44,815 nt of DNA, taken from contig CAZKAZ010000002.1 in the NCBI GenBank assembly GCA_964550765.1, forward strand, positions 1 to 44,815. Direction: 5' to 3'. The notes under the pieces were generated by a model. The model was not told the origin of the DNA, searched no databases, and saw only the letters and a list, made by a program, of their open reading frames with translations. Below are positions 1 through 44,815 of the stretch, piece by piece. The position numbers were made by a program, and so were the translations under genes. Origin of the DNA: an uncultured bacterium (lineage in GTDB: Bacteria; Deinococcota; Deinococci; Deinococcales; Trueperaceae). Each line of letters begins with the position of its first letter. Within the stretch, counting starts at the first letter, position 1.

Positions 1-9
1 TCACTCGAG

Positions 10-36
10 CGAGGTATTGCACCTCGCTTTTTTCGT
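10..36 (+). terminator. Intrinsic terminator-like hairpin (GCGAGG-tattgca-CCTCGC followed by T6) for a plus-strand gene lying upstream of the window
   Basis: Perfect 6-bp GC-rich stem with a 7-nt loop followed by TTTTTT. It sits convergent with the alpha-E gene, which ends at 48. Confidence 0.4.
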
Positions 37-47
37 GTCTTGTTTTG

Positions 48-1058
48 TTATGCCCGTTGTTGCTGTTGTTGCACGGCGTCCGTATTAAACACAAAATACG
101 CTTGGCTGATGCTGTTGGATAAGTCAGCGATGCTCTCGAGCAAGTCTTCTGCTGAAGGTTGTTCTTCGACGAGCACTTGTTTGGCATCCGGCAGGTACTC
201 GAGCCTAGCGGCTAACCAACCCGCTTGCCGCACCGGGGTTTTGGCCACAGCGGCGTCATTACGCGTTTGAATATCACGCAAGATGTTGTGTACTACGTTG
301 AGCGAAAAGCGCACGCTGCGCGGAAAGTCTGCGTTGAGTAGCAAAAACTGTGCTACGTCGTCGGTACTGATGGCGCTGTGGTGTTGCTTGCGAAAGGCTT
401 CATAGGCACTGATCGAACGAAGCAACGCCATACTGCGGTGCACGTGTAATTCTTGGGCAATGAGGTGATTTTGTTGCTGTTGACGGTAGCGCAAGGTCAG
501 CACCCGCAAGACGTTATCGGCGCGTTCTAAGTACTGACCAGCACGCATAAAAAACCAGCCCAAGTCGCGGGGCATGGTGGCGTCGGCGATGCCAAAAAAC
601 AAGTGACTGGCGTCGCGCACGCCCGCGCAGTAGTCGTGGAGGTCTTCGCGCTCGAGCACGTCGCCACTATCTACGCAATAACGCAAGTACGTGCGGTTCA
701 TGGCTTGCCACATTTCTGAACTGATGCGGTCACGCAAGGTTCTGGCGTTTTCACGGGCAAAGGTGAGGCTCGAGGTGATGCTGCTTGAATTGTCCCGATG
801 AAACGCCAACCACTCCGAGACGGTATTGCGGTCTTTGCGGTCAAAGTGCTGCCGAAATGCCCCATCATCGTCGTCAATAATGGTTAGCAGTGGTGCCCAC
901 TGTTCGGCGATGATTTGTTCGAGGGCTTCAGGGGGATCTGCTTGACTCGGCGCTTCAATCACCGCGTGATAATTAACATCCAACAGGCGGGCGGTGTTCT
1001 CGGCGCGTTCGACGTAGCGCCCAATCCAATAGAGGTTTTCCGCAATGCGGCTCAGCAT
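48..1058 (-). CDS. alpha-E domain protein (DUF403), partner of circularly permuted ATP-grasp
   Basis: 336-aa ORF starting MLSRIAENLYWIGRYVERAENTARLLDVNYH, the typical alpha-E N-terminus. It lies immediately downstream of the CP ATP-grasp gene on the same strand, with TAA at 48-50. Confidence 0.85.
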   Translation of the reverse strand: MLSRIAENLYWIGRYVERAENTARLLDVNYHAVIEAPSQADPPEALEQIIAEQWAPLLTIIDDDDGAFRQHFDRKDRNTVSEWLAFHRDNSSSITSSLTFARENARTLRDRISSEMWQAMNRTYLRYCVDSGDVLEREDLHDYCAGVRDASHLFFGIADATMPRDLGWFFMRAGQYLERADNVLRVLTLRYRQQQQNHLIAQELHVHRSMALLRSISAYEAFRKQHHSAISTDDVAQFLLLNADFPRSVRFSLNVVHNILRDIQTRNDAAVAKTPVRQAGWLAARLEYLPDAKQVLVEEQPSAEDLLESIADLSNSISQAYFVFNTDAVQQQQQRA

Positions 1059-1257
1059 GGCAGCCTCCGAAAGATATATCGTGTTACGTGCCTTTGGGCA
1101 TGTGTTGTGTTGGTGGGATTGACAGTATCGACAGGGTTGACGGTGCGGTAATGCGGTAACGGGTCAGACGCGTCAGTAGTCAATGTAGTCTCAGTGATCA
1201 ATGTAGTCATAGTTAATGGAACGCAAAAGCATGTCGTGACATCGGGGCGTTGTCTCA

Positions 1258-2715
1258 TCATTCGCCGAGCACCCAGGTGTCTTTGGAACCGCCCCCTTGT
1301 GAGGAGTTGACCACCAGCGAACCGCGTTTTAAGGCCACTCGAGTGAGTCCCCCTGGCACTACCGTGATGTCTTCACCCACCAAGATGTAGGGGCGCAAGT
1401 CCACGTGACAGGCTTCAAAGCGGTCTTCGTCGGCGTAATACGTTGGGTGCTGTGACAGGGTGATGATGGGTTGGGCGATGTAATTGCTGGGGTCAGCGCG
1501 CACTGTGTCCAAAAAGGTGTGAATGGTTTCGTCGTCGGCTTCACTGCCCACGAGCATGCCATAACCCCCTGCGCCACCGACTTCTTTGATGACCATGTTG
1601 GCGGCGTTTTGAGTGATGTACTCGAGCTGCTCGGGGTCTGCTGCGCTGTAAGTGGGCACGTTATTAAGCAGGGGCTTTTCACTCAAGTAATACTCGATAA
1701 TTTTGGGAATATACGTATACATGGCTTTGTCATCGGCTACCCCTGTCCCCACTGCGTTGGCGAGTGCTACCCGACCTGCTTTGTAAACGTTCATCAACCC
1801 CGGCACCCCGAGCATAGAATCTTTACGGAAGGTATTAGGATCCAAAAAAGCATCATCAATGCGGCGATAAATAACATCCACGGCTTGCTTGCCTTGGGTG
1901 GTGCGCATCCACACCCGGCCTTCATCACAAAATAGGTCGCTACCGTGAGCGAGTTCAACGCCCATCTGCTGTGCTAAAAAAGCGTGTTCGTAGTAAGCGC
2001 TGTTAAATTGCCCGGGCGTGAGCACCACAATGGTGGGTTCGTTGTCAACAGGGGAGATGCTGCGCAACGTGGCTAACAGGGCACCAGGATAGTTTTGGAT
2101 GGTGCGCACCCGCGTTTCGGTCATGAGCTTAGGAAAACTGCGGGTCATCAGGGTGCGGTTGCCAAGCATATACGACACCCCGCTGGGGCTGCGCAAGTTG
2201 TCTTCCAATACCAAGTAATTTCCCTTAGCATCACGAATGAGGTCAGTGCCAACAATGTGGGTATAGGCATTGTGGGCAACGTCAACGCCGCGCATTTGGG
2301 GGCGGTAGTTGGGGTTTTTTTCGACCAACGCCCGCGGAATCACCCCGTCATTAAGGATGGCTTGCTCGTGATAAATATCATGTAAAAACAGGTTGATTGC
2401 CCGCACCCGTTGCTTCAGGCCAGCTTCAAGTTCCGTCCATTCGTTTGCGGGAATGATTCTGGGAAAAGGGTCAAACGGAAAGGTACGCTCGACGCCCTTG
2501 GCATCGCTATACACCGTAAACGTCACCCCTTGTTGCCGCATCATGAGATCAATCAAGGCACGCCGCTTGTGAAAGGCTTCTTTGCCATAAGCGTTTAGAC
2601 CCTCGATGACCCGTTGGTAATGTGGTCTAGGGCTACTATCAGTGTAAAACGCTTCATCAAAAGCGCGGCCAGGTTGATAGCTATCAAGCATGGCGTGGGT
2701 GTAGACATTGGGCAA
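1258..2715 (-). CDS. circularly permuted type-2 ATP-grasp protein (DUF404/DUF407 family amidoligase)
   Basis: 485-aa ORF of the length and composition typical of this family (MLDSYQPGRAFDEAFYTDSSPRPHYQRVIEGL...). It shows the canonical pairing with an alpha-E gene. The start could instead be the internal M at 2691. Confidence 0.8.
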   Translation of the reverse strand: MPNVYTHAMLDSYQPGRAFDEAFYTDSSPRPHYQRVIEGLNAYGKEAFHKRRALIDLMMRQQGVTFTVYSDAKGVERTFPFDPFPRIIPANEWTELEAGLKQRVRAINLFLHDIYHEQAILNDGVIPRALVEKNPNYRPQMRGVDVAHNAYTHIVGTDLIRDAKGNYLVLEDNLRSPSGVSYMLGNRTLMTRSFPKLMTETRVRTIQNYPGALLATLRSISPVDNEPTIVVLTPGQFNSAYYEHAFLAQQMGVELAHGSDLFCDEGRVWMRTTQGKQAVDVIYRRIDDAFLDPNTFRKDSMLGVPGLMNVYKAGRVALANAVGTGVADDKAMYTYIPKIIEYYLSEKPLLNNVPTYSAADPEQLEYITQNAANMVIKEVGGAGGYGMLVGSEADDETIHTFLDTVRADPSNYIAQPIITLSQHPTYYADEDRFEACHVDLRPYILVGEDITVVPGGLTRVALKRGSLVVNSSQGGGSKDTWVLGE

Positions 2716-2876
2716 AAGGTGAGAGCATCATGATGCAAAACCATAACACAAGGCGTTTTTTTATGCGGTAGCGCGTGACAGGCAGTGTTTCGTCACGTAA
2801 GGTTAGCAAGGCGGTTGGCAAGGTGTTTGTAAGGCATCCGCTGGTTTGTTTTGGGTTTGCTTGCTGCAATTGATAT

Positions 2877-3029
2877 GTGCCTAAGCAACGTCAAAAACGC
2901 GACCTACCGAGCAAAATTTGTGCCCAGTGTGGTCTGCCTTTCACCTGGCGCAAAAAATGGCAGCGCGACTGGGACAACGTCAAGTACTGTTCGGAACGTT
3001 GCCGTCGGGCTGCCAAGAAAGAACGTTAA
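2877..3029 (+). CDS. DUF2256 family small zinc-ribbon-like protein, 50 aa, GTG start; not in the supplied ORF track
   Basis: Frame translation gives [50 protein letters not shown], the hallmark DUF2256 motif (SKxCxxCGxPFxWRKKWxxxWxxVKYCSxRCR). Stop TAA is at 3027-3029. A TGA lies in-frame upstream at 2871. Confidence 0.6.
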
Positions 3030-3134
3030 AAAAGTGGCGTGAAGGTAGCTCAAGCAACCCAAACATCCTCTATAACAATGGAACAGTGAACTGTTTAGAG
3101 GCGTTTTTGCTGCCAAGCGCGTTAAGGTAAAACT

Positions 3135-3425
3135 GTGAATCTCGTCTGGGATGCCACCAATACCCGCAAAATTGTTGAACATGGCCTGACAACGCAAGAC
3201 GTTGAGGAGGCTCTGACCGACCGCAGTCGCTTCACTGCCCGTACCCGCCGCCGCGATGGACAGCAAGCTAGACAAGACAGCAAGCGTTTTCGTGTCATTG
3301 GTAAGACCCGCGCTGGTGACTTTGTGACAGTCATCCTGGGGATTACCCTCGAGCAACACCCCCGCGTCGTGACCGCCTATCCTTCTTCCAAGCGCGACAT
3401 ACGCACCTACCGCAAGCGCGTTTAG
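3135..3425 (+). CDS. BrnT-like type II toxin (DUF497 / RelE-fold ribonuclease family)
   Basis: 96 aa with a GTG start. The N-terminus NLVWDATNTRKIVEHGLTTQDVEEAL matches the BrnT pattern (F/L-x-WD-x-x-N-x-x-K-x-x-x-HG-x-x-x-x-E). Confidence 0.55.
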   Translation: MNLVWDATNTRKIVEHGLTTQDVEEALTDRSRFTARTRRRDGQQARQDSKRFRVIGKTRAGDFVTVILGITLEQHPRVVTAYPSSKRDIRTYRKRV

Positions 3426-3491
3426 TGCTAAACTACATGTGTGATAGACTCTAAGACGGTCACAACTGACCTAGATACCCTGCTTAGTGAT

Positions 3492-3620
3492 ATGACACCT
3501 GCCCAAGAAGCTGCTTTTTGGGAACATCATGATGTTGCACCAGAGATGTTTGAAACAGGTGAAGCCGTTGAAAAAGAACTTGATGCGCTACTTGGTATCA
3601 CCGATAAAGACAAGCATTGA
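3492..3620 (+). pseudogene. BrnA-like antitoxin remnant (N-terminal motif only, no RHH domain)
   Basis: 43-aa ORF MTPAQEAAFWEHHDVAPEMFETGEAVEKELDALLGITDKDKH*. The EAAFWEHHD motif resembles the conserved N-terminus of BrnA/DUF4415 antitoxins, but the C-terminal ribbon-helix-helix part is missing. It lies directly downstream of the BrnT-like gene. Confidence 0.3.
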
Positions 3621-3704
3621 GTTGTTCAATAAGACATCGAGCACACTTTTAGGTGTGTTTTTTATTACATACCCAGTATCTCCACTAAAACCCATAACAT
3701 CAAC

Positions 3705-3905
3705 ATGCACGATGCCAAAACCAGCTCGTCTAAGCTGGTCGAACAGGTGCTCGCTGGTAAGGAAGTTTTCTTCGTACAAAACGGCCAAGCCTTGGTACGC
3801 TTCGTGCCCGTTGAAGAAAGCCTGTACCCGCTGAGATTGCATGCGATGACCCTCAGTGACAGCGAAGCAGCAAAAGCCATGCAGCCTTCAGCACTCAGTG
3901 GGTAA
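3705..3905 (+). CDS. Phd/YefM-like antitoxin, apparently orphan (no toxin gene follows)
   Basis: 66 aa. DAKTSSSKLVEQVLAGKEVFFVQNGQALVRFVPVEE fits the Phd/YefM N-terminal consensus (EAKxxLSELxDxVxxGExVxITRxGKPVAxLVP). The next gene is convergent uspA. Confidence 0.45.
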   Translation: MHDAKTSSSKLVEQVLAGKEVFFVQNGQALVRFVPVEESLYPLRLHAMTLSDSEAAKAMQPSALSG

Positions 3906-3958
3906 AGTGAAGGTGGTGCATGAGCACTATCTGCCCACCTTCGTGATGGTCTTGGCAG

Positions 3959-4786
3959 TTAGCGATGTAAGAGCACGGGGCAAGGGGCAATTTTTAAGAG
4001 GGTCTCAGTCGTCGAGCCGAACAAAAATTCGCGCATGCGGTTCTCGCCAAACGCACCGATAGCGATGAGGTCGCCTTCTTCCAATTGGTCGATAATAGCC
4101 GCTGCAACTTCGCCAGAAGCCGCATGAGTGTCTACACTCACGTGATGGTCTTGAGCGTAGTGGCGCACGGTCTCGAGCTGTTTGTTGGCAACCGCTTCTT
4201 CGTCGTGAACGCTGATAGCTAGTACAGGAAGCTCCAAGCGTTCGGCAAATTCAATGGCGTAATGCATAGTGGCACTAGCGCGTTCAGAACCATCAAAACC
4301 AATGACGACCCGTTCGATGCTGGAAAAACTGGCGGGGGCTACCAGCACGGGTAAACGGCTTTTGCGCAAGACTTTTTCGGTGGTGCTACCAAGCTCTAAG
4401 CTAGCGTCAAGTTGGTTGGACTCGCCGCGCCTGCCCATAATCAGCAGGTCGTTGGCTTTGGCAAGCTCGAGGATGGTGCGCGCTGGAATACCCGTGCGCT
4501 TTTCGGTTTCGAAGGGTACGCCTGTGGGTTCGGCTTTTTCCTGAAAACGCGATAGTGCCAAGTCGCCTTGGGTTTCTAAAAGCGCCCGCATGTCATCTTT
4601 GAAAGTCAGCGTTGGCAAACTCACCGCGCCGTAATCTGCCCAGTGGGGCATGTTGATAAGATGATCATCGAGAACATACAAACAATGCACACTAGCGTCA
4701 AAACGTTTTGCGAGGTCTAAAGCGTAGTCACTAGCGACGCTCGAGACATCAGACACGTCAACAGCAAGCAAGATGGATTCAATCAT
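3959..4786 (-). CDS. tandem universal stress protein (two UspA domains)
   Basis: 275 aa from MIESILLAVDVSDVS. There are two Usp domains (…LIMGRRGE… and …VVIGFDGSERAS…LIAIGAFGE…). A perfect SD, TAAGGAGACTT, sits immediately upstream of ATG at 4786. The longer track ORF running to 4906 is a 5' over-extension. Confidence 0.8.
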   Translation of the reverse strand: MIESILLAVDVSDVSSVASDYALDLAKRFDASVHCLYVLDDHLINMPHWADYGAVSLPTLTFKDDMRALLETQGDLALSRFQEKAEPTGVPFETEKRTGIPARTILELAKANDLLIMGRRGESNQLDASLELGSTTEKVLRKSRLPVLVAPASFSSIERVVIGFDGSERASATMHYAIEFAERLELPVLAISVHDEEAVANKQLETVRHYAQDHHVSVDTHAASGEVAAAIIDQLEEGDLIAIGAFGENRMREFLFGSTTETLLKIAPCPVLLHR

Positions 4787-4990
4787 AAGTCTCCTTAGTA
4801 AAAAAACATAAACAAAAAAGCGTGAAAGCCGCAATCGGTTGGATAATGTCAGTCTATCGCGTTTGCTAGACAGGTTGGCGTCCGCTAGCAGCATACAAAC
4901 TGCCATACGGCCTCATGTATTGAGGGATTATTAGGGTTGTAAAGATAGTCGCGCTAAGTTGGTTGATGTGAGGTGGCTCGAGCACCCTAC

Positions 4991-6571
4991 TTAACGGACA
5001 ATGACGAACTCGAGTGCTGTATCCCCTGCCACATACACGGGGTTTTTGGCCACCACGCCTACCACTGCTTCGCCTGACAACCTAGATAACCAAGCAAGTA
5101 ATGTTTCCACGTCACTGGTTGAAACGACGGCGTTGCCACTGTAGCCGCGTTGTTGCAACGCTTGCCGGGCGGCAGTACTCAAGCGGGTGACATCATCGCG
5201 CAACGCGGCATCACTTTTGCTGTTGTCGCCTTCACCTAAAAAGATAGGCCGCGATAACAAAAGCTGTCCGGCGTCGAGCAAGCGGGTGTTTTCGCGCACA
5301 TCAAACGTGACTTCTAGTGCAGAGGTGCCGTATTGGTCTCGAGGGGATACAAACCGCAACAAATCGCTTTGGTTCGTAGCGGCGAGTTGGGTGACAACGT
5401 CATTGAACGTGTCTGTTGCTAGCCGCAGTTCGCCTGCCCCTCGGCTCAGTGCCAGACTGTTAGCGGTTGCTACGGCGTCTGCTAGGGAACTTTGAATGTC
5501 GCTTTCGCGGTTTGCCTCAATTACCACCCGATAGATTTCTTCGCCTTGTTCAAAGGTAAGCGCCCCATCGCCGACGGCGCGTACTTGTTCGCGGGCGCGC
5601 AGTAAGGCTTCGGCTTGTTCGGCGAGGTCTGCCCGCAAGGTGTTGAGTTGATCCTCGAGGCTCAGTACCCGACTGTCCAAGTCACCGACGTTACTGCGCA
5701 GAGTGTCGTTTTCACTAGCTAACGCAGTGTTGGCAATGCGCAAACTGCGGTTGCTTTCTAACAGTTCTGCATTGATTGTCTCGAGTGATGCCGCTTGGTC
5801 TTGCAAGTCGCGCACCGTAAAGCGCAACGCGTCAATTTGTTCGTTTAAGGCGTCGGTTTCTTCTTCGAGCAGTAACTGCGTGCGGCGCAACTCGGCGGCG
5901 TCTTGCAAAGCTTGGTCTCTTGCCCGCGTCGCTTGTTCGACTTGGCTGCTGAGGCGGTCAACTTCCAGTTCAGCTTGGGCGATGTTTTCTTGGGCGCTGG
6001 CTAACTCTTGTTCGGCGCTGTCGCGTTCTTGTTGGATGCTCGTTAGTGACGTCTGGGCGCTGGTGAGTTGTTCTTGCACCGTTGATAATTCACCTTCTAA
6101 ACCGCTGATTTCGTCTTGCAGTTCCAGCACCGATTGACTAAACTGCAACGCTTCTTCACGCAGTGCTAGCCTTTCGGCGTTGGCTTCGTCCCTAGCAGCT
6201 AACGCATCATCCCGTTCGCGCCTAGCGTCTGCGATGATGACTTCGGCTTCGGCTAAGCGGGCGTTGGCGTCTTCGATTTCTCTTGCTAGTTCGCGCCGTT
6301 CGCGCCGCAAGCTGGTGAGTTCTTCGGCAGTTTGTTGGGCGTCGAGCAACACCGCTGCTGCCCCCCGAAAGGCAATCGACAAAATGCTCAGCGTCACCAG
6401 CATAATCAAAATGCCCACCGCAATACCGACAACCTGCCCGGTGCGTTTAGGCCGCCAGCCAAAAAGACTCAAACGCCTTCTGCCGATGGTCGTACCGAGC
6501 ACGTCGCCCGCGTAAGCAATCACGCCAGCTAGTGCTACGAGCAGCATCATGAGCGAAACCGTGTAGAGCAT
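4991..6571 (-). CDS. DUF3084-like membrane protein with long coiled-coil
   Basis: 526 aa with an N-terminal TM helix (LMMLLVALAGVIAYAG), a second TM, and then roughly 300 aa of heptad-like E/A/L/R/Q-rich coiled coil. Its start codon directly abuts the stop of the upstream LptB-like gene (TAG-ATG). Confidence 0.65.
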   Translation of the reverse strand: MLYTVSLMMLLVALAGVIAYAGDVLGTTIGRRRLSLFGWRPKRTGQVVGIAVGILIMLVTLSILSIAFRGAAAVLLDAQQTAEELTSLRRERRELAREIEDANARLAEAEVIIADARRERDDALAARDEANAERLALREEALQFSQSVLELQDEISGLEGELSTVQEQLTSAQTSLTSIQQERDSAEQELASAQENIAQAELEVDRLSSQVEQATRARDQALQDAAELRRTQLLLEEETDALNEQIDALRFTVRDLQDQAASLETINAELLESNRSLRIANTALASENDTLRSNVGDLDSRVLSLEDQLNTLRADLAEQAEALLRAREQVRAVGDGALTFEQGEEIYRVVIEANRESDIQSSLADAVATANSLALSRGAGELRLATDTFNDVVTQLAATNQSDLLRFVSPRDQYGTSALEVTFDVRENTRLLDAGQLLLSRPIFLGEGDNSKSDAALRDDVTRLSTAARQALQQRGYSGNAVVSTSDVETLLAWLSRLSGEAVVGVVAKNPVYVAGDTALEFVIVR

Positions 6572-7354
6572 CTAAAGTTGGAAATCGCTCCCGAGATAGG
6601 TGAGGCGTACGTCTTCGTCTTTGGCAAACGCGTCGGGTGTGCCTTCAAAACGGACGTTACCGTCAAACATCAAATACACCCGGTCGGCAATGGCAAGGGT
6701 CTCGCGCACGCTGTGGTCGGTCAGTAACACGCCTAAGCCGCGCCGTTCGCGCAGTTCGGCAATGAGGAGTTGAATTTCGCGGATGCTTTTGGGGTCAACG
6801 CCCGTAAACGGCTCATCGAGCAAGATAAACGTGGGGTCGGTTGTTAAACTACGGGCTATCTCGAGCCGCCTGCGTTCCCCACCAGATAACGTATCCGCTC
6901 GGTTATTAGCCAGTCTGGTAAGTCCAAATTCCGCTAGCAAACTATCTGCTTTGGCATGTTGGGCGTCTTTGTCTAAGTCTTGAAACTCCAAAATCGCCAG
7001 CAGGTTATCGCGTACGCTCAGCTTGCGAAAGGCACTAGGTTCTTGTGCCAAGTACCCCAGACCGTGACGGGCGCGTTTGTACATCGGCCATTTGGTGATG
7101 TCTTGGCCGTTCATGGTGATGCTGCCTTGGTTGGGTTGCACAAAACCCACCACCATATAAAAACTGGTGGTTTTGCCCGCGCCATTAGGCCCCAACATGG
7201 CCACGATTTCACCGGGGTTAAGGGTAATGTTGACGCCCGAGACGACGGTGCGTTTGCCATAGCGTTTAATCAGCCCCCTAGCCTGCAAGCTGCTTGCGTT
7301 GGCAACGGGTGTGACCGTTTCCGGAGCGTTCATGGTTAACGACATAAGCCCCAT
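6572..7354 (-). CDS. lptB: LptB-like ABC transporter ATP-binding protein
   Basis: Walker [10 protein letters not shown], signature [15 protein letters not shown], Walker [12 protein letters not shown] and an H-loop TDHSVRE. It has the LptB-type C-terminal extension. The exact start is uncertain (7333, 7345 or 7354). The track start at 7426 adds a hydrophobic non-homologous extension. Confidence 0.75.
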
Positions 7355-7437
7355 GCTAGCACGCACGTGGACAATTATCGGCACTAGCATTACGACCCAA
7401 AACCCGCAAAAATAGCGACGCTTCATCGACAGTAAAA

Positions 7438-7510
7438 GCCAACCTCAAAAGCCAACCTCAAAAACTAACGTCTATTTCACTTGACAAAAAATATATACTG
7501 ATTGATATAC
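7438..7510. promoter_or_regulatory. Divergent promoter region with 13-bp tandem repeat (GCCAACCTCAAAA x2) and sigma70-like TTGACA-N17-GATATA
   Basis: The repeat copies are at 7438-7450 and 7451-7463. TTGACA is at 7481-7486 with a weak -10 hexamer 17 nt downstream, in an AT-rich context between divergent lptB-like and Yip1-like genes. Confidence 0.25.
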
Positions 7511-7536
7511 ACTAGAATAAATCATGTCATGAGGAG

Positions 7537-8514
7537 ATGGAAGCCGTGTCCGATCAACACACCCGCTATGCGGTAGAACTGACCGCCGTACCGGACGAAG
7601 CGACGCAAGTTACCGCTGCTCAAGCCCTCGCTGAAGCCCTTGATGCCGACCCTGACAAAGTACAAAAACTGCTTAATAGTGCGCCCAAGAAAATCTCGAG
7701 CGCCATGGCTAAAGAAGACGCCGAAGCCATGGCTACGTTGTGCCGCAAAGCAGGTTTGCAAGTATCGCTCATACCCATTGCCAGCAGACGCCCTGCTCGA
7801 GCACCATCATCTGAATCACCATCATCTCGAGCAGCTTCGCGCCCATCCCCTCAACCATCACGTCCACCTGCGACTCCGCCACACCCACCAGCTAGCAGCG
7901 AACGACGTACGGCACCCCCAACAGATACTACAGTGACAATCGCAGGTACAGTCCTCTCGAGTCCATACATCACCGTCCTCTTTGCGCCCCGCCAGACGAT
8001 GCGACAGGTGCTCGAGATATCATCTGCCAACAGTGACCTCAAAATTGTCGTGGTGTTGGTGTTGTTGGGGCTTATCCCTGTGGTTTTGCTCAGTCTGATA
8101 TTCCCGGTGTCAATTGTCGGTGTTGTGCTCTTTATTGCCGTTGTTTTTGCCGTCATTGGTGCGATTATTACTTTGTATATCAACGGGTTTATGTATCACT
8201 TCATCGGTGAAAAAGCCTTTGGCGGCAGCGCCAGTTACGCCGAAGCGCGGCTTGCTTACGCGTGGGGTCTCATTCCGGCGGCGTGGATTGCGGTTGTTTT
8301 AACGGTGGTATTGCTACCTGCTAGTGTCTTGTTTCCCCCTATGTTGGTGACGTTGCTCACGGGGTTGTTCGTCATCGTAGCGGCAGTGTGGAGTACTGTT
8401 GTGCAAGCGCAGACTTTGGGTGAAGCTCACAGGATTTCTGGCTGGCAAGCCTTCGGGACGATTCTCATTTCTGGTCTCATTTTGTCGTTGATTGGTTCAC
8501 TCTTTGGTTTGTAG
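7537..8514 (+). CDS. Yip1-family polytopic membrane protein with N-terminal ribosomal L7/L12-CTD-like domain and Pro/Ser-rich linker
   Basis: The N-terminal 80 aa (TAAQALAEALDADPDKVQKLLNSAPKKISSAMAKEDAEAMATLCRKAGLQVSL) resemble the L7/L12 C-terminal domain. A PS-rich linker follows, then five TM helices typical of Yip1/DUF1282. SD GAGGAG lies at 7531-7536, and GTG at 7546 is an alternative start. Confidence 0.65.
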   Translation: MEAVSDQHTRYAVELTAVPDEATQVTAAQALAEALDADPDKVQKLLNSAPKKISSAMAKEDAEAMATLCRKAGLQVSLIPIASRRPARAPSSESPSSRAASRPSPQPSRPPATPPHPPASSERRTAPPTDTTVTIAGTVLSSPYITVLFAPRQTMRQVLEISSANSDLKIVVVLVLLGLIPVVLLSLIFPVSIVGVVLFIAVVFAVIGAIITLYINGFMYHFIGEKAFGGSASYAEARLAYAWGLIPAAWIAVVLTVVLLPASVLFPPMLVTLLTGLFVIVAAVWSTVVQAQTLGEAHRISGWQAFGTILISGLILSLIGSLFGL

Positions 8515-8758
8515 GTTGGTGAGGACGCGTGCAGAACGTCCTTAGTGGAGGGTGTAGGTGCACTGCTCGGGGTCACCGAAGTAGCAGAGGTCGAAATCCG
8601 TTTGATTGGTGGCGAGTTAGTATATGACACATACAAGAAGTAGCACATCGAATACAAGCTGCTCACACATGCTACCTACAAAAGCAACGATGGATAGGTT
8701 ATGTTAGTCGAAAGTTTTGTCAATTTGCATGTCTTTTACAATGTTAGAGGGTTTTTCT

Positions 8759-9247
8759 ATGACACCCTCTAATGTAAGCGTTAGATATGACCAATTATTA
8801 GAGTCTGTACTTTTAGGGTTTATCTTTTATCTTTGTGTGATTATTACGTACTACTTTTTGAACCACGATGGCATATTGATTGGTATCCTACCTTCTTCCT
8901 TTGATCGTGCAGTTGGGCTTTTAAACTTCGTCTTCACAATTTTCTTTCTCGTTGCCTCAGCGTTTAACTGCATCTTTCTTAAATTCAAAGATAAACTCAA
9001 CGGGGTTGTTATAGTCTCTGTTGTCGATTCTTTTATTTTTCTATTGTTGATTATATTTTATTTTCAGTACTGGGGGCGTTGGGATTGGACTTACTCTTTA
9101 GGCATTTTTAATTCTTTTGTGCTTGCTATCCCCTTTTGCATATGCCGCGTCATCTTCATCAAGATTTTGCCTTTTGAACGGTCAAAGGAGTTCATAAAGC
9201 TTTATCACATTTCTTTTATCATTTTACTTTTTATTTTTTTGATTTGA
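8759..9247 (+). CDS. hypothetical polytopic membrane protein encoded in AT-rich islet
   Basis: 162 aa from MTPSNVSV with SD AGAGGG 7 nt upstream. There are 5-6 hydrophobic helices rich in F/I/L/Y, and a YFQYWGRWDW motif. Local GC is far below the window average. No recognisable family. Confidence 0.5.
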   Translation: MTPSNVSVRYDQLLESVLLGFIFYLCVIITYYFLNHDGILIGILPSSFDRAVGLLNFVFTIFFLVASAFNCIFLKFKDKLNGVVIVSVVDSFIFLLLIIFYFQYWGRWDWTYSLGIFNSFVLAIPFCICRVIFIKILPFERSKEFIKLYHISFIILLFIFLI

Positions 9248-9288
9248 AGTTTTTGCAGAGTAACCTGCACGCTTTTTTGCTTGGGGCG

Positions 9289-10782
9289 TCAGGCGTGTGT
9301 ATCGCTGGGTTGATTGAGCTTAGGAAACAGGGGGGCGAGTTGTGTGTATGCCTCAAGGAACAGTTGGTACTTGTTTTCGTATTGCGTGTTGGGATGTGGC
9401 TCGAGCCATTCCCCCTTCACATCAAGCCCATAATCCCCCTTGTCCCCTCGCATCACCTGCGCCGCCAACACCGCCCCCATCACCCCACTGTCACTCCCCG
9501 AAGCTTGCAACACTGCCACCCCTGTCACATCCGCCATAAGCTGACACCACGCGCTACTTTGGCTGCCGCCGCCTGTGAGAATCAGCGTGTCTGGCTTGGG
9601 CGATACTAGTGCGGTGAGTGCGTGTTGGTAGGCAAAGATGACGCCCTCGAGCACCGCCCGAAGCATATCCTCCCGCGTGTGAGACGCATTCAAGCCAATA
9701 AAACAGCCCCGCGCCGTCGGGTCACTAAACGGCGAACGTTCCCCGTTTAAGTAGGGCAGATAAATCAATGGTGTGATGGGACGCGTCAGCGCACGGTTGA
9801 TGAGCGTGTCGTAATCGTGCTCGCCAGCTTCGAGGATGCCAGTGAACCACTCGAGGTTTTGTCCTGCCGTCATCAGAGGGGCAATGCAAAGGTATCGGTC
9901 TGGCTGCGGATGGGCAAGGGTGAACACGCCCTGTGTTGGGTTGCCGCGTTGGGTGCTGCTGAACGCCCACCAACCGCTGGTGCCGATGTAACCGTAGGGC
10001 TTGCCGAGGACGCCGCTGCCTGTACCGAGGGTGGTTGCGCCTGCGTCGCCGGGAGCGAGGTAGACGGGTGTGCCTGTGGGTAAATCCAAAAATTCACCGA
10101 TACCTGCCGTGACGCTTCCGACATGCGTACCGCCGGGGACGAGTGTGGGGAGAAGGTCAGCGAGGTGAGGTAAGTCAAGTTGGGTGAACAGGTCTGGCTC
10201 GAGCCACCCCCTACTTTCAATATCCATCAGTCCCGTGGTGCTTGCCGTGGTGGTGTCACTGGCAACTTTGCCTGTGAGTTTGTAGACAATCACATCCGCC
10301 GCCCCAAGTAGGAGCGTGTCCGCTTGGGTGATGCTGTCGGGTTCGTGCTCGAGCAACCACTGCCACTTCGCCAATAAACTGGTGGCGGTTTGTTCGTTGC
10401 CTGTGTGCAACGTAAGGTCGATACCGCGTTCCTGACAGCTTGCTTGCAACTGCTCAGCTTGCCCGACTGCGCGGCTGTCGCTGTACAACATCACCGGACG
10501 AACGGGCGCACCATCCGCCAACAAAATCAGGTCTTGCATCTGGCCTGTGATGGCGATGGCGGTCACTTGTTGCATCCCCGTTTTTTCGCTAGAAGCCGCC
10601 AATACGTTCAGTTCTTGCATGGTCTCGCACGCTGCCAACCACCAGTCTTTGACGTTTTGTTCGACTCTACTGCCGTCAGTGTGGGTGGGATAGTCGCTGC
10701 TGCTGCGAAAGCGAATGGTCAAATCATCATCCAGCAACGCCGCTTTGACGCCGCTGGTACCGATATCAAGCGAAAGCCACAT
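9289..10782 (-). CDS. FGGY-family carbohydrate kinase (xylulokinase/gluconokinase-like)
   Basis: 497 aa with an N-terminal MWLSLDIGTSGVKAAL (FGGY N-domain DxGTxxxK) and a C-terminal GGGSQSSAWCQLMADVTG (FGGY C-domain). It is the last gene of the sugar ABC operon. Confidence 0.8.
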   Translation of the reverse strand: MWLSLDIGTSGVKAALLDDDLTIRFRSSSDYPTHTDGSRVEQNVKDWWLAACETMQELNVLAASSEKTGMQQVTAIAITGQMQDLILLADGAPVRPVMLYSDSRAVGQAEQLQASCQERGIDLTLHTGNEQTATSLLAKWQWLLEHEPDSITQADTLLLGAADVIVYKLTGKVASDTTTASTTGLMDIESRGWLEPDLFTQLDLPHLADLLPTLVPGGTHVGSVTAGIGEFLDLPTGTPVYLAPGDAGATTLGTGSGVLGKPYGYIGTSGWWAFSSTQRGNPTQGVFTLAHPQPDRYLCIAPLMTAGQNLEWFTGILEAGEHDYDTLINRALTRPITPLIYLPYLNGERSPFSDPTARGCFIGLNASHTREDMLRAVLEGVIFAYQHALTALVSPKPDTLILTGGGSQSSAWCQLMADVTGVAVLQASGSDSGVMGAVLAAQVMRGDKGDYGLDVKGEWLEPHPNTQYENKYQLFLEAYTQLAPLFPKLNQPSDTHA

Positions 10783-10793
10783 GACGAACCCCG

Positions 10794-11837
10794 TTAATTC
10801 TGACGGCGACTGAGGCTGCTCGAGGCCACAGCCAGCACAATAATCGCGCCGATGAGCACTTCGCGCACGTAACTGTCAACGTTCATTTGCGTTAGCCCGT
10901 TATCGAGTACACCCAAGACAAGCACGCCAACCAACGTGGCCAGTACATGGGGTTCGCCTTCGTCGCTCATGGTCATCCCCAAAAACACCGCCGCGATGGC
11001 GTCGAGCATTAAGCCAGAACCCTGCGTAGGGTTAGCAGAAGCCACGCGGCTGGCGTACATGAGTCCTGCCAAGGCTGCGCCGAGTCCTGTGAGCACAAAC
11101 GCGATAAGTTGAAAGGTTCGCACGTTGACGCCTGCCAGTTTGGCGGCTTCGGGGTTGCCACCGATGGCGTATAACCTGCGTCCGAAGGTGGTGTGCTCGA
11201 GCACCACCCACACCACTGCCAGCACCACAAGCGCCACAATCGTCAAATTGGGTAATAAGAGCGCCCGCCCGTCCATTTCAGTAAGCGGCAGTCCCCCGCG
11301 TGCAAACTGACTAAAACTACTAGGAATATCCCTTCCAAAAATAGTTTTCCCATCACTGACCAGTAGCGCCGCCCCGTTGAACATGGTGAGCGTCCCCAGC
11401 GTTGCCACGAACGGCAAAATGCCCACAAAACTGACCAAGATACCGTTAAGCAATCCCCCGACGATGCCAACGAGAAGCGCCACACTGACGCCTACCGCCA
11501 CAGGTTGCCCCGCCTGAAAAAGCATGGCCGCGATAATGCCTGCCAAGCTCGCCATCGACCCCACACTCAAATCAAACCCGCCCGTGACCATCACAATGGT
11601 CATGGTGAAGGCAGTGACGGCTAGCATGCTGATTTGTTGGGAGATGTTGAGCCAGTTGCGCCAGGTCATGAAAGTATCGGGCAACTGCATCCAAAAAAAG
11701 CCCACGATGGCAGCAAAACCAAGCAGGGTGCCAAGGCGACGCAAGGTGGTGCGCCAGTCGGGTGTATGGGGGCGTTTGCGGCGACTAGGGGAGAGGGTGT
11801 TCACGGGGACTCCTGGGGTTGGTGGTGTTTGATTCAT
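10794..11837 (-). CDS. sugar ABC transporter permease (RbsC/AraH family)
   Basis: 347 aa with about 10 TM helices and a GG-rich permease core. It sits between the ATPase and kinase genes. Confidence 0.8.
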   Translation of the reverse strand: MNQTPPTPGVPVNTLSPSRRKRPHTPDWRTTLRRLGTLLGFAAIVGFFWMQLPDTFMTWRNWLNISQQISMLAVTAFTMTIVMVTGGFDLSVGSMASLAGIIAAMLFQAGQPVAVGVSVALLVGIVGGLLNGILVSFVGILPFVATLGTLTMFNGAALLVSDGKTIFGRDIPSSFSQFARGGLPLTEMDGRALLLPNLTIVALVVLAVVWVVLEHTTFGRRLYAIGGNPEAAKLAGVNVRTFQLIAFVLTGLGAALAGLMYASRVASANPTQGSGLMLDAIAAVFLGMTMSDEGEPHVLATLVGVLVLGVLDNGLTQMNVDSYVREVLIGAIIVLAVASSSLSRRQN

Positions 11838-11901
11838 ACATGAGTTGTTTATTTAGATAACTTAGCAATGATATTAGTGGTAACTTTAATTACTGACAGG
11901 G

Positions 11902-13461
11902 TCAACGACTGACAGGGTCGGCGTAGCACAACTGTAACAGGCTGTCTTCGGAGAGGTCGCGGGTAGGTTCAAGTGCCGTTTGCGTGCCTTGATTCATCAC
12001 TAGCACCCGCTCACACATGCCGAGCAGTTCGTTGAGATCCGATGACACCATCACCACCGCAATACCGCGACGGCTTTGTTCGCGTAGTAAGCGGTAGATG
12101 TCTTGCTTGGCGGCTACGTCGATGCCGCGTGTGGGTTCATCGAGCAGTAACAGACGCGGGTTTTCAGCTAGCGCCCTGGCAAAGAGGACTTTTTGTTGGT
12201 TGCCACCACTTAACTGGCGGCTTTTTTGGCTGATGGCTCGAGCTTTCAACCTGACATCCTCCCCCAATTGTTGTGACACCCGCTGTTCTTTTGTTGGGTT
12301 TAACCACGTACCAACCCGACTCAACGCCGATAAGTGAGGCAAGGTGATGTTGTCACTGAGACTGCGCCCAAGTAGTAACCCTTGACTGCGGCGTTCTTCG
12401 GGAATGTAAGCAATACCGCGTGACCATGCTTGACTAGGGGCGTTTTTCTTGAGGCGTTGACCGTTCAAAATGACGTCACCTGAACACAAACGGTCAATAC
12501 CAAGTAACAAGCGGAGCACCTCGCTGCGCCCAGAACCAGCTAGGCCTGCGATGCCTAAGATGTCGCCTGCGTTCACAGTGAAGTTGAGATTGGAAACCGG
12601 GTGGCTCGAGCCACCTTTCACCTCCAACACCACTTCATCGCCTACAGGCGCTTGCCTTTCTGGATAATGCTGCTGCACTGCCCGTCCGGTCATCAGTTGG
12701 ATGATGTCGTTTTCAGAGGTATCCGGCACGTTGAGACGCGTGAGGGTGCGGCCATCGCGCATGACGGTAATGGTGTCACAGACTTGAAAAATCTCTTCCA
12801 TGCGGTGTGAGACGTAGAGTACGGCAGCCCCCTGAGCCTTTAGGCGTTCAATAACCGCAAAAAGAGTATCGCACTCGCTGCGGCTAAGGGCGGCGGTGGG
12901 TTCGTCCATGACGTACACTTTGGCAGGTTCGTCAGGTTGATGGTCAGCGAATGCTCGAGCCACGTTCACTAGCATCTTCTCGCCTACGGCTAATCGCCCG
13001 ACGGTTTGCTTGGGTGACAGGTCAATTCCCAAAACGTCCAGTACTTGCTGCGCGGCGCGGTTGAGTTTGCGCCACGACACCAACCCGCCCCGGTTCGGGT
13101 ACGGATGCTGCAAAAACAAATTTTCGGCGACTGATAACGTGGGAACGAGTTGCAGTTCTTGATGAATAAACCGCAGTCCGGCTTGAAAGGCATCTTGGGG
13201 GTTATGAAGCGTCAGGGGCGCACCGTCTAAATTGATGACGCCCCCGTCTGGGCTGACTGCACCAGCTAGAATTTTGATTAAGGTGCTTTTGCCTGCGCCG
13301 TTTTCGCCAACTAACGCGTGCACGCTGCTGGGGTGAAGCTCGAGCGACGCATCTTCTAGTGCCACCGTCGCCCCATACCGCTTGTGTACCTGTGATACCT
13401 GCAACACGGGCGCTGTTTTTGATGATGTCGTTGTTGATGATGCAGGCGTCACGGCAGTCAT
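11902..13461 (-). CDS. sugar ABC transporter ATP-binding protein, duplicated ATPase (RbsA/MglA-like)
   Basis: 519 aa. Two NBDs are present: the first has GENGAGKST, and the second has LSGGNQQKVLFARAL with LLLDEPTRGID. Confidence 0.85.
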   Translation of the reverse strand: MTAVTPASSTTTSSKTAPVLQVSQVHKRYGATVALEDASLELHPSSVHALVGENGAGKSTLIKILAGAVSPDGGVINLDGAPLTLHNPQDAFQAGLRFIHQELQLVPTLSVAENLFLQHPYPNRGGLVSWRKLNRAAQQVLDVLGIDLSPKQTVGRLAVGEKMLVNVARAFADHQPDEPAKVYVMDEPTAALSRSECDTLFAVIERLKAQGAAVLYVSHRMEEIFQVCDTITVMRDGRTLTRLNVPDTSENDIIQLMTGRAVQQHYPERQAPVGDEVVLEVKGGSSHPVSNLNFTVNAGDILGIAGLAGSGRSEVLRLLLGIDRLCSGDVILNGQRLKKNAPSQAWSRGIAYIPEERRSQGLLLGRSLSDNITLPHLSALSRVGTWLNPTKEQRVSQQLGEDVRLKARAISQKSRQLSGGNQQKVLFARALAENPRLLLLDEPTRGIDVAAKQDIYRLLREQSRRGIAVVMVSSDLNELLGMCERVLVMNQGTQTALEPTRDLSEDSLLQLCYADPVSR

Positions 13462-13470
13462 GCTAATGGC

Positions 13471-14394
13471 TTATTCGCTGATGAATTCGCTGACGTTGGC
13501 AGCCGTCACCAAGATGGTGGGTACGTACACCACGGCTTGGTCGATACTTTCGCCGGCCAAATATCGCCCCACAAGTTCGACGGTCGTTGCCCCAATGCCG
13601 TTAAAATCTTGCGCTACCGAGGCTTCAAAGTTGCCGCCTGCGGCAATGGCGTCTACGGCTTGTGGGTTGGCGTCGATGCCAACAATGACGATGCCTTCAT
13701 CACTGCGACCAGCGGCGTCGATGGCTTGTTGTGCGCCCAGAGCGGGTTGATCCCAAGCTGCCCACACAGCGGCAATGCTGCCTGCTTCGGGGTTGGCAGC
13801 GAGGACGGCTTCCATTTGTGCTCTCGAGTCAGCAATACCACCGTCGTTCACATCGGGCGTAATGCGGTCAAGCACGGTGATGTCAGGGTGATTAGCAAAA
13901 ATGGCATCGGCAATCACGCCCCGTTTTTGCACGGGTGGAAAGGGGTCAAACACAAACATCACCACGTTACCTGCGCCATTAATGCGGTCAACCACGTACG
14001 TCGCCGTTTCTGCCGCCATGGCGTAACCGTTGCTAGTGACATTAGTGACGAGTTGCGGGTCACTGCCGGCGTCCATGCCAAAAACGGGCACACCCGCGTC
14101 ACTGGCGACATCTAAGCCCACCACCACTTGCGCGGGGTCTACGTTAATCACAATGGCGTCCACACCCCTGTTCACCACGTCTTCGATGCGGCTGATGACG
14201 GCGGCCACATCGCCAGCGGTGTCAATCACGCTCACGTCCCAACCTTGCTCGCTAGCTGATTCTTCAAAGGCTTCCACCATGAATTGGCTGCCCGGTTGGG
14301 CGAGGTACGGGGTGATGACGGCGACGGATTGCGCCAGGGCGACCCCTGCGAGTAGCAGCAAAAACACGCTTGTGCGTGAAGCAAACTTGACCAT
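13471..14394 (-). CDS. sugar ABC transporter periplasmic substrate-binding protein (RbsB-like)
   Basis: The signal peptide MVKFASRTSVFLLLLAGVALAQS is followed by a periplasmic-binding-protein type-I fold. SD GGAGGA lies 5 nt upstream of ATG at 14394. The track's MEEV extension begins at a TTG inside the SD. Confidence 0.8.
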   Translation of the reverse strand: MVKFASRTSVFLLLLAGVALAQSVAVITPYLAQPGSQFMVEAFEESASEQGWDVSVIDTAGDVAAVISRIEDVVNRGVDAIVINVDPAQVVVGLDVASDAGVPVFGMDAGSDPQLVTNVTSNGYAMAAETATYVVDRINGAGNVVMFVFDPFPPVQKRGVIADAIFANHPDITVLDRITPDVNDGGIADSRAQMEAVLAANPEAGSIAAVWAAWDQPALGAQQAIDAAGRSDEGIVIVGIDANPQAVDAIAAGGNFEASVAQDFNGIGATTVELVGRYLAGESIDQAVVYVPTILVTAANVSEFISE

Positions 14395-14528
14395 AACTTC
14401 CTCCAAAAAATAGGCTTACGAAAGCTTAACATGGTGTGCCTCAACGGTGAACGTGAGCAAGGGCAAAAAAATAACCCCCGCCAGCGCGAGGGTCTGAATT
14501 TGTATAAATAATGTATAACTAAGTAACG

Positions 14529-15860
14529 TTAACCAAACACCGACATCAAAAACGGGTCTTCAACCGTGTCACAAATAAACCGCAAAAAGCGGGCGGCGTC
14601 TGCGCCGTCGATGAGGCGGTGATCATACGTGAGCGATAGGGGGAGCATCATCTTAGGTTCAAAGGTTTCAGTGGCTTTGTTCCAGATGGGCTCAACGCTT
14701 CCCCTTGCTACCCCCAAAATGGCCACTTCGGGCGTGTTGACGATGGGGGTGAAGTTCGTACCACCGATCCCACCCAAGTTGGAGATGCTGAAGTTGCCAC
14801 CTTGCATATCGTCGGGAGATAGTTTGCGGTCTCGAGCTTTTTGAGCAAATTCGCCCAGTTCCACTGACAATTGCACGATGCCCTTGCTGTCAACATTGCG
14901 AATGACCGGTACTAACAAACCTTTGGGGGTGTCTACTGCCACACCGATGTTGATGTAGTGCTTAAAGACGACTTCGTTGTTGTGTACATCTAAGCTAGCG
15001 TTGAATTTAGGAAAACGCTTGAGGGCAGCCGCAACCACTTTGAGTAGCATGGCGGTCGGGGTAATCTTTGCGCCTTCAGCTTCGGCGTGGGGTTGGTACT
15101 TTTTGCGCAGTTTTTCTAGTTGTGTCAAATCCGCTTTATCAAAATTGGTTACCATCGGCACAGTGGACCAAGCCAGTGCCATTTGTTTGACGGTAGCCTT
15201 GCGGATGCCGCTCATGGGTTCGCGCTCAGTTTCACCAAACTTACTAAAGTCGGGCAATGCGGGAATGCTCACGCCGCTGCTTGGTGCGGCTGCTTGACCA
15301 GCAGGTGCTTGGGGGCGGGCAGACCCTGTGTCAGCGTATTGTTTGACGTCTTCAGCGGAGATTCTGCCGAGCACGCCAGACCCTGCGACATCTGCTAAGT
15401 TGACGCCTAATTCCCGTGCCAGTCGCCTTACCGAGGGCGCAGCAGGAATGGTGGATCCGTCACTGTCGCCTGAAGATGATGGTGTGGGGGTACTAGCTGG
15501 GCTAGGTGATGAAGCTGCTTCAGGTTTAGATTCGGCTTTGGTGTCTTGTTTGGGTGCTTCTTGTTTGGGTGCTTCTTGTTTGGGCTGTTCGGGTTCGGAG
15601 GCTGCTTCAGATTCGGCACTACCTGCTTCGTCTAAGGTGACGATGGCTTGGCCGATTTGGGCTTCTTCGTTTTCTTTGACGTGGATTGCTTTGACGACGC
15701 CAGCGGCGCTCGAGGGCACTTCTACGACGGCTTTGTCGGTTTCTAGCTCGAGCAGCGGTTGATCGACTTCGATGCTGTCGCCGACGGAAACGAGAATGCC
15801 GACGACGGTACCCGAATCAATCCCTTCGCCAACTTCGGGGAGTTTGACTTCTGTTGCCAC
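14529..15860 (-). CDS. aceF: dihydrolipoyllysine-residue acetyltransferase, pyruvate dehydrogenase E2
   Basis: There is an N-terminal lipoyl domain (ELETDKAVVEVPS), a PEQPKQEAPKQEAPKQ linker, an E3-binding domain and a C-terminal catalytic domain with DHRLIDGA. Confidence 0.9.
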   Translation of the reverse strand: MATEVKLPEVGEGIDSGTVVGILVSVGDSIEVDQPLLELETDKAVVEVPSSAAGVVKAIHVKENEEAQIGQAIVTLDEAGSAESEAASEPEQPKQEAPKQEAPKQDTKAESKPEAASSPSPASTPTPSSSGDSDGSTIPAAPSVRRLARELGVNLADVAGSGVLGRISAEDVKQYADTGSARPQAPAGQAAAPSSGVSIPALPDFSKFGETEREPMSGIRKATVKQMALAWSTVPMVTNFDKADLTQLEKLRKKYQPHAEAEGAKITPTAMLLKVVAAALKRFPKFNASLDVHNNEVVFKHYINIGVAVDTPKGLLVPVIRNVDSKGIVQLSVELGEFAQKARDRKLSPDDMQGGNFSISNLGGIGGTNFTPIVNTPEVAILGVARGSVEPIWNKATETFEPKMMLPLSLTYDHRLIDGADAARFLRFICDTVEDPFLMSVFG

Positions 15861-15975
15861 AAGGTATCCTTTCGTGTGCTGAACGCTCTTGGGTGATGCT
15901 TATGGAGTTTTTATACTGATGCCAACAAAATACGATTTCAATCCTTACAGAGGGGCGCTTCCATTGACATCTATG

Positions 15976-16019
15976 GCTTTAATTCCGAGTAGCGTGCGCT
16001 TTAATTCCGAGTAGCATGC
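15976..16019. repeat. 22-bp tandem direct repeat x2 (GCTTTAATTCCGAGTAGCGTGC / GCTTTAATTCCGAGTAGCATGC) in aceE-aceF intergenic region
   Basis: Two adjacent copies with a single mismatch. They lie between the aceE stop (16118) and the aceF start (15860). Confidence 0.6.
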
Positions 16020-16117
16020 CTTGGAATGAGCCTTACACAGTGTTTTTATGATGACACAGAACGCGGCTATCGTGTGAAGGTTTACAAAAACGTTCACAAA
16101 AATAGCCGCGTAGGTCT

Positions 16118-18841
16118 CTAGCTGCGGTGGGGATTGGCTTTGTCAGGGTTGATGCCGAGGTCATCAAGGGCTTTTTTCACGGTGTCCATGCTGAGGCGTT
16201 CGCTCTTCTTCTGGCGGCTGCGTTTGCCATCTAAAGCGAGTTCGTACAGGGTGGCTACCGTAATATAGCGGGCATCGACTTCAAAAAAGTCTCTGAGGTC
16301 TTCTCTGGTGCCACTTCTGCCAAAACCATCCGTACCTAGTGCCACGATGGGTTTGGGGACGTGCCGCGCTAAGGCATCTGGCAAAATTTTGAGGTAGTCC
16401 GAAGCCGCCACAAACACGCCGTCTTCATCTTTAAGCAGGTCGTAGATGTAAGGCGTGCGGGGGTCTTCTTCGGGGTGTAAGCGGTTGTGGCGTTCAGTTT
16501 CTAAGGCGTCTTGGTGCAAGGCTTTGTATGAGGTCACGCTCCACACATCTGCTGACACGCCATAGTCCTCGAGCATCGTTTGCGCTTTAAGGACTTCTGG
16601 CATAATCGCACCACTGCCAAACAAGTGCGCTTTGTGTTTGCCATCACTAGCAGCGGGGCGGAACTTGTACAAGCCCCGCAGCACGCCGTCTTTGAGGGCG
16701 TCGCGCTTTAAGTGCTCAGGTTCAGCGGGTTGGGCGTAGTTGTCGTTGCCCACCGTCAAGTAGTAGTAGATGCTCTCTTGTTCTTGATACATGCGGCGCA
16801 TGCCCTCGCGGATGATGATTGCTAACTCAAACGCGAACGAAGGGTCGTAACTGAGCAAGTTGGGAATGCCGTAGTCAAGCACATGGCTGTGGCCGTCTTG
16901 GTGTTGCAAGCCTTCACCCTCGAGCGTGGTACGCCCCGCGGTTGCCCCCAATAAGAAACCCCGTGTGCGCATGTCAGCGGCTGCCCAAGCAAGGTCACCA
17001 ATACGCTGAAAACCAAACATAGAATAAAAGATATAAAACGGAATGGTATTGACGCCATGGCTAGCATAAGCCGTGCCTGCGGCAATAAACGATGCCATTG
17101 AGCCAGCTTCGGTGATGCCTTCTTCGAGGATTTGCCCTTTTTCGTCTTCGCGGTAATAGAGCAAATTTTCTTTGTCGACGGGTTCGTAAAGTTGCCCCAC
17201 AGACGAGAAAATACCAATTTGTCTAAACAGGGCTTCCATCCCAAAGGTGCGGGCTTCGTCAGGAATAATGGGCACGACCAACTTACCCCAGGTTTTATCG
17301 CGCAAAATCTTACCCAAAATGCGCACAAACACCATCGTCGTCGATACTTCACGATCGTCAGTACCCTTGGCAAACTCGTCAAAAAGTTTTTCGTCAGGCG
17401 GCGCTAGGGGTTCGCTCTTAACACGGCGTTCGGGTTGGAAACCGCCTAGCGCTTGGCGGCGTTCGCTGAGATATTTGTACTCGGGGCTGTCTTGGTCGGG
17501 GCGATAGAAGGGATAGTCCGAGATTTCCTCGTCGCTGATGGGCACGCTAAAGCGGTCGCGGAACGCTTTCATGTCTTCTAAGTCCAGTTTTTTCTGCTGG
17601 TGTGCTACGTTCATGGCTTCGCCGGCTTTGCCCATGCCGTAACCTTTGACGGTGCGGGTGAGAATCACCGTTGGTGAGCCTTGGTGATGGAACGCCCGGT
17701 GGTAAGCGGCATACACCTTACGCACGTCGTGACCGCCGCGATTAAGCTTCGAGAGGTCCTCGTCACTCCAGCCTTCAATCAACGCTTTCAGTTCGGGGGA
17801 ATTGAAAAACTGTTCGCGCAATTCCTTGCCACCAAAGGCTGCATAGCGTTGTGATTCGCCGTCGGTAAGTTCTGCAAAACGATCAGCCAAAACGCCTTGG
17901 TCGTCTTTGTGCAGCAGTTTATCCCACTCGCTGCCCCAAGTGACTTTGATAACCTGCCAACCCGCACCGCGAAAAATACCCTCGAGCTCTTGAATAATCT
18001 GTCCGTTGCCATAAACAGGCCCGTCTAAGCGTTGCAAGTTGCAGTTGATGACCCAGATGAGGTTGTCGAGTTTTTCCCGAGCAGCAAACTTAATGGCGCC
18101 TAGCGTCTCGGGTTCGTCAGTTTCGCCATCGCCCAAAAACGCCCATACTTTGCCCGAACCTGCTTCTTTGAGGCCGCGTTTCTCGAGATAAACGTTAAAC
18201 CGTGCCTGATAAATCGACATAATGGGTGCAAGCCCCATCGATACAGTAGGAAACTGCCAAAAATCTGGCATGAGCCACGGGTGGGGGTAACTTGACAAGC
18301 CGCCACCATAGACTTCGCGGCGGAAGTTGCGCAGGTGTTCTTTGTGGATGCGGTGTTCTAGATAGGCTCGAGCGTAAATCCCTGGCGAAGCGTGCCCCTG
18401 ATAATAGACCATATCGGCGTCTACGCCCGCGTCATGACCGCGAAAAAAATGGTTAAGCCCCACGTCATATAAGGTTGCTGCTGAGGCAAACGTGGAAATA
18501 TGCCCACCGACGCCGCTGTTTTTGTTGGCGCGCACCACCATAGCCATGGCGTTCCAGCGCGTGTAGCGGCGAATGCTGCGTTCAATGTCTTCGTCACCCG
18601 GATAGGCGGGTTCTTGATCTGCTGGAATGGTGTTGAGGTACGGCGTCGTGGCGGTAAAGGGAATATCGACCCCTTGGCTGAGCGCGTAAATATCGAGCTT
18701 ATCAAGGACTTCGACGACCCGTTCAGGGCCAGCACTCAGCAGCACATACTCGAGTGACTCGAGCCACTCTTGGGTCTCAATATCGTTTAAGCGTTTGCGT
18801 TTTTCTGGCTCGAGGTTGGTTCGCTCGGCAAGATCGGCCAT
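16118..18841 (-). CDS. aceE: pyruvate dehydrogenase E1 component, homodimeric type
   Basis: 907 aa, collinear with AceE (MADLAERTNLEPEKRKRLNDIETQEWLESLEYVL…). SD AAAGGAG lies upstream of the ATG. Confidence 0.9.
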   Translation of the reverse strand: MADLAERTNLEPEKRKRLNDIETQEWLESLEYVLLSAGPERVVEVLDKLDIYALSQGVDIPFTATTPYLNTIPADQEPAYPGDEDIERSIRRYTRWNAMAMVVRANKNSGVGGHISTFASAATLYDVGLNHFFRGHDAGVDADMVYYQGHASPGIYARAYLEHRIHKEHLRNFRREVYGGGLSSYPHPWLMPDFWQFPTVSMGLAPIMSIYQARFNVYLEKRGLKEAGSGKVWAFLGDGETDEPETLGAIKFAAREKLDNLIWVINCNLQRLDGPVYGNGQIIQELEGIFRGAGWQVIKVTWGSEWDKLLHKDDQGVLADRFAELTDGESQRYAAFGGKELREQFFNSPELKALIEGWSDEDLSKLNRGGHDVRKVYAAYHRAFHHQGSPTVILTRTVKGYGMGKAGEAMNVAHQQKKLDLEDMKAFRDRFSVPISDEEISDYPFYRPDQDSPEYKYLSERRQALGGFQPERRVKSEPLAPPDEKLFDEFAKGTDDREVSTTMVFVRILGKILRDKTWGKLVVPIIPDEARTFGMEALFRQIGIFSSVGQLYEPVDKENLLYYREDEKGQILEEGITEAGSMASFIAAGTAYASHGVNTIPFYIFYSMFGFQRIGDLAWAAADMRTRGFLLGATAGRTTLEGEGLQHQDGHSHVLDYGIPNLLSYDPSFAFELAIIIREGMRRMYQEQESIYYYLTVGNDNYAQPAEPEHLKRDALKDGVLRGLYKFRPAASDGKHKAHLFGSGAIMPEVLKAQTMLEDYGVSADVWSVTSYKALHQDALETERHNRLHPEEDPRTPYIYDLLKDEDGVFVAASDYLKILPDALARHVPKPIVALGTDGFGRSGTREDLRDFFEVDARYITVATLYELALDGKRSRQKKSERLSMDTVKKALDDLGINPDKANPHRS

Positions 18842-18989
18842 ATAAGGCTCCTTTCAGTTGATGTTAGCTAATGTTTGAAAGTAAGTATATCTAATTTTAA
18901 TATATCTAAACTACCATTTAATTCATCGTACGCATCAAGACGCCAATGACCCTAAATATCCAGAAAATATGTGGGCACTATTCTGGCAC

Positions 18990-19050
18990 TACTTTGTGCG
19001 GGACGCGGCACGGGACGCTGCACAGGACGTTTCACAGGACATTGCGCGCG
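18990..19050. repeat. Four imperfect tandem copies of an 11-12-bp unit (GCGGGACGCG / GCACGGGACGCT / GCACAGGACGTT / TCACAGGACATT)
   Basis: Read directly from the sequence, inside the 1.1-kb leader upstream of the giant-protein operon. Confidence 0.45.
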
Positions 19051-19446
19051 CAAGTACGTTGCAGATGCCCCGACGTTGAAACCCGCTTTGAATATGCCCC
19101 GGAGTATACGACGCGGGCGAAGTCTGGCGCTGACATGAATGGGTTGGCATTGCGTCAGGATAACGCGATTGTACACCCTGAGATGTAAAACCAACAGCGA
19201 CAATCGCTTAGCACACGCACTTAACGTTTGATGATTTATTAAACTGTTATAAAACAGAGCCTACATTGCACATAAAACGCAAAAGCGTAGCCTAATGTGT
19301 ACAAGCAACCGCTCACAGGAGGGACGGGGTTCTTTTGTGAGGTTTTGTACAAGTAGCTCGAGTAAGCCCCTACACCCCGTAACGCAATAAGGTGATTAAG
19401 CCCTTCTGTTACGCAAAAAAACCGCATATATGTCCACTTGTGAGGT

Positions 19447-19458
19447 TGTGCGCACAAG
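19447..19458. promoter_or_regulatory. Perfect 12-bp palindrome TTGTGCGCACAA, candidate dimeric regulator site
   Basis: It is self-complementary and flanked by further GTGAGG/CCTCAC inverted repeats. It lies in the leader region. Confidence 0.3.
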
Positions 19459-19669
19459 CACAAAGTGAGTGGGGTTTTTAATGAGTGAAGGGCGTCTAGC
19501 CCTTTAATCTGAGGACATATTGTGGCTCACACTTGAACCTATCCCCCGAACATGGGAATTGTGAGTTACCTTAATAACCCCCTACCATGAACGTGTCGCA
19601 GAACTGTCGCAACGCGTGTAGGTAGCGTGTACCCAAAGGGCATGTGTGGGGTATCAAAGGAGGCGTTTT

Positions 19670-19759
19670 ATGCGTGGTGATGATGACGTTAAGGCTCGAG
19701 GACGCCAGAAAAGTGCCGCACACAGTGCTAACGACGACTGTGTCATTGACCCTAGATGA
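19670..19759 (+). CDS. 29-codon small ORF (MRGDDDVKARGRQKSAAHSANDDCVIDPR) with near-ideal RBS; possible leader peptide
   Basis: SD AAGGAGG is 6 nt upstream of ATG at 19670. It sits about 170 bp upstream of the gene A start. No homology is claimed. Confidence 0.25.
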   Translation: MRGDDDVKARGRQKSAAHSANDDCVIDPR

Positions 19760-19774
19760 TTGAGGTGACAACTG

Positions 19775-19832
19775 ACGTGACGACCCTGACGACCCGTAAC
19801 CTGACGACCCATAACCTGACGACCCCGATGAA
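19775..19832. repeat. Direct-repeat cluster, four copies of TGACGACCC (two embedded in a 15-mer RTAACCTGACGACCC), 100-155 bp upstream of gene A
   Basis: The sequence reads GACGTGACGACCCTGACGACCCGTAACCTGACGACCCATAACCTGACGACCCCG. Confidence 0.5.
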
Positions 19833-19931
19833 GATTGAAGTAACGAGGGCGCTAGCAAGGAAGGAGTACCATTGCACGATGGCATTTTGTTGTTGTGTTC
19901 ATCATAAATACATAAAAATAGGAGATTTGTC

Positions 19932-22900
19932 ATGTTAAATGCAAAAACGACGCGTCAGCCGAAAGGTTCGCTTGTTAGCCTGCGTGCAGCGGGTCATGTT
20001 TTCGTGCTGGCTATCGTGCTTTTACTCAGTGCGTGTGGTGGTGATGGTGACGAGCCAGATATTGGTAGCGGACAGGGTACGCTAGCGGTCAGTATCACCG
20101 GTTTGCCCGCAGGTGCCGATGCCGATGTGAACGTGGTCGGCAGTGCTTTTAATCAAGTGTTAACAGGCACGAGCGCGCTGCTTGTCGATGTCGGCGGTTA
20201 CACCGTGAACGCGTCTGACGTAACAGCACAAGGTTATACCTTTACGGCTGACGTGACCCCTGTTGCTTTGAGTGTGGTAGAAGCGCAAGTGCGCACCGTT
20301 GAGGTGGTTTATGACGCTGTTCCTCGCGTGCGTGGAGGCAGCTTACCTGACATTGAAGCCGAAGAAGCCCAACGCGAAACCTTGAACCTTAACCCGCTCA
20401 TTGATGACTTTGAAAATGACACGTTGACGTTTACGGTGGTGGGTAATACCAACCCCAATGTCATCACTGCAACTATGACGAACGGCGTGTTGGCGGTGCA
20501 ACCACTTAGGGATGCTGTTAGTGGTGATGCTACGGTCACAACCCTGTTGACCATTCAAATCACTGATGACGCTGGCAATACGATTGACACCACCGTGGAA
20601 GTCATTGCTACCTATCAAGGTGATCAAGGTGGTGGCGGTAATGGTGGTAATGGTGACAATACGCCGCCAACGGTCAGTGGCGATTTGCCAGATATTCAAG
20701 TGGGTGCGGGCGCTGCCCCTATCACCGTTGATTTGGTGGGTGCATTCACTGACCCCGATGGCTTTAATACCCTCACCTTTGGGTCAACGAGTACTGATGT
20801 GACGGTAGCGACCTCAACAGCAGGTGCTGACAGCCTGACAGTGACATTCAATAACCCTGGCACGACCACCATTCGGGTGACTGCTACTGATGACGCGGGC
20901 GCACAAGTGAGCCAAAGTTTTCAAGTGGTCATTGTGGGAATCACCATTCCCAACGTCACCGGAAGCGTGGGTGATGACAGTGAAACCATCGACCTCGACG
21001 ACATTTTTGGTGGTCTAGGCGACAACCTCAGTTACACCGCTACGAGTAGCAACACCAGCGTGGTGACCGTGGCCATCGACGATGATGGCATCTTGACCAT
21101 CGACTTCGTAGGACCAGGCACGGCGGTTGTCACGGTGACAGCGCGTGACCCTGAAGGCAATATTGTCAGCCAAGTCAGTTTTACCGTCATAGTGGCCGCT
21201 GAAGGCGCTAACACTGGGCCGATTACTCGAGGTTTACCCAACATCATCGCCGAAGAAAATGAACCTGCTCGCACGTTTAACTTAGCGAACTTTTTTGATG
21301 ATGCCCAAGACGGCGGTAGCGGCCTCAGCTACGAAGCAGTGAGCACCAATGTCGGGGTGGCCACCGTGGGTGTGAACGGCACGCGTTTAACCATCGCTTT
21401 TGGTGTGGTTGGTGACACAACCATCAACGTCACGGCCACTGACAGTGAAGGTCTTAGTGTCACAGACGCGTTATTTGTCAATGTGGTGCCATCTTTTAAC
21501 AACACAGCGCCAGTAGCCACCGACGACACTGCCACGGCTATTGCCGGTATCAGTACCAATATCAATGTGCTTGCTAACGATAGTGATGTAGACAATCAAG
21601 CCTTGACCATCGACAGCACGAGCCAACCGAGCGCTGGCCAAGTTGAACGTAGTCAAAACCGCCTCATCTATACAGCGCCCGGTGCGTTTACGGGGCAGGT
21701 AACGTTTACCTACACCATCCGCGATACTTTTAGTGCGACTGATAGCGCCACGGTGACGGTAGATGTGGTGGCCAACACGGGTGTGCCCGTAGCGGTTAAC
21801 GATACAGCAACAACCAGTCAAAACACCGCTACCAACATTGGTACAGGTGTCCTGCTTGCCAACGATAGTGATCCCGATGCGGGTGACACCTTGACGGTAA
21901 CAGCCGTAGATGACACGGCGTCACAAGGTACGGCGGTACTCGCAGGCGCCATCGTGACGTACACACCAGCGACGGATTTTGTTGGTACAGACACGTTTAC
22001 TTATACCGTCAGTGACAGTGCGAGTAACACGGCTACAGGCACGGTGACGGTCACTGTCTCAGAAGGTAGTGGCGGTGGCGGTAATGCGCCCGCTATTGGC
22101 AGTTTCGCACCTGGAACGACGAATGCGACTGTCGGTACACCTGTTACCTTTACGTACAATTTTGCTAATCCAGAAACAGGCCCGTTTACCTGCACGTTTA
22201 CGCCCGGTGGTACGGGTACACCTGGTGCGGGTTTGTCGGGAACTGCTCCTAACTACACGGTCACGAACTGTGCAGGGCAAGGTAGTGTGACGTTTACGTA
22301 CAACAATGCAGGCGACCCTATTACAGTGACGTTTACGGCACAAAACAGTGGTGGCTCGAGCAACGCTACTGCCGACCTCACCGTCACCACAGATGGCGGC
22401 GGCGGCAACACCGCCCCAACAGCCGCTGATGACAGTGCCACAACCGACCAAGACCAAGCTGTCAGCGTTGATGTACTTGCCAATGACAGCGACAGTGACG
22501 GCAGTATTGTAGCTAGCAGTGTGGCAGTAACCAGCCAACCAACCAACGGCACGACCAACATCAACACCACCACGGGCGCCATTACCTACACGCCTGCAGC
22601 CGGGTTTACTGGTCAAGATAGTTTTACTTACACCGTTAACGACGACGCGGGGGCAACCTCCAACGCGGCGACTGTCACCGTGAGCGTGGAAACCGTTGCT
22701 GGTAACGAAACTATCAACCTCACCAGTGACTGCGATACAGCTTCCAACGTGGGGGATACTTGTACGGTCACCGTCAGCCTCGCGGGTAATGTTGCGCCCT
22801 TTGGTTTTGTGGGGATCAGTTTTGATATCGCCAACCCCAACTTCCAAATCAACGACGCCCAAGCTGCAGGGATTACCGCAGGTGGCACGGCAGGTTTAGG

Positions 22901-23111
22901 ACAAAACAACCGTACCGTGGCCATTATCACCTTAGCGGGCAACTTAATTGAGCCGCAAGAAAACGGCATCGTGGCGAGAATTATCTTTGAGCGCACCCAA
23001 GCGGGCGCATCGACGTTCACGGTCAGTGGTGCTGAACTTGGTGCCAACGCCGCCGACAGTGGTGCTAGTGACGTGGTGATTAGCGGCACATTTACCTTGG
23101 ATATTCCGTAA
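19932..23111 (+). CDS. giant surface lipoprotein A: lipobox signal, Big/cadherin-like (tandem-95/VCBS-type VLANDSD-DxDGDxLT) repeats, C-terminal cohesin-like module
   Basis: SD TAGGAG is 7 nt upstream. The signal peptide is ...VFVLAIVLLLSAC-GGDGDE (lipobox L-S-A-C). At least four roughly 95-aa repeats carry VLANDSD…D-x-L-T…YTP…F-G-D-FTYT. The C-terminal 140 aa show a cohesin-like strand pattern (GISFDIANPNFQI, GIVARIIFERTQAGASTFTVSG). Confidence 0.85.
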   Translation: MLNAKTTRQPKGSLVSLRAAGHVFVLAIVLLLSACGGDGDEPDIGSGQGTLAVSITGLPAGADADVNVVGSAFNQVLTGTSALLVDVGGYTVNASDVTAQGYTFTADVTPVALSVVEAQVRTVEVVYDAVPRVRGGSLPDIEAEEAQRETLNLNPLIDDFENDTLTFTVVGNTNPNVITATMTNGVLAVQPLRDAVSGDATVTTLLTIQITDDAGNTIDTTVEVIATYQGDQGGGGNGGNGDNTPPTVSGDLPDIQVGAGAAPITVDLVGAFTDPDGFNTLTFGSTSTDVTVATSTAGADSLTVTFNNPGTTTIRVTATDDAGAQVSQSFQVVIVGITIPNVTGSVGDDSETIDLDDIFGGLGDNLSYTATSSNTSVVTVAIDDDGILTIDFVGPGTAVVTVTARDPEGNIVSQVSFTVIVAAEGANTGPITRGLPNIIAEENEPARTFNLANFFDDAQDGGSGLSYEAVSTNVGVATVGVNGTRLTIAFGVVGDTTINVTATDSEGLSVTDALFVNVVPSFNNTAPVATDDTATAIAGISTNINVLANDSDVDNQALTIDSTSQPSAGQVERSQNRLIYTAPGAFTGQVTFTYTIRDTFSATDSATVTVDVVANTGVPVAVNDTATTSQNTATNIGTGVLLANDSDPDAGDTLTVTAVDDTASQGTAVLAGAIVTYTPATDFVGTDTFTYTVSDSASNTATGTVTVTVSEGSGGGGNAPAIGSFAPGTTNATVGTPVTFTYNFANPETGPFTCTFTPGGTGTPGAGLSGTAPNYTVTNCAGQGSVTFTYNNAGDPITVTFTAQNSGGSSNATADLTVTTDGGGGNTAPTAADDSATTDQDQAVSVDVLANDSDSDGSIVASSVAVTSQPTNGTTNINTTTGAITYTPAAGFTGQDSFTYTVNDDAGATSNAATVTVSVETVAGNETINLTSDCDTASNVGDTCTVTVSLAGNVAPFGFVGISFDIANPNFQINDAQAAGITAGGTAGLGQNNRTVAIITLAGNLIEPQENGIVARIIFERTQAGASTFTVSGAELGANAADSGASDVVISGTFTLDIP
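22690..23108 (+). other. cohesin-like beta-sandwich module at C-terminus of gene A (by-eye)
   Basis: By-eye alignment to the type-I cohesin consensus. VTVSLAGNV corresponds to V-x-V-x-IG, FDIANPNFQI to FxYDPxVLEI, and NGIVARIIFERTQAGASTFTVSG to DGVFAKIxxKVKSxAxGxxxITFxxVG. This needs HMM confirmation. Confidence 0.45.
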
Positions 23112-23125
23112 TGTTTTCAGCGTTT

Positions 23126-23146
23126 GAGGCAGTGTCATACTGCCTC
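23126..23146 (+). other. 8-bp stem hairpin (GAGGCAGT-gtcat-ACTGCCTC) in A-B intergenic spacer, no U-tract
   Basis: A perfect inverted repeat in the 61-bp spacer. It is a candidate RNA processing or stability element rather than a terminator. Confidence 0.3.
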
Positions 23147-23172
23147 ACCTTTAGAAACGAGAGGTTAGGTGT

Positions 23173-26100
23173 ATGAAGAAATACATCGTGATTGCGGTGC
23201 TGCTTGCTGTGCTTGCATCCTGCCGCCAAAGCGCCCCCCCAGTAGATGAAGCGCTCGTCGGCTACACCGTGCGAGCAGACGATGCCAGTTTAGCGACGAC
23301 GTTTGATGTCAGTTACGACCCTGCGCTGACGTTTGTAGGTGTCACCAGTGTGGGCGTCACCAGTCAACAGGGGGCGTTTTATGCTGCTGGTGCGCAAGAT
23401 GGTGTGGTGCGGGTAGCCAAGGTAGCCGCTGACGTGAGTGCGACTGAGGTGACCTTGGTTTTTCGAGGCACAGCAGGCACAGTTGCAGCAGGCACTGTGT
23501 CGCTCGAGACACCTGGGTTTCGTGGTAGCCAGCACGTCTTAGATACTCGCCCTGATATGCGCCAAGAAGCCTGGCTCGAGACCCAAGTGACTGTCCCCAG
23601 TGACGCCGTGCTCGAGGCTGCCTTTGCCAACAGTCCTTTGGGTGACTTTGATAACGACCAAACTTTTGAGTTTGCCGACGTGGTGGCTATTCTCAATATT
23701 TACTTAGAAAACACCAACATCAATAGCATCAGTGACTATCAACTTTATCATAGTGATATCAACTGCGACAACGAAGTGAGTTTTGCTGATGTCATTGCCG
23801 CGTTGAATAAGTTCTTGGGTAACTCGAGCCCTACCTTGCAACTGTGCCCTACGTCTGTCACTGCCGATGGCAGTACGGGTAGCGATATTGTCTTGGCAGG
23901 TAACATCGGCAGCGGATCGCTACCTACCATTAACGTGACTTATGAAGCGGGTGACCCGCAGGTGTTTACTGCCCCTAGCGGCAGCCCCGGTCAAGCTTAC
24001 GTGGTTGATCCAGCTACCCCACTTGGTACCTATAACGTGACCTTTGATGCGGGTACAGCGGGTAGTGAAACGGTGAGCGTGTTAGTGACGAGTTCTACTG
24101 CCAATACCCCGCCTACCGTCAGTGCCATCGACGACCAAACCATCAACGAAGACAGCCAAACTAGCCCCTTAGAATTCACCATCGGTGACATCCAAACCCC
24201 TGTTGATCAACTTATTGTCAACGCGTCTTCATCGGATACTACTATTATTCCCAATAACGCCCTCACCCTAGGTGGCGCTGGGGCTAACCGCACTATCGTG
24301 GTCGATCCTGCTGCCAACCAGTACACCAGCGGTACGCCCGTTACCATCACCGTGAGCGTACAAGACCTAGCGGGTGCTGTCACCGAAGAAACCTTTGATG
24401 TCACTGTGAACCCTGTAAATGACCCGCCGACGTTTCTCAACGCAGGCAACCAAAGTTTGCTCTCAGGTACCAACACCGAACAGGTCATTCCCAATTGGGC
24501 GTTCAATATTGACGTAGGCCCTAACGAACCCACCCAAAACGTGGCCGGGTTTGATGTCACCATTGTGTCGGGGCAAAGTTTGTTTGCCGTAGCGCCTACG
24601 ATTGGCAACAACGGTACCCTCACCTACACGCCTACGGGCAACGACGGCGTAGCGGTCGTCAACGTTAGCTTGCGTGACAATGGCGGCGTCGGTAACGGTG
24701 GTTCGGACACCTCGGCCACACAGCAATTTACCGTCACGGTGAGCGATAACTTAGCACCTACCATCACGCCCATTCCCAACCAAACCATCAACGAAGACAG
24801 CAGCACGGGTGTGCTCAACTTTACTGTGAACGACAACGAAGACGGGGCAATCGCAGGGGGCTTAGCTGGTTTGCAAGTCACTGCCAATTCATCCAATACC
24901 AGCATCATCCCGCCAAGTGGCATTGTGTTGGGACCTAGCCCCATTACGGGCAGCGCCCGCACCATCAATGTGACGCCTGCTGCCAACCAGTTTGGTGGCC
25001 CCGTGGTGATTACGGTCATTGTCGAAGATAGCCGAGGGGCAACCGCCCAGACGAGCTTCCAAGTGACAGTGAACCCTGTTAACGACGCCCCTGATTTTGA
25101 TTTGCCAGCCAGCACGAACCTGTCAACCATTACGGGTTACGGTGAACAGGTCATTCCGGGTTTTTTAACTAACTTTGACCCTGGCCCTGCCAACGAAGCC
25201 AGCCAGACCAAGCTCGAGACCATCATTAATGGTGTGCCTTCGGGTGTGTTTGCGGTACCTCCAGCCATTGACGCTTCGGGTACGTTGCGCTTTACGCCGG
25301 GTAGCAGCGCTGGTACGGCCAACTTAACAGTGCAAGTGCGCGACAGTGGTGGTACGGCCAACGGCGGCGTGAATCTATCTGCTGCCCAACCGTTCACTAT
25401 TGATGTGGTGGCCAACACCGTACCGACAGGCACGATTGCTGACGTGACCGCTCGAGCTGATGACCCCAATCAAACCATTGACTTAGCAGCGGCGTTTAAC
25501 GATCCTGATCAAGATGATGGGTCGCTCGAGTTTGCCATCACGTCAGTAGCCCCTGAGGGCATCGTCACGGCCACAGCGGATAACGGCAGCGATCAACTGA
25601 CGCTCGACTTCTTAGCAGACGGTACGGCCAACGTCACCGTCACGGCTACCGACATTGGTGGCGCAACGGGGTCAGTGACCTTCCAAGTCATCGTCAACAC
25701 GCCCCCGACAGCGGGCACCATCAATGACATCACCGTCAACGAAAACGCCCCTAACCGCGTGATTGACCTCGATGACGTGTTCAGTAATGCTGACCCGCTC
25801 ACCTACAGCGTCACCCAAAACACCGACCCGACCGTGGTGGCAACAAGCATCACTGGCAGTAACTTAACCCTTGACTTTGACGTGCCCGGGACGTCTACCA
25901 TCACCGTGCAAGCCGAAGAACCAGGTGGCGAAACGGCCTCGGTGACGTTCAACGTGCGCGTGAATGCTGCGCCCACAGTGGTGAGTCCCATTACCAACAT
26001 CACCGCCAACGTCAACGACCCTGATTTGACCTTTGAACTGTCTACCCGCTTCAATGACCCTGACGACCCCACGCTCACCTACACCATCGCGCAAAACACC

Positions 26101-27135
26101 TTTAGCAATGTGGTCGATGCCCGCTTGCAAAACGGTGCACAACTCGGTAGTTTGTTGCGGCTTAACTTCCTTACCCCTGGCGTCAGTCAAATCACCTTGC
26201 AAGCCGTAGACAGTAACGGCTTAACCGTCAGCAATAGCTTCCAAGTGACGGTCGTCGATAACCAACCCACCCTCACAACCGCTATTCCGAACATCACCGG
26301 CAACGAAGGTGAAAGTGAATCGCTCAACTTGGCCGATTACTTTGCTGACGTTGAAGATGATGCTGATGGTGTAGCACTCACCTACGCAGTGACGAATAAC
26401 ACCAATTTGAGTGTCGTGAGTACTGATATTACCGGTACGACCCTCGACCTTGATTTCTTGATGGGTGGCATCGCCGAGTTAACTGTCACGGCAACAGATA
26501 GCCAAGGGCAGTCGATTAGCACCAGCTTCTTTGTAACAGTCAACGGCATGCCGGACATCTTGCGCACACTCAATGACCTGATTCTCAATCAAGAAGACTT
26601 ACCCTTTGCGATCGACTTAACGGAATTCTTTACTGATGCCGAAGATGGGGGGGCAGGTTTAACCTATGGGGTCATTGGCAACACAGATAGCAACATTGTG
26701 GCGACGAATGTTGCTGGGGTGACGCTCAACCTCAACGCAGGTACGGCCATTGCTGAAGGTGGTATGACGACGATTACCATTCGGGCAACCGATACGGACG
26801 GTCAGTCCATCGACCAGACGTTTGATGTGACCATCACCAACCAAGCACCGACGGTCAGTCAGACGATTGGTAACCGCAGCGCCGCAGCAGGTGGTTCGAC
26901 GACGATTAACTTGAACTTGTACTTCAGCGACTTCGGTGACTTGAGCTATCGGGTGATTGGCAATACCAACACCACCGTAGTGACCAATCCTATTGGCAGT
27001 AATGTCGCGGGGAATGTGCTTGTCGTCAATGTGGCAGCCGGGGCGAACATTGGTCAGCAAGCGACGCTGACGGTACAAGCGCAAGACGCAGGTGGCTTAA
27101 CCGCCCAACAGTCGTTTGTAGTGACTGTTCAATAG
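23173..27135 (+). CDS. giant surface lipoprotein B: lipobox signal, cohesin-like N-module, dockerin module, then cadherin-like (CADG, NPVNDAP) and Big-like repeats
   Basis: The signal is MKKYIVIAVLLAVLASC (lipobox L-A-S-C). Residues 40-130 show FDVSYDPALTFVGV…DGVVRVAKVA…TLVFRG (cohesin-like). Residues 158-218 carry two canonical 12-residue Ca loops, each followed by a helix (dockerin). At least eight repeats of roughly 100 aa contain TVNPVNDPPTF / VNPVNDAPDF. Confidence 0.85.
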   Translation: MKKYIVIAVLLAVLASCRQSAPPVDEALVGYTVRADDASLATTFDVSYDPALTFVGVTSVGVTSQQGAFYAAGAQDGVVRVAKVAADVSATEVTLVFRGTAGTVAAGTVSLETPGFRGSQHVLDTRPDMRQEAWLETQVTVPSDAVLEAAFANSPLGDFDNDQTFEFADVVAILNIYLENTNINSISDYQLYHSDINCDNEVSFADVIAALNKFLGNSSPTLQLCPTSVTADGSTGSDIVLAGNIGSGSLPTINVTYEAGDPQVFTAPSGSPGQAYVVDPATPLGTYNVTFDAGTAGSETVSVLVTSSTANTPPTVSAIDDQTINEDSQTSPLEFTIGDIQTPVDQLIVNASSSDTTIIPNNALTLGGAGANRTIVVDPAANQYTSGTPVTITVSVQDLAGAVTEETFDVTVNPVNDPPTFLNAGNQSLLSGTNTEQVIPNWAFNIDVGPNEPTQNVAGFDVTIVSGQSLFAVAPTIGNNGTLTYTPTGNDGVAVVNVSLRDNGGVGNGGSDTSATQQFTVTVSDNLAPTITPIPNQTINEDSSTGVLNFTVNDNEDGAIAGGLAGLQVTANSSNTSIIPPSGIVLGPSPITGSARTINVTPAANQFGGPVVITVIVEDSRGATAQTSFQVTVNPVNDAPDFDLPASTNLSTITGYGEQVIPGFLTNFDPGPANEASQTKLETIINGVPSGVFAVPPAIDASGTLRFTPGSSAGTANLTVQVRDSGGTANGGVNLSAAQPFTIDVVANTVPTGTIADVTARADDPNQTIDLAAAFNDPDQDDGSLEFAITSVAPEGIVTATADNGSDQLTLDFLADGTANVTVTATDIGGATGSVTFQVIVNTPPTAGTINDITVNENAPNRVIDLDDVFSNADPLTYSVTQNTDPTVVATSITGSNLTLDFDVPGTSTITVQAEEPGGETASVTFNVRVNAAPTVVSPITNITANVNDPDLTFELSTRFNDPDDPTLTYTIAQNTFSNVVDARLQNGAQLGSLLRLNFLTPGVSQITLQAVDSNGLTVSNSFQVTVVDNQPTLTTAIPNITGNEGESESLNLADYFADVEDDADGVALTYAVTNNTNLSVVSTDITGTTLDLDFLMGGIAELTVTATDSQGQSISTSFFVTVNGMPDILRTLNDLILNQEDLPFAIDLTEFFTDAEDGGAGLTYGVIGNTDSNIVATNVAGVTLNLNAGTAIAEGGMTTITIRATDTDGQSIDQTFDVTITNQAPTVSQTIGNRSAAAGGSTTINLNLYFSDFGDLSYRVIGNTNTTVVTNPIGSNVAGNVLVVNVAAGANIGQQATLTVQAQDAGGLTAQQSFVVTVQ
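23641..23820 (+). other. dockerin (type-I-like) module within gene B
   Basis: Loop 1 is D-F-D-N-D-Q-T-F-E-F-A-D followed by VVAILNIYL. Loop 2 is D-I-N-C-D-N-E-V-S-F-A-D followed by VIAALNKFLG. Both fit D1-x-[DN]3-x-D5-…-D12 plus an amphipathic helix. Confidence 0.6.
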
Positions 27136-27146
27136 ACGTTTTCTCT

Positions 27147-27173
27147 GGGCTAGGTGTTGTGCCTAGCCCTTTT
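27147..27173 (+). terminator. Intrinsic terminator/attenuator hairpin between genes B and C (GGGCTAGG-tgttgtg-CCTAGCCC + TTTT)
   Basis: An 8-bp GC-rich perfect stem followed directly by T4, 12 nt after the gene B stop. It is probably a partial terminator that sets B:C stoichiometry. Confidence 0.5.
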
Positions 27174-27194
27174 GACACCTTAGGAGGTAACAAG

Positions 27195-27227
27195 GTGAAA
27201 CACGTAACACAAAGAGGTAGGCAATGA
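27195..27227 (+). other. 10-codon upstream ORF (VKHVTQRGRQ*) with strong SD, stop overlapping gene C start (ATGA)
   Basis: AGGAGG is 8 nt before GTG at 27195. Its TGA stop at 27225-27227 overlaps ATG at 27224. It may act as a translational-coupling leader. Confidence 0.25.
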
Positions 27228-30200
27228 ACATGCCTCGAGCCATCACACGCCTGCTCTGCTTAGGCGTTCTTGCCATGCTGGGGTCGCTGGCGCTAGCACA
27301 AACTTACACGTTTGTCGATACCGGATATGAGGTAACAGAAACCGATGTAAACCAAACGCTCAATGTGCGGGTGCGCCGTACGGGCGGCGGTGCGACCACC
27401 ACCCAAGTGTATGTGCGGGCAGCGGGCGGCCAAGTTAATGGCAACATCCTTGCCCCCGGTGGTGGCTTTGATGCGACAGTCACCTTCACGAGCGATACTA
27501 TCATCACAGTGCCTTTTACCATCATTGGTGATAACGTCACTGAACTGGATGTAGACAACCTCGCTGAGCTTCAATTCAGGTTTGTGGCATTACCTGGAGA
27601 CCCATTTGTACCGGCCAACGAAATTCCCATCATCCTTCGTGATGATGATGTGGCGCGGTACAGTTTTGCAAGTGCAACCTACACCCAAGCAGAAGGTGAT
27701 ACTGGTACTGCTGTTATTACCGTCACCGTCAATCGGGTGGGAGCTATCGGTGATGAAACCGTTGATATTCGCGTAGGTGACGGAGCTGGCGCTGTGGGTT
27801 TTGCGCTTTCTGGTTCAGATTTTACAGGTGGCCCTATCATCACTCGAGGATTCACGGGTACACAGGTCAGTCGTGATACGGGTGCTGATATTCAGATTAT
27901 TGGTGATTTTGACCTCGAGCCAGACGAAGTTATCCCGTTATCGTTTAGTAACTTTAGTGTGCGTGGTGAGCCAGGGGCTGTTCCGACGGCGACGATTACC
28001 ATCGTCAATGACGATCAGCGTATCGGCTTTAGTGATGCTAACTACGGCGTGCCTGAAAGTGCTGGCAATACCAATGTGGTTGTTTTAGAACGCGAAGGTG
28101 ATTTGAGTGTTGCGCAGACAGTGGAAGTCACGGCGACGGATATCAGCACAGATCCTGTGCCTGCTGACTACACAAGTGCGACCTTCACAACTACCTTTGG
28201 GGTAGGTCAAGCCACGGCTTCGCTGCTGATAGGTATTGTCGATGACACGTTAGCCGAGGGCGACGAAAGTTTGGAATTAGAAATTACTGCTGTAGACGGT
28301 GATAACACATCACCCTATATTGACGGTGCGAACGACACGGCTGTTCTGGTTATCGAAGACGATGACAGACCCACGTACCGCTTTGCGAGTGCTACTTACA
28401 GCGACCGTGAAGGTGATGCGCCAGCTACGATGGATATCAACGTGCGGGTGGAGCGTTCTGGGGCAACAGGCGCTGGTACGGTCATTGTCAACACCGTGGG
28501 TGGTACAGCGCTAGGTGGTGGCATTGATTACACGCTTGTTTCACCTGGTGCGGGTGTGGTGGTGACGCCCACGTCGGCTGAGCTGACATTTGCAGGCACA
28601 GACACGTTCAGAGAGTTTATCGTGCGTATCACAGGTGATAATACGTTTGAACCAGATGAGACGATTGTCTTTGAGATTTCAGGTGGTACCGGGGTCACAG
28701 GGGCAGAGATTGGTACGCCAGACAGCACGACGGTGACCATCGAGAACGACGAAAGCCGTTACCGCTTTTCTGCCAATGCTTACAGTGTCAATGAAGGCAA
28801 TCTCACTAATTTCACAAACGTGGTGACGTTAGTGCGTGAAGGTGACACCAATGCTGCTGAGACGATTGACTTGACTGTGTTGGCTGCTAGCACCGCTACT
28901 GCTGCTGATTATGTTGCGCCTGGTTCGGTGTTTTTTGCTGCCGGTCAGACCGAAGCAAGTGTGCCCATTCAAATTCTTGGCGATCGTGCTAGTGAAGATG
29001 ACGAGACGGTAGTGCTCGAGATTGATCCTGCTAGTGCTGGGGGAATTGAAGTTACCAACCCCGACACGGCTGTGCTGACCATTCAAAACGACGATGTGGC
29101 AACCTATCAATTTACGGCGGCCACGTATGACGTGCTCGAGGGCGATGTTACCGACACACCTGTCGTGGTGCAACTTACCCGCACGGGTGCTATTGATGAT
29201 GTTGAAACCGTCAACGTCAACATCACCGGCGGCAGTGCCACACTGGGTGTTGCTGCTCCTGCAGATGTCACCGACCCCGCTGGGCCAATTCCTGTAAACT
29301 TTGCAGCTGGTGATACTACTGCCCAAGTACCCATCGAAATTTTAGGTGATACTACCTTTGAACCCAACGAAACCGTTAACTTGGCGATTGCCAGCTTTAG
29401 CTTGAACGGGCAAGCAGGCGCGCAAAACACGGCCACGCTCACCATCAACAACGACGATGATGTGGCCATCTATGAATTCCAAAACGCAACCTACAGCATC
29501 TTAGAAGGTAATGCGCCTGCCACGGATGTGGTGATTGGCCAGTTGATTCGCTCTGGTGATACGACTGCTGCAGAAACGGTCACAATTAACATCAGTAGTG
29601 GCACGGGTACAGCGGGTGTCGATGTTGAAGCTGGCCCCATCACTGTGGCTTTTGCTGCCAATGACATCACGGCAGACATTGAGATTGACATCACAGGTGA
29701 AACGGGGTTTGAGGCTGACGAAACCATTAACCTCGCCATTGCTAGTACGAGCGGGGGCGGGCAAATCGGCACGCAAGATGACGCCGTGTTGACACTCACC
29801 AATGACGACCGACGTTATAGCTTTACGAATACGACCTATACCGTGGCAGAAGGTGCTGGTCCGGTCAACACCGTACAGTTAGTACGCGAAGGACCACCGC
29901 CCCCTGTGGCGTCACCTGAAACTGTGACAGTCACTGTCGGTGCAGGTAGTACGGCTGCGAATCCCGCGAACTACACAGGGTCGCTTGCAGCAACGTTCAC
30001 AGCGACAGGGCCTGCTACCGTACCGATTGGGCTTAATTTGCCCGATAACGCCACTGCAGATGGCGACACAACGCTCGAGTTAGAAATCCCCGCGACATTC
30101 GACCAAGGCGTGCCTAGCCAAGCGGTTGTGACCATTGCCGACGATGACGCTTCGTACCAATTCACGGCTGCTACGTTCAGCCAACCCGAGGGCAACGATA

Positions 30201-33200
30201 CTGCCAATGCCACCGCCGTCACCATCGAGCGTACAGGGGGCATCAATACAGCAGCGACGATTGTAGTGACAGCAGCCAATAGTGCCACTGCCCCTTCAGC
30301 CACCGCAGGAACTGACTTTACGGCAGGTGCGGTGAATGTCAACTTTGCTGCAGGTGAAGCGGTTGCTACGGTGCCCGTAGAGATTCTTGGTGACACCGCC
30401 ATCGAACCCGATGAAAACATTGACCTCACAATTGACGCTGCTACTCTGCCAGCAGGTAGCACGCCGGGCACGCAGAATACAACGCGTTTGACACTGCTCA
30501 ATGACGATGGTGTCGCCTCGTTTAGTTTCACCTCAGCAACCTACGAGGTAACCGAAACCAACACCAACAACCTTGCGACTAACTTGGTGACGATTACCCG
30601 CACAGACCCCGTGCCAGCAGCGGATGTGACGGTGAATTATGTTGCACCCACCACGCCACCTAGTCCTAGTGCCAGTACGGCGGTTGAAGGTGATGACTTC
30701 TTTGTGCAAGATGCGCTCGTGCCCAACCCTGTGACGTGTACCCCTGTGGGTGCAACAGCCAATCGGGTGTTCCCTTGTACGGTGCGTTTTGCAGCTGGTG
30801 AAGCCACGGCGGTGTTGCCTATTACCATCGTGGGTGATACCACCGCAGAAGTGTCTGAGCGTATTGTTTTGACCTTCAACAATGGCAATATTGCCCCAGT
30901 AGCACCTGCGGTTGTCTCGCCTGGCGTAGCGACAACCCCCAATACAACTACTCTTACCATCGCTGATAACGATAGTCCTGCAGGTGCTGACTTAGAAGTC
31001 TTAAACGGCATTTCACCTACTAGCCCGCTGATTTTGAACGGCAGCAATAACCCCATCAACTTCCCGGTCACTTCGCTAGGCGTACCCGTCACACGTGAAT
31101 TTACCTTGCGCAATGCAGGTGATAGCAATTTGAATATCTTTAGCATCAACTTGCCAGCAGGGTTTAGTTTGGTGGGGGGTTTCCCCAGTGTGCTCGAGGG
31201 CAATAGTAGCGAAACCATCACCATTCGTTATGACGCTGCCACAACAGGCACGAGCGGTGGCAACGTAGAAATTGCCAGCAGTGACTTTTTGGATAGTCCT
31301 TATGTGTTCCCGATTCGCGGGTCGCTCGAGACATCCGAAATTGACGTCGTTTTTGATGGTCAATCGCTCGTAGACGGTAACGCCACAGTGGACTTTGGCA
31401 GCACCACCATCGGCACGCCAGTCACCGTGACGCTCACCATCAATAACCCTAGTGGTGTCGCTTTGCTACTCGGTAATCTACAACTCCCTGAGGGTTACAG
31501 CCTCGTGGGTGAATTCCCTGATAGCGTGCCTGCCAACAGCAGCACCGATGTCACCTTGCAACTTGATGCTGCTGCCGCTGGTACGTTCACAGGTACGGTG
31601 TCGTTTGATAGCAACGACGAAGACGAAAGTACCTTTAGCTTTACGGCTACGGGCACAGTCACTGAACAACCTGAACCTGAAGTGCGCGTTAGTGGGCCTT
31701 TAGGGACTATTGAAAGCGGTGGTAGTTACGACTTTGGTGTCAGTGCGTTGGGTGAAAGCCCCGCAGCCACATTCACGGTCACCAACGGCGGCACGGCGGA
31801 CTTAACCTTAGACCGGGCGTCGCTGACCAGTTCGCTAGCAGGTACGGCGTTTAGCGTCAGTAGTAACTTTGCTGAAACCACCCTCGAGCCAAGTGCGTCC
31901 ACTACCTTTGAAATTAGCTTGGACGCCAGTAGCGCCGGCACGTTCAGTACGACCCTTAGTTTTACTAACAACGACAGCGACGAAAACCCCTTCGGAATCG
32001 CCTTATCAGGTGAAGTGTCCGCCCCAGAAATCGAAGTGCGCCAGGATGCACGCGTGCTGCAAGACGGCAGTAGCGTCCCAGTTGACTTTGGCGCGACCAC
32101 CTTAAATGCCCCGGTGACAGTGACGTTTACTGTCAACAACCTAGGCAGTGTGCCGCTCAGTTTGGGTGGTTTGGACGTGCCAGTGGGCTTTGCCTTAGAC
32201 GGTGACTTCCCCACGTCTGTTGACGGCAACGGCAGCGCCACGTTTAGTTTGGTGTTAGAAGCCACCTCGCTGGGTTCGTTTGACGGGCAAGTGTCCTTTG
32301 AAAACAACGACAGCGACGAAAACCCCTTCACGTTTAGGGTACAAGGTGTGGTGGACGCAGCAGAATTGACTGTGCTTGATGGCTTGCTGACTGTCCCCAA
32401 CGGCTCGACGGTTGATTTTGGCAGTACCGTCCAAGGCAACGCCGTCAACAAGATTTTCACCATCCGCAACGACGGCGGCGCGACCTTGCAAGTCGATAAC
32501 TTGGATACCCTGCCAGCAGGCTTCGCGTTGCTCTCACCGGAACCGTTTACCTTTGAATTAGCCCCCAACCAACAAGCCACCTTCACGCTGTCGCTCACGG
32601 CAGAAACCGTCGGTGACTTCAGTGGGGCGTTGCAATTTATCTCTAACGACACCACGGCTAGCCCCTTCAGCATCACCTTAGAAGGGCGCGTCACGGCAGA
32701 ACCTGCCCCAGAAATCAGCGTTTCTAGCGAATCTGGCGCGGTTGCTAGCGGTAGTGGTTTCAGCTTCGATGACGTGCCCGTCGGCGAAGACGCCACGGAA
32801 ACCTTCACTATCCGTAACACTGGTACTGCGCCCCTCTCGCTGGGTTCGGTGACGGTGTCAGGTGATAGTTTCGTGCTCGCAGGCGATATTGGTACGACCA
32901 GCCTCGAGGCAGGCGCGTCCACAACCTTTGATATTCGTTTTGAAGCCGATGAAGAAGGCGAAGCGCTTGGGTCTGTTTCCATCGATAACGGTGACGAAAA
33001 CGAAAACCCTTACGTCTTCGACTTAGACGGTACGGCGTTTGTGCCTAGCCCCGAAGTGGCGGTGCGCGCTAGCGACAACAGCGTCATTGCCGACGGCAGC
33101 AGCCTTGATATTGGCACGGTGGTAACGGGTGCGGATGCTTCAGTGACGTTTACGGTGACGAACGAAGGCCAAGCCACCTTGACCCTCGGCGACTTGGCGA

Positions 33201-35128
33201 TTTCGGGTGACGGGTTTGCCATCAGTAATGGGTTTGGTAGCACCACGCTCGAGCCAGACGCTAGCACCACCTTTGCCGTGCGCTTTAGTGCCGGTGAAGA
33301 TGAAGGCGAAGCGTCGGGTGAAGTGACGTTTACCAACAACGACAGTGACGAAAACCCCTATAACATCACGCTAACTGCTGATGTGGAAGTGCCTCAGCCT
33401 GAAATTGCTGTGGTGCGCGGGGGGGCACTCATTGCCGATGGTGGTACGTTTGACTTTGGTGATGTGGCTGTGGGTCAAGCACGTAATATTGACTTTACGG
33501 TGCAAAACAATGGCACGGCGACCCTCAACCTCGAGCCACTAGAAATCACCGGCGAAGGTTTCTCCCTCGAGACTCCCTTTGCTAGTACAACGCTCGAGCC
33601 AGAAGCCTCCACAACGTTCACCCTTCGTTTCAACAGTGCTGACTTAGCCCCTGGCGAGTACAGCGGCAACATCAGCTTTGCCAACAACGACAGCGACGAA
33701 AACCCCTACAACGTTGCGTTAGCTGCCAACGTGTTCGTGCCTACGCCAGAAATTGCCGTCACAGACCCCAACGGTCAAGCCCTCGAAGATGGTGGCAGTG
33801 TGTCATTACAAGGCGTTGGTGTGGGTCAACCCTCTTCGGCAACGTTTACCGTCTTCAACGAAGGTGACGCTAACTTGACGCTCAATGCGGCATCTTTGGC
33901 AAGCTCCTTGGCAGGCACGCCCTTCAGTGTGCGTGATTCGTTCGCACAAAGTACCCTCGCTCCCGGAGAAGACACCCAATTTACCCTCGGTGTCAATACC
34001 AGCAGTGCAGGGACGTTCTCAGCCGATGTGGCGTTTAATAACAACGACCGCGACGAAAACCCCTTCAACATCAGTTTGTCTATCACCATCAGTGCTGGCC
34101 CTGAAGTTGACGTCCGTGATGGCAATATCTCCATCCCCGATGGCAGCGTCACGGCAGTGAACATTGGTGAAACGACGGTTGGTACGCCTATTACCCGCAC
34201 CTTCTCTGTAATTAACGCAGGCGGTGCAACCCTCACATTGGGTAACTTCCAAATCGACAACAGCGCGTTTACGCTCGTTGGTACGCCGCCAGCTAGCTTG
34301 GCTCCTGGTCAAAGCGGCAGTTTGGTGATTCAACTCAACGCCGTCAGTGCAGGTACACCCGTTGCGCAAGTGTCTTTCACCAACAGCGACAGCGACGAAA
34401 GCCCCTATACCTTCACAGTGCGCGGCACAGTCACGACCTCTGGTAACGGCGAACGAGTGGTCATCCGCGCTGGCAATAACCCACCGCCTACGACCATTAC
34501 CGCTAACCCCGGTGATAGCAACGTGGCTGTGTTGCAAGCGTTACTTAGCCTCGAGGGCGACATTGCCGCCCGCATGACCCGCTTTGATGTGACCGTGTTT
34601 GAACTCTTGGGTGGTGTTCGCACGCCCGTGACTAGCGCTCAAAACTTTGCTGGCTTTGCTTCAGCCAAGCTCTACCAAGACAGTAACAACAACGGTCAAG
34701 TAGACGTCAGCGATGCCTTACTTGCTACCACAACAACCTTTGACGGTAACAACTTGGTGTTTAACCTCAACACGCCACTGCCGCTCAGCAACACGAGCGT
34801 TACCAACGTGCTGGTCACTTATGACTTCTTAGCAGATTTCGGTACAAACCGCTTGCCCGTAGTGGCACTCGCTAGCCTCCTGCCCTTGGTGCTGCTTGCC
34901 CTCAAGCGTTGGCGCCGGGTGAGCTTGCTGATGTTACTTGTCATCTTCATGGCCGCTTGTGGTGGTGATGATGGTGGTGGTGATGGTGGCGTTACGCCTC
35001 CGCCGCCTGCGGGTGTGCAGTATCAAGCCTTCTTGGTGGATGCCGCAGCCGAGTCCAATGGGCAGACGCTCCCTGTTGACTTTACTGCAGGTGATATTCC
35101 CGGTAGTATCGTCGGCTTGCAAGACTAA
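27224..35128 (+). CDS. 2634-aa giant secreted adhesin-like protein: Sec signal, about 10 Calx-beta domains, about 10 ASH / choice-of-anchor-D-like repeats ending NNDSDENP[FY], C-terminal TM + KRWRR anchor-like segment with in-frame lipobox-like extension
   Basis: The signal peptide is MNMPRAITRLLCLGVLAMLGSLALA-Q. Calx-beta motifs recur (RYSFASATYTQAEGD…, TYRFASATYSDREGD…, RYRFSANAYSVNEGN…, and others). Roughly 110-aa repeats with DFG-x-V-x-VG…N-G…L and a terminal [VLI]SF-x-NNDSDENPF/Y occur 10 times. The C-terminus reads NRLPVVALASLLPLVLLALKRWRRVSLLMLLVIFMAACGGDDGGGDGG…. Confidence 0.85.
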   Translation: MNMPRAITRLLCLGVLAMLGSLALAQTYTFVDTGYEVTETDVNQTLNVRVRRTGGGATTTQVYVRAAGGQVNGNILAPGGGFDATVTFTSDTIITVPFTIIGDNVTELDVDNLAELQFRFVALPGDPFVPANEIPIILRDDDVARYSFASATYTQAEGDTGTAVITVTVNRVGAIGDETVDIRVGDGAGAVGFALSGSDFTGGPIITRGFTGTQVSRDTGADIQIIGDFDLEPDEVIPLSFSNFSVRGEPGAVPTATITIVNDDQRIGFSDANYGVPESAGNTNVVVLEREGDLSVAQTVEVTATDISTDPVPADYTSATFTTTFGVGQATASLLIGIVDDTLAEGDESLELEITAVDGDNTSPYIDGANDTAVLVIEDDDRPTYRFASATYSDREGDAPATMDINVRVERSGATGAGTVIVNTVGGTALGGGIDYTLVSPGAGVVVTPTSAELTFAGTDTFREFIVRITGDNTFEPDETIVFEISGGTGVTGAEIGTPDSTTVTIENDESRYRFSANAYSVNEGNLTNFTNVVTLVREGDTNAAETIDLTVLAASTATAADYVAPGSVFFAAGQTEASVPIQILGDRASEDDETVVLEIDPASAGGIEVTNPDTAVLTIQNDDVATYQFTAATYDVLEGDVTDTPVVVQLTRTGAIDDVETVNVNITGGSATLGVAAPADVTDPAGPIPVNFAAGDTTAQVPIEILGDTTFEPNETVNLAIASFSLNGQAGAQNTATLTINNDDDVAIYEFQNATYSILEGNAPATDVVIGQLIRSGDTTAAETVTINISSGTGTAGVDVEAGPITVAFAANDITADIEIDITGETGFEADETINLAIASTSGGGQIGTQDDAVLTLTNDDRRYSFTNTTYTVAEGAGPVNTVQLVREGPPPPVASPETVTVTVGAGSTAANPANYTGSLAATFTATGPATVPIGLNLPDNATADGDTTLELEIPATFDQGVPSQAVVTIADDDASYQFTAATFSQPEGNDTANATAVTIERTGGINTAATIVVTAANSATAPSATAGTDFTAGAVNVNFAAGEAVATVPVEILGDTAIEPDENIDLTIDAATLPAGSTPGTQNTTRLTLLNDDGVASFSFTSATYEVTETNTNNLATNLVTITRTDPVPAADVTVNYVAPTTPPSPSASTAVEGDDFFVQDALVPNPVTCTPVGATANRVFPCTVRFAAGEATAVLPITIVGDTTAEVSERIVLTFNNGNIAPVAPAVVSPGVATTPNTTTLTIADNDSPAGADLEVLNGISPTSPLILNGSNNPINFPVTSLGVPVTREFTLRNAGDSNLNIFSINLPAGFSLVGGFPSVLEGNSSETITIRYDAATTGTSGGNVEIASSDFLDSPYVFPIRGSLETSEIDVVFDGQSLVDGNATVDFGSTTIGTPVTVTLTINNPSGVALLLGNLQLPEGYSLVGEFPDSVPANSSTDVTLQLDAAAAGTFTGTVSFDSNDEDESTFSFTATGTVTEQPEPEVRVSGPLGTIESGGSYDFGVSALGESPAATFTVTNGGTADLTLDRASLTSSLAGTAFSVSSNFAETTLEPSASTTFEISLDASSAGTFSTTLSFTNNDSDENPFGIALSGEVSAPEIEVRQDARVLQDGSSVPVDFGATTLNAPVTVTFTVNNLGSVPLSLGGLDVPVGFALDGDFPTSVDGNGSATFSLVLEATSLGSFDGQVSFENNDSDENPFTFRVQGVVDAAELTVLDGLLTVPNGSTVDFGSTVQGNAVNKIFTIRNDGGATLQVDNLDTLPAGFALLSPEPFTFELAPNQQATFTLSLTAETVGDFSGALQFISNDTTASPFSITLEGRVTAEPAPEISVSSESGAVASGSGFSFDDVPVGEDATETFTIRNTGTAPLSLGSVTVSGDSFVLAGDIGTTSLEAGASTTFDIRFEADEEGEALGSVSIDNGDENENPYVFDLDGTAFVPSPEVAVRASDNSVIADGSSLDIGTVVTGADASVTFTVTNEGQATLTLGDLAISGDGFAISNGFGSTTLEPDASTTFAVRFSAGEDEGEASGEVTFTNNDSDENPYNITLTADVEVPQPEIAVVRGGALIADGGTFDFGDVAVGQARNIDFTVQNNGTATLNLEPLEITGEGFSLETPFASTTLEPEASTTFTLRFNSADLAPGEYSGNISFANNDSDENPYNVALAANVFVPTPEIAVTDPNGQALEDGGSVSLQGVGVGQPSSATFTVFNEGDANLTLNAASLASSLAGTPFSVRDSFAQSTLAPGEDTQFTLGVNTSSAGTFSADVAFNNNDRDENPFNISLSITISAGPEVDVRDGNISIPDGSVTAVNIGETTVGTPITRTFSVINAGGATLTLGNFQIDNSAFTLVGTPPASLAPGQSGSLVIQLNAVSAGTPVAQVSFTNSDSDESPYTFTVRGTVTTSGNGERVVIRAGNNPPPTTITANPGDSNVAVLQALLSLEGDIAARMTRFDVTVFELLGGVRTPVTSAQNFAGFASAKLYQDSNNNGQVDVSDALLATTTTFDGNNLVFNLNTPLPLSNTSVTNVLVTYDFLADFGTNRLPVVALASLLPLVLLALKRWRRVSLLMLLVIFMAACGGDDGGGDGGVTPPPPAGVQYQAFLVDAAAESNGQTLPVDFTAGDIPGSIVGLQD
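27299..30980 (+). repeat. Calx-beta domain array (about 10 copies) in gene C
   Basis: A recurrent Y-x-F-x-x-x-x-Y-x-V-x-E-G / …DDDxA pattern repeats every 110-125 aa. Confidence 0.6.
30985..34440 (+). repeat. ASH / choice-of-anchor-D-like repeat array (10 copies) in gene C; contains six copies of a conserved 25-nt DNA stretch AACAACGACAGCGACGAAAACCCCT
   Basis: Each unit ends [VLI]SF-x-NNDSDENP[FY]. The conserved DNA stretch is seen near 31967, 32296, 33340, 33686, 34034 and 34381 (degenerate at 34381). Confidence 0.6.
34855..34920 (+). other. C-terminal anchor-like segment of gene C: hydrophobic helix LPVVALASLLPLVLLAL + basic cluster KRWRR
   Basis: It has the tripartite sorting-signal architecture (short motif, TM, Arg/Lys cluster). 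It is not PEP-CTERM, LPXTG or GlyGly-CTERM by sequence. Confidence 0.4.
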
Positions 35129-35153
35129 GTTTTCAACCCTACGTTTCTCGCAA

Positions 35154-35180
35154 AGGCTCTCAGCAATGAGGGCCTTTTTG
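35154..35180 (+). terminator. Rho-independent terminator of the giant-protein operon (AGGCTCTCA-gcaa-TGAGGGCCT + T5)
   Basis: A 9-bp stem (one G:U pair) with a GNRA-like loop and a T-tract, 26 nt after the gene C stop. Confidence 0.6.
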
Positions 35181-35224
35181 CTATGCTGAACTGAGCTGAA
35201 CAAAATCGTGAGTGAGGTGACGGT

Positions 35225-35791
35225 GTGCTGAGTAGTTGGCAAGCGTTGGCTGTGGTTGAGCAGATACTGTGGTTACTGGCGATAGCCTCGAGCGCTTTCT
35301 TCGTGGGCATGGTGCTAGCTATTTTTGATGGTTTCGTAGATATTGAGCTAGGTGAGGTGAGTGACGTGCTCGAGTACCTCAGCTTGCGTGACGTAGCGGC
35401 GTTTACCCTAGGGTTTTCGTGGACGGGGGTGCTTTTTTATGACCCACTGGGGATTTTTGCTCTCGCCTTGGCGGCTTTTGTGGGGTTTGGTTTTGCCAAT
35501 CTCAACCGTCTGCTCACAAAGCGCTTACAAGACTTAGAAACCAGTGGCAACTTACCGCTCACGAACGCCATTGGGCAAGATGCTACGGTGAGCGTGCAAA
35601 TTGACGCCAATAGGCAAAATCCGGGCAAAATTGTGGTGGCGATTAATGGCCGCGAAGTAGAGCGTTTCGCCGTAACCGATGACGCACAAGGGTTGGCTCG
35701 AGGTGAGTTAGTGCAAGTCTGCGACGTTACTGATGGCATGTTGCTCGTCTCCAAAGAAGACAAACTTGGCTTGCGGGCGTTGCGTCCGTAA
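35225..35791 (+). CDS. NfeD-family membrane protein (C-terminal OB-fold) partner of flotillin
   Basis: There are N-terminal TM helices and a C-terminal beta-rich OB-like segment (ATVSVQIDANRQNPGKIVVAINGREVERFAVTDDAQGLARGELVQVCDVTDGMLLV). It starts at GTG and is followed by flotillin. Confidence 0.7.
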   Translation: MLSSWQALAVVEQILWLLAIASSAFFVGMVLAIFDGFVDIELGEVSDVLEYLSLRDVAAFTLGFSWTGVLFYDPLGIFALALAAFVGFGFANLNRLLTKRLQDLETSGNLPLTNAIGQDATVSVQIDANRQNPGKIVVAINGREVERFAVTDDAQGLARGELVQVCDVTDGMLLVSKEDKLGLRALRP

Positions 35792-35896
35792 TGTGAACCT
35801 ATCGCATCAACGATCAAGCGAATATCGGGTAAGCACGTTGCTATTTACCGTCATACGTTAGGGCAAAAGGCGCACTGCGCCAGAAAAGGAGTGAGC

Positions 35897-37231
35897 ATGG
35901 AAGGTGTCACGATTGTAACGGGGATTGCGATTCTATTTGCGTTTGCAGTAGCGGCGTATTGGATCAGCCGCTATCGGCGTTGTCCGTCTAATCAGGTGCT
36001 CGTCGTCTATGGGCAAGTGGGCACAGGGAAAAGCGCCAAGGTGATTCACGGCGGTGGTGCGTTTGTGTGGCCGATTATCCAAAGTTTTGGCTATCTCAAC
36101 TTGGTGCCCATGACCATTGACATCAACCTCAAAAATGCCCTTTCTAAGCAAAACATTCGTGTGGATGTGCCAAGCCGTTTTACGGTGGCCATCAGCACCG
36201 ACGAACAGAGCATGATGAACGCCGCTGAAAGGCTTCTGGGTTTGCCGCGTCAAGAAATTGAAGACCTAGCTAAAGACATTATCTTTGGGCAGCTGCGGGC
36301 AACCATTGCCACCATGGACATCGAAGAAATCAACGCCGACCGCGAGCGCTTTGAAAAATCAGTGATGGACAACATCGAAACCGAACTGCGCAAAGTGGGC
36401 TTGAGCGTCATCAACGTCAACATCAGTGATATTAGTGATGATGGTGGCTATATTGAAGCCTTAGGGCAAAAAGCCAGCACCCAAGCGGTTAACCAAGCCA
36501 AAGTGGATTCTGCTGAAGCCACGAGGGCCGGTGAATCTGGCAGTGCCAAAGCTCGCCAACAACAGCGCGTAGCCGTGGCTGAAGCCGAAGCCCAAGCCCA
36601 ACTCGGTGAAAATACTTCTCAAGCCCGCATTGCTGATTCTGAAGCGCAACTTCGTGTGGCTGAAGCCGAAGCCCGTAAAGTGGCTACGGTGGCTGAACGC
36701 AGCCGTGCTGCTGAAGCCAGTATGGAAGCCTACCGTGCCGAACAAGCAGCTGAAGTGGAACGCGCCAAAGCCGAAGAAGCCAAACTATATGCCGAAAAAA
36801 TTGTCCCTAGTGAAATCGCTAAACAGCAAGCCCTGTTAGAAGCCGACGCCAAAGCTGAAAGCGAAAAACGCGCCGGTTTTGGTGAAGCAGAAAGACTGCG
36901 GGCGGTGCTCGAGGGACAAGCCCAAGGCCTTGCCAAAGTGGTCGAAGCCGCAGGTGGCGATGCAGCGGCTGCCGTGCAACTGCTCTATGTACAACAACTG
37001 CCTGAACTGATGAAAATCCAAACCGAAGCCCTTAAGCAGGTGCGTTTTGGTGACATCACCTTGATTGGTGGCGGCCAAGGTGAAAGCGGCATCGCCAACT
37101 TGCTCAAAGAACTCAGCACCGGCGTGGCAGGGGCAAGTGCCATTGGGCAGCAGTTGGGCGTGCCTTTTTTACAGCAGGTAAAACCTGATGCTGACACCGC
37201 CCAACACACGCAATTTCCCGTCAAAGACTAG
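35897..37231 (+). CDS. flotillin-family SPFH protein (FloT/YuaG-like)
   Basis: There is an N-terminal TM, an SPFH/band-7 domain and a long AEAEAQAQL EA-repeat coiled coil. SD AAGGAG is 5 nt upstream of ATG at 35897, and GTG at 35891 is less likely. Confidence 0.85.
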   Translation: MEGVTIVTGIAILFAFAVAAYWISRYRRCPSNQVLVVYGQVGTGKSAKVIHGGGAFVWPIIQSFGYLNLVPMTIDINLKNALSKQNIRVDVPSRFTVAISTDEQSMMNAAERLLGLPRQEIEDLAKDIIFGQLRATIATMDIEEINADRERFEKSVMDNIETELRKVGLSVINVNISDISDDGGYIEALGQKASTQAVNQAKVDSAEATRAGESGSAKARQQQRVAVAEAEAQAQLGENTSQARIADSEAQLRVAEAEARKVATVAERSRAAEASMEAYRAEQAAEVERAKAEEAKLYAEKIVPSEIAKQQALLEADAKAESEKRAGFGEAERLRAVLEGQAQGLAKVVEAAGGDAAAAVQLLYVQQLPELMKIQTEALKQVRFGDITLIGGGQGESGIANLLKELSTGVAGASAIGQQLGVPFLQQVKPDADTAQHTQFPVKD

Positions 37232-38022
37232 CGTTTGAGCAGTTCGACCTCGCTCGCAGGATATTCTTCGCTGCCGCCTTCTTCAAGATACAGTTCAACT
37301 TTTTGGGTGAGCGGGTGCACTTTGCTGATGCGCCCGCATTTGCCCGACTCGGTGTGACAGGCGCGTTTACCTTTTTTGGGTAAGTCTTTGAGCAGTTCTT
37401 TGTACATGTCGTGTTCATATTGCAAACAGCACATGAGCCGCCCACAAGGACCACTGATTTTTTGTGGGTTGAGAGGCAGTTGTTGGTCTCGAGCCATGCG
37501 AATAGTAGCACTGCCATAACTCTGTAGCCACGTCGAACTGCACGTGCCACTGCCGCACGCACCTAGTGCGCCAATCATCCGCGCTTGATCTCTGGGGCCT
37601 ACTTGCACGAACTCGATGCGGGCTTTGGTGTGCTGGCCAATATCGCGCAGTAGCGGCCGCATCGAGGTGTTTTTCTCGCTGCTGTAATTGACCACCAAGA
37701 CGCTTTCGTCTAAGGTGAATTCTAGCGCCACAATCTTAACTTCTGGCACTTTTTCCCTGGCTCTCGCCCGCACTAACCACTTGAGGTCATTGGCTTTATC
37801 GCGCAAACTCTGGTAGGTGCTCAAGTCTTCAGCAAAAGCTGCCCGCACCCAGTGACCGACAGGTTTGTCGATGTTTTTATGGTGCGTGCGTAGTGTCGCT
37901 ATCTCGAGGCCACGCCGCGTCGTTACTACACAGGGCGTATCAAGCTCCGGAATATCAGGGGGGGCTTCGACATAGTGAATCTTAGGGCCATTATCAAAAC
38001 GAATACCGACACATTCAGGCAT
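37228..38022 (-). CDS. PSP1 C-terminal domain protein (RicT/YaaT-like)
   Basis: 264 aa with the conserved PSP1 core and a Cys cluster (GALGACGSGTCSSTW…GPCGRLMCCL). Confidence 0.7.
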   Translation of the reverse strand: MPECVGIRFDNGPKIHYVEAPPDIPELDTPCVVTTRRGLEIATLRTHHKNIDKPVGHWVRAAFAEDLSTYQSLRDKANDLKWLVRARAREKVPEVKIVALEFTLDESVLVVNYSSEKNTSMRPLLRDIGQHTKARIEFVQVGPRDQARMIGALGACGSGTCSSTWLQSYGSATIRMARDQQLPLNPQKISGPCGRLMCCLQYEHDMYKELLKDLPKKGKRACHTESGKCGRISKVHPLTQKVELYLEEGGSEEYPASEVELLKR

Positions 38023-38284
38023 AATTCCCGCCCAACCAAAAACACGCTAGCGGCTGCCAGCGACCAATATTGATATCAAACACCTTCTCAGCATAACAAA
38101 CGCTTGTTAGTAGGGGTGTTTCAAGGTTCATGTGTCAGGCGATATGTGAAATTACGTCAGCAAACAATGACTATGACTGTAAACAATGACTGTGTAACTG
38201 CGTTGTGATGAAAAATGTAAAGTATCATGCTATGAACATAACCGCAGATGCATCTCAATCAAGTCGTACGGTTCGTCCTACGGT

Positions 38285-38566
38285 TTACGACGTTAACGTA
38301 TTGATGGTTTCAGCCAGTTTGAAATCCAAGTCGCTGATGCCGTCTACGTCGTGGGTGACGAGTTCTATGGTGACGTTGTTGTAGACGTTATACAACTCGG
38401 GGTGGTGATTCATCTTTTCAGCGTGAATGGCTACTTGGGTGAGAAAGCCAAAGGCTTCAACGAAATTACCGAACTTGAAGTCGCGGCGCAATTTACCGTT
38501 TTGCACTTGCCAAGGGCTGTTCTCGAGGGCACGGTTGATTTCTTGTTCGCTGAGTTTTTGGGGCAT
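38285..38566 (-). CDS. pterin-4-alpha-carbinolamine dehydratase
   Basis: 93 aa from MPQKLSEQE with SD GGAGA 7 nt upstream. It carries the signature EKMNHHPE ([EDKH]-x-x-[DN]-H-H-P). Confidence 0.85.
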   Translation of the reverse strand: MPQKLSEQEINRALENSPWQVQNGKLRRDFKFGNFVEAFGFLTQVAIHAEKMNHHPELYNVYNNVTIELVTHDVDGISDLDFKLAETINTLTS

Positions 38567-38737
38567 GGGTTGTCTCCAATCATTCACTGGTGTGTCACGA
38601 ATACATCACGCGTTGTTGATGTGGTTGTAACACGTGCTGCGGTGATGAAACGCTGGGCTATCTCGCAATGCCTTTGGGCAAGTCTTAACCTTGTGACGGT
38701 TTACAGTCGTGGCTTGGTTAGGGTACAAATTAAGGTT

Positions 38738-39514
38738 ATGCAACCAAAAATTCGCGCTCACGAGGTTGGCAAAACCTTTGAAACGACCAGCGGCATGATT
38801 ACGGCGCTCGAGAAGCTATCATTAGATATTGGCGAAGGTGAATTTGTCTGCATTGTGGGGCCTTCGGGCTGCGGCAAGTCAACCTTTTTGCGCATGCTCG
38901 CTGGCCTTAGTGAGGTGTCTTCGGGTACGCTCACCATCGACCATGACGTAAGTAGCGACAAACCCCTTACCAGCGTGGTGTTTCAGGAATACGCTATCTT
39001 TCCATGGAAGACGGTTTTGCATAACGTGGCGTTTGGCTTAGAGATGCGCGGCGTCAACAAGAAAACCCGCTTAGAAACAGCACGGGTGTGGCTCGAGCGC
39101 GTCGGTCTTAGCAAGTTTGCTAACAACTACCCTCGGCAACTCTCTGGTGGCATGAAACAACGCGTGGCCATTGCCCGGGCGCTCGCCAATGACCCGGATG
39201 TGCTGCTCATGGACGAACCCTTAGGCGCACTCGACGCGCAGACCAAAGCCGTCTTACAAGAAGAACTGCTGCGCTTGTGGGAAGCCAATCGTAAAACCGT
39301 TGTGTATATCACCCACAGCATCGACGAAGCCATCTTACTCGGTGATCGCGTGGTAGTGATGACAGCGCATCCGGGTACGCTCAAGACCATTTTTGAGGTG
39401 GATATTCCCCGCCCCAGAAACTTAGATACCAGCCGCAGTCAGGCGTTTAATGAACTGGCTCGAGCCGTTTGGGACGCCCTCGAAGACGAAGTGTACAAAG
39501 CGAGAGCCGCATGA
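38738..39514 (+). CDS. ABC transporter ATP-binding protein, NitT/TauT (SsuB/TauB/ThiZ-like) family
   Basis: 258 aa from MQPKIRAHEVGKTF. Motifs are GPSGCGKST, LSGGMKQRVAIARAL and LLMDEPLGALD. The track ORF from 38351 is a 5' over-extension that overlaps the pterin dehydratase gene on the opposite strand. Confidence 0.85.
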   Translation: MQPKIRAHEVGKTFETTSGMITALEKLSLDIGEGEFVCIVGPSGCGKSTFLRMLAGLSEVSSGTLTIDHDVSSDKPLTSVVFQEYAIFPWKTVLHNVAFGLEMRGVNKKTRLETARVWLERVGLSKFANNYPRQLSGGMKQRVAIARALANDPDVLLMDEPLGALDAQTKAVLQEELLRLWEANRKTVVYITHSIDEAILLGDRVVVMTAHPGTLKTIFEVDIPRPRNLDTSRSQAFNELARAVWDALEDEVYKARAA

Positions 39515-40557
39515 TTGGTACAGCCAAAACCGCAAACTTCAAACGTCACAACATGACGCTGCTGGTGTGGTTGGTAGCGGCTGTGGTCGTCAACGTTGGG
39601 GCGGGTTTGGTTGGGTGGTGGCACACTTATTGGTGGGCGTTCATCACGGCCAATTTTGTGTTGTTGGTAGTCATTGCCGATCGCACCCAAAAGCGGTTAC
39701 ATCCAGCGCAACGGGTGCAGTTTGAAAAGCTGTTAGCGTGGGGGTTTCCGGCGCTACTACTGCTGAGCGCAGAGATTATCGTGCGAGCGGGCGTGTTGAG
39801 TGCCACGTGGTTTCCACCACCGAGCCGGGTGGCTATGGCGTTATGGGACTTAACGGTCAACTACGACCGTTTCAACGAAACCAGCTTGCTGGGGCGTCCT
39901 TGGTTGATTGGGCAGATGCTACAAAGCCAAGGCTGGCCGGGTGTGGTGAGTTTGTTTCGGGAAAGTCACGTGTGGGCAACGCTGACGCGGGTGTTTGTTG
40001 GCTTTGCCATCGGCATGATGCCCGGGCTACTCATTGGCATCATCATGGGGCTTAACAAGACCGTGCGCAGCATGTTAGATGGCACGCTCTCGGCGCTTTA
40101 TGTGCTCCCTAAAATCGCCATTTTTCCACTGCTTATGTTGATGTTTCCCGATCCTTTTGGCGAAGGTCCCAAAGTGGCAGTTGTGGCCATCTCGGCGTTT
40201 TTCTTGGTGGCCATCAGCACCGCAGCGGGCGTGCGCGACATCGACAAAGTGTACTTAGAAGCTGCTCACAATTTTGGCGCACGGGGGTTTAAACTCTTTT
40301 GGCATGTGATTATTCCAGCGGCGCTGCCAATTATCTTTGCGGGTTTGCGGCTCGCCCTTGGTACGGCGCTCATTGTCATTGTGGCCGTGGAATTTATTCG
40401 GGCGCAAGTAGGCGTGGGCTTTGTGATTTATTATCACTGGCAGATTCTCGCCGTTGACAAGATGTACGCCGGACTCATCACCGTGATGGCATTAGGGGCG
40501 CTACTGACGTATGGTTTGCAGTGGTTGGAACGCAAAGTGATGCCGTGGGAGGAATAG
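39511..40557 (+). CDS. ABC transporter permease, NitT/TauT (SsuC-like) family
   Basis: Its ATG overlaps the ATPase stop (ATGA). The protein has six TM helices and an EAA-like loop. Confidence 0.8.
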   Translation: MIGTAKTANFKRHNMTLLVWLVAAVVVNVGAGLVGWWHTYWWAFITANFVLLVVIADRTQKRLHPAQRVQFEKLLAWGFPALLLLSAEIIVRAGVLSATWFPPPSRVAMALWDLTVNYDRFNETSLLGRPWLIGQMLQSQGWPGVVSLFRESHVWATLTRVFVGFAIGMMPGLLIGIIMGLNKTVRSMLDGTLSALYVLPKIAIFPLLMLMFPDPFGEGPKVAVVAISAFFLVAISTAAGVRDIDKVYLEAAHNFGARGFKLFWHVIIPAALPIIFAGLRLALGTALIVIVAVEFIRAQVGVGFVIYYHWQILAVDKMYAGLITVMALGALLTYGLQWLERKVMPWEE

Positions 40558-40596
40558 ACGCAGCTAGCAGTCAAGGTCTAGGGTAAGCATTTCTGA

Positions 40597-40655
40597 TAAA
40601 AAAAGCAGGCTAACGGTATTACAACCGCGTTAGCCTGCTCGCTGTTTATTTCATG
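40597..40655. terminator. Bidirectional intrinsic terminator: perfect 11-bp stem AGCAGGCTAACG…CGTTAGCCTGC flanked by A7 upstream and T-rich downstream
   Basis: It lies between the convergent permease (+, ends 40557) and SDR (-, ends 40730) genes. Confidence 0.65.
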
Positions 40656-40729
40656 GGTGTTGTTGTGTGCTTGAGGCGTGTTGATAGTTCGAGCCATACA
40701 TGTTTTGGCTCGAGGTGTATCTGTGGCGC

Positions 40730-41359
40730 TCAGTCGACTTTGAGTTCTTCAGCGGGGTCTTGCTCGAGATTATTGGTGATTGCGCTAGCCACATCAACAG
40801 GGGAGAGGGCGTCACCAGGGGGTGTGCCGACGTTTTGCCAGAAGTCTGTGTTGACCGCTCTAGGTAGTACCAACGTCAAACTGGCTTTGCGTTTCATTTC
40901 AATGGCGGCTACTTTGACCAGTTGCGCGACGCCTGCTTTGGCAGCAGCGTATGCCCCAAAACTGCGATAGGTAATCAGTTCTGGCCGCGCCCCTAACACA
41001 TAGATGCGCGACTGCTTATTGAGGTTGGCATCAGCGTGTTTGAGGGTGTAAAAAAGCCCCGTCAGGTTGGCGTCCATGACCCGCTGCCAGTGGTCGTTAC
41101 TGGCAATTTTGAGGGGTTCGGGTTGAATGTCGCCCGCACTATAGATGACTAAATCGAGTTTGGGAAGGTCTTCGAAGAGGGCTTGGACTTCCAGTTCACT
41201 GCTTACATCTGTGGGAATGGCTCTACCGCCACTTTTATCAGCGACGGTTTTGAGTTTGCTGCCGTCCCGTCCTACCAGAAACAGGTCATATTTGTCTTTG
41301 AGTTGATTGGCAAGGGCGCTACCGATACCGCCACTTGCACCGATGATTAATGCATTCAT
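40730..41359 (-). CDS. SDR-family oxidoreductase
   Basis: It has the N-terminal Rossmann motif IIGASGGIGSAL and a catalytic YAAAK. Confidence 0.85.
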   Translation of the reverse strand: MNALIIGASGGIGSALANQLKDKYDLFLVGRDGSKLKTVADKSGGRAIPTDVSSELEVQALFEDLPKLDLVIYSAGDIQPEPLKIASNDHWQRVMDANLTGLFYTLKHADANLNKQSRIYVLGARPELITYRSFGAYAAAKAGVAQLVKVAAIEMKRKASLTLVLPRAVNTDFWQNVGTPPGDALSPVDVASAITNNLEQDPAEELKVD

Positions 41360-41425
41360 ATTTTGTGACCATATCGACTGGGGTGTTTGCTTGCCGTAAT
41401 GCAGCCTTGAATTGTCCCCTCATGG

Positions 41426-41452
41426 CTTGACAATTGTCCTCACCGTTTGTCA
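41426..41452. promoter_or_regulatory. Inverted repeat TTGACAA-N13-TTGTCAA overlapping direct repeat AATTGTCC(C)CTCA x2 in divergent SDR/TPR promoter region
   Basis: Read from the sequence at 41408-41452. The geometry is operator-like and overlaps a -35-like TTGACA. Confidence 0.35.
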
Positions 41453-41685
41453 ATGAACCCGATTTCGCACGCGGCTGCACACCCAACGTGTCTGCTTGTT
41501 GCAAGATGCTTGGCAGTGTTGCTGTGATGATGTTGCAATGACATCAGAGAGCTGCTGAGATGCTGCCGAGACGTTGCTGAGCGTTACAAAGAGACGTCAT
41601 GGGGGCGGTAGGGTGGTCGATAACGTGCGGTGAACGTTGGCCAGTTGAATCCTGACTGGCTTACTTGGGTTAGGCTAGAACAAGC

Positions 41686-42678
41686 ATGACGTATCACGCT
41701 AGTGACATGACTGCCCTCGAGGCATTACACCCCAGTTGGCAAGAAGACGTGCACGCACACGCTCGAGCGCAGCTACATACCTATGTGCAAACGTGGCTCG
41801 AGCAGCCTCAGCTGGAACGGGCCGAGGTGCTGCTGAGTAAAACATGGCAACTAGGCGCGCTCGACGCTTGTGTGCAGGTGTGTGATGTGGTGTTGTTACA
41901 CACGCCCAAAGCGAGCGTGACGATTCGCAAAGGGGCGTGTTTGATACGTCTGGGGCGCTTAGCAGACGCGATGACCTTACTGCACACTGCACCAGAACTG
42001 CACACTGTACCAGATAATGAATTGCAGGGTTATGCGCTGTTGCAACTCGGCAATGCCCTGCGTTATCAAGGCGCTAATGAAGCACAACAACAGGCTCGAG
42101 CTACCCTCACTGAGGCGCTCGAGCAAGCCGAAACGCAGCGCGATGGCGGTTTGGTGATTGCTGTGCGCACCGCACTCGGTGAGTTGGCGCTCGAGCAAGG
42201 TCACTTAGAAACAGCCATTGAAATGCTCGGCAAAGCCCTAGGACTGACCGAATTTTTTAGCGACAAACGTTTGACGATAGCTCCCTTAGGCGCACTAGCA
42301 CACGCGCATGTCTTGTGGAAAAACCCCAGTAAAGCGTTTGACCTAGCTGAACGCGCTGTTAATAGAGCACAAGATTCCGTTGACCGAGTGGGTACAGCGC
42401 GGGCAAAATTCGCCAGTGCACTGGCTGCGGGGTTGCGTGAGCCGCGTCAACAACAAACGGCCTACACCTTGGCTGAGGCGTTGCAAGCAGCACAACACGC
42501 CCCCCATGTGCCGCTAGCGTTGCGCATTGCCGTAGCCGAGGTCAGCCAGCGTGCCCATGATTCCCGTCAGGGAGTATTGTTAGACGAGTTGCAGGGGTGG
42601 CTCGAGCAGGCGACGACCCTCAACATGCAGCCCGAAATGGCACAACTCACCCGTCTTATGACGCAACGTGATGCCTAA
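41686..42678 (+). CDS. hypothetical alpha-helical repeat (TPR-like) protein
   Basis: 330 aa, Ala/Leu/Gln-rich, with helical-repeat character (…ALLQLGNALRYQG…, …ELALEQGHLETAIEMLGKAL…). No specific family was recognised. Confidence 0.5.
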   Translation: MTYHASDMTALEALHPSWQEDVHAHARAQLHTYVQTWLEQPQLERAEVLLSKTWQLGALDACVQVCDVVLLHTPKASVTIRKGACLIRLGRLADAMTLLHTAPELHTVPDNELQGYALLQLGNALRYQGANEAQQQARATLTEALEQAETQRDGGLVIAVRTALGELALEQGHLETAIEMLGKALGLTEFFSDKRLTIAPLGALAHAHVLWKNPSKAFDLAERAVNRAQDSVDRVGTARAKFASALAAGLREPRQQQTAYTLAEALQAAQHAPHVPLALRIAVAEVSQRAHDSRQGVLLDELQGWLEQATTLNMQPEMAQLTRLMTQRDA

Positions 42679-42829
42679 AAACGGTTAAGCGCGAGTCGGT
42701 GGCTGCTGCGTCTATTCGCATCGTGTAAAATTGTCATTATGCGTTGTTGTTGCCATCACATCTTGAGGTTCGTTGGGCGTTGGGATATGAATAAAAGTGT
42801 GTTGAGCGTCGGGTTGAGGTTAACAGTAC

Positions 42830-43996
42830 ATGGCTAGTGACCCGGTGTCTGATGATAGAGGCATTCTCGTCAGCACCTTACAACTGCTGCGCACGCCGGG
42901 TTTGGGTGCTCGCAGAATCAAGCTGTTGTGTGACCACTTTGGCAATGCTACACGGGTGCAAGAAGCGGATGCGGTGGCGCTCGAGGGCGTCGAAGGCATG
43001 GGAAAAACACGCATTGACGCGCTACTCGCTACCCGTGAAGATGACGATGTACTGTCGTGGATTGAAAAGATGTGTGAACGTGCCGATGCTCAACGCGTGC
43101 GCATGTTGGCCAGTGGTCATGAAGATTATCCGACCTGTTTACAGCAGATTTTTGACCCACCGCCTGTACTGTATGTGCGTGGAAACGTGCCTGAAACCGT
43201 GCAGGGTGGCTTGGAAACCAACCGCGCTCTAGCCATTGTCGGCACGCGAGATGCCAGCGACTATGGGCGCGATATCAGCCATCATCTTGCGGAATCCCTC
43301 ACTGAAGCAGACGTCAGTGTTATTTCGGGGTTGGCGCTCGGTATTGATGGGGCTGCCCATCAGGGGGCGGTGCGGGCGCTGCGATCAGGTAAGCGCAACG
43401 CGGCAACGGTGGCTGTGTTGGGGTGCGGGGTGGACGTGATTTATCCTCACAAACACGAACGCTTGAGTCGTGACATTCTCGAGACAGGTGGGGCTATTGT
43501 CAGCGAATACCCCTTGGGCACGCGGCCAGACCGCAAACATTTTCCTGGGCGCAACCGCATCATCAACGGCCTCAGTTCCGGCACGTTGGTCGTCGAAGCC
43601 GATGTCAAGTCAGGTGCACTCATTACCGCTGAATATGCTGCCCAAGAAGGTCGCACGGTGTTTGCTATTCCTGGGCGCATCGGTGACAAACGTTCAGCAG
43701 GGACGCTCGAGCTCATCAAACAAGGTGCTCTGCTCGTAACTGCTGCTCAAGACATTTTAGATGCTTTTCATTGGCACGCCGCCCAGCAAGCCAGTTTGTT
43801 TGCCGCGCCCGAACTGCCCGAAAACGAACAGCGTTTACTCACCGTCATTCAAGATAAGGGCGAACCCCTCCTTGATGACCTGATGAGCGCAACGGGTATG
43901 CCCGCGCACGAACTGTTGCCGCTACTGACGCTACTCGAGCTTAAAGGAATCGTACGCACCCTAGCGACTGGGCGTTATGCTGCCGTGCGACATTGA
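42830..43996 (+). CDS. dprA: DNA-processing protein DprA (Smf)
   Basis: It shows the DprA Rossmann-like core (LAIVGTRDASDYGRDISHHLAESL…VISGLALGIDGAAHQGAV…VAVLGCGVDVIYPHKHERL) and a C-terminal winged-helix-like tail. Confidence 0.85.
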   Translation: MASDPVSDDRGILVSTLQLLRTPGLGARRIKLLCDHFGNATRVQEADAVALEGVEGMGKTRIDALLATREDDDVLSWIEKMCERADAQRVRMLASGHEDYPTCLQQIFDPPPVLYVRGNVPETVQGGLETNRALAIVGTRDASDYGRDISHHLAESLTEADVSVISGLALGIDGAAHQGAVRALRSGKRNAATVAVLGCGVDVIYPHKHERLSRDILETGGAIVSEYPLGTRPDRKHFPGRNRIINGLSSGTLVVEADVKSGALITAEYAAQEGRTVFAIPGRIGDKRSAGTLELIKQGALLVTAAQDILDAFHWHAAQQASLFAAPELPENEQRLLTVIQDKGEPLLDDLMSATGMPAHELLPLLTLLELKGIVRTLATGRYAAVRH

Positions 43997-44022
43997 CGCA
44001 GGTATTGACCCGGATTGGCACA

Positions 44023-44050
44023 AAAAAGAGGCTCGAGTGCTCGAGCCTCC
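44023..44050 (-). terminator. Intrinsic terminator for the ferredoxin gene: stem GAGGCTCGAG / CTCGAGCCTC (two CTCGAG copies) with A6 on plus strand = U6 on minus
   Basis: A perfect 10-nt inverted repeat with a 2-nt spacer. It lies between convergent dprA and the ferredoxin gene. Confidence 0.55.
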
Positions 44051-44095
44051 CAACAATGTGTTGGTTATTGCCAACGTGCTTACAAGCCAACGTGC

Positions 44096-44332
44096 TTACA
44101 AGCCAGAGAGTTCGTAGTTTTTCTTGATGAAAGAATGCCACTCTTCGGGCACGTCTTCTTCAGGAAAAATGGCGCTTACCGGGCACGCGGGCACGCAAGC
44201 ACCGCAGTCAATACACTCATCAGGATGAATGTACAGTTGGTCGTCGGCTTCATAGATGCACTCAACGGGACAGACGTCCACGCAGGATTTGTCTTGGGTG
44301 CCGATGCAAGGTTCGGCGATGATGTGTGGCAT
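44096..44332 (-). CDS. 7Fe-type ferredoxin (FdxA-like)
   Basis: 78 aa from MPHIIAEPCIGTQDKSCVDVCPVECIY…CIDCGACVPACPV. SD GGGAGG lies upstream. The track ORF running to 44437 is a 5' over-extension. Confidence 0.85.
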   Translation of the reverse strand: MPHIIAEPCIGTQDKSCVDVCPVECIYEADDQLYIHPDECIDCGACVPACPVSAIFPEEDVPEEWHSFIKKNYELSGL

Positions 44333-44669
44333 GAGTACCTCCCAAACTAGGCTCAAACGAGCGTACGTGAAGTTGATGCGCGCAGCAAGTGACGTTTGCC
44401 CCTTGACGCTACCGTGATGCAAGCTCACAAAACGCATGGTGTTGTGGTTAATGTGCAGTGATTCGCGTGCTGTGGTTAGCGTGGCGCACCTTCTCTATCT
44501 AGCATGGCTGTGCTCAACACGATAAGCAAGGTGTTAGGCTACGATAGTTGAAACACGCACTGACGAGACGAAAACGTCATACAACCAGCGTATGGATGTT
44601 ACGCATTGTGGTGGCTGGTTGTTTTGGGGGCATGTAAACTTAAATAAAGCCAATTTTTGGAGGCATCGC

Positions 44670-44815
44670 GTGCCATACGTCAACATCAAAATTACCAAAG
44701 AAGGGGTAACCAAAGCGCAAAAAGAGGCGTTAATCGCTGGAGCGACCCAGCTTTTGGTCGATGTCCTCGGTAAAAATCCACAAACGACGTTTGTGATTAT
44801 TGAAGAAGTCGATAC
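44670..44815 (+). CDS. 4-oxalocrotonate tautomerase-family protein (partial, continues beyond window)
   Basis: SD GGAGG is 7 nt upstream of GTG. The protein begins (M)PYVNIKITKEGVTKAQKEALIAGATQLLVDVLGKNPQTTFVIIEEVD, with the Pro1 and beta-alpha-beta pattern of the tautomerase superfamily. Confidence 0.6.
   Translation, partial: MPYVNIKITKEGVTKAQKEALIAGATQLLVDVLGKNPQTTFVIIEEVD

Follow-up and report, generated by a model that had tools for sequence, protein, structure and literature searches.

The window, by which we mean the whole stretch of 44,815 nt analysed here, belongs to an uncultured lineage of Deinococcota with kinship to Truepera, a radiation-resistant bacterium. It carries, among others, a TPR-repeat gene, a pyruvate dehydrogenase E1 gene, an Ig/cadherin-like gene ("gene A") with giant genes beside it, a variable islet of small ORFs and the convergent dprA and ferredoxin genes. 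Across it lie 96 exact copies of the hexamer CTCGAG, one per 467 bp (Table 1), which agrees closely with the initial annotation's estimate of about 95 copies, or one per ~470 bp.

Table 1. Features of the window and start positions of all CTCGAG copies
Feature	Position	Strand	Remarks
Variable islet of small ORFs	2877..3905	+	DUF2256, BrnT-like toxin (scores below Pfam cut-off), Phd-like antitoxin (weak match); single CTCGAG (3348)
Motif-free stretch after 3348	3354..4171		
Motif-free stretch	8017..9399	.	holds AT-rich ORF 8717-9247, GC 34%
Pyruvate dehydrogenase E1 gene	16118..18841	-	8 CTCGAG sites
"Gene A", Ig/cadherin-like, ~1,060 aa	19932..23111	+	2 CTCGAG sites, frames 1 and 2
TPR-repeat gene, densest in sites	41686..42678	+	Pfam TPR_12; 7 CTCGAG: 5 frame 0, 2 frame 1
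Perfect 10-bp inverted repeat GAGGCTCGAG/CTCGAGCCTC	44028..44049	.	CTCGAG at 44032, 44040
CTCGAG starts, 1-10 kb	4, 135, 198, 651, 769, 1338, 1621, 3348, 4172, 4466, 4740, 4977, 5009, 5338, 5654, 5780, 6860, 7695, 7796, 7826, 7956, 8011, 9400, 9646, 9850		
CTCGAG starts, 10-20 kb	10198, 10348, 10819, 11196, 12237, 12605, 12954, 13339, 13823, 14831, 15709, 15747, 16568, 16919, 17981, 18182, 18367, 18749, 18758, 18809, 19357, 19695		
CTCGAG starts, 20-30 kb	21226, 22355, 23503, 23575, 23611, 23823, 25213, 25451, 25525, 27234, 27843, 27914, 29015, 29135		
CTCGAG starts, 30-40 kb	30074, 31193, 31325, 31883, 32903, 33248, 33530, 33566, 33593, 34550, 35287, 35369, 35697, 36908, 37488, 37903, 38522, 38807, 39092, 39459		
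CTCGAG starts, 40-44.8 kb	40709, 40763, 41716, 41762, 41797, 42095, 42118, 42190, 42601, 42980, 43478, 43706, 43934, 44032, 44040		

Abundance and placement of CTCGAG

Dinucleotide-preserving shuffles of the window gave a mean of 6.40 copies (sd 2.62, maximum 14), Markov models of orders 0, 1, 2 and 3 predicted 12.3, 6.5, 6.2 and 15.9 copies per strand, and synonymous-codon shuffling within genes left 11.7 ± 3.4 coding copies compared with 90 observed. These results confirm an excess of roughly 6- to 15-fold over low-order expectations, and a Markov comparison of the kind suggested in the initial annotation places the window's count far above expectation at every order from 0 to 3. An order-4 model predicts 60 copies, its pentamers being mostly the motif themselves. 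CTCGAG is the most frequent hexamer and the sole extreme outlier (z = 51); the best unrelated hexamer reaches z of about 8. TCGA tetramers outside CTCGAG are neutral (117 vs 115-127 expected), CYCGRG variants are not enriched in the window, and other palindromes show the usual avoidance (O/E 0.25 for GATC and 0.43 for GGCC). The octamer known as HIP1, GCGATCGC, has 0 copies in the window.

Spacing between copies is exponential (CV 0.93, KS p = 0.68), i.e. random, with five gaps of at least 1383 bp where 4.8 are expected. The initial annotation had noted that the motif is absent from two stretches and sparse in gene A, and had taken this to flag likely recent acquisition. Absence and sparseness both hold, but because the gaps fit a Poisson process they are not in themselves a mark of foreign DNA (uncorrected Poisson P = 0.05 for 8017-9399, 0.17 for 3354-4171 and 0.034 for gene A). 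Gene A has few copies because its protein contains zero Leu-Glu dipeptides, making frame-0 sites impossible; in the giant genes beside it, 5/7 and 13/23 Leu-Glu dipeptides are encoded by CTCGAG. The stretch 8017-9399 is a variable junction at which the relative L093 has a different insertion, and its AT-rich ORF matched no family; relatives also have other genes at the position of the small-ORF islet. Two mobile segments of L093, assigned by gene content before the motif was inspected, contain 0 copies in 3.45 kb versus about 7.9 expected, and from these segments motif scarcity as a mark of mobile DNA appears sound in principle.

The inverted repeat between dprA and the ferredoxin gene, where a hairpin with two copies had been reported, is probably a terminator hairpin (RNA fold -22.1 kcal/mol, z -4.5), the U-run falling on the transcript of the minus strand.

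Reading frames, codons and flanks

As first described, the motif occurs in both coding and intergenic DNA. The 90 coding copies comprise 61 in frame 0 (Leu-Glu; 8.4 expected), 17 in frame 1 (xCT-CGA-Gxx; 0.88 expected) and 12 in frame 2 (xxC-TCG-AGx; 2.6 expected), and the six intergenic copies compare with 0.4-0.9 expected. Among 115 Leu-Glu dipeptides, 61 are written CTC-GAG, whereas context-free codon usage predicts 4.4 (p about 1e-54). A recount of the TPR-repeat gene gave exactly the 5/7 claimed for it, and in pyruvate dehydrogenase E1 the proportion is 7/11. Outside this pairing Leu is written CTC in 22% of cases and Glu is written GAG in 17%; the pair CTC-GAA is seen 6 times versus about 21 expected. 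CGA is a rare codon, and 17 of its 41 occurrences lie within CTCGAG.

A preference for the codon or codon pair CTC-GAG at the level of translation, with no cause in the DNA, would suit the 68% of coding sites that fall in frame 0 and the general context bias of the window (Leu is written CTC in 40% of cases when A follows but in 5% when C follows). However, a null aware of the next and previous base still predicts only 4.3 of 115 CTC-GAG pairs, a 5- to 19-fold excess is also seen in the other two frames and in intergenic DNA, and G and C are favoured symmetrically on the two flanks, as expected of a palindrome in DNA. The context-aware null and the enrichment outside frame 0 refute such a preference, to which we attach almost no probability. 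The proposed codon-pair comparison thus yielded an effect far beyond CTC and GAG usage, and the view of CTCGAG as a DNA-level, HIP-like signature was borne out: the data support enrichment that acts on the DNA itself and that codon preference does not explain.

Protein composition bears the mark of this pressure, which suffices to raise the number of Leu-Glu dipeptides. Window proteins contain 115 Leu-Glu dipeptides versus 70 expected (z = 6.1) but 68 of the reverse Glu-Leu, also with 70 expected; the Leu-Glu excess recurs in close relatives but not in Truepera. At residue 640 of pyruvate dehydrogenase E1 a CTCGAG-coded Leu-Glu stands where 81/81 homologues have Leu-Asn, Leu-Ala or Leu-Ser, and the rare codon CGA is used in the same protein to write a conserved Ala-Arg-Ala as GCT-CGA-GCC. 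Point substitution creates sites wherever the amino-acid sequence permits, as CTC-GAG, as x-Arg-x with CGA or as x-Ser-Ser with TCG-AGC.

The octamer GCTCGAGC (GC-TCGA-GC) accounts for 27 of the 96 copies versus 0.64-0.85 expected. G(-1) and C(+1) occupy 54% of flanks overall and 67-83% of synonymous flank positions (G at 41/61 sites, C at 10/12), so that the flank preference first reported is real but not weak, and GCTCGAGC describes the element better than the bare hexamer does. Copies without G/C flanks are also enriched (19 vs roughly 3-6). All classes of one-off variants are depleted, CTTGAG/CTCAAG least (O/E 0.79), a departure from a simple deamination or very-short-patch pattern.

Gain and retention of sites among relatives

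The excess is common to the relatives L093, L085/L088, L083/L084 and L089 (GC 48-53%) and to the distant L092 (GC 37%), with hexamer O/E of 11-17 and Leu-Glu codon-pair ratios of 10-17 in small samples (4-22 kb) whose genes were called from ORFs. By contrast, 76 unrelated control loci show no excess (median ratio 1.03, maximum 2.95).

Between the window and L093, 23/26 sites are kept versus 46.5% of background hexamers (p = 1e-5). Codons are likewise kept more often inside the motif than outside it: 15/17 vs 47/83 for CTC, 16/17 vs 15/32 for GAG and 4/4 vs 2/8 for CGA. The 29 aligned sites comprise 23 identical ones, one that is one base off (9.9 expected) and five that are two or more off (5.7 expected). 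Aligned sites are thus either intact or different at two or more bases, with one-base-off states rare, and once formed they persist far longer than adjacent synonymous positions. At the larger distance of L083, only 4/15 window sites and 4/17 L083 sites are shared, against a background of 13-17%; sites therefore turn over, and their retention is finite.

We considered whether the motif is carried by a dispersed repeat or miniature mobile element, since a search for repeats yielded a few weak families with TGGCTCGAGCCAC at their centre (D9, I1, I4). Beyond the octamer, however, the copies are no more alike than chance predicts (67-73% identity over 30 nt), 94% of sites lie inside genes in frame with conserved protein sequence, and motif differences among relatives are substitutions at 26/27 columns of one aligned block (A), with 3/38 columns overall next to alignment gaps. 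Chance identity and change by substitution refute such an element, the least credible of the explanations considered.

A second possibility is that the sites are relics of a GC-rich, Truepera-like ancestor that preferred CTC and GAG and wrote most Leu-Glu as CTCGAG, its descendants having lost GC while old sites had yet to decay. Truepera radiovictrix (GC 67%) and L090 (GC 64%) do have an equal absolute density (2.1-2.2 per kb) and encode 59-69% of Leu-Glu as CTCGAG, compared with 47-58% in the clade of the window. Yet CTC and GAG have fallen to their low present usage except beside each other, frame-1 sites rely on CGA, a codon that is rare in the GC-rich relatives too (1/12 CGA codons in Truepera), intergenic copies are enriched, and L092 retains an 11-fold excess at GC 37%. 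Moreover, synonymous sites are saturated among clade members and yet each member has mostly its own, non-shared sites, which means that sites are continually made. We regard this origin as very improbable; it is already refuted in large part by the turnover of sites and by their frames.

Alternatively, each CTCGAG might be useful and kept by ordinary selection, for instance as a putative nucleoid-protein binding site or a nicking or strand-discrimination site in mismatch repair; the cell would then profit from having one every few hundred bases. Conservation of the sites and of their codons does exceed background, evidence of the kind from which Xu et al. argued for selection on HIP1 (PMC5861425), and about 2 copies per kb are found in four relatives of differing GC. 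On the other hand, positions are lost over longer distances, spacing is Poisson rather than regular, and no binding protein is known. It is the density of CTCGAG that is held, not its location, and we consider selection on each site distinctly unlikely. Site conservation and the all-or-none pattern would also follow from plain per-site selection or from uptake-biased recombination.

A possible mechanism and comparison with known systems

We interpret CTCGAG as a HIP-type signature, in which directional pressure at the DNA level maintains about 2 exact copies per kb, preferentially as GCTCGAGC, and in which the reader is probably a methyltransferase coupled to biased repair or recombination; as a whole, we hold this account with about as much confidence as doubt. 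CTCGAG is a classic target of type II restriction-modification (XhoI type), and all-or-none recognition of such a 6-bp palindrome points to a reader of matching specificity. The likeliest candidate would be a CTCGAG-specific DNA methyltransferase, with a repair or recombination step that may favour the marked intact allele over a one-off allele; such biased correction or conversion would create as well as preserve sites. The window and the 4-22 kb segments fetched from relatives encode no methyltransferase, Vsr or other candidate reader. In cyanobacteria, Elhai (2015) reported a cognate methyltransferase for every alternate HIP, hexamers among them (PMC4390886), and m5C methylation of CTCGAG occurs in nature (PMC8112702).

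CTCGAG might instead serve as a signal in DNA uptake or self-recognition. Fragments carrying (methylated) CTCGAG would then be preferred by the competence machinery or at a step after uptake, and motif-bearing alleles would be recombined in more often and spread by molecular drive without benefit to the cell, as for DUS/USS and in a recent proposal for HIP1. Cultivated Deinococcota are naturally competent, and known uptake sequences (Neisseria DUS, Pasteurellaceae USS) occur about once per kb genome-wide, with inverted pairs acting as terminators. Our motif resembles them in its density of about 2 per kb, random placement, occurrence in all frames with the least costly favoured in genes, proteome footprint, terminator-like inverted pair and absence from mobile DNA, and protection of all six positions against every type of change fits allele replacement. 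However, known uptake sequences are longer (9-12 bp), non-palindromic and tolerant of one-off variants, which are common for them but strongly depleted here; they are recognised by a competence pilin or by an uptake protein of unknown identity. A 6-8 bp palindrome would also discriminate poorly against foreign DNA, and no sequence preference is known for DNA uptake by Thermus and Deinococcus. We therefore view an uptake signal as unlikely, though worth keeping in mind. The near-universal dprA, present in the window, is no proof of one.

The biased-correction account has a parallel in Dcm/Vsr at CCWGG in E. coli, where biased mismatch correction makes a methyltransferase target commoner and its neighbours rarer, as here; a mechanism of this type was suggested in the initial annotation. 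The E. coli very-short-patch footprint is modest and specific to T:G deamination products, whereas here the excess is 8- to 15-fold, and every one-off class is depleted, least of all CTTGAG/CTCAAG, the products of inner-C deamination.

XhoI and PaeR7I are CTCGAG-specific restriction-modification enzymes. Restriction systems normally cause avoidance of their own site, whereas CTCGAG is hyper-abundant in the window. The same exact 6-bp specificity is found in the XhoI/PaeR7I type and in the m5C methylation of Halorubrum sp. BOL3-1, whose genome has only 560 CTCGAG sites (PMC8112702). All-or-none CTCGAG-reading proteins, including cytosine-5 methyltransferases, therefore exist.

The closest likeness is to the HIPs. 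HIP1 (GC-GATC-GC) and GCTCGAGC are both short GC-rich palindromes with the outer frame GC....GC. Reported HIPs occur at 0.5-2.5 per kb with 15- to 300-fold octamer over-representation (PMC4390886, PMC5861425), ranges that include the window's 0.6 octamers to 2.1 hexamers per kb and its roughly 30-fold octamer excess. Like HIP1, our motif occurs in every reading frame of genes as well as outside them, spreads via substitution rather than insertion, and has sites and codons conserved beyond background in the test of Xu et al. 2018 (PMC5861425). Unlike HIP1, it has TCGA as its central tetramer, resides in Deinococcota rather than Cyanobacteria, and shows depletion of one-off variants, HIP1* variants being reported as enriched and conserved. 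HIP1 also has the cognate methyltransferases DmtA and DmtC, with no counterpart identified here in the window or fetched segments. The hexamer core alone is strongly enriched here, whereas CGATCG outside HIP1 is not (PMC4390886). Bare-hexamer enrichment is not predicted by Elhai's G-mC ratchet.

GGCGCC of Calothrix PCC 7103 (Elhai 2015), also a 6-bp GC-rich palindrome, is about 15- to 20-fold over-represented, compared with an O/E of 15 for CTCGAG in the window under order 1-2 Markov models. Both are confined to narrow lineages and replace HIP1 rather than accompany it, although they differ in sequence and phylum. In Calothrix a methyltransferase of matching specificity (GRCGYC) is present in the genome; for CTCGAG, the window and short segments of relatives were covered. 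Being shared by four or more related genomes and by a distant one, CTCGAG is not sporadic. It is a HIP-type signature whose motif and phylum are both new, and in this relative of Truepera it is likely a second, independent case of the unexplained HIP1 phenomenon.

Abundance and exact form of the motif

The palindromic hexamer CTCGAG occurs 96 times in the 44,815 bp of the window (GC 53.2%), i.e. once per 467 bp or 2.1 times per kb, which bears out the count of about 95 in the initial annotation. Expected counts per strand are 12.3, 6.5, 6.2 and 15.9 under Markov models of order 0, 1, 2 and 3, and dinucleotide-preserving shuffles (n = 100) gave 6.40 ± 2.62 copies with a maximum of 14. The ratio of observed to expected copies (O/E) is 15 at orders 1-2 and 7.7 under a codon shuffle. 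The order-4 expectation of 60 is uninformative, since CTCGA and TCGAG, the pentamers on which it rests, occur mostly as parts of the motif. CTCGAG is the most frequent hexamer in the window and reaches z = 51 when hexamers are ranked against the order-2 model; those ranked next overlap it, and the first unrelated hexamer has z ~8. A count near the Markov expectation, which the initial annotation had named as contradicting its claim, is thus not what the window holds (96 copies vs 6.2-15.9 at orders 0-3).

The base preceding the motif is G, or the base following it C, at 54% of half-sites. This preference is stronger at synonymous third codon positions, with G at -1 in 41 of 61 copies read as CTC-GAG and C at +1 in 10 of 12 copies read as xxC-TCG-AGx. 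The resulting octamer, GCTCGAGC, is the most frequent 8-mer in the window (27 copies, 0.6 per kb, vs 0.64-0.85 expected; O/E 32-42), and copies with neither flanking base are still enriched (19 vs roughly 3-6 expected). TCGA outside the hexamer is neutral (117 copies vs 115-127 expected), the remaining NTCGAN palindromes are rare, and the AvaI-type variants CCCGAG, CTCGGG and CCCGGG have 4-5 copies each. A TaqI-type TCGA target and a degenerate AvaI-type CYCGRG target are therefore both rejected, and the target is an XhoI-type hexamer with a secondary GC...GC preference, which can be written GC-TCGA-GC. Because sequence conservation ends at the octamer and 94% of copies lie within genes, the motif is not a dispersed repeat of the REP or MITE type, in which a longer conserved unit is inserted mostly between genes.

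The second palindromic hexamer by count is GCTAGC, which equals GCTCGAGC minus its central CG; it holds this rank in the window (29 copies) and in the related locus L083 (15 copies), with O/E about 1.9. CTAG, a tetranucleotide avoided in many bacteria, is not avoided (O/E 1.1). Several other palindromes are scarce in the window, namely GATC (41 copies, O/E 0.25), GGCC (0.43), CCGG (0.56), TGATCA (0.25), CGGCCG (0.07) and CGCGCG (0.05), an avoidance resembling what restriction systems usually leave behind, here in a genome that hoards an XhoI-type site.

Coding frames, proteins and motif-poor stretches

We called 31 genes in the window by combining ORFs with Pfam matches and with the genes annotated on identical JGI contigs. 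Synonymous codons were shuffled within each gene, which preserves the protein and its codon usage, the latter already inflated by the motif; against this null the genes hold 90 copies where 11.7 ± 3.4 are expected. The excess extends over all frames, with 61 copies vs 8.4 expected as CTC-GAG (Leu-Glu), 17 vs 0.88 as xCT-CGA-Gxx and 12 vs 2.6 as xxC-TCG-AGx, and to the 4.3 kb of intergenic DNA (6 vs 0.4-0.9). About 30% of the synonymously possible placements are occupied (53%, 23% and 11% in the three frames, respectively), and 17 of the 41 rare arginine codons CGA in the window sit within the motif.

Among the 115 Leu-Glu dipeptides, 61 are written CTC-GAG where 4.4 are expected (binomial p about 1e-54), CTC making up 22% of Leu codons without a following Glu and GAG 17% of Glu codons without a preceding Leu. 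A null that takes account of the neighbouring base (CTC 20% before G, GAG 18% after C) gives an expectation of 4.3. The example offered in the initial annotation, 5 of 7 Leu-Glu dipeptides so written in the TPR-like gene, is exact. It had also named a global preference for CTC and GAG, with no codon-pair effect, as an outcome that would speak against a DNA-level signature. Neither this outcome nor a near-expectation count was obtained, because the codon-shuffle, frame, intergenic and Leu-Glu codon-pair nulls are all exceeded; codon or codon-pair preference is rejected as the cause by the frame, intergenic and context-aware Leu-Glu results. Leucine codon choice in the window is also biased by the neighbouring base in ways unrelated to the motif, with CTC used 40% of the time before A and 5% before C, and none of the 42 Leu-Gln pairs uses CTC.

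The proteins themselves are affected. Leu-Glu occurs 115 times in the window's proteins vs 70 expected when residues are shuffled within each protein (z = 6.1), the reverse dipeptide Glu-Leu occurs 68 times vs 70 expected, and Leu-Gln, Leu-Asp and Val-Glu, each one base from the motif, are slightly low. An excess of 1.4-fold is also found in three close relatives and is absent in Truepera and in the loci L090, L092 and L086. In the highly conserved pyruvate dehydrogenase E1 (PDH E1), one Leu-Glu encoded by CTCGAG stands where 81 of 81 homologues have Leu-Asn, Leu-Ala or Leu-Ser, and a conserved Ala-Arg-Ala is spelled GCT-CGA-GCC.

Spacing between copies in the 45-kb window is indistinguishable from exponential (CV 0.93; KS p = 0.68), the variance of counts per 2 kb is about equal to the mean, and gaps of at least 1,383 bp number 5 vs 4.8 expected. 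The initial annotation had read the stretches 8017-9399 and 3354-4171 as likely recent acquisitions from their lack of the motif; the motif is indeed absent from both, but gap length by itself does not flag either (uncorrected P 0.05 and 0.17, respectively). Other evidence, i.e. ORF content and differing genes in relatives, suggests that both are variable islets (see table); a minus-strand ORF at 2904-3359 is probably spurious. Likewise, the Ig/cadherin-like gene at 19932-23111 has just the two sites that had been reported, but the reading of it as acquired DNA falls, since its scarcity of sites follows from a protein that contains no Leu-Glu; the adjoining giant genes write 5 of 7 and 13 of 23 Leu-Glu dipeptides as CTCGAG. 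Most of the window's direct-repeat families derive from internal DNA repeats of the three giant genes.

As a principle, the idea that absence of the motif marks acquired DNA stands. In the close relative L093, mobile segments picked by gene content (a transposase segment and a lineage-specific insertion) contain no CTCGAG in 3.45 kb vs about 7.9 expected, and a gene for an OLD-type ATPase, noticed afterwards, also lacks it. The pressure on CTCGAG thus overrides codon preference and sometimes protein sequence, and has not reached recently arrived DNA.

Variable islets, giant genes and motif-saturated viral contigs
Feature	Location	Content
Variable islet between the Usp and circularly-permuted ATP-grasp genes	window 2877-3905	DUF2256; BrnT-like and Phd-like small ORFs (weak matches)
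Islet at the same spot, relative L085	3425-4372	DUF4357 protein
Islet at the same spot, relatives L083 and L089	L083 8821-9810; L089 1813-3134	Imm17 proteins and glyoxalase
ORF of 176 aa, GC 34%	window 8717-9247	no Pfam match; within motif-free stretch
Insertion at the junction matching window 8717-9247	L093 6950-9100	different small ORFs, one with DUF4277
Three consecutive giant surface-type proteins	window 19932-35128	1,059, 1,320 and 2,634 aa; Big_9, cadherin-like, Calx-beta, HYDIN/VesB-like Ig and DUF1573 repeats
Motif-saturated IMG/VR contigs		L141 and L109 (IMGVR_UViG_3300020577_003093), L147, L163, L119, L111, L102

Relatives, site conservation and turnover

The window is 99.9% identical to JGI metagenome contigs, and homologues of its DUF3084 protein are labelled "MAG: Deinococcota bacterium" at NCBI. 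The ABC-ATPase/DUF3084/Usp gene order recurs in Truepera radiovictrix, where PDH E1 also lies close by; its ABC ATPase shares 77% identity with the window's, and its DUF3084 protein 41% (local alignment) or 34% (search table). On the basis of source labels, synteny and protein identity, we place the organism among uncultured Deinococcota related to Truepera. A metagenome scan with the DUF3084 protein yielded a single 3.4-kb locus. The relatives' loci span 4-22 kb apiece, most of them collinear with a single part of the window, and their genes were taken from ORFs.

The excess recurs in four relatives, with 42 copies in 21.6 kb of L093 (82-91% nucleotide identity to the window, from a 665-kb contig), 15 in 4.5 kb of L085/L088 (about 83% identity), 36 in 16.9 kb of L083/L084 (GCA_964564405.1) and 19 in 8.6 kb of L089 (GCA_039034155.1), the last two at ~70% identity and GC 48-49%. 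Hexamer O/E in these loci is 14-17 and the Leu-Glu codon-pair ratio 10-17. The much more distant L092 (GC 37%) has 13 copies vs about 1.2 expected. In 76 unrelated control loci from a PDH E1 scan of genome contigs, whose listed matches come from other phyla at no more than 65% identity, the median codon-pair ratio is 1.03 and the highest 2.95, and no CTCGAG excess was found among these listed loci. CTCGAG excess is therefore a lineage trait.

Truepera (GC 67%) and L090 (GC about 60-64%) have codon-pair ratios of 1.8-2.65, within the control range, and L086 shows no excess. The absolute density in Truepera and L090 (2.1-2.2 copies per kb) nevertheless equals that of the window, and 59-69% of their Leu-Glu dipeptides are written CTCGAG, yet this is just 2 to 3-fold over expectation. 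The same pressure could be at work in GC-rich genomes but masked by their preference for CTC and GAG. The trait may be ancestral, with codon preference hiding it in the GC-rich members, or the window's clade and L092 may each have gained it independently. Three control loci, from a gammaproteobacterium (L024), a member of the Steroidobacteraceae (L067) and an acidobacterium (L004), also lie in the upper tail of the controls.

In L093 (ENA ERZ1757541 contig_5294), the genes for a sugar ABC ATPase, its permease and the circularly-permuted ATP-grasp protein are fragmented and in the window they are intact; the splits look like long-read frameshift errors rather than real pseudogenes. Judging by appearance, ERZ1757541 and ERZ25072999, the source of another relative, are both long-read assemblies.

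The window and L093 agree at 71% of third codon positions, and 23 of 26 CTCGAG sites are kept in each direction vs 46.5% of all hexamers (p = 1e-5). We repeated on this pair the codon control that Xu et al. used for HIP1 (PMC5861425). Codons inside and outside the motif are conserved at 15/17 vs 47/83 for CTC, 16/17 vs 15/32 for GAG, 4/4 vs 2/8 for CGA and 4/5 vs 12/23 for TCG, the difference being significant for CTC, GAG and CGA. At 70-83% identity the effect on site conservation is weaker and not significant.

The pattern between the window and L093 is all-or-none: among 29 aligned positions with the motif in either genome, 23 are identical, a single-base difference is seen just once vs 9.9 expected, and differences at two or more bases 5 times vs 5.7 expected. 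Within the window, one-step neighbours are also scarce (CTC-GAA 6 times vs about 21 expected). O/E is 0.28 for TTCGAG/CTCGAA, 0.21-0.28 for transversion variants and 0.79 for CTTGAG/CTCAAG, the least depleted, although these ratios are confounded by coding constraint and the inflated codon pool. The typical change between relatives is double, e.g. CTG-GAA vs CTC-GAG, and differences at the motif are nearly all base substitutions, with 3 of 38 motif columns adjoining alignment gaps. Against two population contigs, the window differs at 7 positions over 9.9 kb (L002) and at 3 positions, all common with L002 (L001), too few for a test; one difference, around 35370, makes or breaks a motif (GCTCGAG vs GCCCGAG) and another, around 37033, shifts between a two-off and a one-off state (CTTAAG vs CTCAAG).

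At longer distances the positions of sites turn over. The window and L085 have 6 sites in common, of 9 and 13, respectively; with L083, common sites are 4 of 15 in the window and 4 of 17 in L083, slightly above the 13-17% background. What persists is therefore the density, while individual sites last long but not indefinitely. Because new sites are continually made, a passive relic of a GC-rich ancestor is ruled out. Direct selection for a function that depends on binding at the sites would account for their conservation but is at odds with both the Poisson spacing and the turnover. The observations show a lineage-specific pressure on the DNA towards the intact palindrome, under which one-off states are disfavoured or soon resolved and which acts at every position of the motif.

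Candidate mechanisms and comparison with known motifs

We scanned IMG/VR for two GCTCGAGC copies within 30 nt, and 120 loci were returned. Some are saturated with CTCGAG, writing 28/29, 27/34, 23/24, 19/20 and 17/18 of their Leu-Glu dipeptides in this form, mostly at GC 68-72%; one locus of GC 58% (L102) does so for 24 of 30. Saturated contigs carry up to 26 GCTCGAGC copies per 12 kb. No tetranucleotide signature links the motif-rich viral contigs to the window's lineage, and therefore the same drive seems to operate elsewhere too, in other hosts and the viruses that infect them. It may be overlooked in GC-rich genomes, CTC and GAG being preferred there. A motif scan of the 120 loci combined with Pfam found no methyltransferase on motif-rich viral contigs; the two that Pfam confirmed among these loci, one Dam-like and one N6_N4, lie on contigs of ordinary or low motif density.

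CTCGAG is a classic type II target, read for example by the XhoI/PaeR7I enzymes of the m6A type, and the sharpness with which the palindrome is recognized suggests a restriction-modification-type reader. A candidate CTCGAG methyltransferase would mark the sites, and biased correction or conversion coupled to it would favour intact ones. By analogy this coupling is quite possible, though we hold it tentatively; it is favoured because a methyltransferase with the corresponding specificity was found alongside every alternate cyanobacterial HIP (highly iterated palindrome), the hexamer GGCGCC among them (Elhai 2015, PMC4390886), and because cytosine-5 methylation of CTCGAG is present in Halorubrum (PMC8112702). 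A methylation-directed repair ratchet has been proposed for HIPs (PMC4390886). Two observations constrain such models: the bare hexamer is enriched, contrary to Elhai's G-mC model, which does not predict it, and one-off states are depleted beyond the deamination products. A Vsr-type (very-short-patch) repair footprint would consist of selective loss of the T:G deamination products of a methylated cytosine, with a Vsr endonuclease encoded beside a C5 methyltransferase. Neither the window nor the relatives' loci (4-22 kb each) contain methyltransferase genes, and no vsr or dcm-like gene is visible.

An analogous alternative is an uptake or self-recognition drive acting through natural transformation, as is now proposed for HIP1 (bioRxiv 10.64898/2026.06.24.733823). 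Such a drive could produce the density, the random placement, the footprint on the proteome and the protection of all motif positions, but it sits poorly with so short a palindrome and with one-off variants being so scarce; the dprA gene in the window is not specific evidence for motif-preferring uptake. A fuller reading, which we consider rather unlikely as a whole, would be an independent, non-cyanobacterial HIP in which an orphan candidate CTCGAG methyltransferase reads GC-TCGA-GC all-or-none, methylation-coupled biased repair or transformation acts across a Trueperales-related clade at any GC (37-53%), and proteins are rewritten toward Leu-Glu; in this reading the motif-saturated viral contigs suggest that the drive also acts, unnoticed behind preferred codons, in some GC-rich lineages.

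A second HIP system with a TCGA core in an unrelated phylum would permit comparative tests of co-occurring proteins, the role of methylation and the GC...GC requirement. Gain and loss of sites and their effect on proteins are easy to measure here because the lineage is of moderate to low GC and the signal is clear of codon usage. CTCGAG is also a sharp lineage signature for metagenome binning and detection of mobile DNA, and XhoI-type sites every 470 bp matter for cloning and methylation-based analysis of the lineage.

HIP1 has been known for three decades, yet the debate continues over what maintains it: selection, biased repair or DNA uptake. DUS and USS motifs are 9-12 bp long and non-palindromic, with near-matches also abundant; CTCGAG differs from these in being a palindrome of 6-8 bp with depleted one-off variants. 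In full-text literature searches, CTCGAG did not turn up among bacterial motifs reported to be over-represented. The features by which HIPs are recognized follow Elhai 2015 (PMC4390886) and Xu et al. 2018 (PMC5861425) and include over-representation by at least an order of magnitude, a quasi-periodicity of 10-90 kb and a matching methyltransferase. CTCGAG resembles the class in being a short GC-rich palindrome, grossly over-represented (as is GCTCGAGC) at 0.5-2.5 copies per kb, present in all coding frames and in non-coding DNA, spread by substitution rather than as part of a longer mobile repeat, and conserved between the window and L093 above background and above the same codons elsewhere. 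Very probably, then, the signature is a genuine DNA-level trait of the HIP type. With HIP1 itself, GCGATCGC (GC-GATC-GC), it has in common the outer GC...GC frame, but HIP1 has no copy in the window, and the host is Truepera-related rather than cyanobacterial; moreover, the CTCGAG core is enriched by itself, and near-matches are depleted here whereas they are enriched for HIP1. The signature is thus HIP-type but not HIP1, with TCGA instead of GATC as its core and Deinococcota instead of Cyanobacteria as its phylum.

Follow-up and report, generated by a model that had tools for sequence, protein, structure and literature searches.

Few known protein-protein connectors are as strong as cohesin-dockerin pairs, which are widely used in synthetic biology, while to our knowledge their natural roles outside cellulosomes are almost unknown. 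Cohesin and dockerin modules outside cellulosomes are already recognized as a class (Peer et al. 2009, as cited in PMC10066038; ANME/SRB adhesins in PMC10553843; PDB 2ozn, 2vo8, and 2xdh). In C. perfringens, such modules belong to the glycoside-hydrolase toxins of a Gram-positive pathogen (NagJ/GH84C and the NanJ cohesin; PDB 2ozn, 2jh2, 2w1n, and 2vo8), and in the archaeon Archaeoglobus fulgidus, a non-cellulosomal cohesin (PDB 2xdh) has a dockerin partner. In ANME archaea and their sulfate-reducing partners, as well as in dockerin-rich giant ORFs of Omnitrophota, cohesins and dockerins are combined with Ig-like, cadherin, and CARDB domains in putative adhesins, for which a role in cell-cell contact has been proposed (PMC10553843, PMC10066038).

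Here we analyzed three adjacent genes, A, B, and C, in a 44.8-kb window (the whole stretch of DNA under study). On the basis of sequence comparison and structure models, we propose that the lipid-anchored, repeat-rich surface proteins encoded by A and B carry a cohesin-dockerin pair of the non-cellulosomal kind, in which calcium-dependent docking of the A cohesin onto the B dockerin is the most likely mechanism, and that C encodes a co-transcribed adhesin; we give this reading an even chance. Since the non-cellulosomal class is known, the locus is a variant of it and not a new principle, although the original prediction had regarded such a trio as uncharacterized. PMC10553843 and PMC10066038 describe neither the lipoprotein cohesin-dockerin-Ig cassette of B nor the A-type cohesin gene paired with it.

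Organization of the locus and export signals

Genes A (19932-23111, forward strand; 1059 aa), B (23173-27135, forward; 1320 aa), and C (27224-35128, forward; 2634 aa) are indeed the three co-directional giant ORFs that had been predicted, with exactly the same boundaries, and the anticipated Shine-Dalgarno sequences precede all of them (AGGAG, GAGAGG, and AGAGG, respectively). Both A and B are annotated as 'hypothetical'. The gaps are only 61 nt between A and B and 88 nt between B and C, and fold prediction places a hairpin in each, instead of the single internal attenuator originally claimed. The A-B hairpin (23126..23146, forward), with the stem GAGGCAGT/ACTGCCTC, lacks a T-run, and the B-C hairpin (27147..27169, forward) is followed by TTTTG and may act as a weak terminator or attenuator. 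Both stems are kept in a close relative (L003, ~80% identity), where the A-B stem carries one compensatory change of an inner pair, from T-A to C-G. On the 3' side of C, a third predicted hairpin with a 9-bp stem, a GCAA loop, and a following UUUU (35154..35175, forward) is the likely operon terminator. The three hairpins have modest z-scores (-1.8 to -2.05). None of them was listed by the consensus promoter/terminator scan, which reported fewer sites than in shuffled controls; the terminal terminator of the original prediction is represented by a hairpin with a T-run, but not by a consensus hit. Taken together, the short gaps, the Shine-Dalgarno sequences, and the conserved hairpins support the reading of A-B-C as an operon. 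Upstream, a 1.09-kb non-coding leader and promoter region of A (18842..19931, forward) separates A from the divergent aceE. It contains no conserved ORF and includes several blocks nearly identical to the relative L003, although the surrounding DNA has diverged. The consensus scan detected one sigma-70-like site in it, at 18875-18903, and neither Rfam families nor tRNAs were found in this leader or across the window.

As judged from their sequences, A and B are predicted bacterial lipoproteins. Both signal peptides end in the lipobox pattern [LVI][ASTVI][GAS]C, namely LLSAC in A (LSA before Cys35) and LASC in B (LAS before Cys17; 18 bits against Pfam LPAM_1, for which the cut-off is 20). C has a signal peptide of the signal-peptidase-I type (aa 1-25), with cleavage predicted between SLALA and QTYTF. 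The lipoprotein signals of A and B and the Sec signal of C that had been proposed can therefore all be read from the sequence.

The dockerin of B

The region of B that had been proposed to be a dockerin (residues 149-222; 23617..23838, forward) contains two Ca loops, DFDNDQTFEFAD (aa 158-169) and DINCDNEVSFAD (aa 195-206), 37 residues apart. The helices that come after the two loops are homologous, and the repeats, of 23 residues each, share 11 of 23 positions; this is the architecture of a type I dockerin, in which two tandem segments of ~22 residues each consist of a 12-residue EF-hand-like loop and a subsequent helix. B alone scores 13.3 bits against Pfam PF00404 (E=0.1; gathering threshold 22.9), and three relatives exceed this threshold (P0058, 28.8 bits; P0059, 28.5; P0066, 23.5), with matches at E≤0.01 in 10 of the 22 cassette members. 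When the cassette-family profile was compared with solved dockerins, the match reached E=1.7e-6. Furthermore, the AlphaFold model of this region (pLDDT >90) adopts a compact helical dockerin fold, which superimposes with 62 of 62 residues onto a type I dockerin of C. thermocellum (1.2 Å). The paired-loop pattern also recurs in ~20 relatives, and the canonical Ca ligand positions 1, 3, 5, 9, and 12 are kept in both loops across the family. Judged by these profile and model results, B(149-222) is a real dockerin, as originally predicted, and the only one in the window; it would presumably depend on calcium and bind a cohesin.

It could be argued that any likeness to cohesins and dockerins arises by chance in low-complexity repeats rich in D, N, T, and V. 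Neither full-length A nor full-length B matches PF00963 or PF00404 at E≤1, and in the search with these models that the original prediction had envisaged, the excised modules gave no cohesin match and a sub-threshold dockerin match only; the evidence comes from the family profiles and predicted folds instead. Moreover, a regular expression finds four loop-like strings in B, one in A, and two in C; as such strings are common in D/N/T-rich proteins, a lone loop means little. The paired and duplicated loops of B are a different matter, since the profile and fold results contradict a chance origin of the dockerin, and we consider this explanation very improbable.

The cohesin and the three-domain cassette of B

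The N-terminal module of B, a cohesin-like beta module that we call B-type (residues ~28-122; 23254..23538, forward), includes the strings that had been quoted for it. A word-indexed homology search with the N-terminus of B returned nothing, and relatives thus had to be sought by exhaustive HMMER searching. An exhaustive phmmer search of 1.84 billion proteins yielded a cassette family of 32 representatives at E≤1e-3. B alone has no match to Pfam Cohesin. The family profile over the B-type module, on the other hand, matched cohesins only and no other fold (the NagJ cohesin with E=6e-4, NanJ with 0.07, and A. fulgidus with 0.08), and two of the 22 cassette relatives match Pfam Cohesin. One relative, L005:5462-6100 (family HMM 8.6e-27), passes this model with 24.7 bits against a gathering score of 24.1. 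By transitive homology at the sequence level, we regard the N-terminal module of B as a cohesin; the earlier assignment is thus upheld by the family profile and by this relative, but not by B itself.

The third domain is an Ig-like domain (residues 222-306; 23836..24090, forward), which is probably disulfide-linked to the dockerin. Cohesin, two-loop dockerin, and Ig-like domain would thus make up a compact cassette within the first ~290 mature residues of B, for which the three-domain model gives a pTM of 0.82; the rest of B, ~1000 aa, consists of Ig/cadherin-like repeats. The protein's own cohesin adjoins the dockerin in every family member, and the passengers of some members are SASA carbohydrate esterase, PKD, VWD, and WD40 domains. 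The mature part starts at the lipobox Cys in 22 of 22 cassette proteins. Of two Cys pairs, one co-varies and the other is invariant; these pairs and the lipobox starts support an extracytoplasmic location.

The C-terminal module of A

A consists mainly of a stalk of ~880 aa, in which domain-model scans confirmed the predicted tandem-95/cadherin-like repeats (Big_9, 6.7e-62; Cadherin_5, 6.9e-33; tandem-95, 2.5e-42), and terminates in a diverged cohesin-fold module, here called A-type (residues 919-1059; 22686..23108, forward). The strand strings quoted in the original prediction are present, the Cys pair C934/C944 is invariant, and the predicted fold is a nine-stranded beta jelly-roll, in a model of low confidence (pLDDT 61; 4-sequence alignment). 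The module has no Pfam or NCBIfam match at E≤10, and comparisons with PDB sequences, by the single sequence and by 4- and 6-sequence profiles, recovered no cohesin. A word-indexed homology search with its alignment returned nothing, and hhalign, run profile against profile, gave no significant match between the A-type and B-type modules (probability <1%). One of six relatives matches Pfam Cohesin, with E=0.0033. The model thus points to a very diverged cohesin fold, and the cohesin claimed for A is retained on the strength of the predicted fold and of this relative, although A itself gives no significant match to PF00963.

Alternatively, the folds may have been kept and binding lost, with the dockerin as a Ca-stabilized spacer and the beta modules as stalk or tip domains of three independent adhesins that share an operon. 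In line with this, A and B lie below the Pfam thresholds, EF-hand-like loops are frequent in such proteins, and many non-cellulosomal cohesin- and dockerin-like modules are without a demonstrated partner (Peer et al. 2009, cited in PMC10066038). In contrast, the dockerin is nearly invariant in the L003 ortholog, where the flanking module diverges, and is the most conserved part of B in this comparison, while the Ca ligands are retained in both loops. The adjacency of A and B and the fusion described below also argue against a loss of binding, which we consider unlikely.

Pairing of A and B across genomes

A-like lipoproteins with an A-type end are encoded directly upstream of a B-like gene in four other organisms (L003, L005, L006, and L007), and in L008, nothing but an IS630-type transposase lies between the A-like and B-like genes. 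Furthermore, in P0076 (L004), the B-type cassette and an A-type cohesin are fused within one 520-aa protein. Against such a coupling, an A-type cohesin is missing upstream at two B-like loci, L010/L012 and L013. Beyond this locus, C accompanies the pair in just one case, that of the close relative L003, and the trio originally presented as a unit thus reduces to the A-B pair. From these gene-order comparisons, the A-B adjacency kept across distant bacteria is judged to be a conserved unit; together with the fusion it argues for a functional link, and the side-by-side genes make it probable that the modules lock onto each other at the cell surface, in a role that has nothing to do with cellulose breakdown.

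In the assembly that we propose, the distal cohesin of A would dock in a Ca-dependent manner onto the dockerin of B, and would thereby make a single surface structure of both proteins, whether these belong to one cell or to different cells. The cohesin partner, the need for calcium, the location at the surface, and the role in adhesion are all putative. Several points weigh against A-B docking: no cohesin is significantly similar in sequence to the A module, the model of this module is of low confidence, the cassette modeled with a pTM of 0.82 is compatible with a dockerin already engaged within its own molecule, and, with both proteins lipid-anchored and the dockerin near the membrane, the tip of A must either bend back or reach another cell.

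The dockerin of B may instead bind B's own cohesin, either as an intramolecular clasp that stiffens the membrane-proximal base or so as to connect neighboring B molecules into chains or a lattice; the A module would then be a terminal ligand-binding tip or bind a dockerin elsewhere in the genome. The constant position of the cohesin beside the dockerin and the pTM of the cassette model are compatible with this arrangement, but it leaves unexplained why an A-type gene lies directly upstream in five loci and why the two are fused in P0076, and we hold it to be a serious, if somewhat doubtful, possibility. Binding of the own cohesin and A-B docking are not mutually exclusive.

Gene C

C is a giant repeat protein in which the predicted domains were confirmed, with Calx-beta repeats in the N-terminal half (9.1e-56; 187.4 bits against a cut-off of 27; seven stretches) and choice-of-anchor D repeats in the C-terminal half (NF012200; 4.8e-108; 355.2 bits against 45; ten stretches); it also matches HYDIN/VesB Ig. 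Neither a cohesin nor a dockerin was detected in C. The isolated Ca loop reported near its end, DSNNNGQVDVSD (aa 2486-2497), is present, but it belongs to a different, uncharacterized conserved domain (residues 2399-2538; 34418..34837, forward). This domain has no Pfam, NCBIfam, or PDB sequence match; two beta-helix proteins encoded directly upstream of the L010 B-like gene carry a homologue at their C-termini (29-39% identity), and another occurs in L012. The lone loop was thus not accepted as a dockerin remnant, since the conserved domain around it is a distinct one, in which neither a second repeat nor any dockerin or cohesin signal was found.

The remaining tail (residues 2545-2634; 34856..35125, forward), as read from the sequence, comprises a TM helix, KRWRR, a second hydrophobic stretch ending in a lipobox (FMAAC before GGDDGG), and a further 55 aa. 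The NCBIfam model NF058595 (lipo-invert putative C-terminal anchoring domain) matches across the TM helix, KRWRR, and the lipobox stretch, with 20.7-21 bits (E=3e-4 to 4e-4); as the cut-off is 37, the tail was not accepted as a member. C would be a co-transcribed giant adhesin of the Calx-beta/choice-of-anchor D kind, which its own C-terminal tail would fix in the membrane.

Discussion

If the A-B pairing is real, the locus would provide a new orthogonal connector pair and a model for the joining of lipid-anchored giant adhesins on uncultured bacteria. It offers a testable case, with adjacent genes that each carry a module, are paired across distant genomes, and are fused in one. As the standard domain models miss these modules, and only 32 representatives were found in 1.84 billion proteins, they are probably under-counted in adhesin-rich genomes.

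A broader and rather improbable extension is that the cohesin-dockerin-Ig cassette serves as a hitherto unrecognized, membrane-proximal docking hub for separately exported giant proteins, with A-type cohesins docking onto the dockerin, and proteins with the C-tail domain (C 2399-2538, with its half-dockerin-like Ca loop) onto the cohesin. The A-B-C operon would then build one multi-protein fiber or lattice, and the SASA esterase, PKD, VWD, and WD40 passengers would be displayed through the same system, in a cellulosome-like display unrelated to cellulose.

In agreement with the original prediction, domain scans of A, B, C, and ten flanking proteins detected neither glycoside hydrolases nor CBMs, and a setting of polysaccharide degradation was likewise not found. 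A cellulosome was rejected, as there is no GH or CBM, each protein has one cohesin, and the window has one dockerin. Compared with cellulosomal adaptor and anchoring scaffoldins, such as those of the Acetivibrio cellulolyticus ScaB dockerin-ScaC cohesin pair (PDB 4uyp), the locus has no GH, CBM, SLH, or multi-cohesin scaffoldin, and instead combines an N-terminal lipid anchor with one cohesin and one dockerin per protein. The C. perfringens toxin modules share 9-11% identity with those described here, which reside in Ig/cadherin-like lipoproteins without an enzyme domain and for which binding is only putative. The A. fulgidus cohesin, linked to the present family by weak E-values, is found in another protein context without a lipoprotein cassette. 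The putative adhesins of ANME archaea, their partners, and Omnitrophota, like the present proteins, are known from genome or expression data only; standard domain models suffice for their recognition, whereas the modules here are sub-threshold. Finally, C is a clear member of the choice-of-anchor D (NF012200)/Calx-beta giants, and differs from them in its unusual end, composed of the uncharacterized domain, the TM helix, and the internal lipobox.

Operon organization and signals

The ORF calls placed three co-directional giant genes on the forward strand, exactly at the coordinates and lengths originally predicted: A (window 19932-23111, 1059 aa), B (23173-27135, 1320 aa) and C (27224-35128, 2634 aa), with gaps of 61 nt (A-B) and 88 nt (B-C) and a Shine-Dalgarno sequence at all three starts. 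The claimed export signals likewise held, as lipoboxes LLSAC (Cys35) in A and LASC (Cys17) in B and a signal-peptidase-I type signal in C. The operon is bounded by the pyruvate dehydrogenase genes aceE/aceF, which are transcribed divergently, and by the housekeeping genes Band_7, PSP1, ABC transporter and DprA. JGI metagenomes 3300040790 and 3300040801 also contain the window DNA, as does a 137-kb NCBI contig. The predicted internal attenuator and terminal terminator stood in part: fold prediction gave a hairpin in each gap (23126-23146; 27147-27169, then TTTTG) and one with a T-run 3' of C (35154-35175), but the z-scores were modest and a consensus scan listed none of the three. The ~80%-identical relative locus L003 keeps both intergenic stems, and in one of them a T-A pair is replaced by C-G, a compensatory change.

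Upstream of A, a 1.09-kb non-coding leader (window 18842-19931; L003 6518-7616) contains blocks near-identical to L003 amid diverged DNA, for example at 19331-19362, 19457-19510, 19541-19567, 19644-19708 and 19857-19934. This conservation points to regulatory elements, or to a leader that is long and structured; an Rfam search of the region matched no family. Gene callers also report a 60-aa ORF in this region (19756-19938). Direct repeats, GACGACCC(N)TAACCT (19779-19826), which the window has and L003 lacks, fall within this ORF, and it is therefore unlikely to be a real gene.

The cohesin-dockerin cassette of B

We collected relatives of B by searching 1.84 billion representative proteins exhaustively with HMMER (E<=1e-3). 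The search found 32, and about 20 of them start with a common series of elements, namely lipobox Cys, beta module, linker, FANYPLGD, two DxNxDGxIDxxD loops ~35 residues apart, YQLYHAD and an LQV(A/C)P...LVGNAGN domain. The hmmscan check proposed earlier left B itself below the Pfam Dockerin_1 cut-off (13.3 versus 22.9 bits), and its best PDB match by sequence was a Ruminococcus dockerin (E=0.045), but the model was matched by 10 of 22 of these proteins, three of which exceeded the gathering score. Furthermore, the family profile matched solved dockerins in the PDB, with A. cellulolyticus ScaB at the top (E=1.7e-6), and the two repeats of B agree in 11 of their 23 positions. We regard the dockerin of B (residues 149-222), which the original reading proposed, as established in terms of homology and predicted fold. 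In the L003 ortholog, this module is nearly unchanged and the adjoining one carries substitutions and an indel.

The N-terminal module (~28-122) of the family profile matched only cohesins in the PDB, namely C. perfringens NagJ (E=6e-4), NanJ (0.07) and A. fulgidus (0.08). Pfam Cohesin was matched by 2 of the 22 cassette relatives, and a further relative, L005:5462-6100, exceeded its gathering score (24.7 versus 24.1 bits) while matching the cassette family HMM at 8.6e-27. By this transitive homology, we accept the module as a shortened member of the cohesin family, in agreement with the strand pattern originally noted.

Cys198 (window 23764-23766) is residue 4 of the second calcium loop of the dockerin, and Cys225 (23845-23847) lies in the LQ(L/V)CP linker, where the Ig-like domain begins. 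The two co-vary perfectly over the 22 relatives of the cassette alignment A2 (both in 9, neither in 13, mixed in none), which suggests a disulfide joining the dockerin to the next domain. This covariation, the invariable cohesin-dockerin-Ig order and the high pTM with which the three domains were modelled all favour the main rival of the A-B docking proposed below, in which the dockerin would bind the adjoining B cohesin, intramolecularly or between B molecules. We consider this rival rather unlikely.

The C-terminal module of A and the A-B gene pair

For A residues 919-1059, domain, PDB and profile comparisons gave no significant sequence similarity to cohesins or to the B module; one of six relatives reached Pfam Cohesin (E=0.0033). 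The case for a cohesin fold, as predicted at this end, is good but not conclusive. At the start of the module (S-D-C...G-D-T-C), Cys934 (window 22731-22733) and Cys944 (22761-22763) are invariant in the six relatives of alignment A6 and probably form a disulfide.

Gene order provides the strongest new argument that A and B are functionally linked. In the paired loci, a B-like cassette gene is immediately preceded by the gene of an A-like lipoprotein, which is built of PKD and Big_9/cadherin repeats and closes with this module (S-x-C...VG-x-TC-x-V-x-V, with an invariant Cys pair). Such pairs occur in L003, in L005 (assembly GCA_039034155.1), at two separate loci of one MAG labelled Trueperaceae (L006 and L007) and in a second such MAG (L008), where an IS630-type transposase alone lies between the two genes. 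In addition, a 520-aa protein of L004 (P0076) combines an N-terminal cassette with a C-terminal A-type module. These modules are only 24-31% identical to the window proteins, so the gene arrangement has persisted through long divergence. The conserved unit is A-B rather than the three genes of the original prediction, as C follows the pair in L003 only. The B-like genes of L010/L012 and L013 are without an A-type neighbour, and the passengers on the cassette in relatives include SASA carbohydrate esterases, PKD, VWD, PPC and WD40 domains.

At L003 (7617-14854 of a 664-kb ENA contig), the A ortholog is split into two ORFs and the B ortholog into four; because the pieces are collinear with A and B at 77-96% identity, the splits look like frameshift errors of long-read assembly rather than real gene decay. 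L005 carries four related genes in series, a 233-aa ORF (199-900), an A-like lipoprotein and two B-like genes, in a layout that resembles a small scaffoldin-like cluster. The 233-aa ORF shows two cohesin-like repeats by eye, and matched neither the A6 HMM nor Pfam. Tn3 and IS630-type transposases adjoin the pairs of the Trueperaceae-labelled MAGs. The L006-L008 loci have 37-40% G+C and cultured Truepera is G+C-rich, so the label may be loose.

Repeat stalks and the C-terminal end of C

Domain scans recovered the predicted repeats: Big_9, Cadherin_5 and tandem-95 in the stalk of A, and seven Calx-beta and ten choice-of-anchor D matches (the latter 355 bits, cut-off 45) in C; past its N-terminus, B gave weak Big_9 signals only. 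As also predicted, no glycoside hydrolase or carbohydrate-binding module was found in the operon or the ten flanking proteins scanned.

C residues 2399-2538 (window 34418-34837) form a conserved uncharacterised domain with a calcium loop, KLYxDxNxNGxVD, and no Pfam, NCBIfam or PDB sequence match. Homologous domains end two beta-helix proteins directly upstream of a B-like gene in L010 (~1545-1929 and ~3852-4232) and the upstream ORF in L012 (~133-513), so that the cassette is accompanied by C-terminal domains of a second type as well. The tail of C (residues 2545-2634, window 34856-35125) comprises a TM helix, PVVALASLLPLVLLAL, KRWRR, a second hydrophobic stretch that includes a full lipobox, VSLLMLLVIFMAAC followed by GGDDGGGDGG, with 55 residues beyond. 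In effect, C has a lipoprotein signal embedded in its C-terminal end. The lipobox resembles that of A (LLSAC followed by GGDGDEPD). The tail scored below threshold (21 versus 37 bits) against NCBIfam NF058595, 'lipo-invert putative C-terminal anchoring domain', a term not mentioned in our literature search.

Proposed docking and comparison with known systems

We favour, at about even odds, a calcium-dependent docking of the distal cohesin of A onto the dockerin of B. Two repeat proteins, each lipid-anchored, would thereby be linked in a single surface structure, and the co-expressed C would act as a giant adhesin with an anchor of its own, the C-terminal tail. Because the B dockerin is membrane-proximal and the A cohesin distal, the tip of A would have to bend back or reach another cell; the cellular location depends on the envelope type. 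Docking of A onto B and self-docking of B are compatible and can coexist.

The locus is not a cellulosome, because the defining enzymes, carbohydrate-binding module and multi-cohesin scaffoldin are absent. It groups with the non-cellulosomal cohesin-dockerin modules, which are catalogued over three domains of life according to Peer et al. 2009 (PMID 19025568), as cited in PMC10066038. Those of C. perfringens toxins and A. fulgidus, whose PDB entries were matched here, are structurally characterised, and cohesin/dockerin modules of ANME/SRB consortia and Omnitrophota have been proposed as adhesins (PMC10553843, PMC10066038). The original observation is confirmed and its interpretation is supported in part: it keeps its modules, real or probable, and loses the trio as its unit, and the cohesin-dockerin principle outside cellulosomes is already known. 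What is new is the lipoprotein cohesin-dockerin-Ig cassette, the diverged cohesin that the neighbouring lipoprotein carries at its tip as the putative partner, and the conserved A-B pairing together with the fusion of both.
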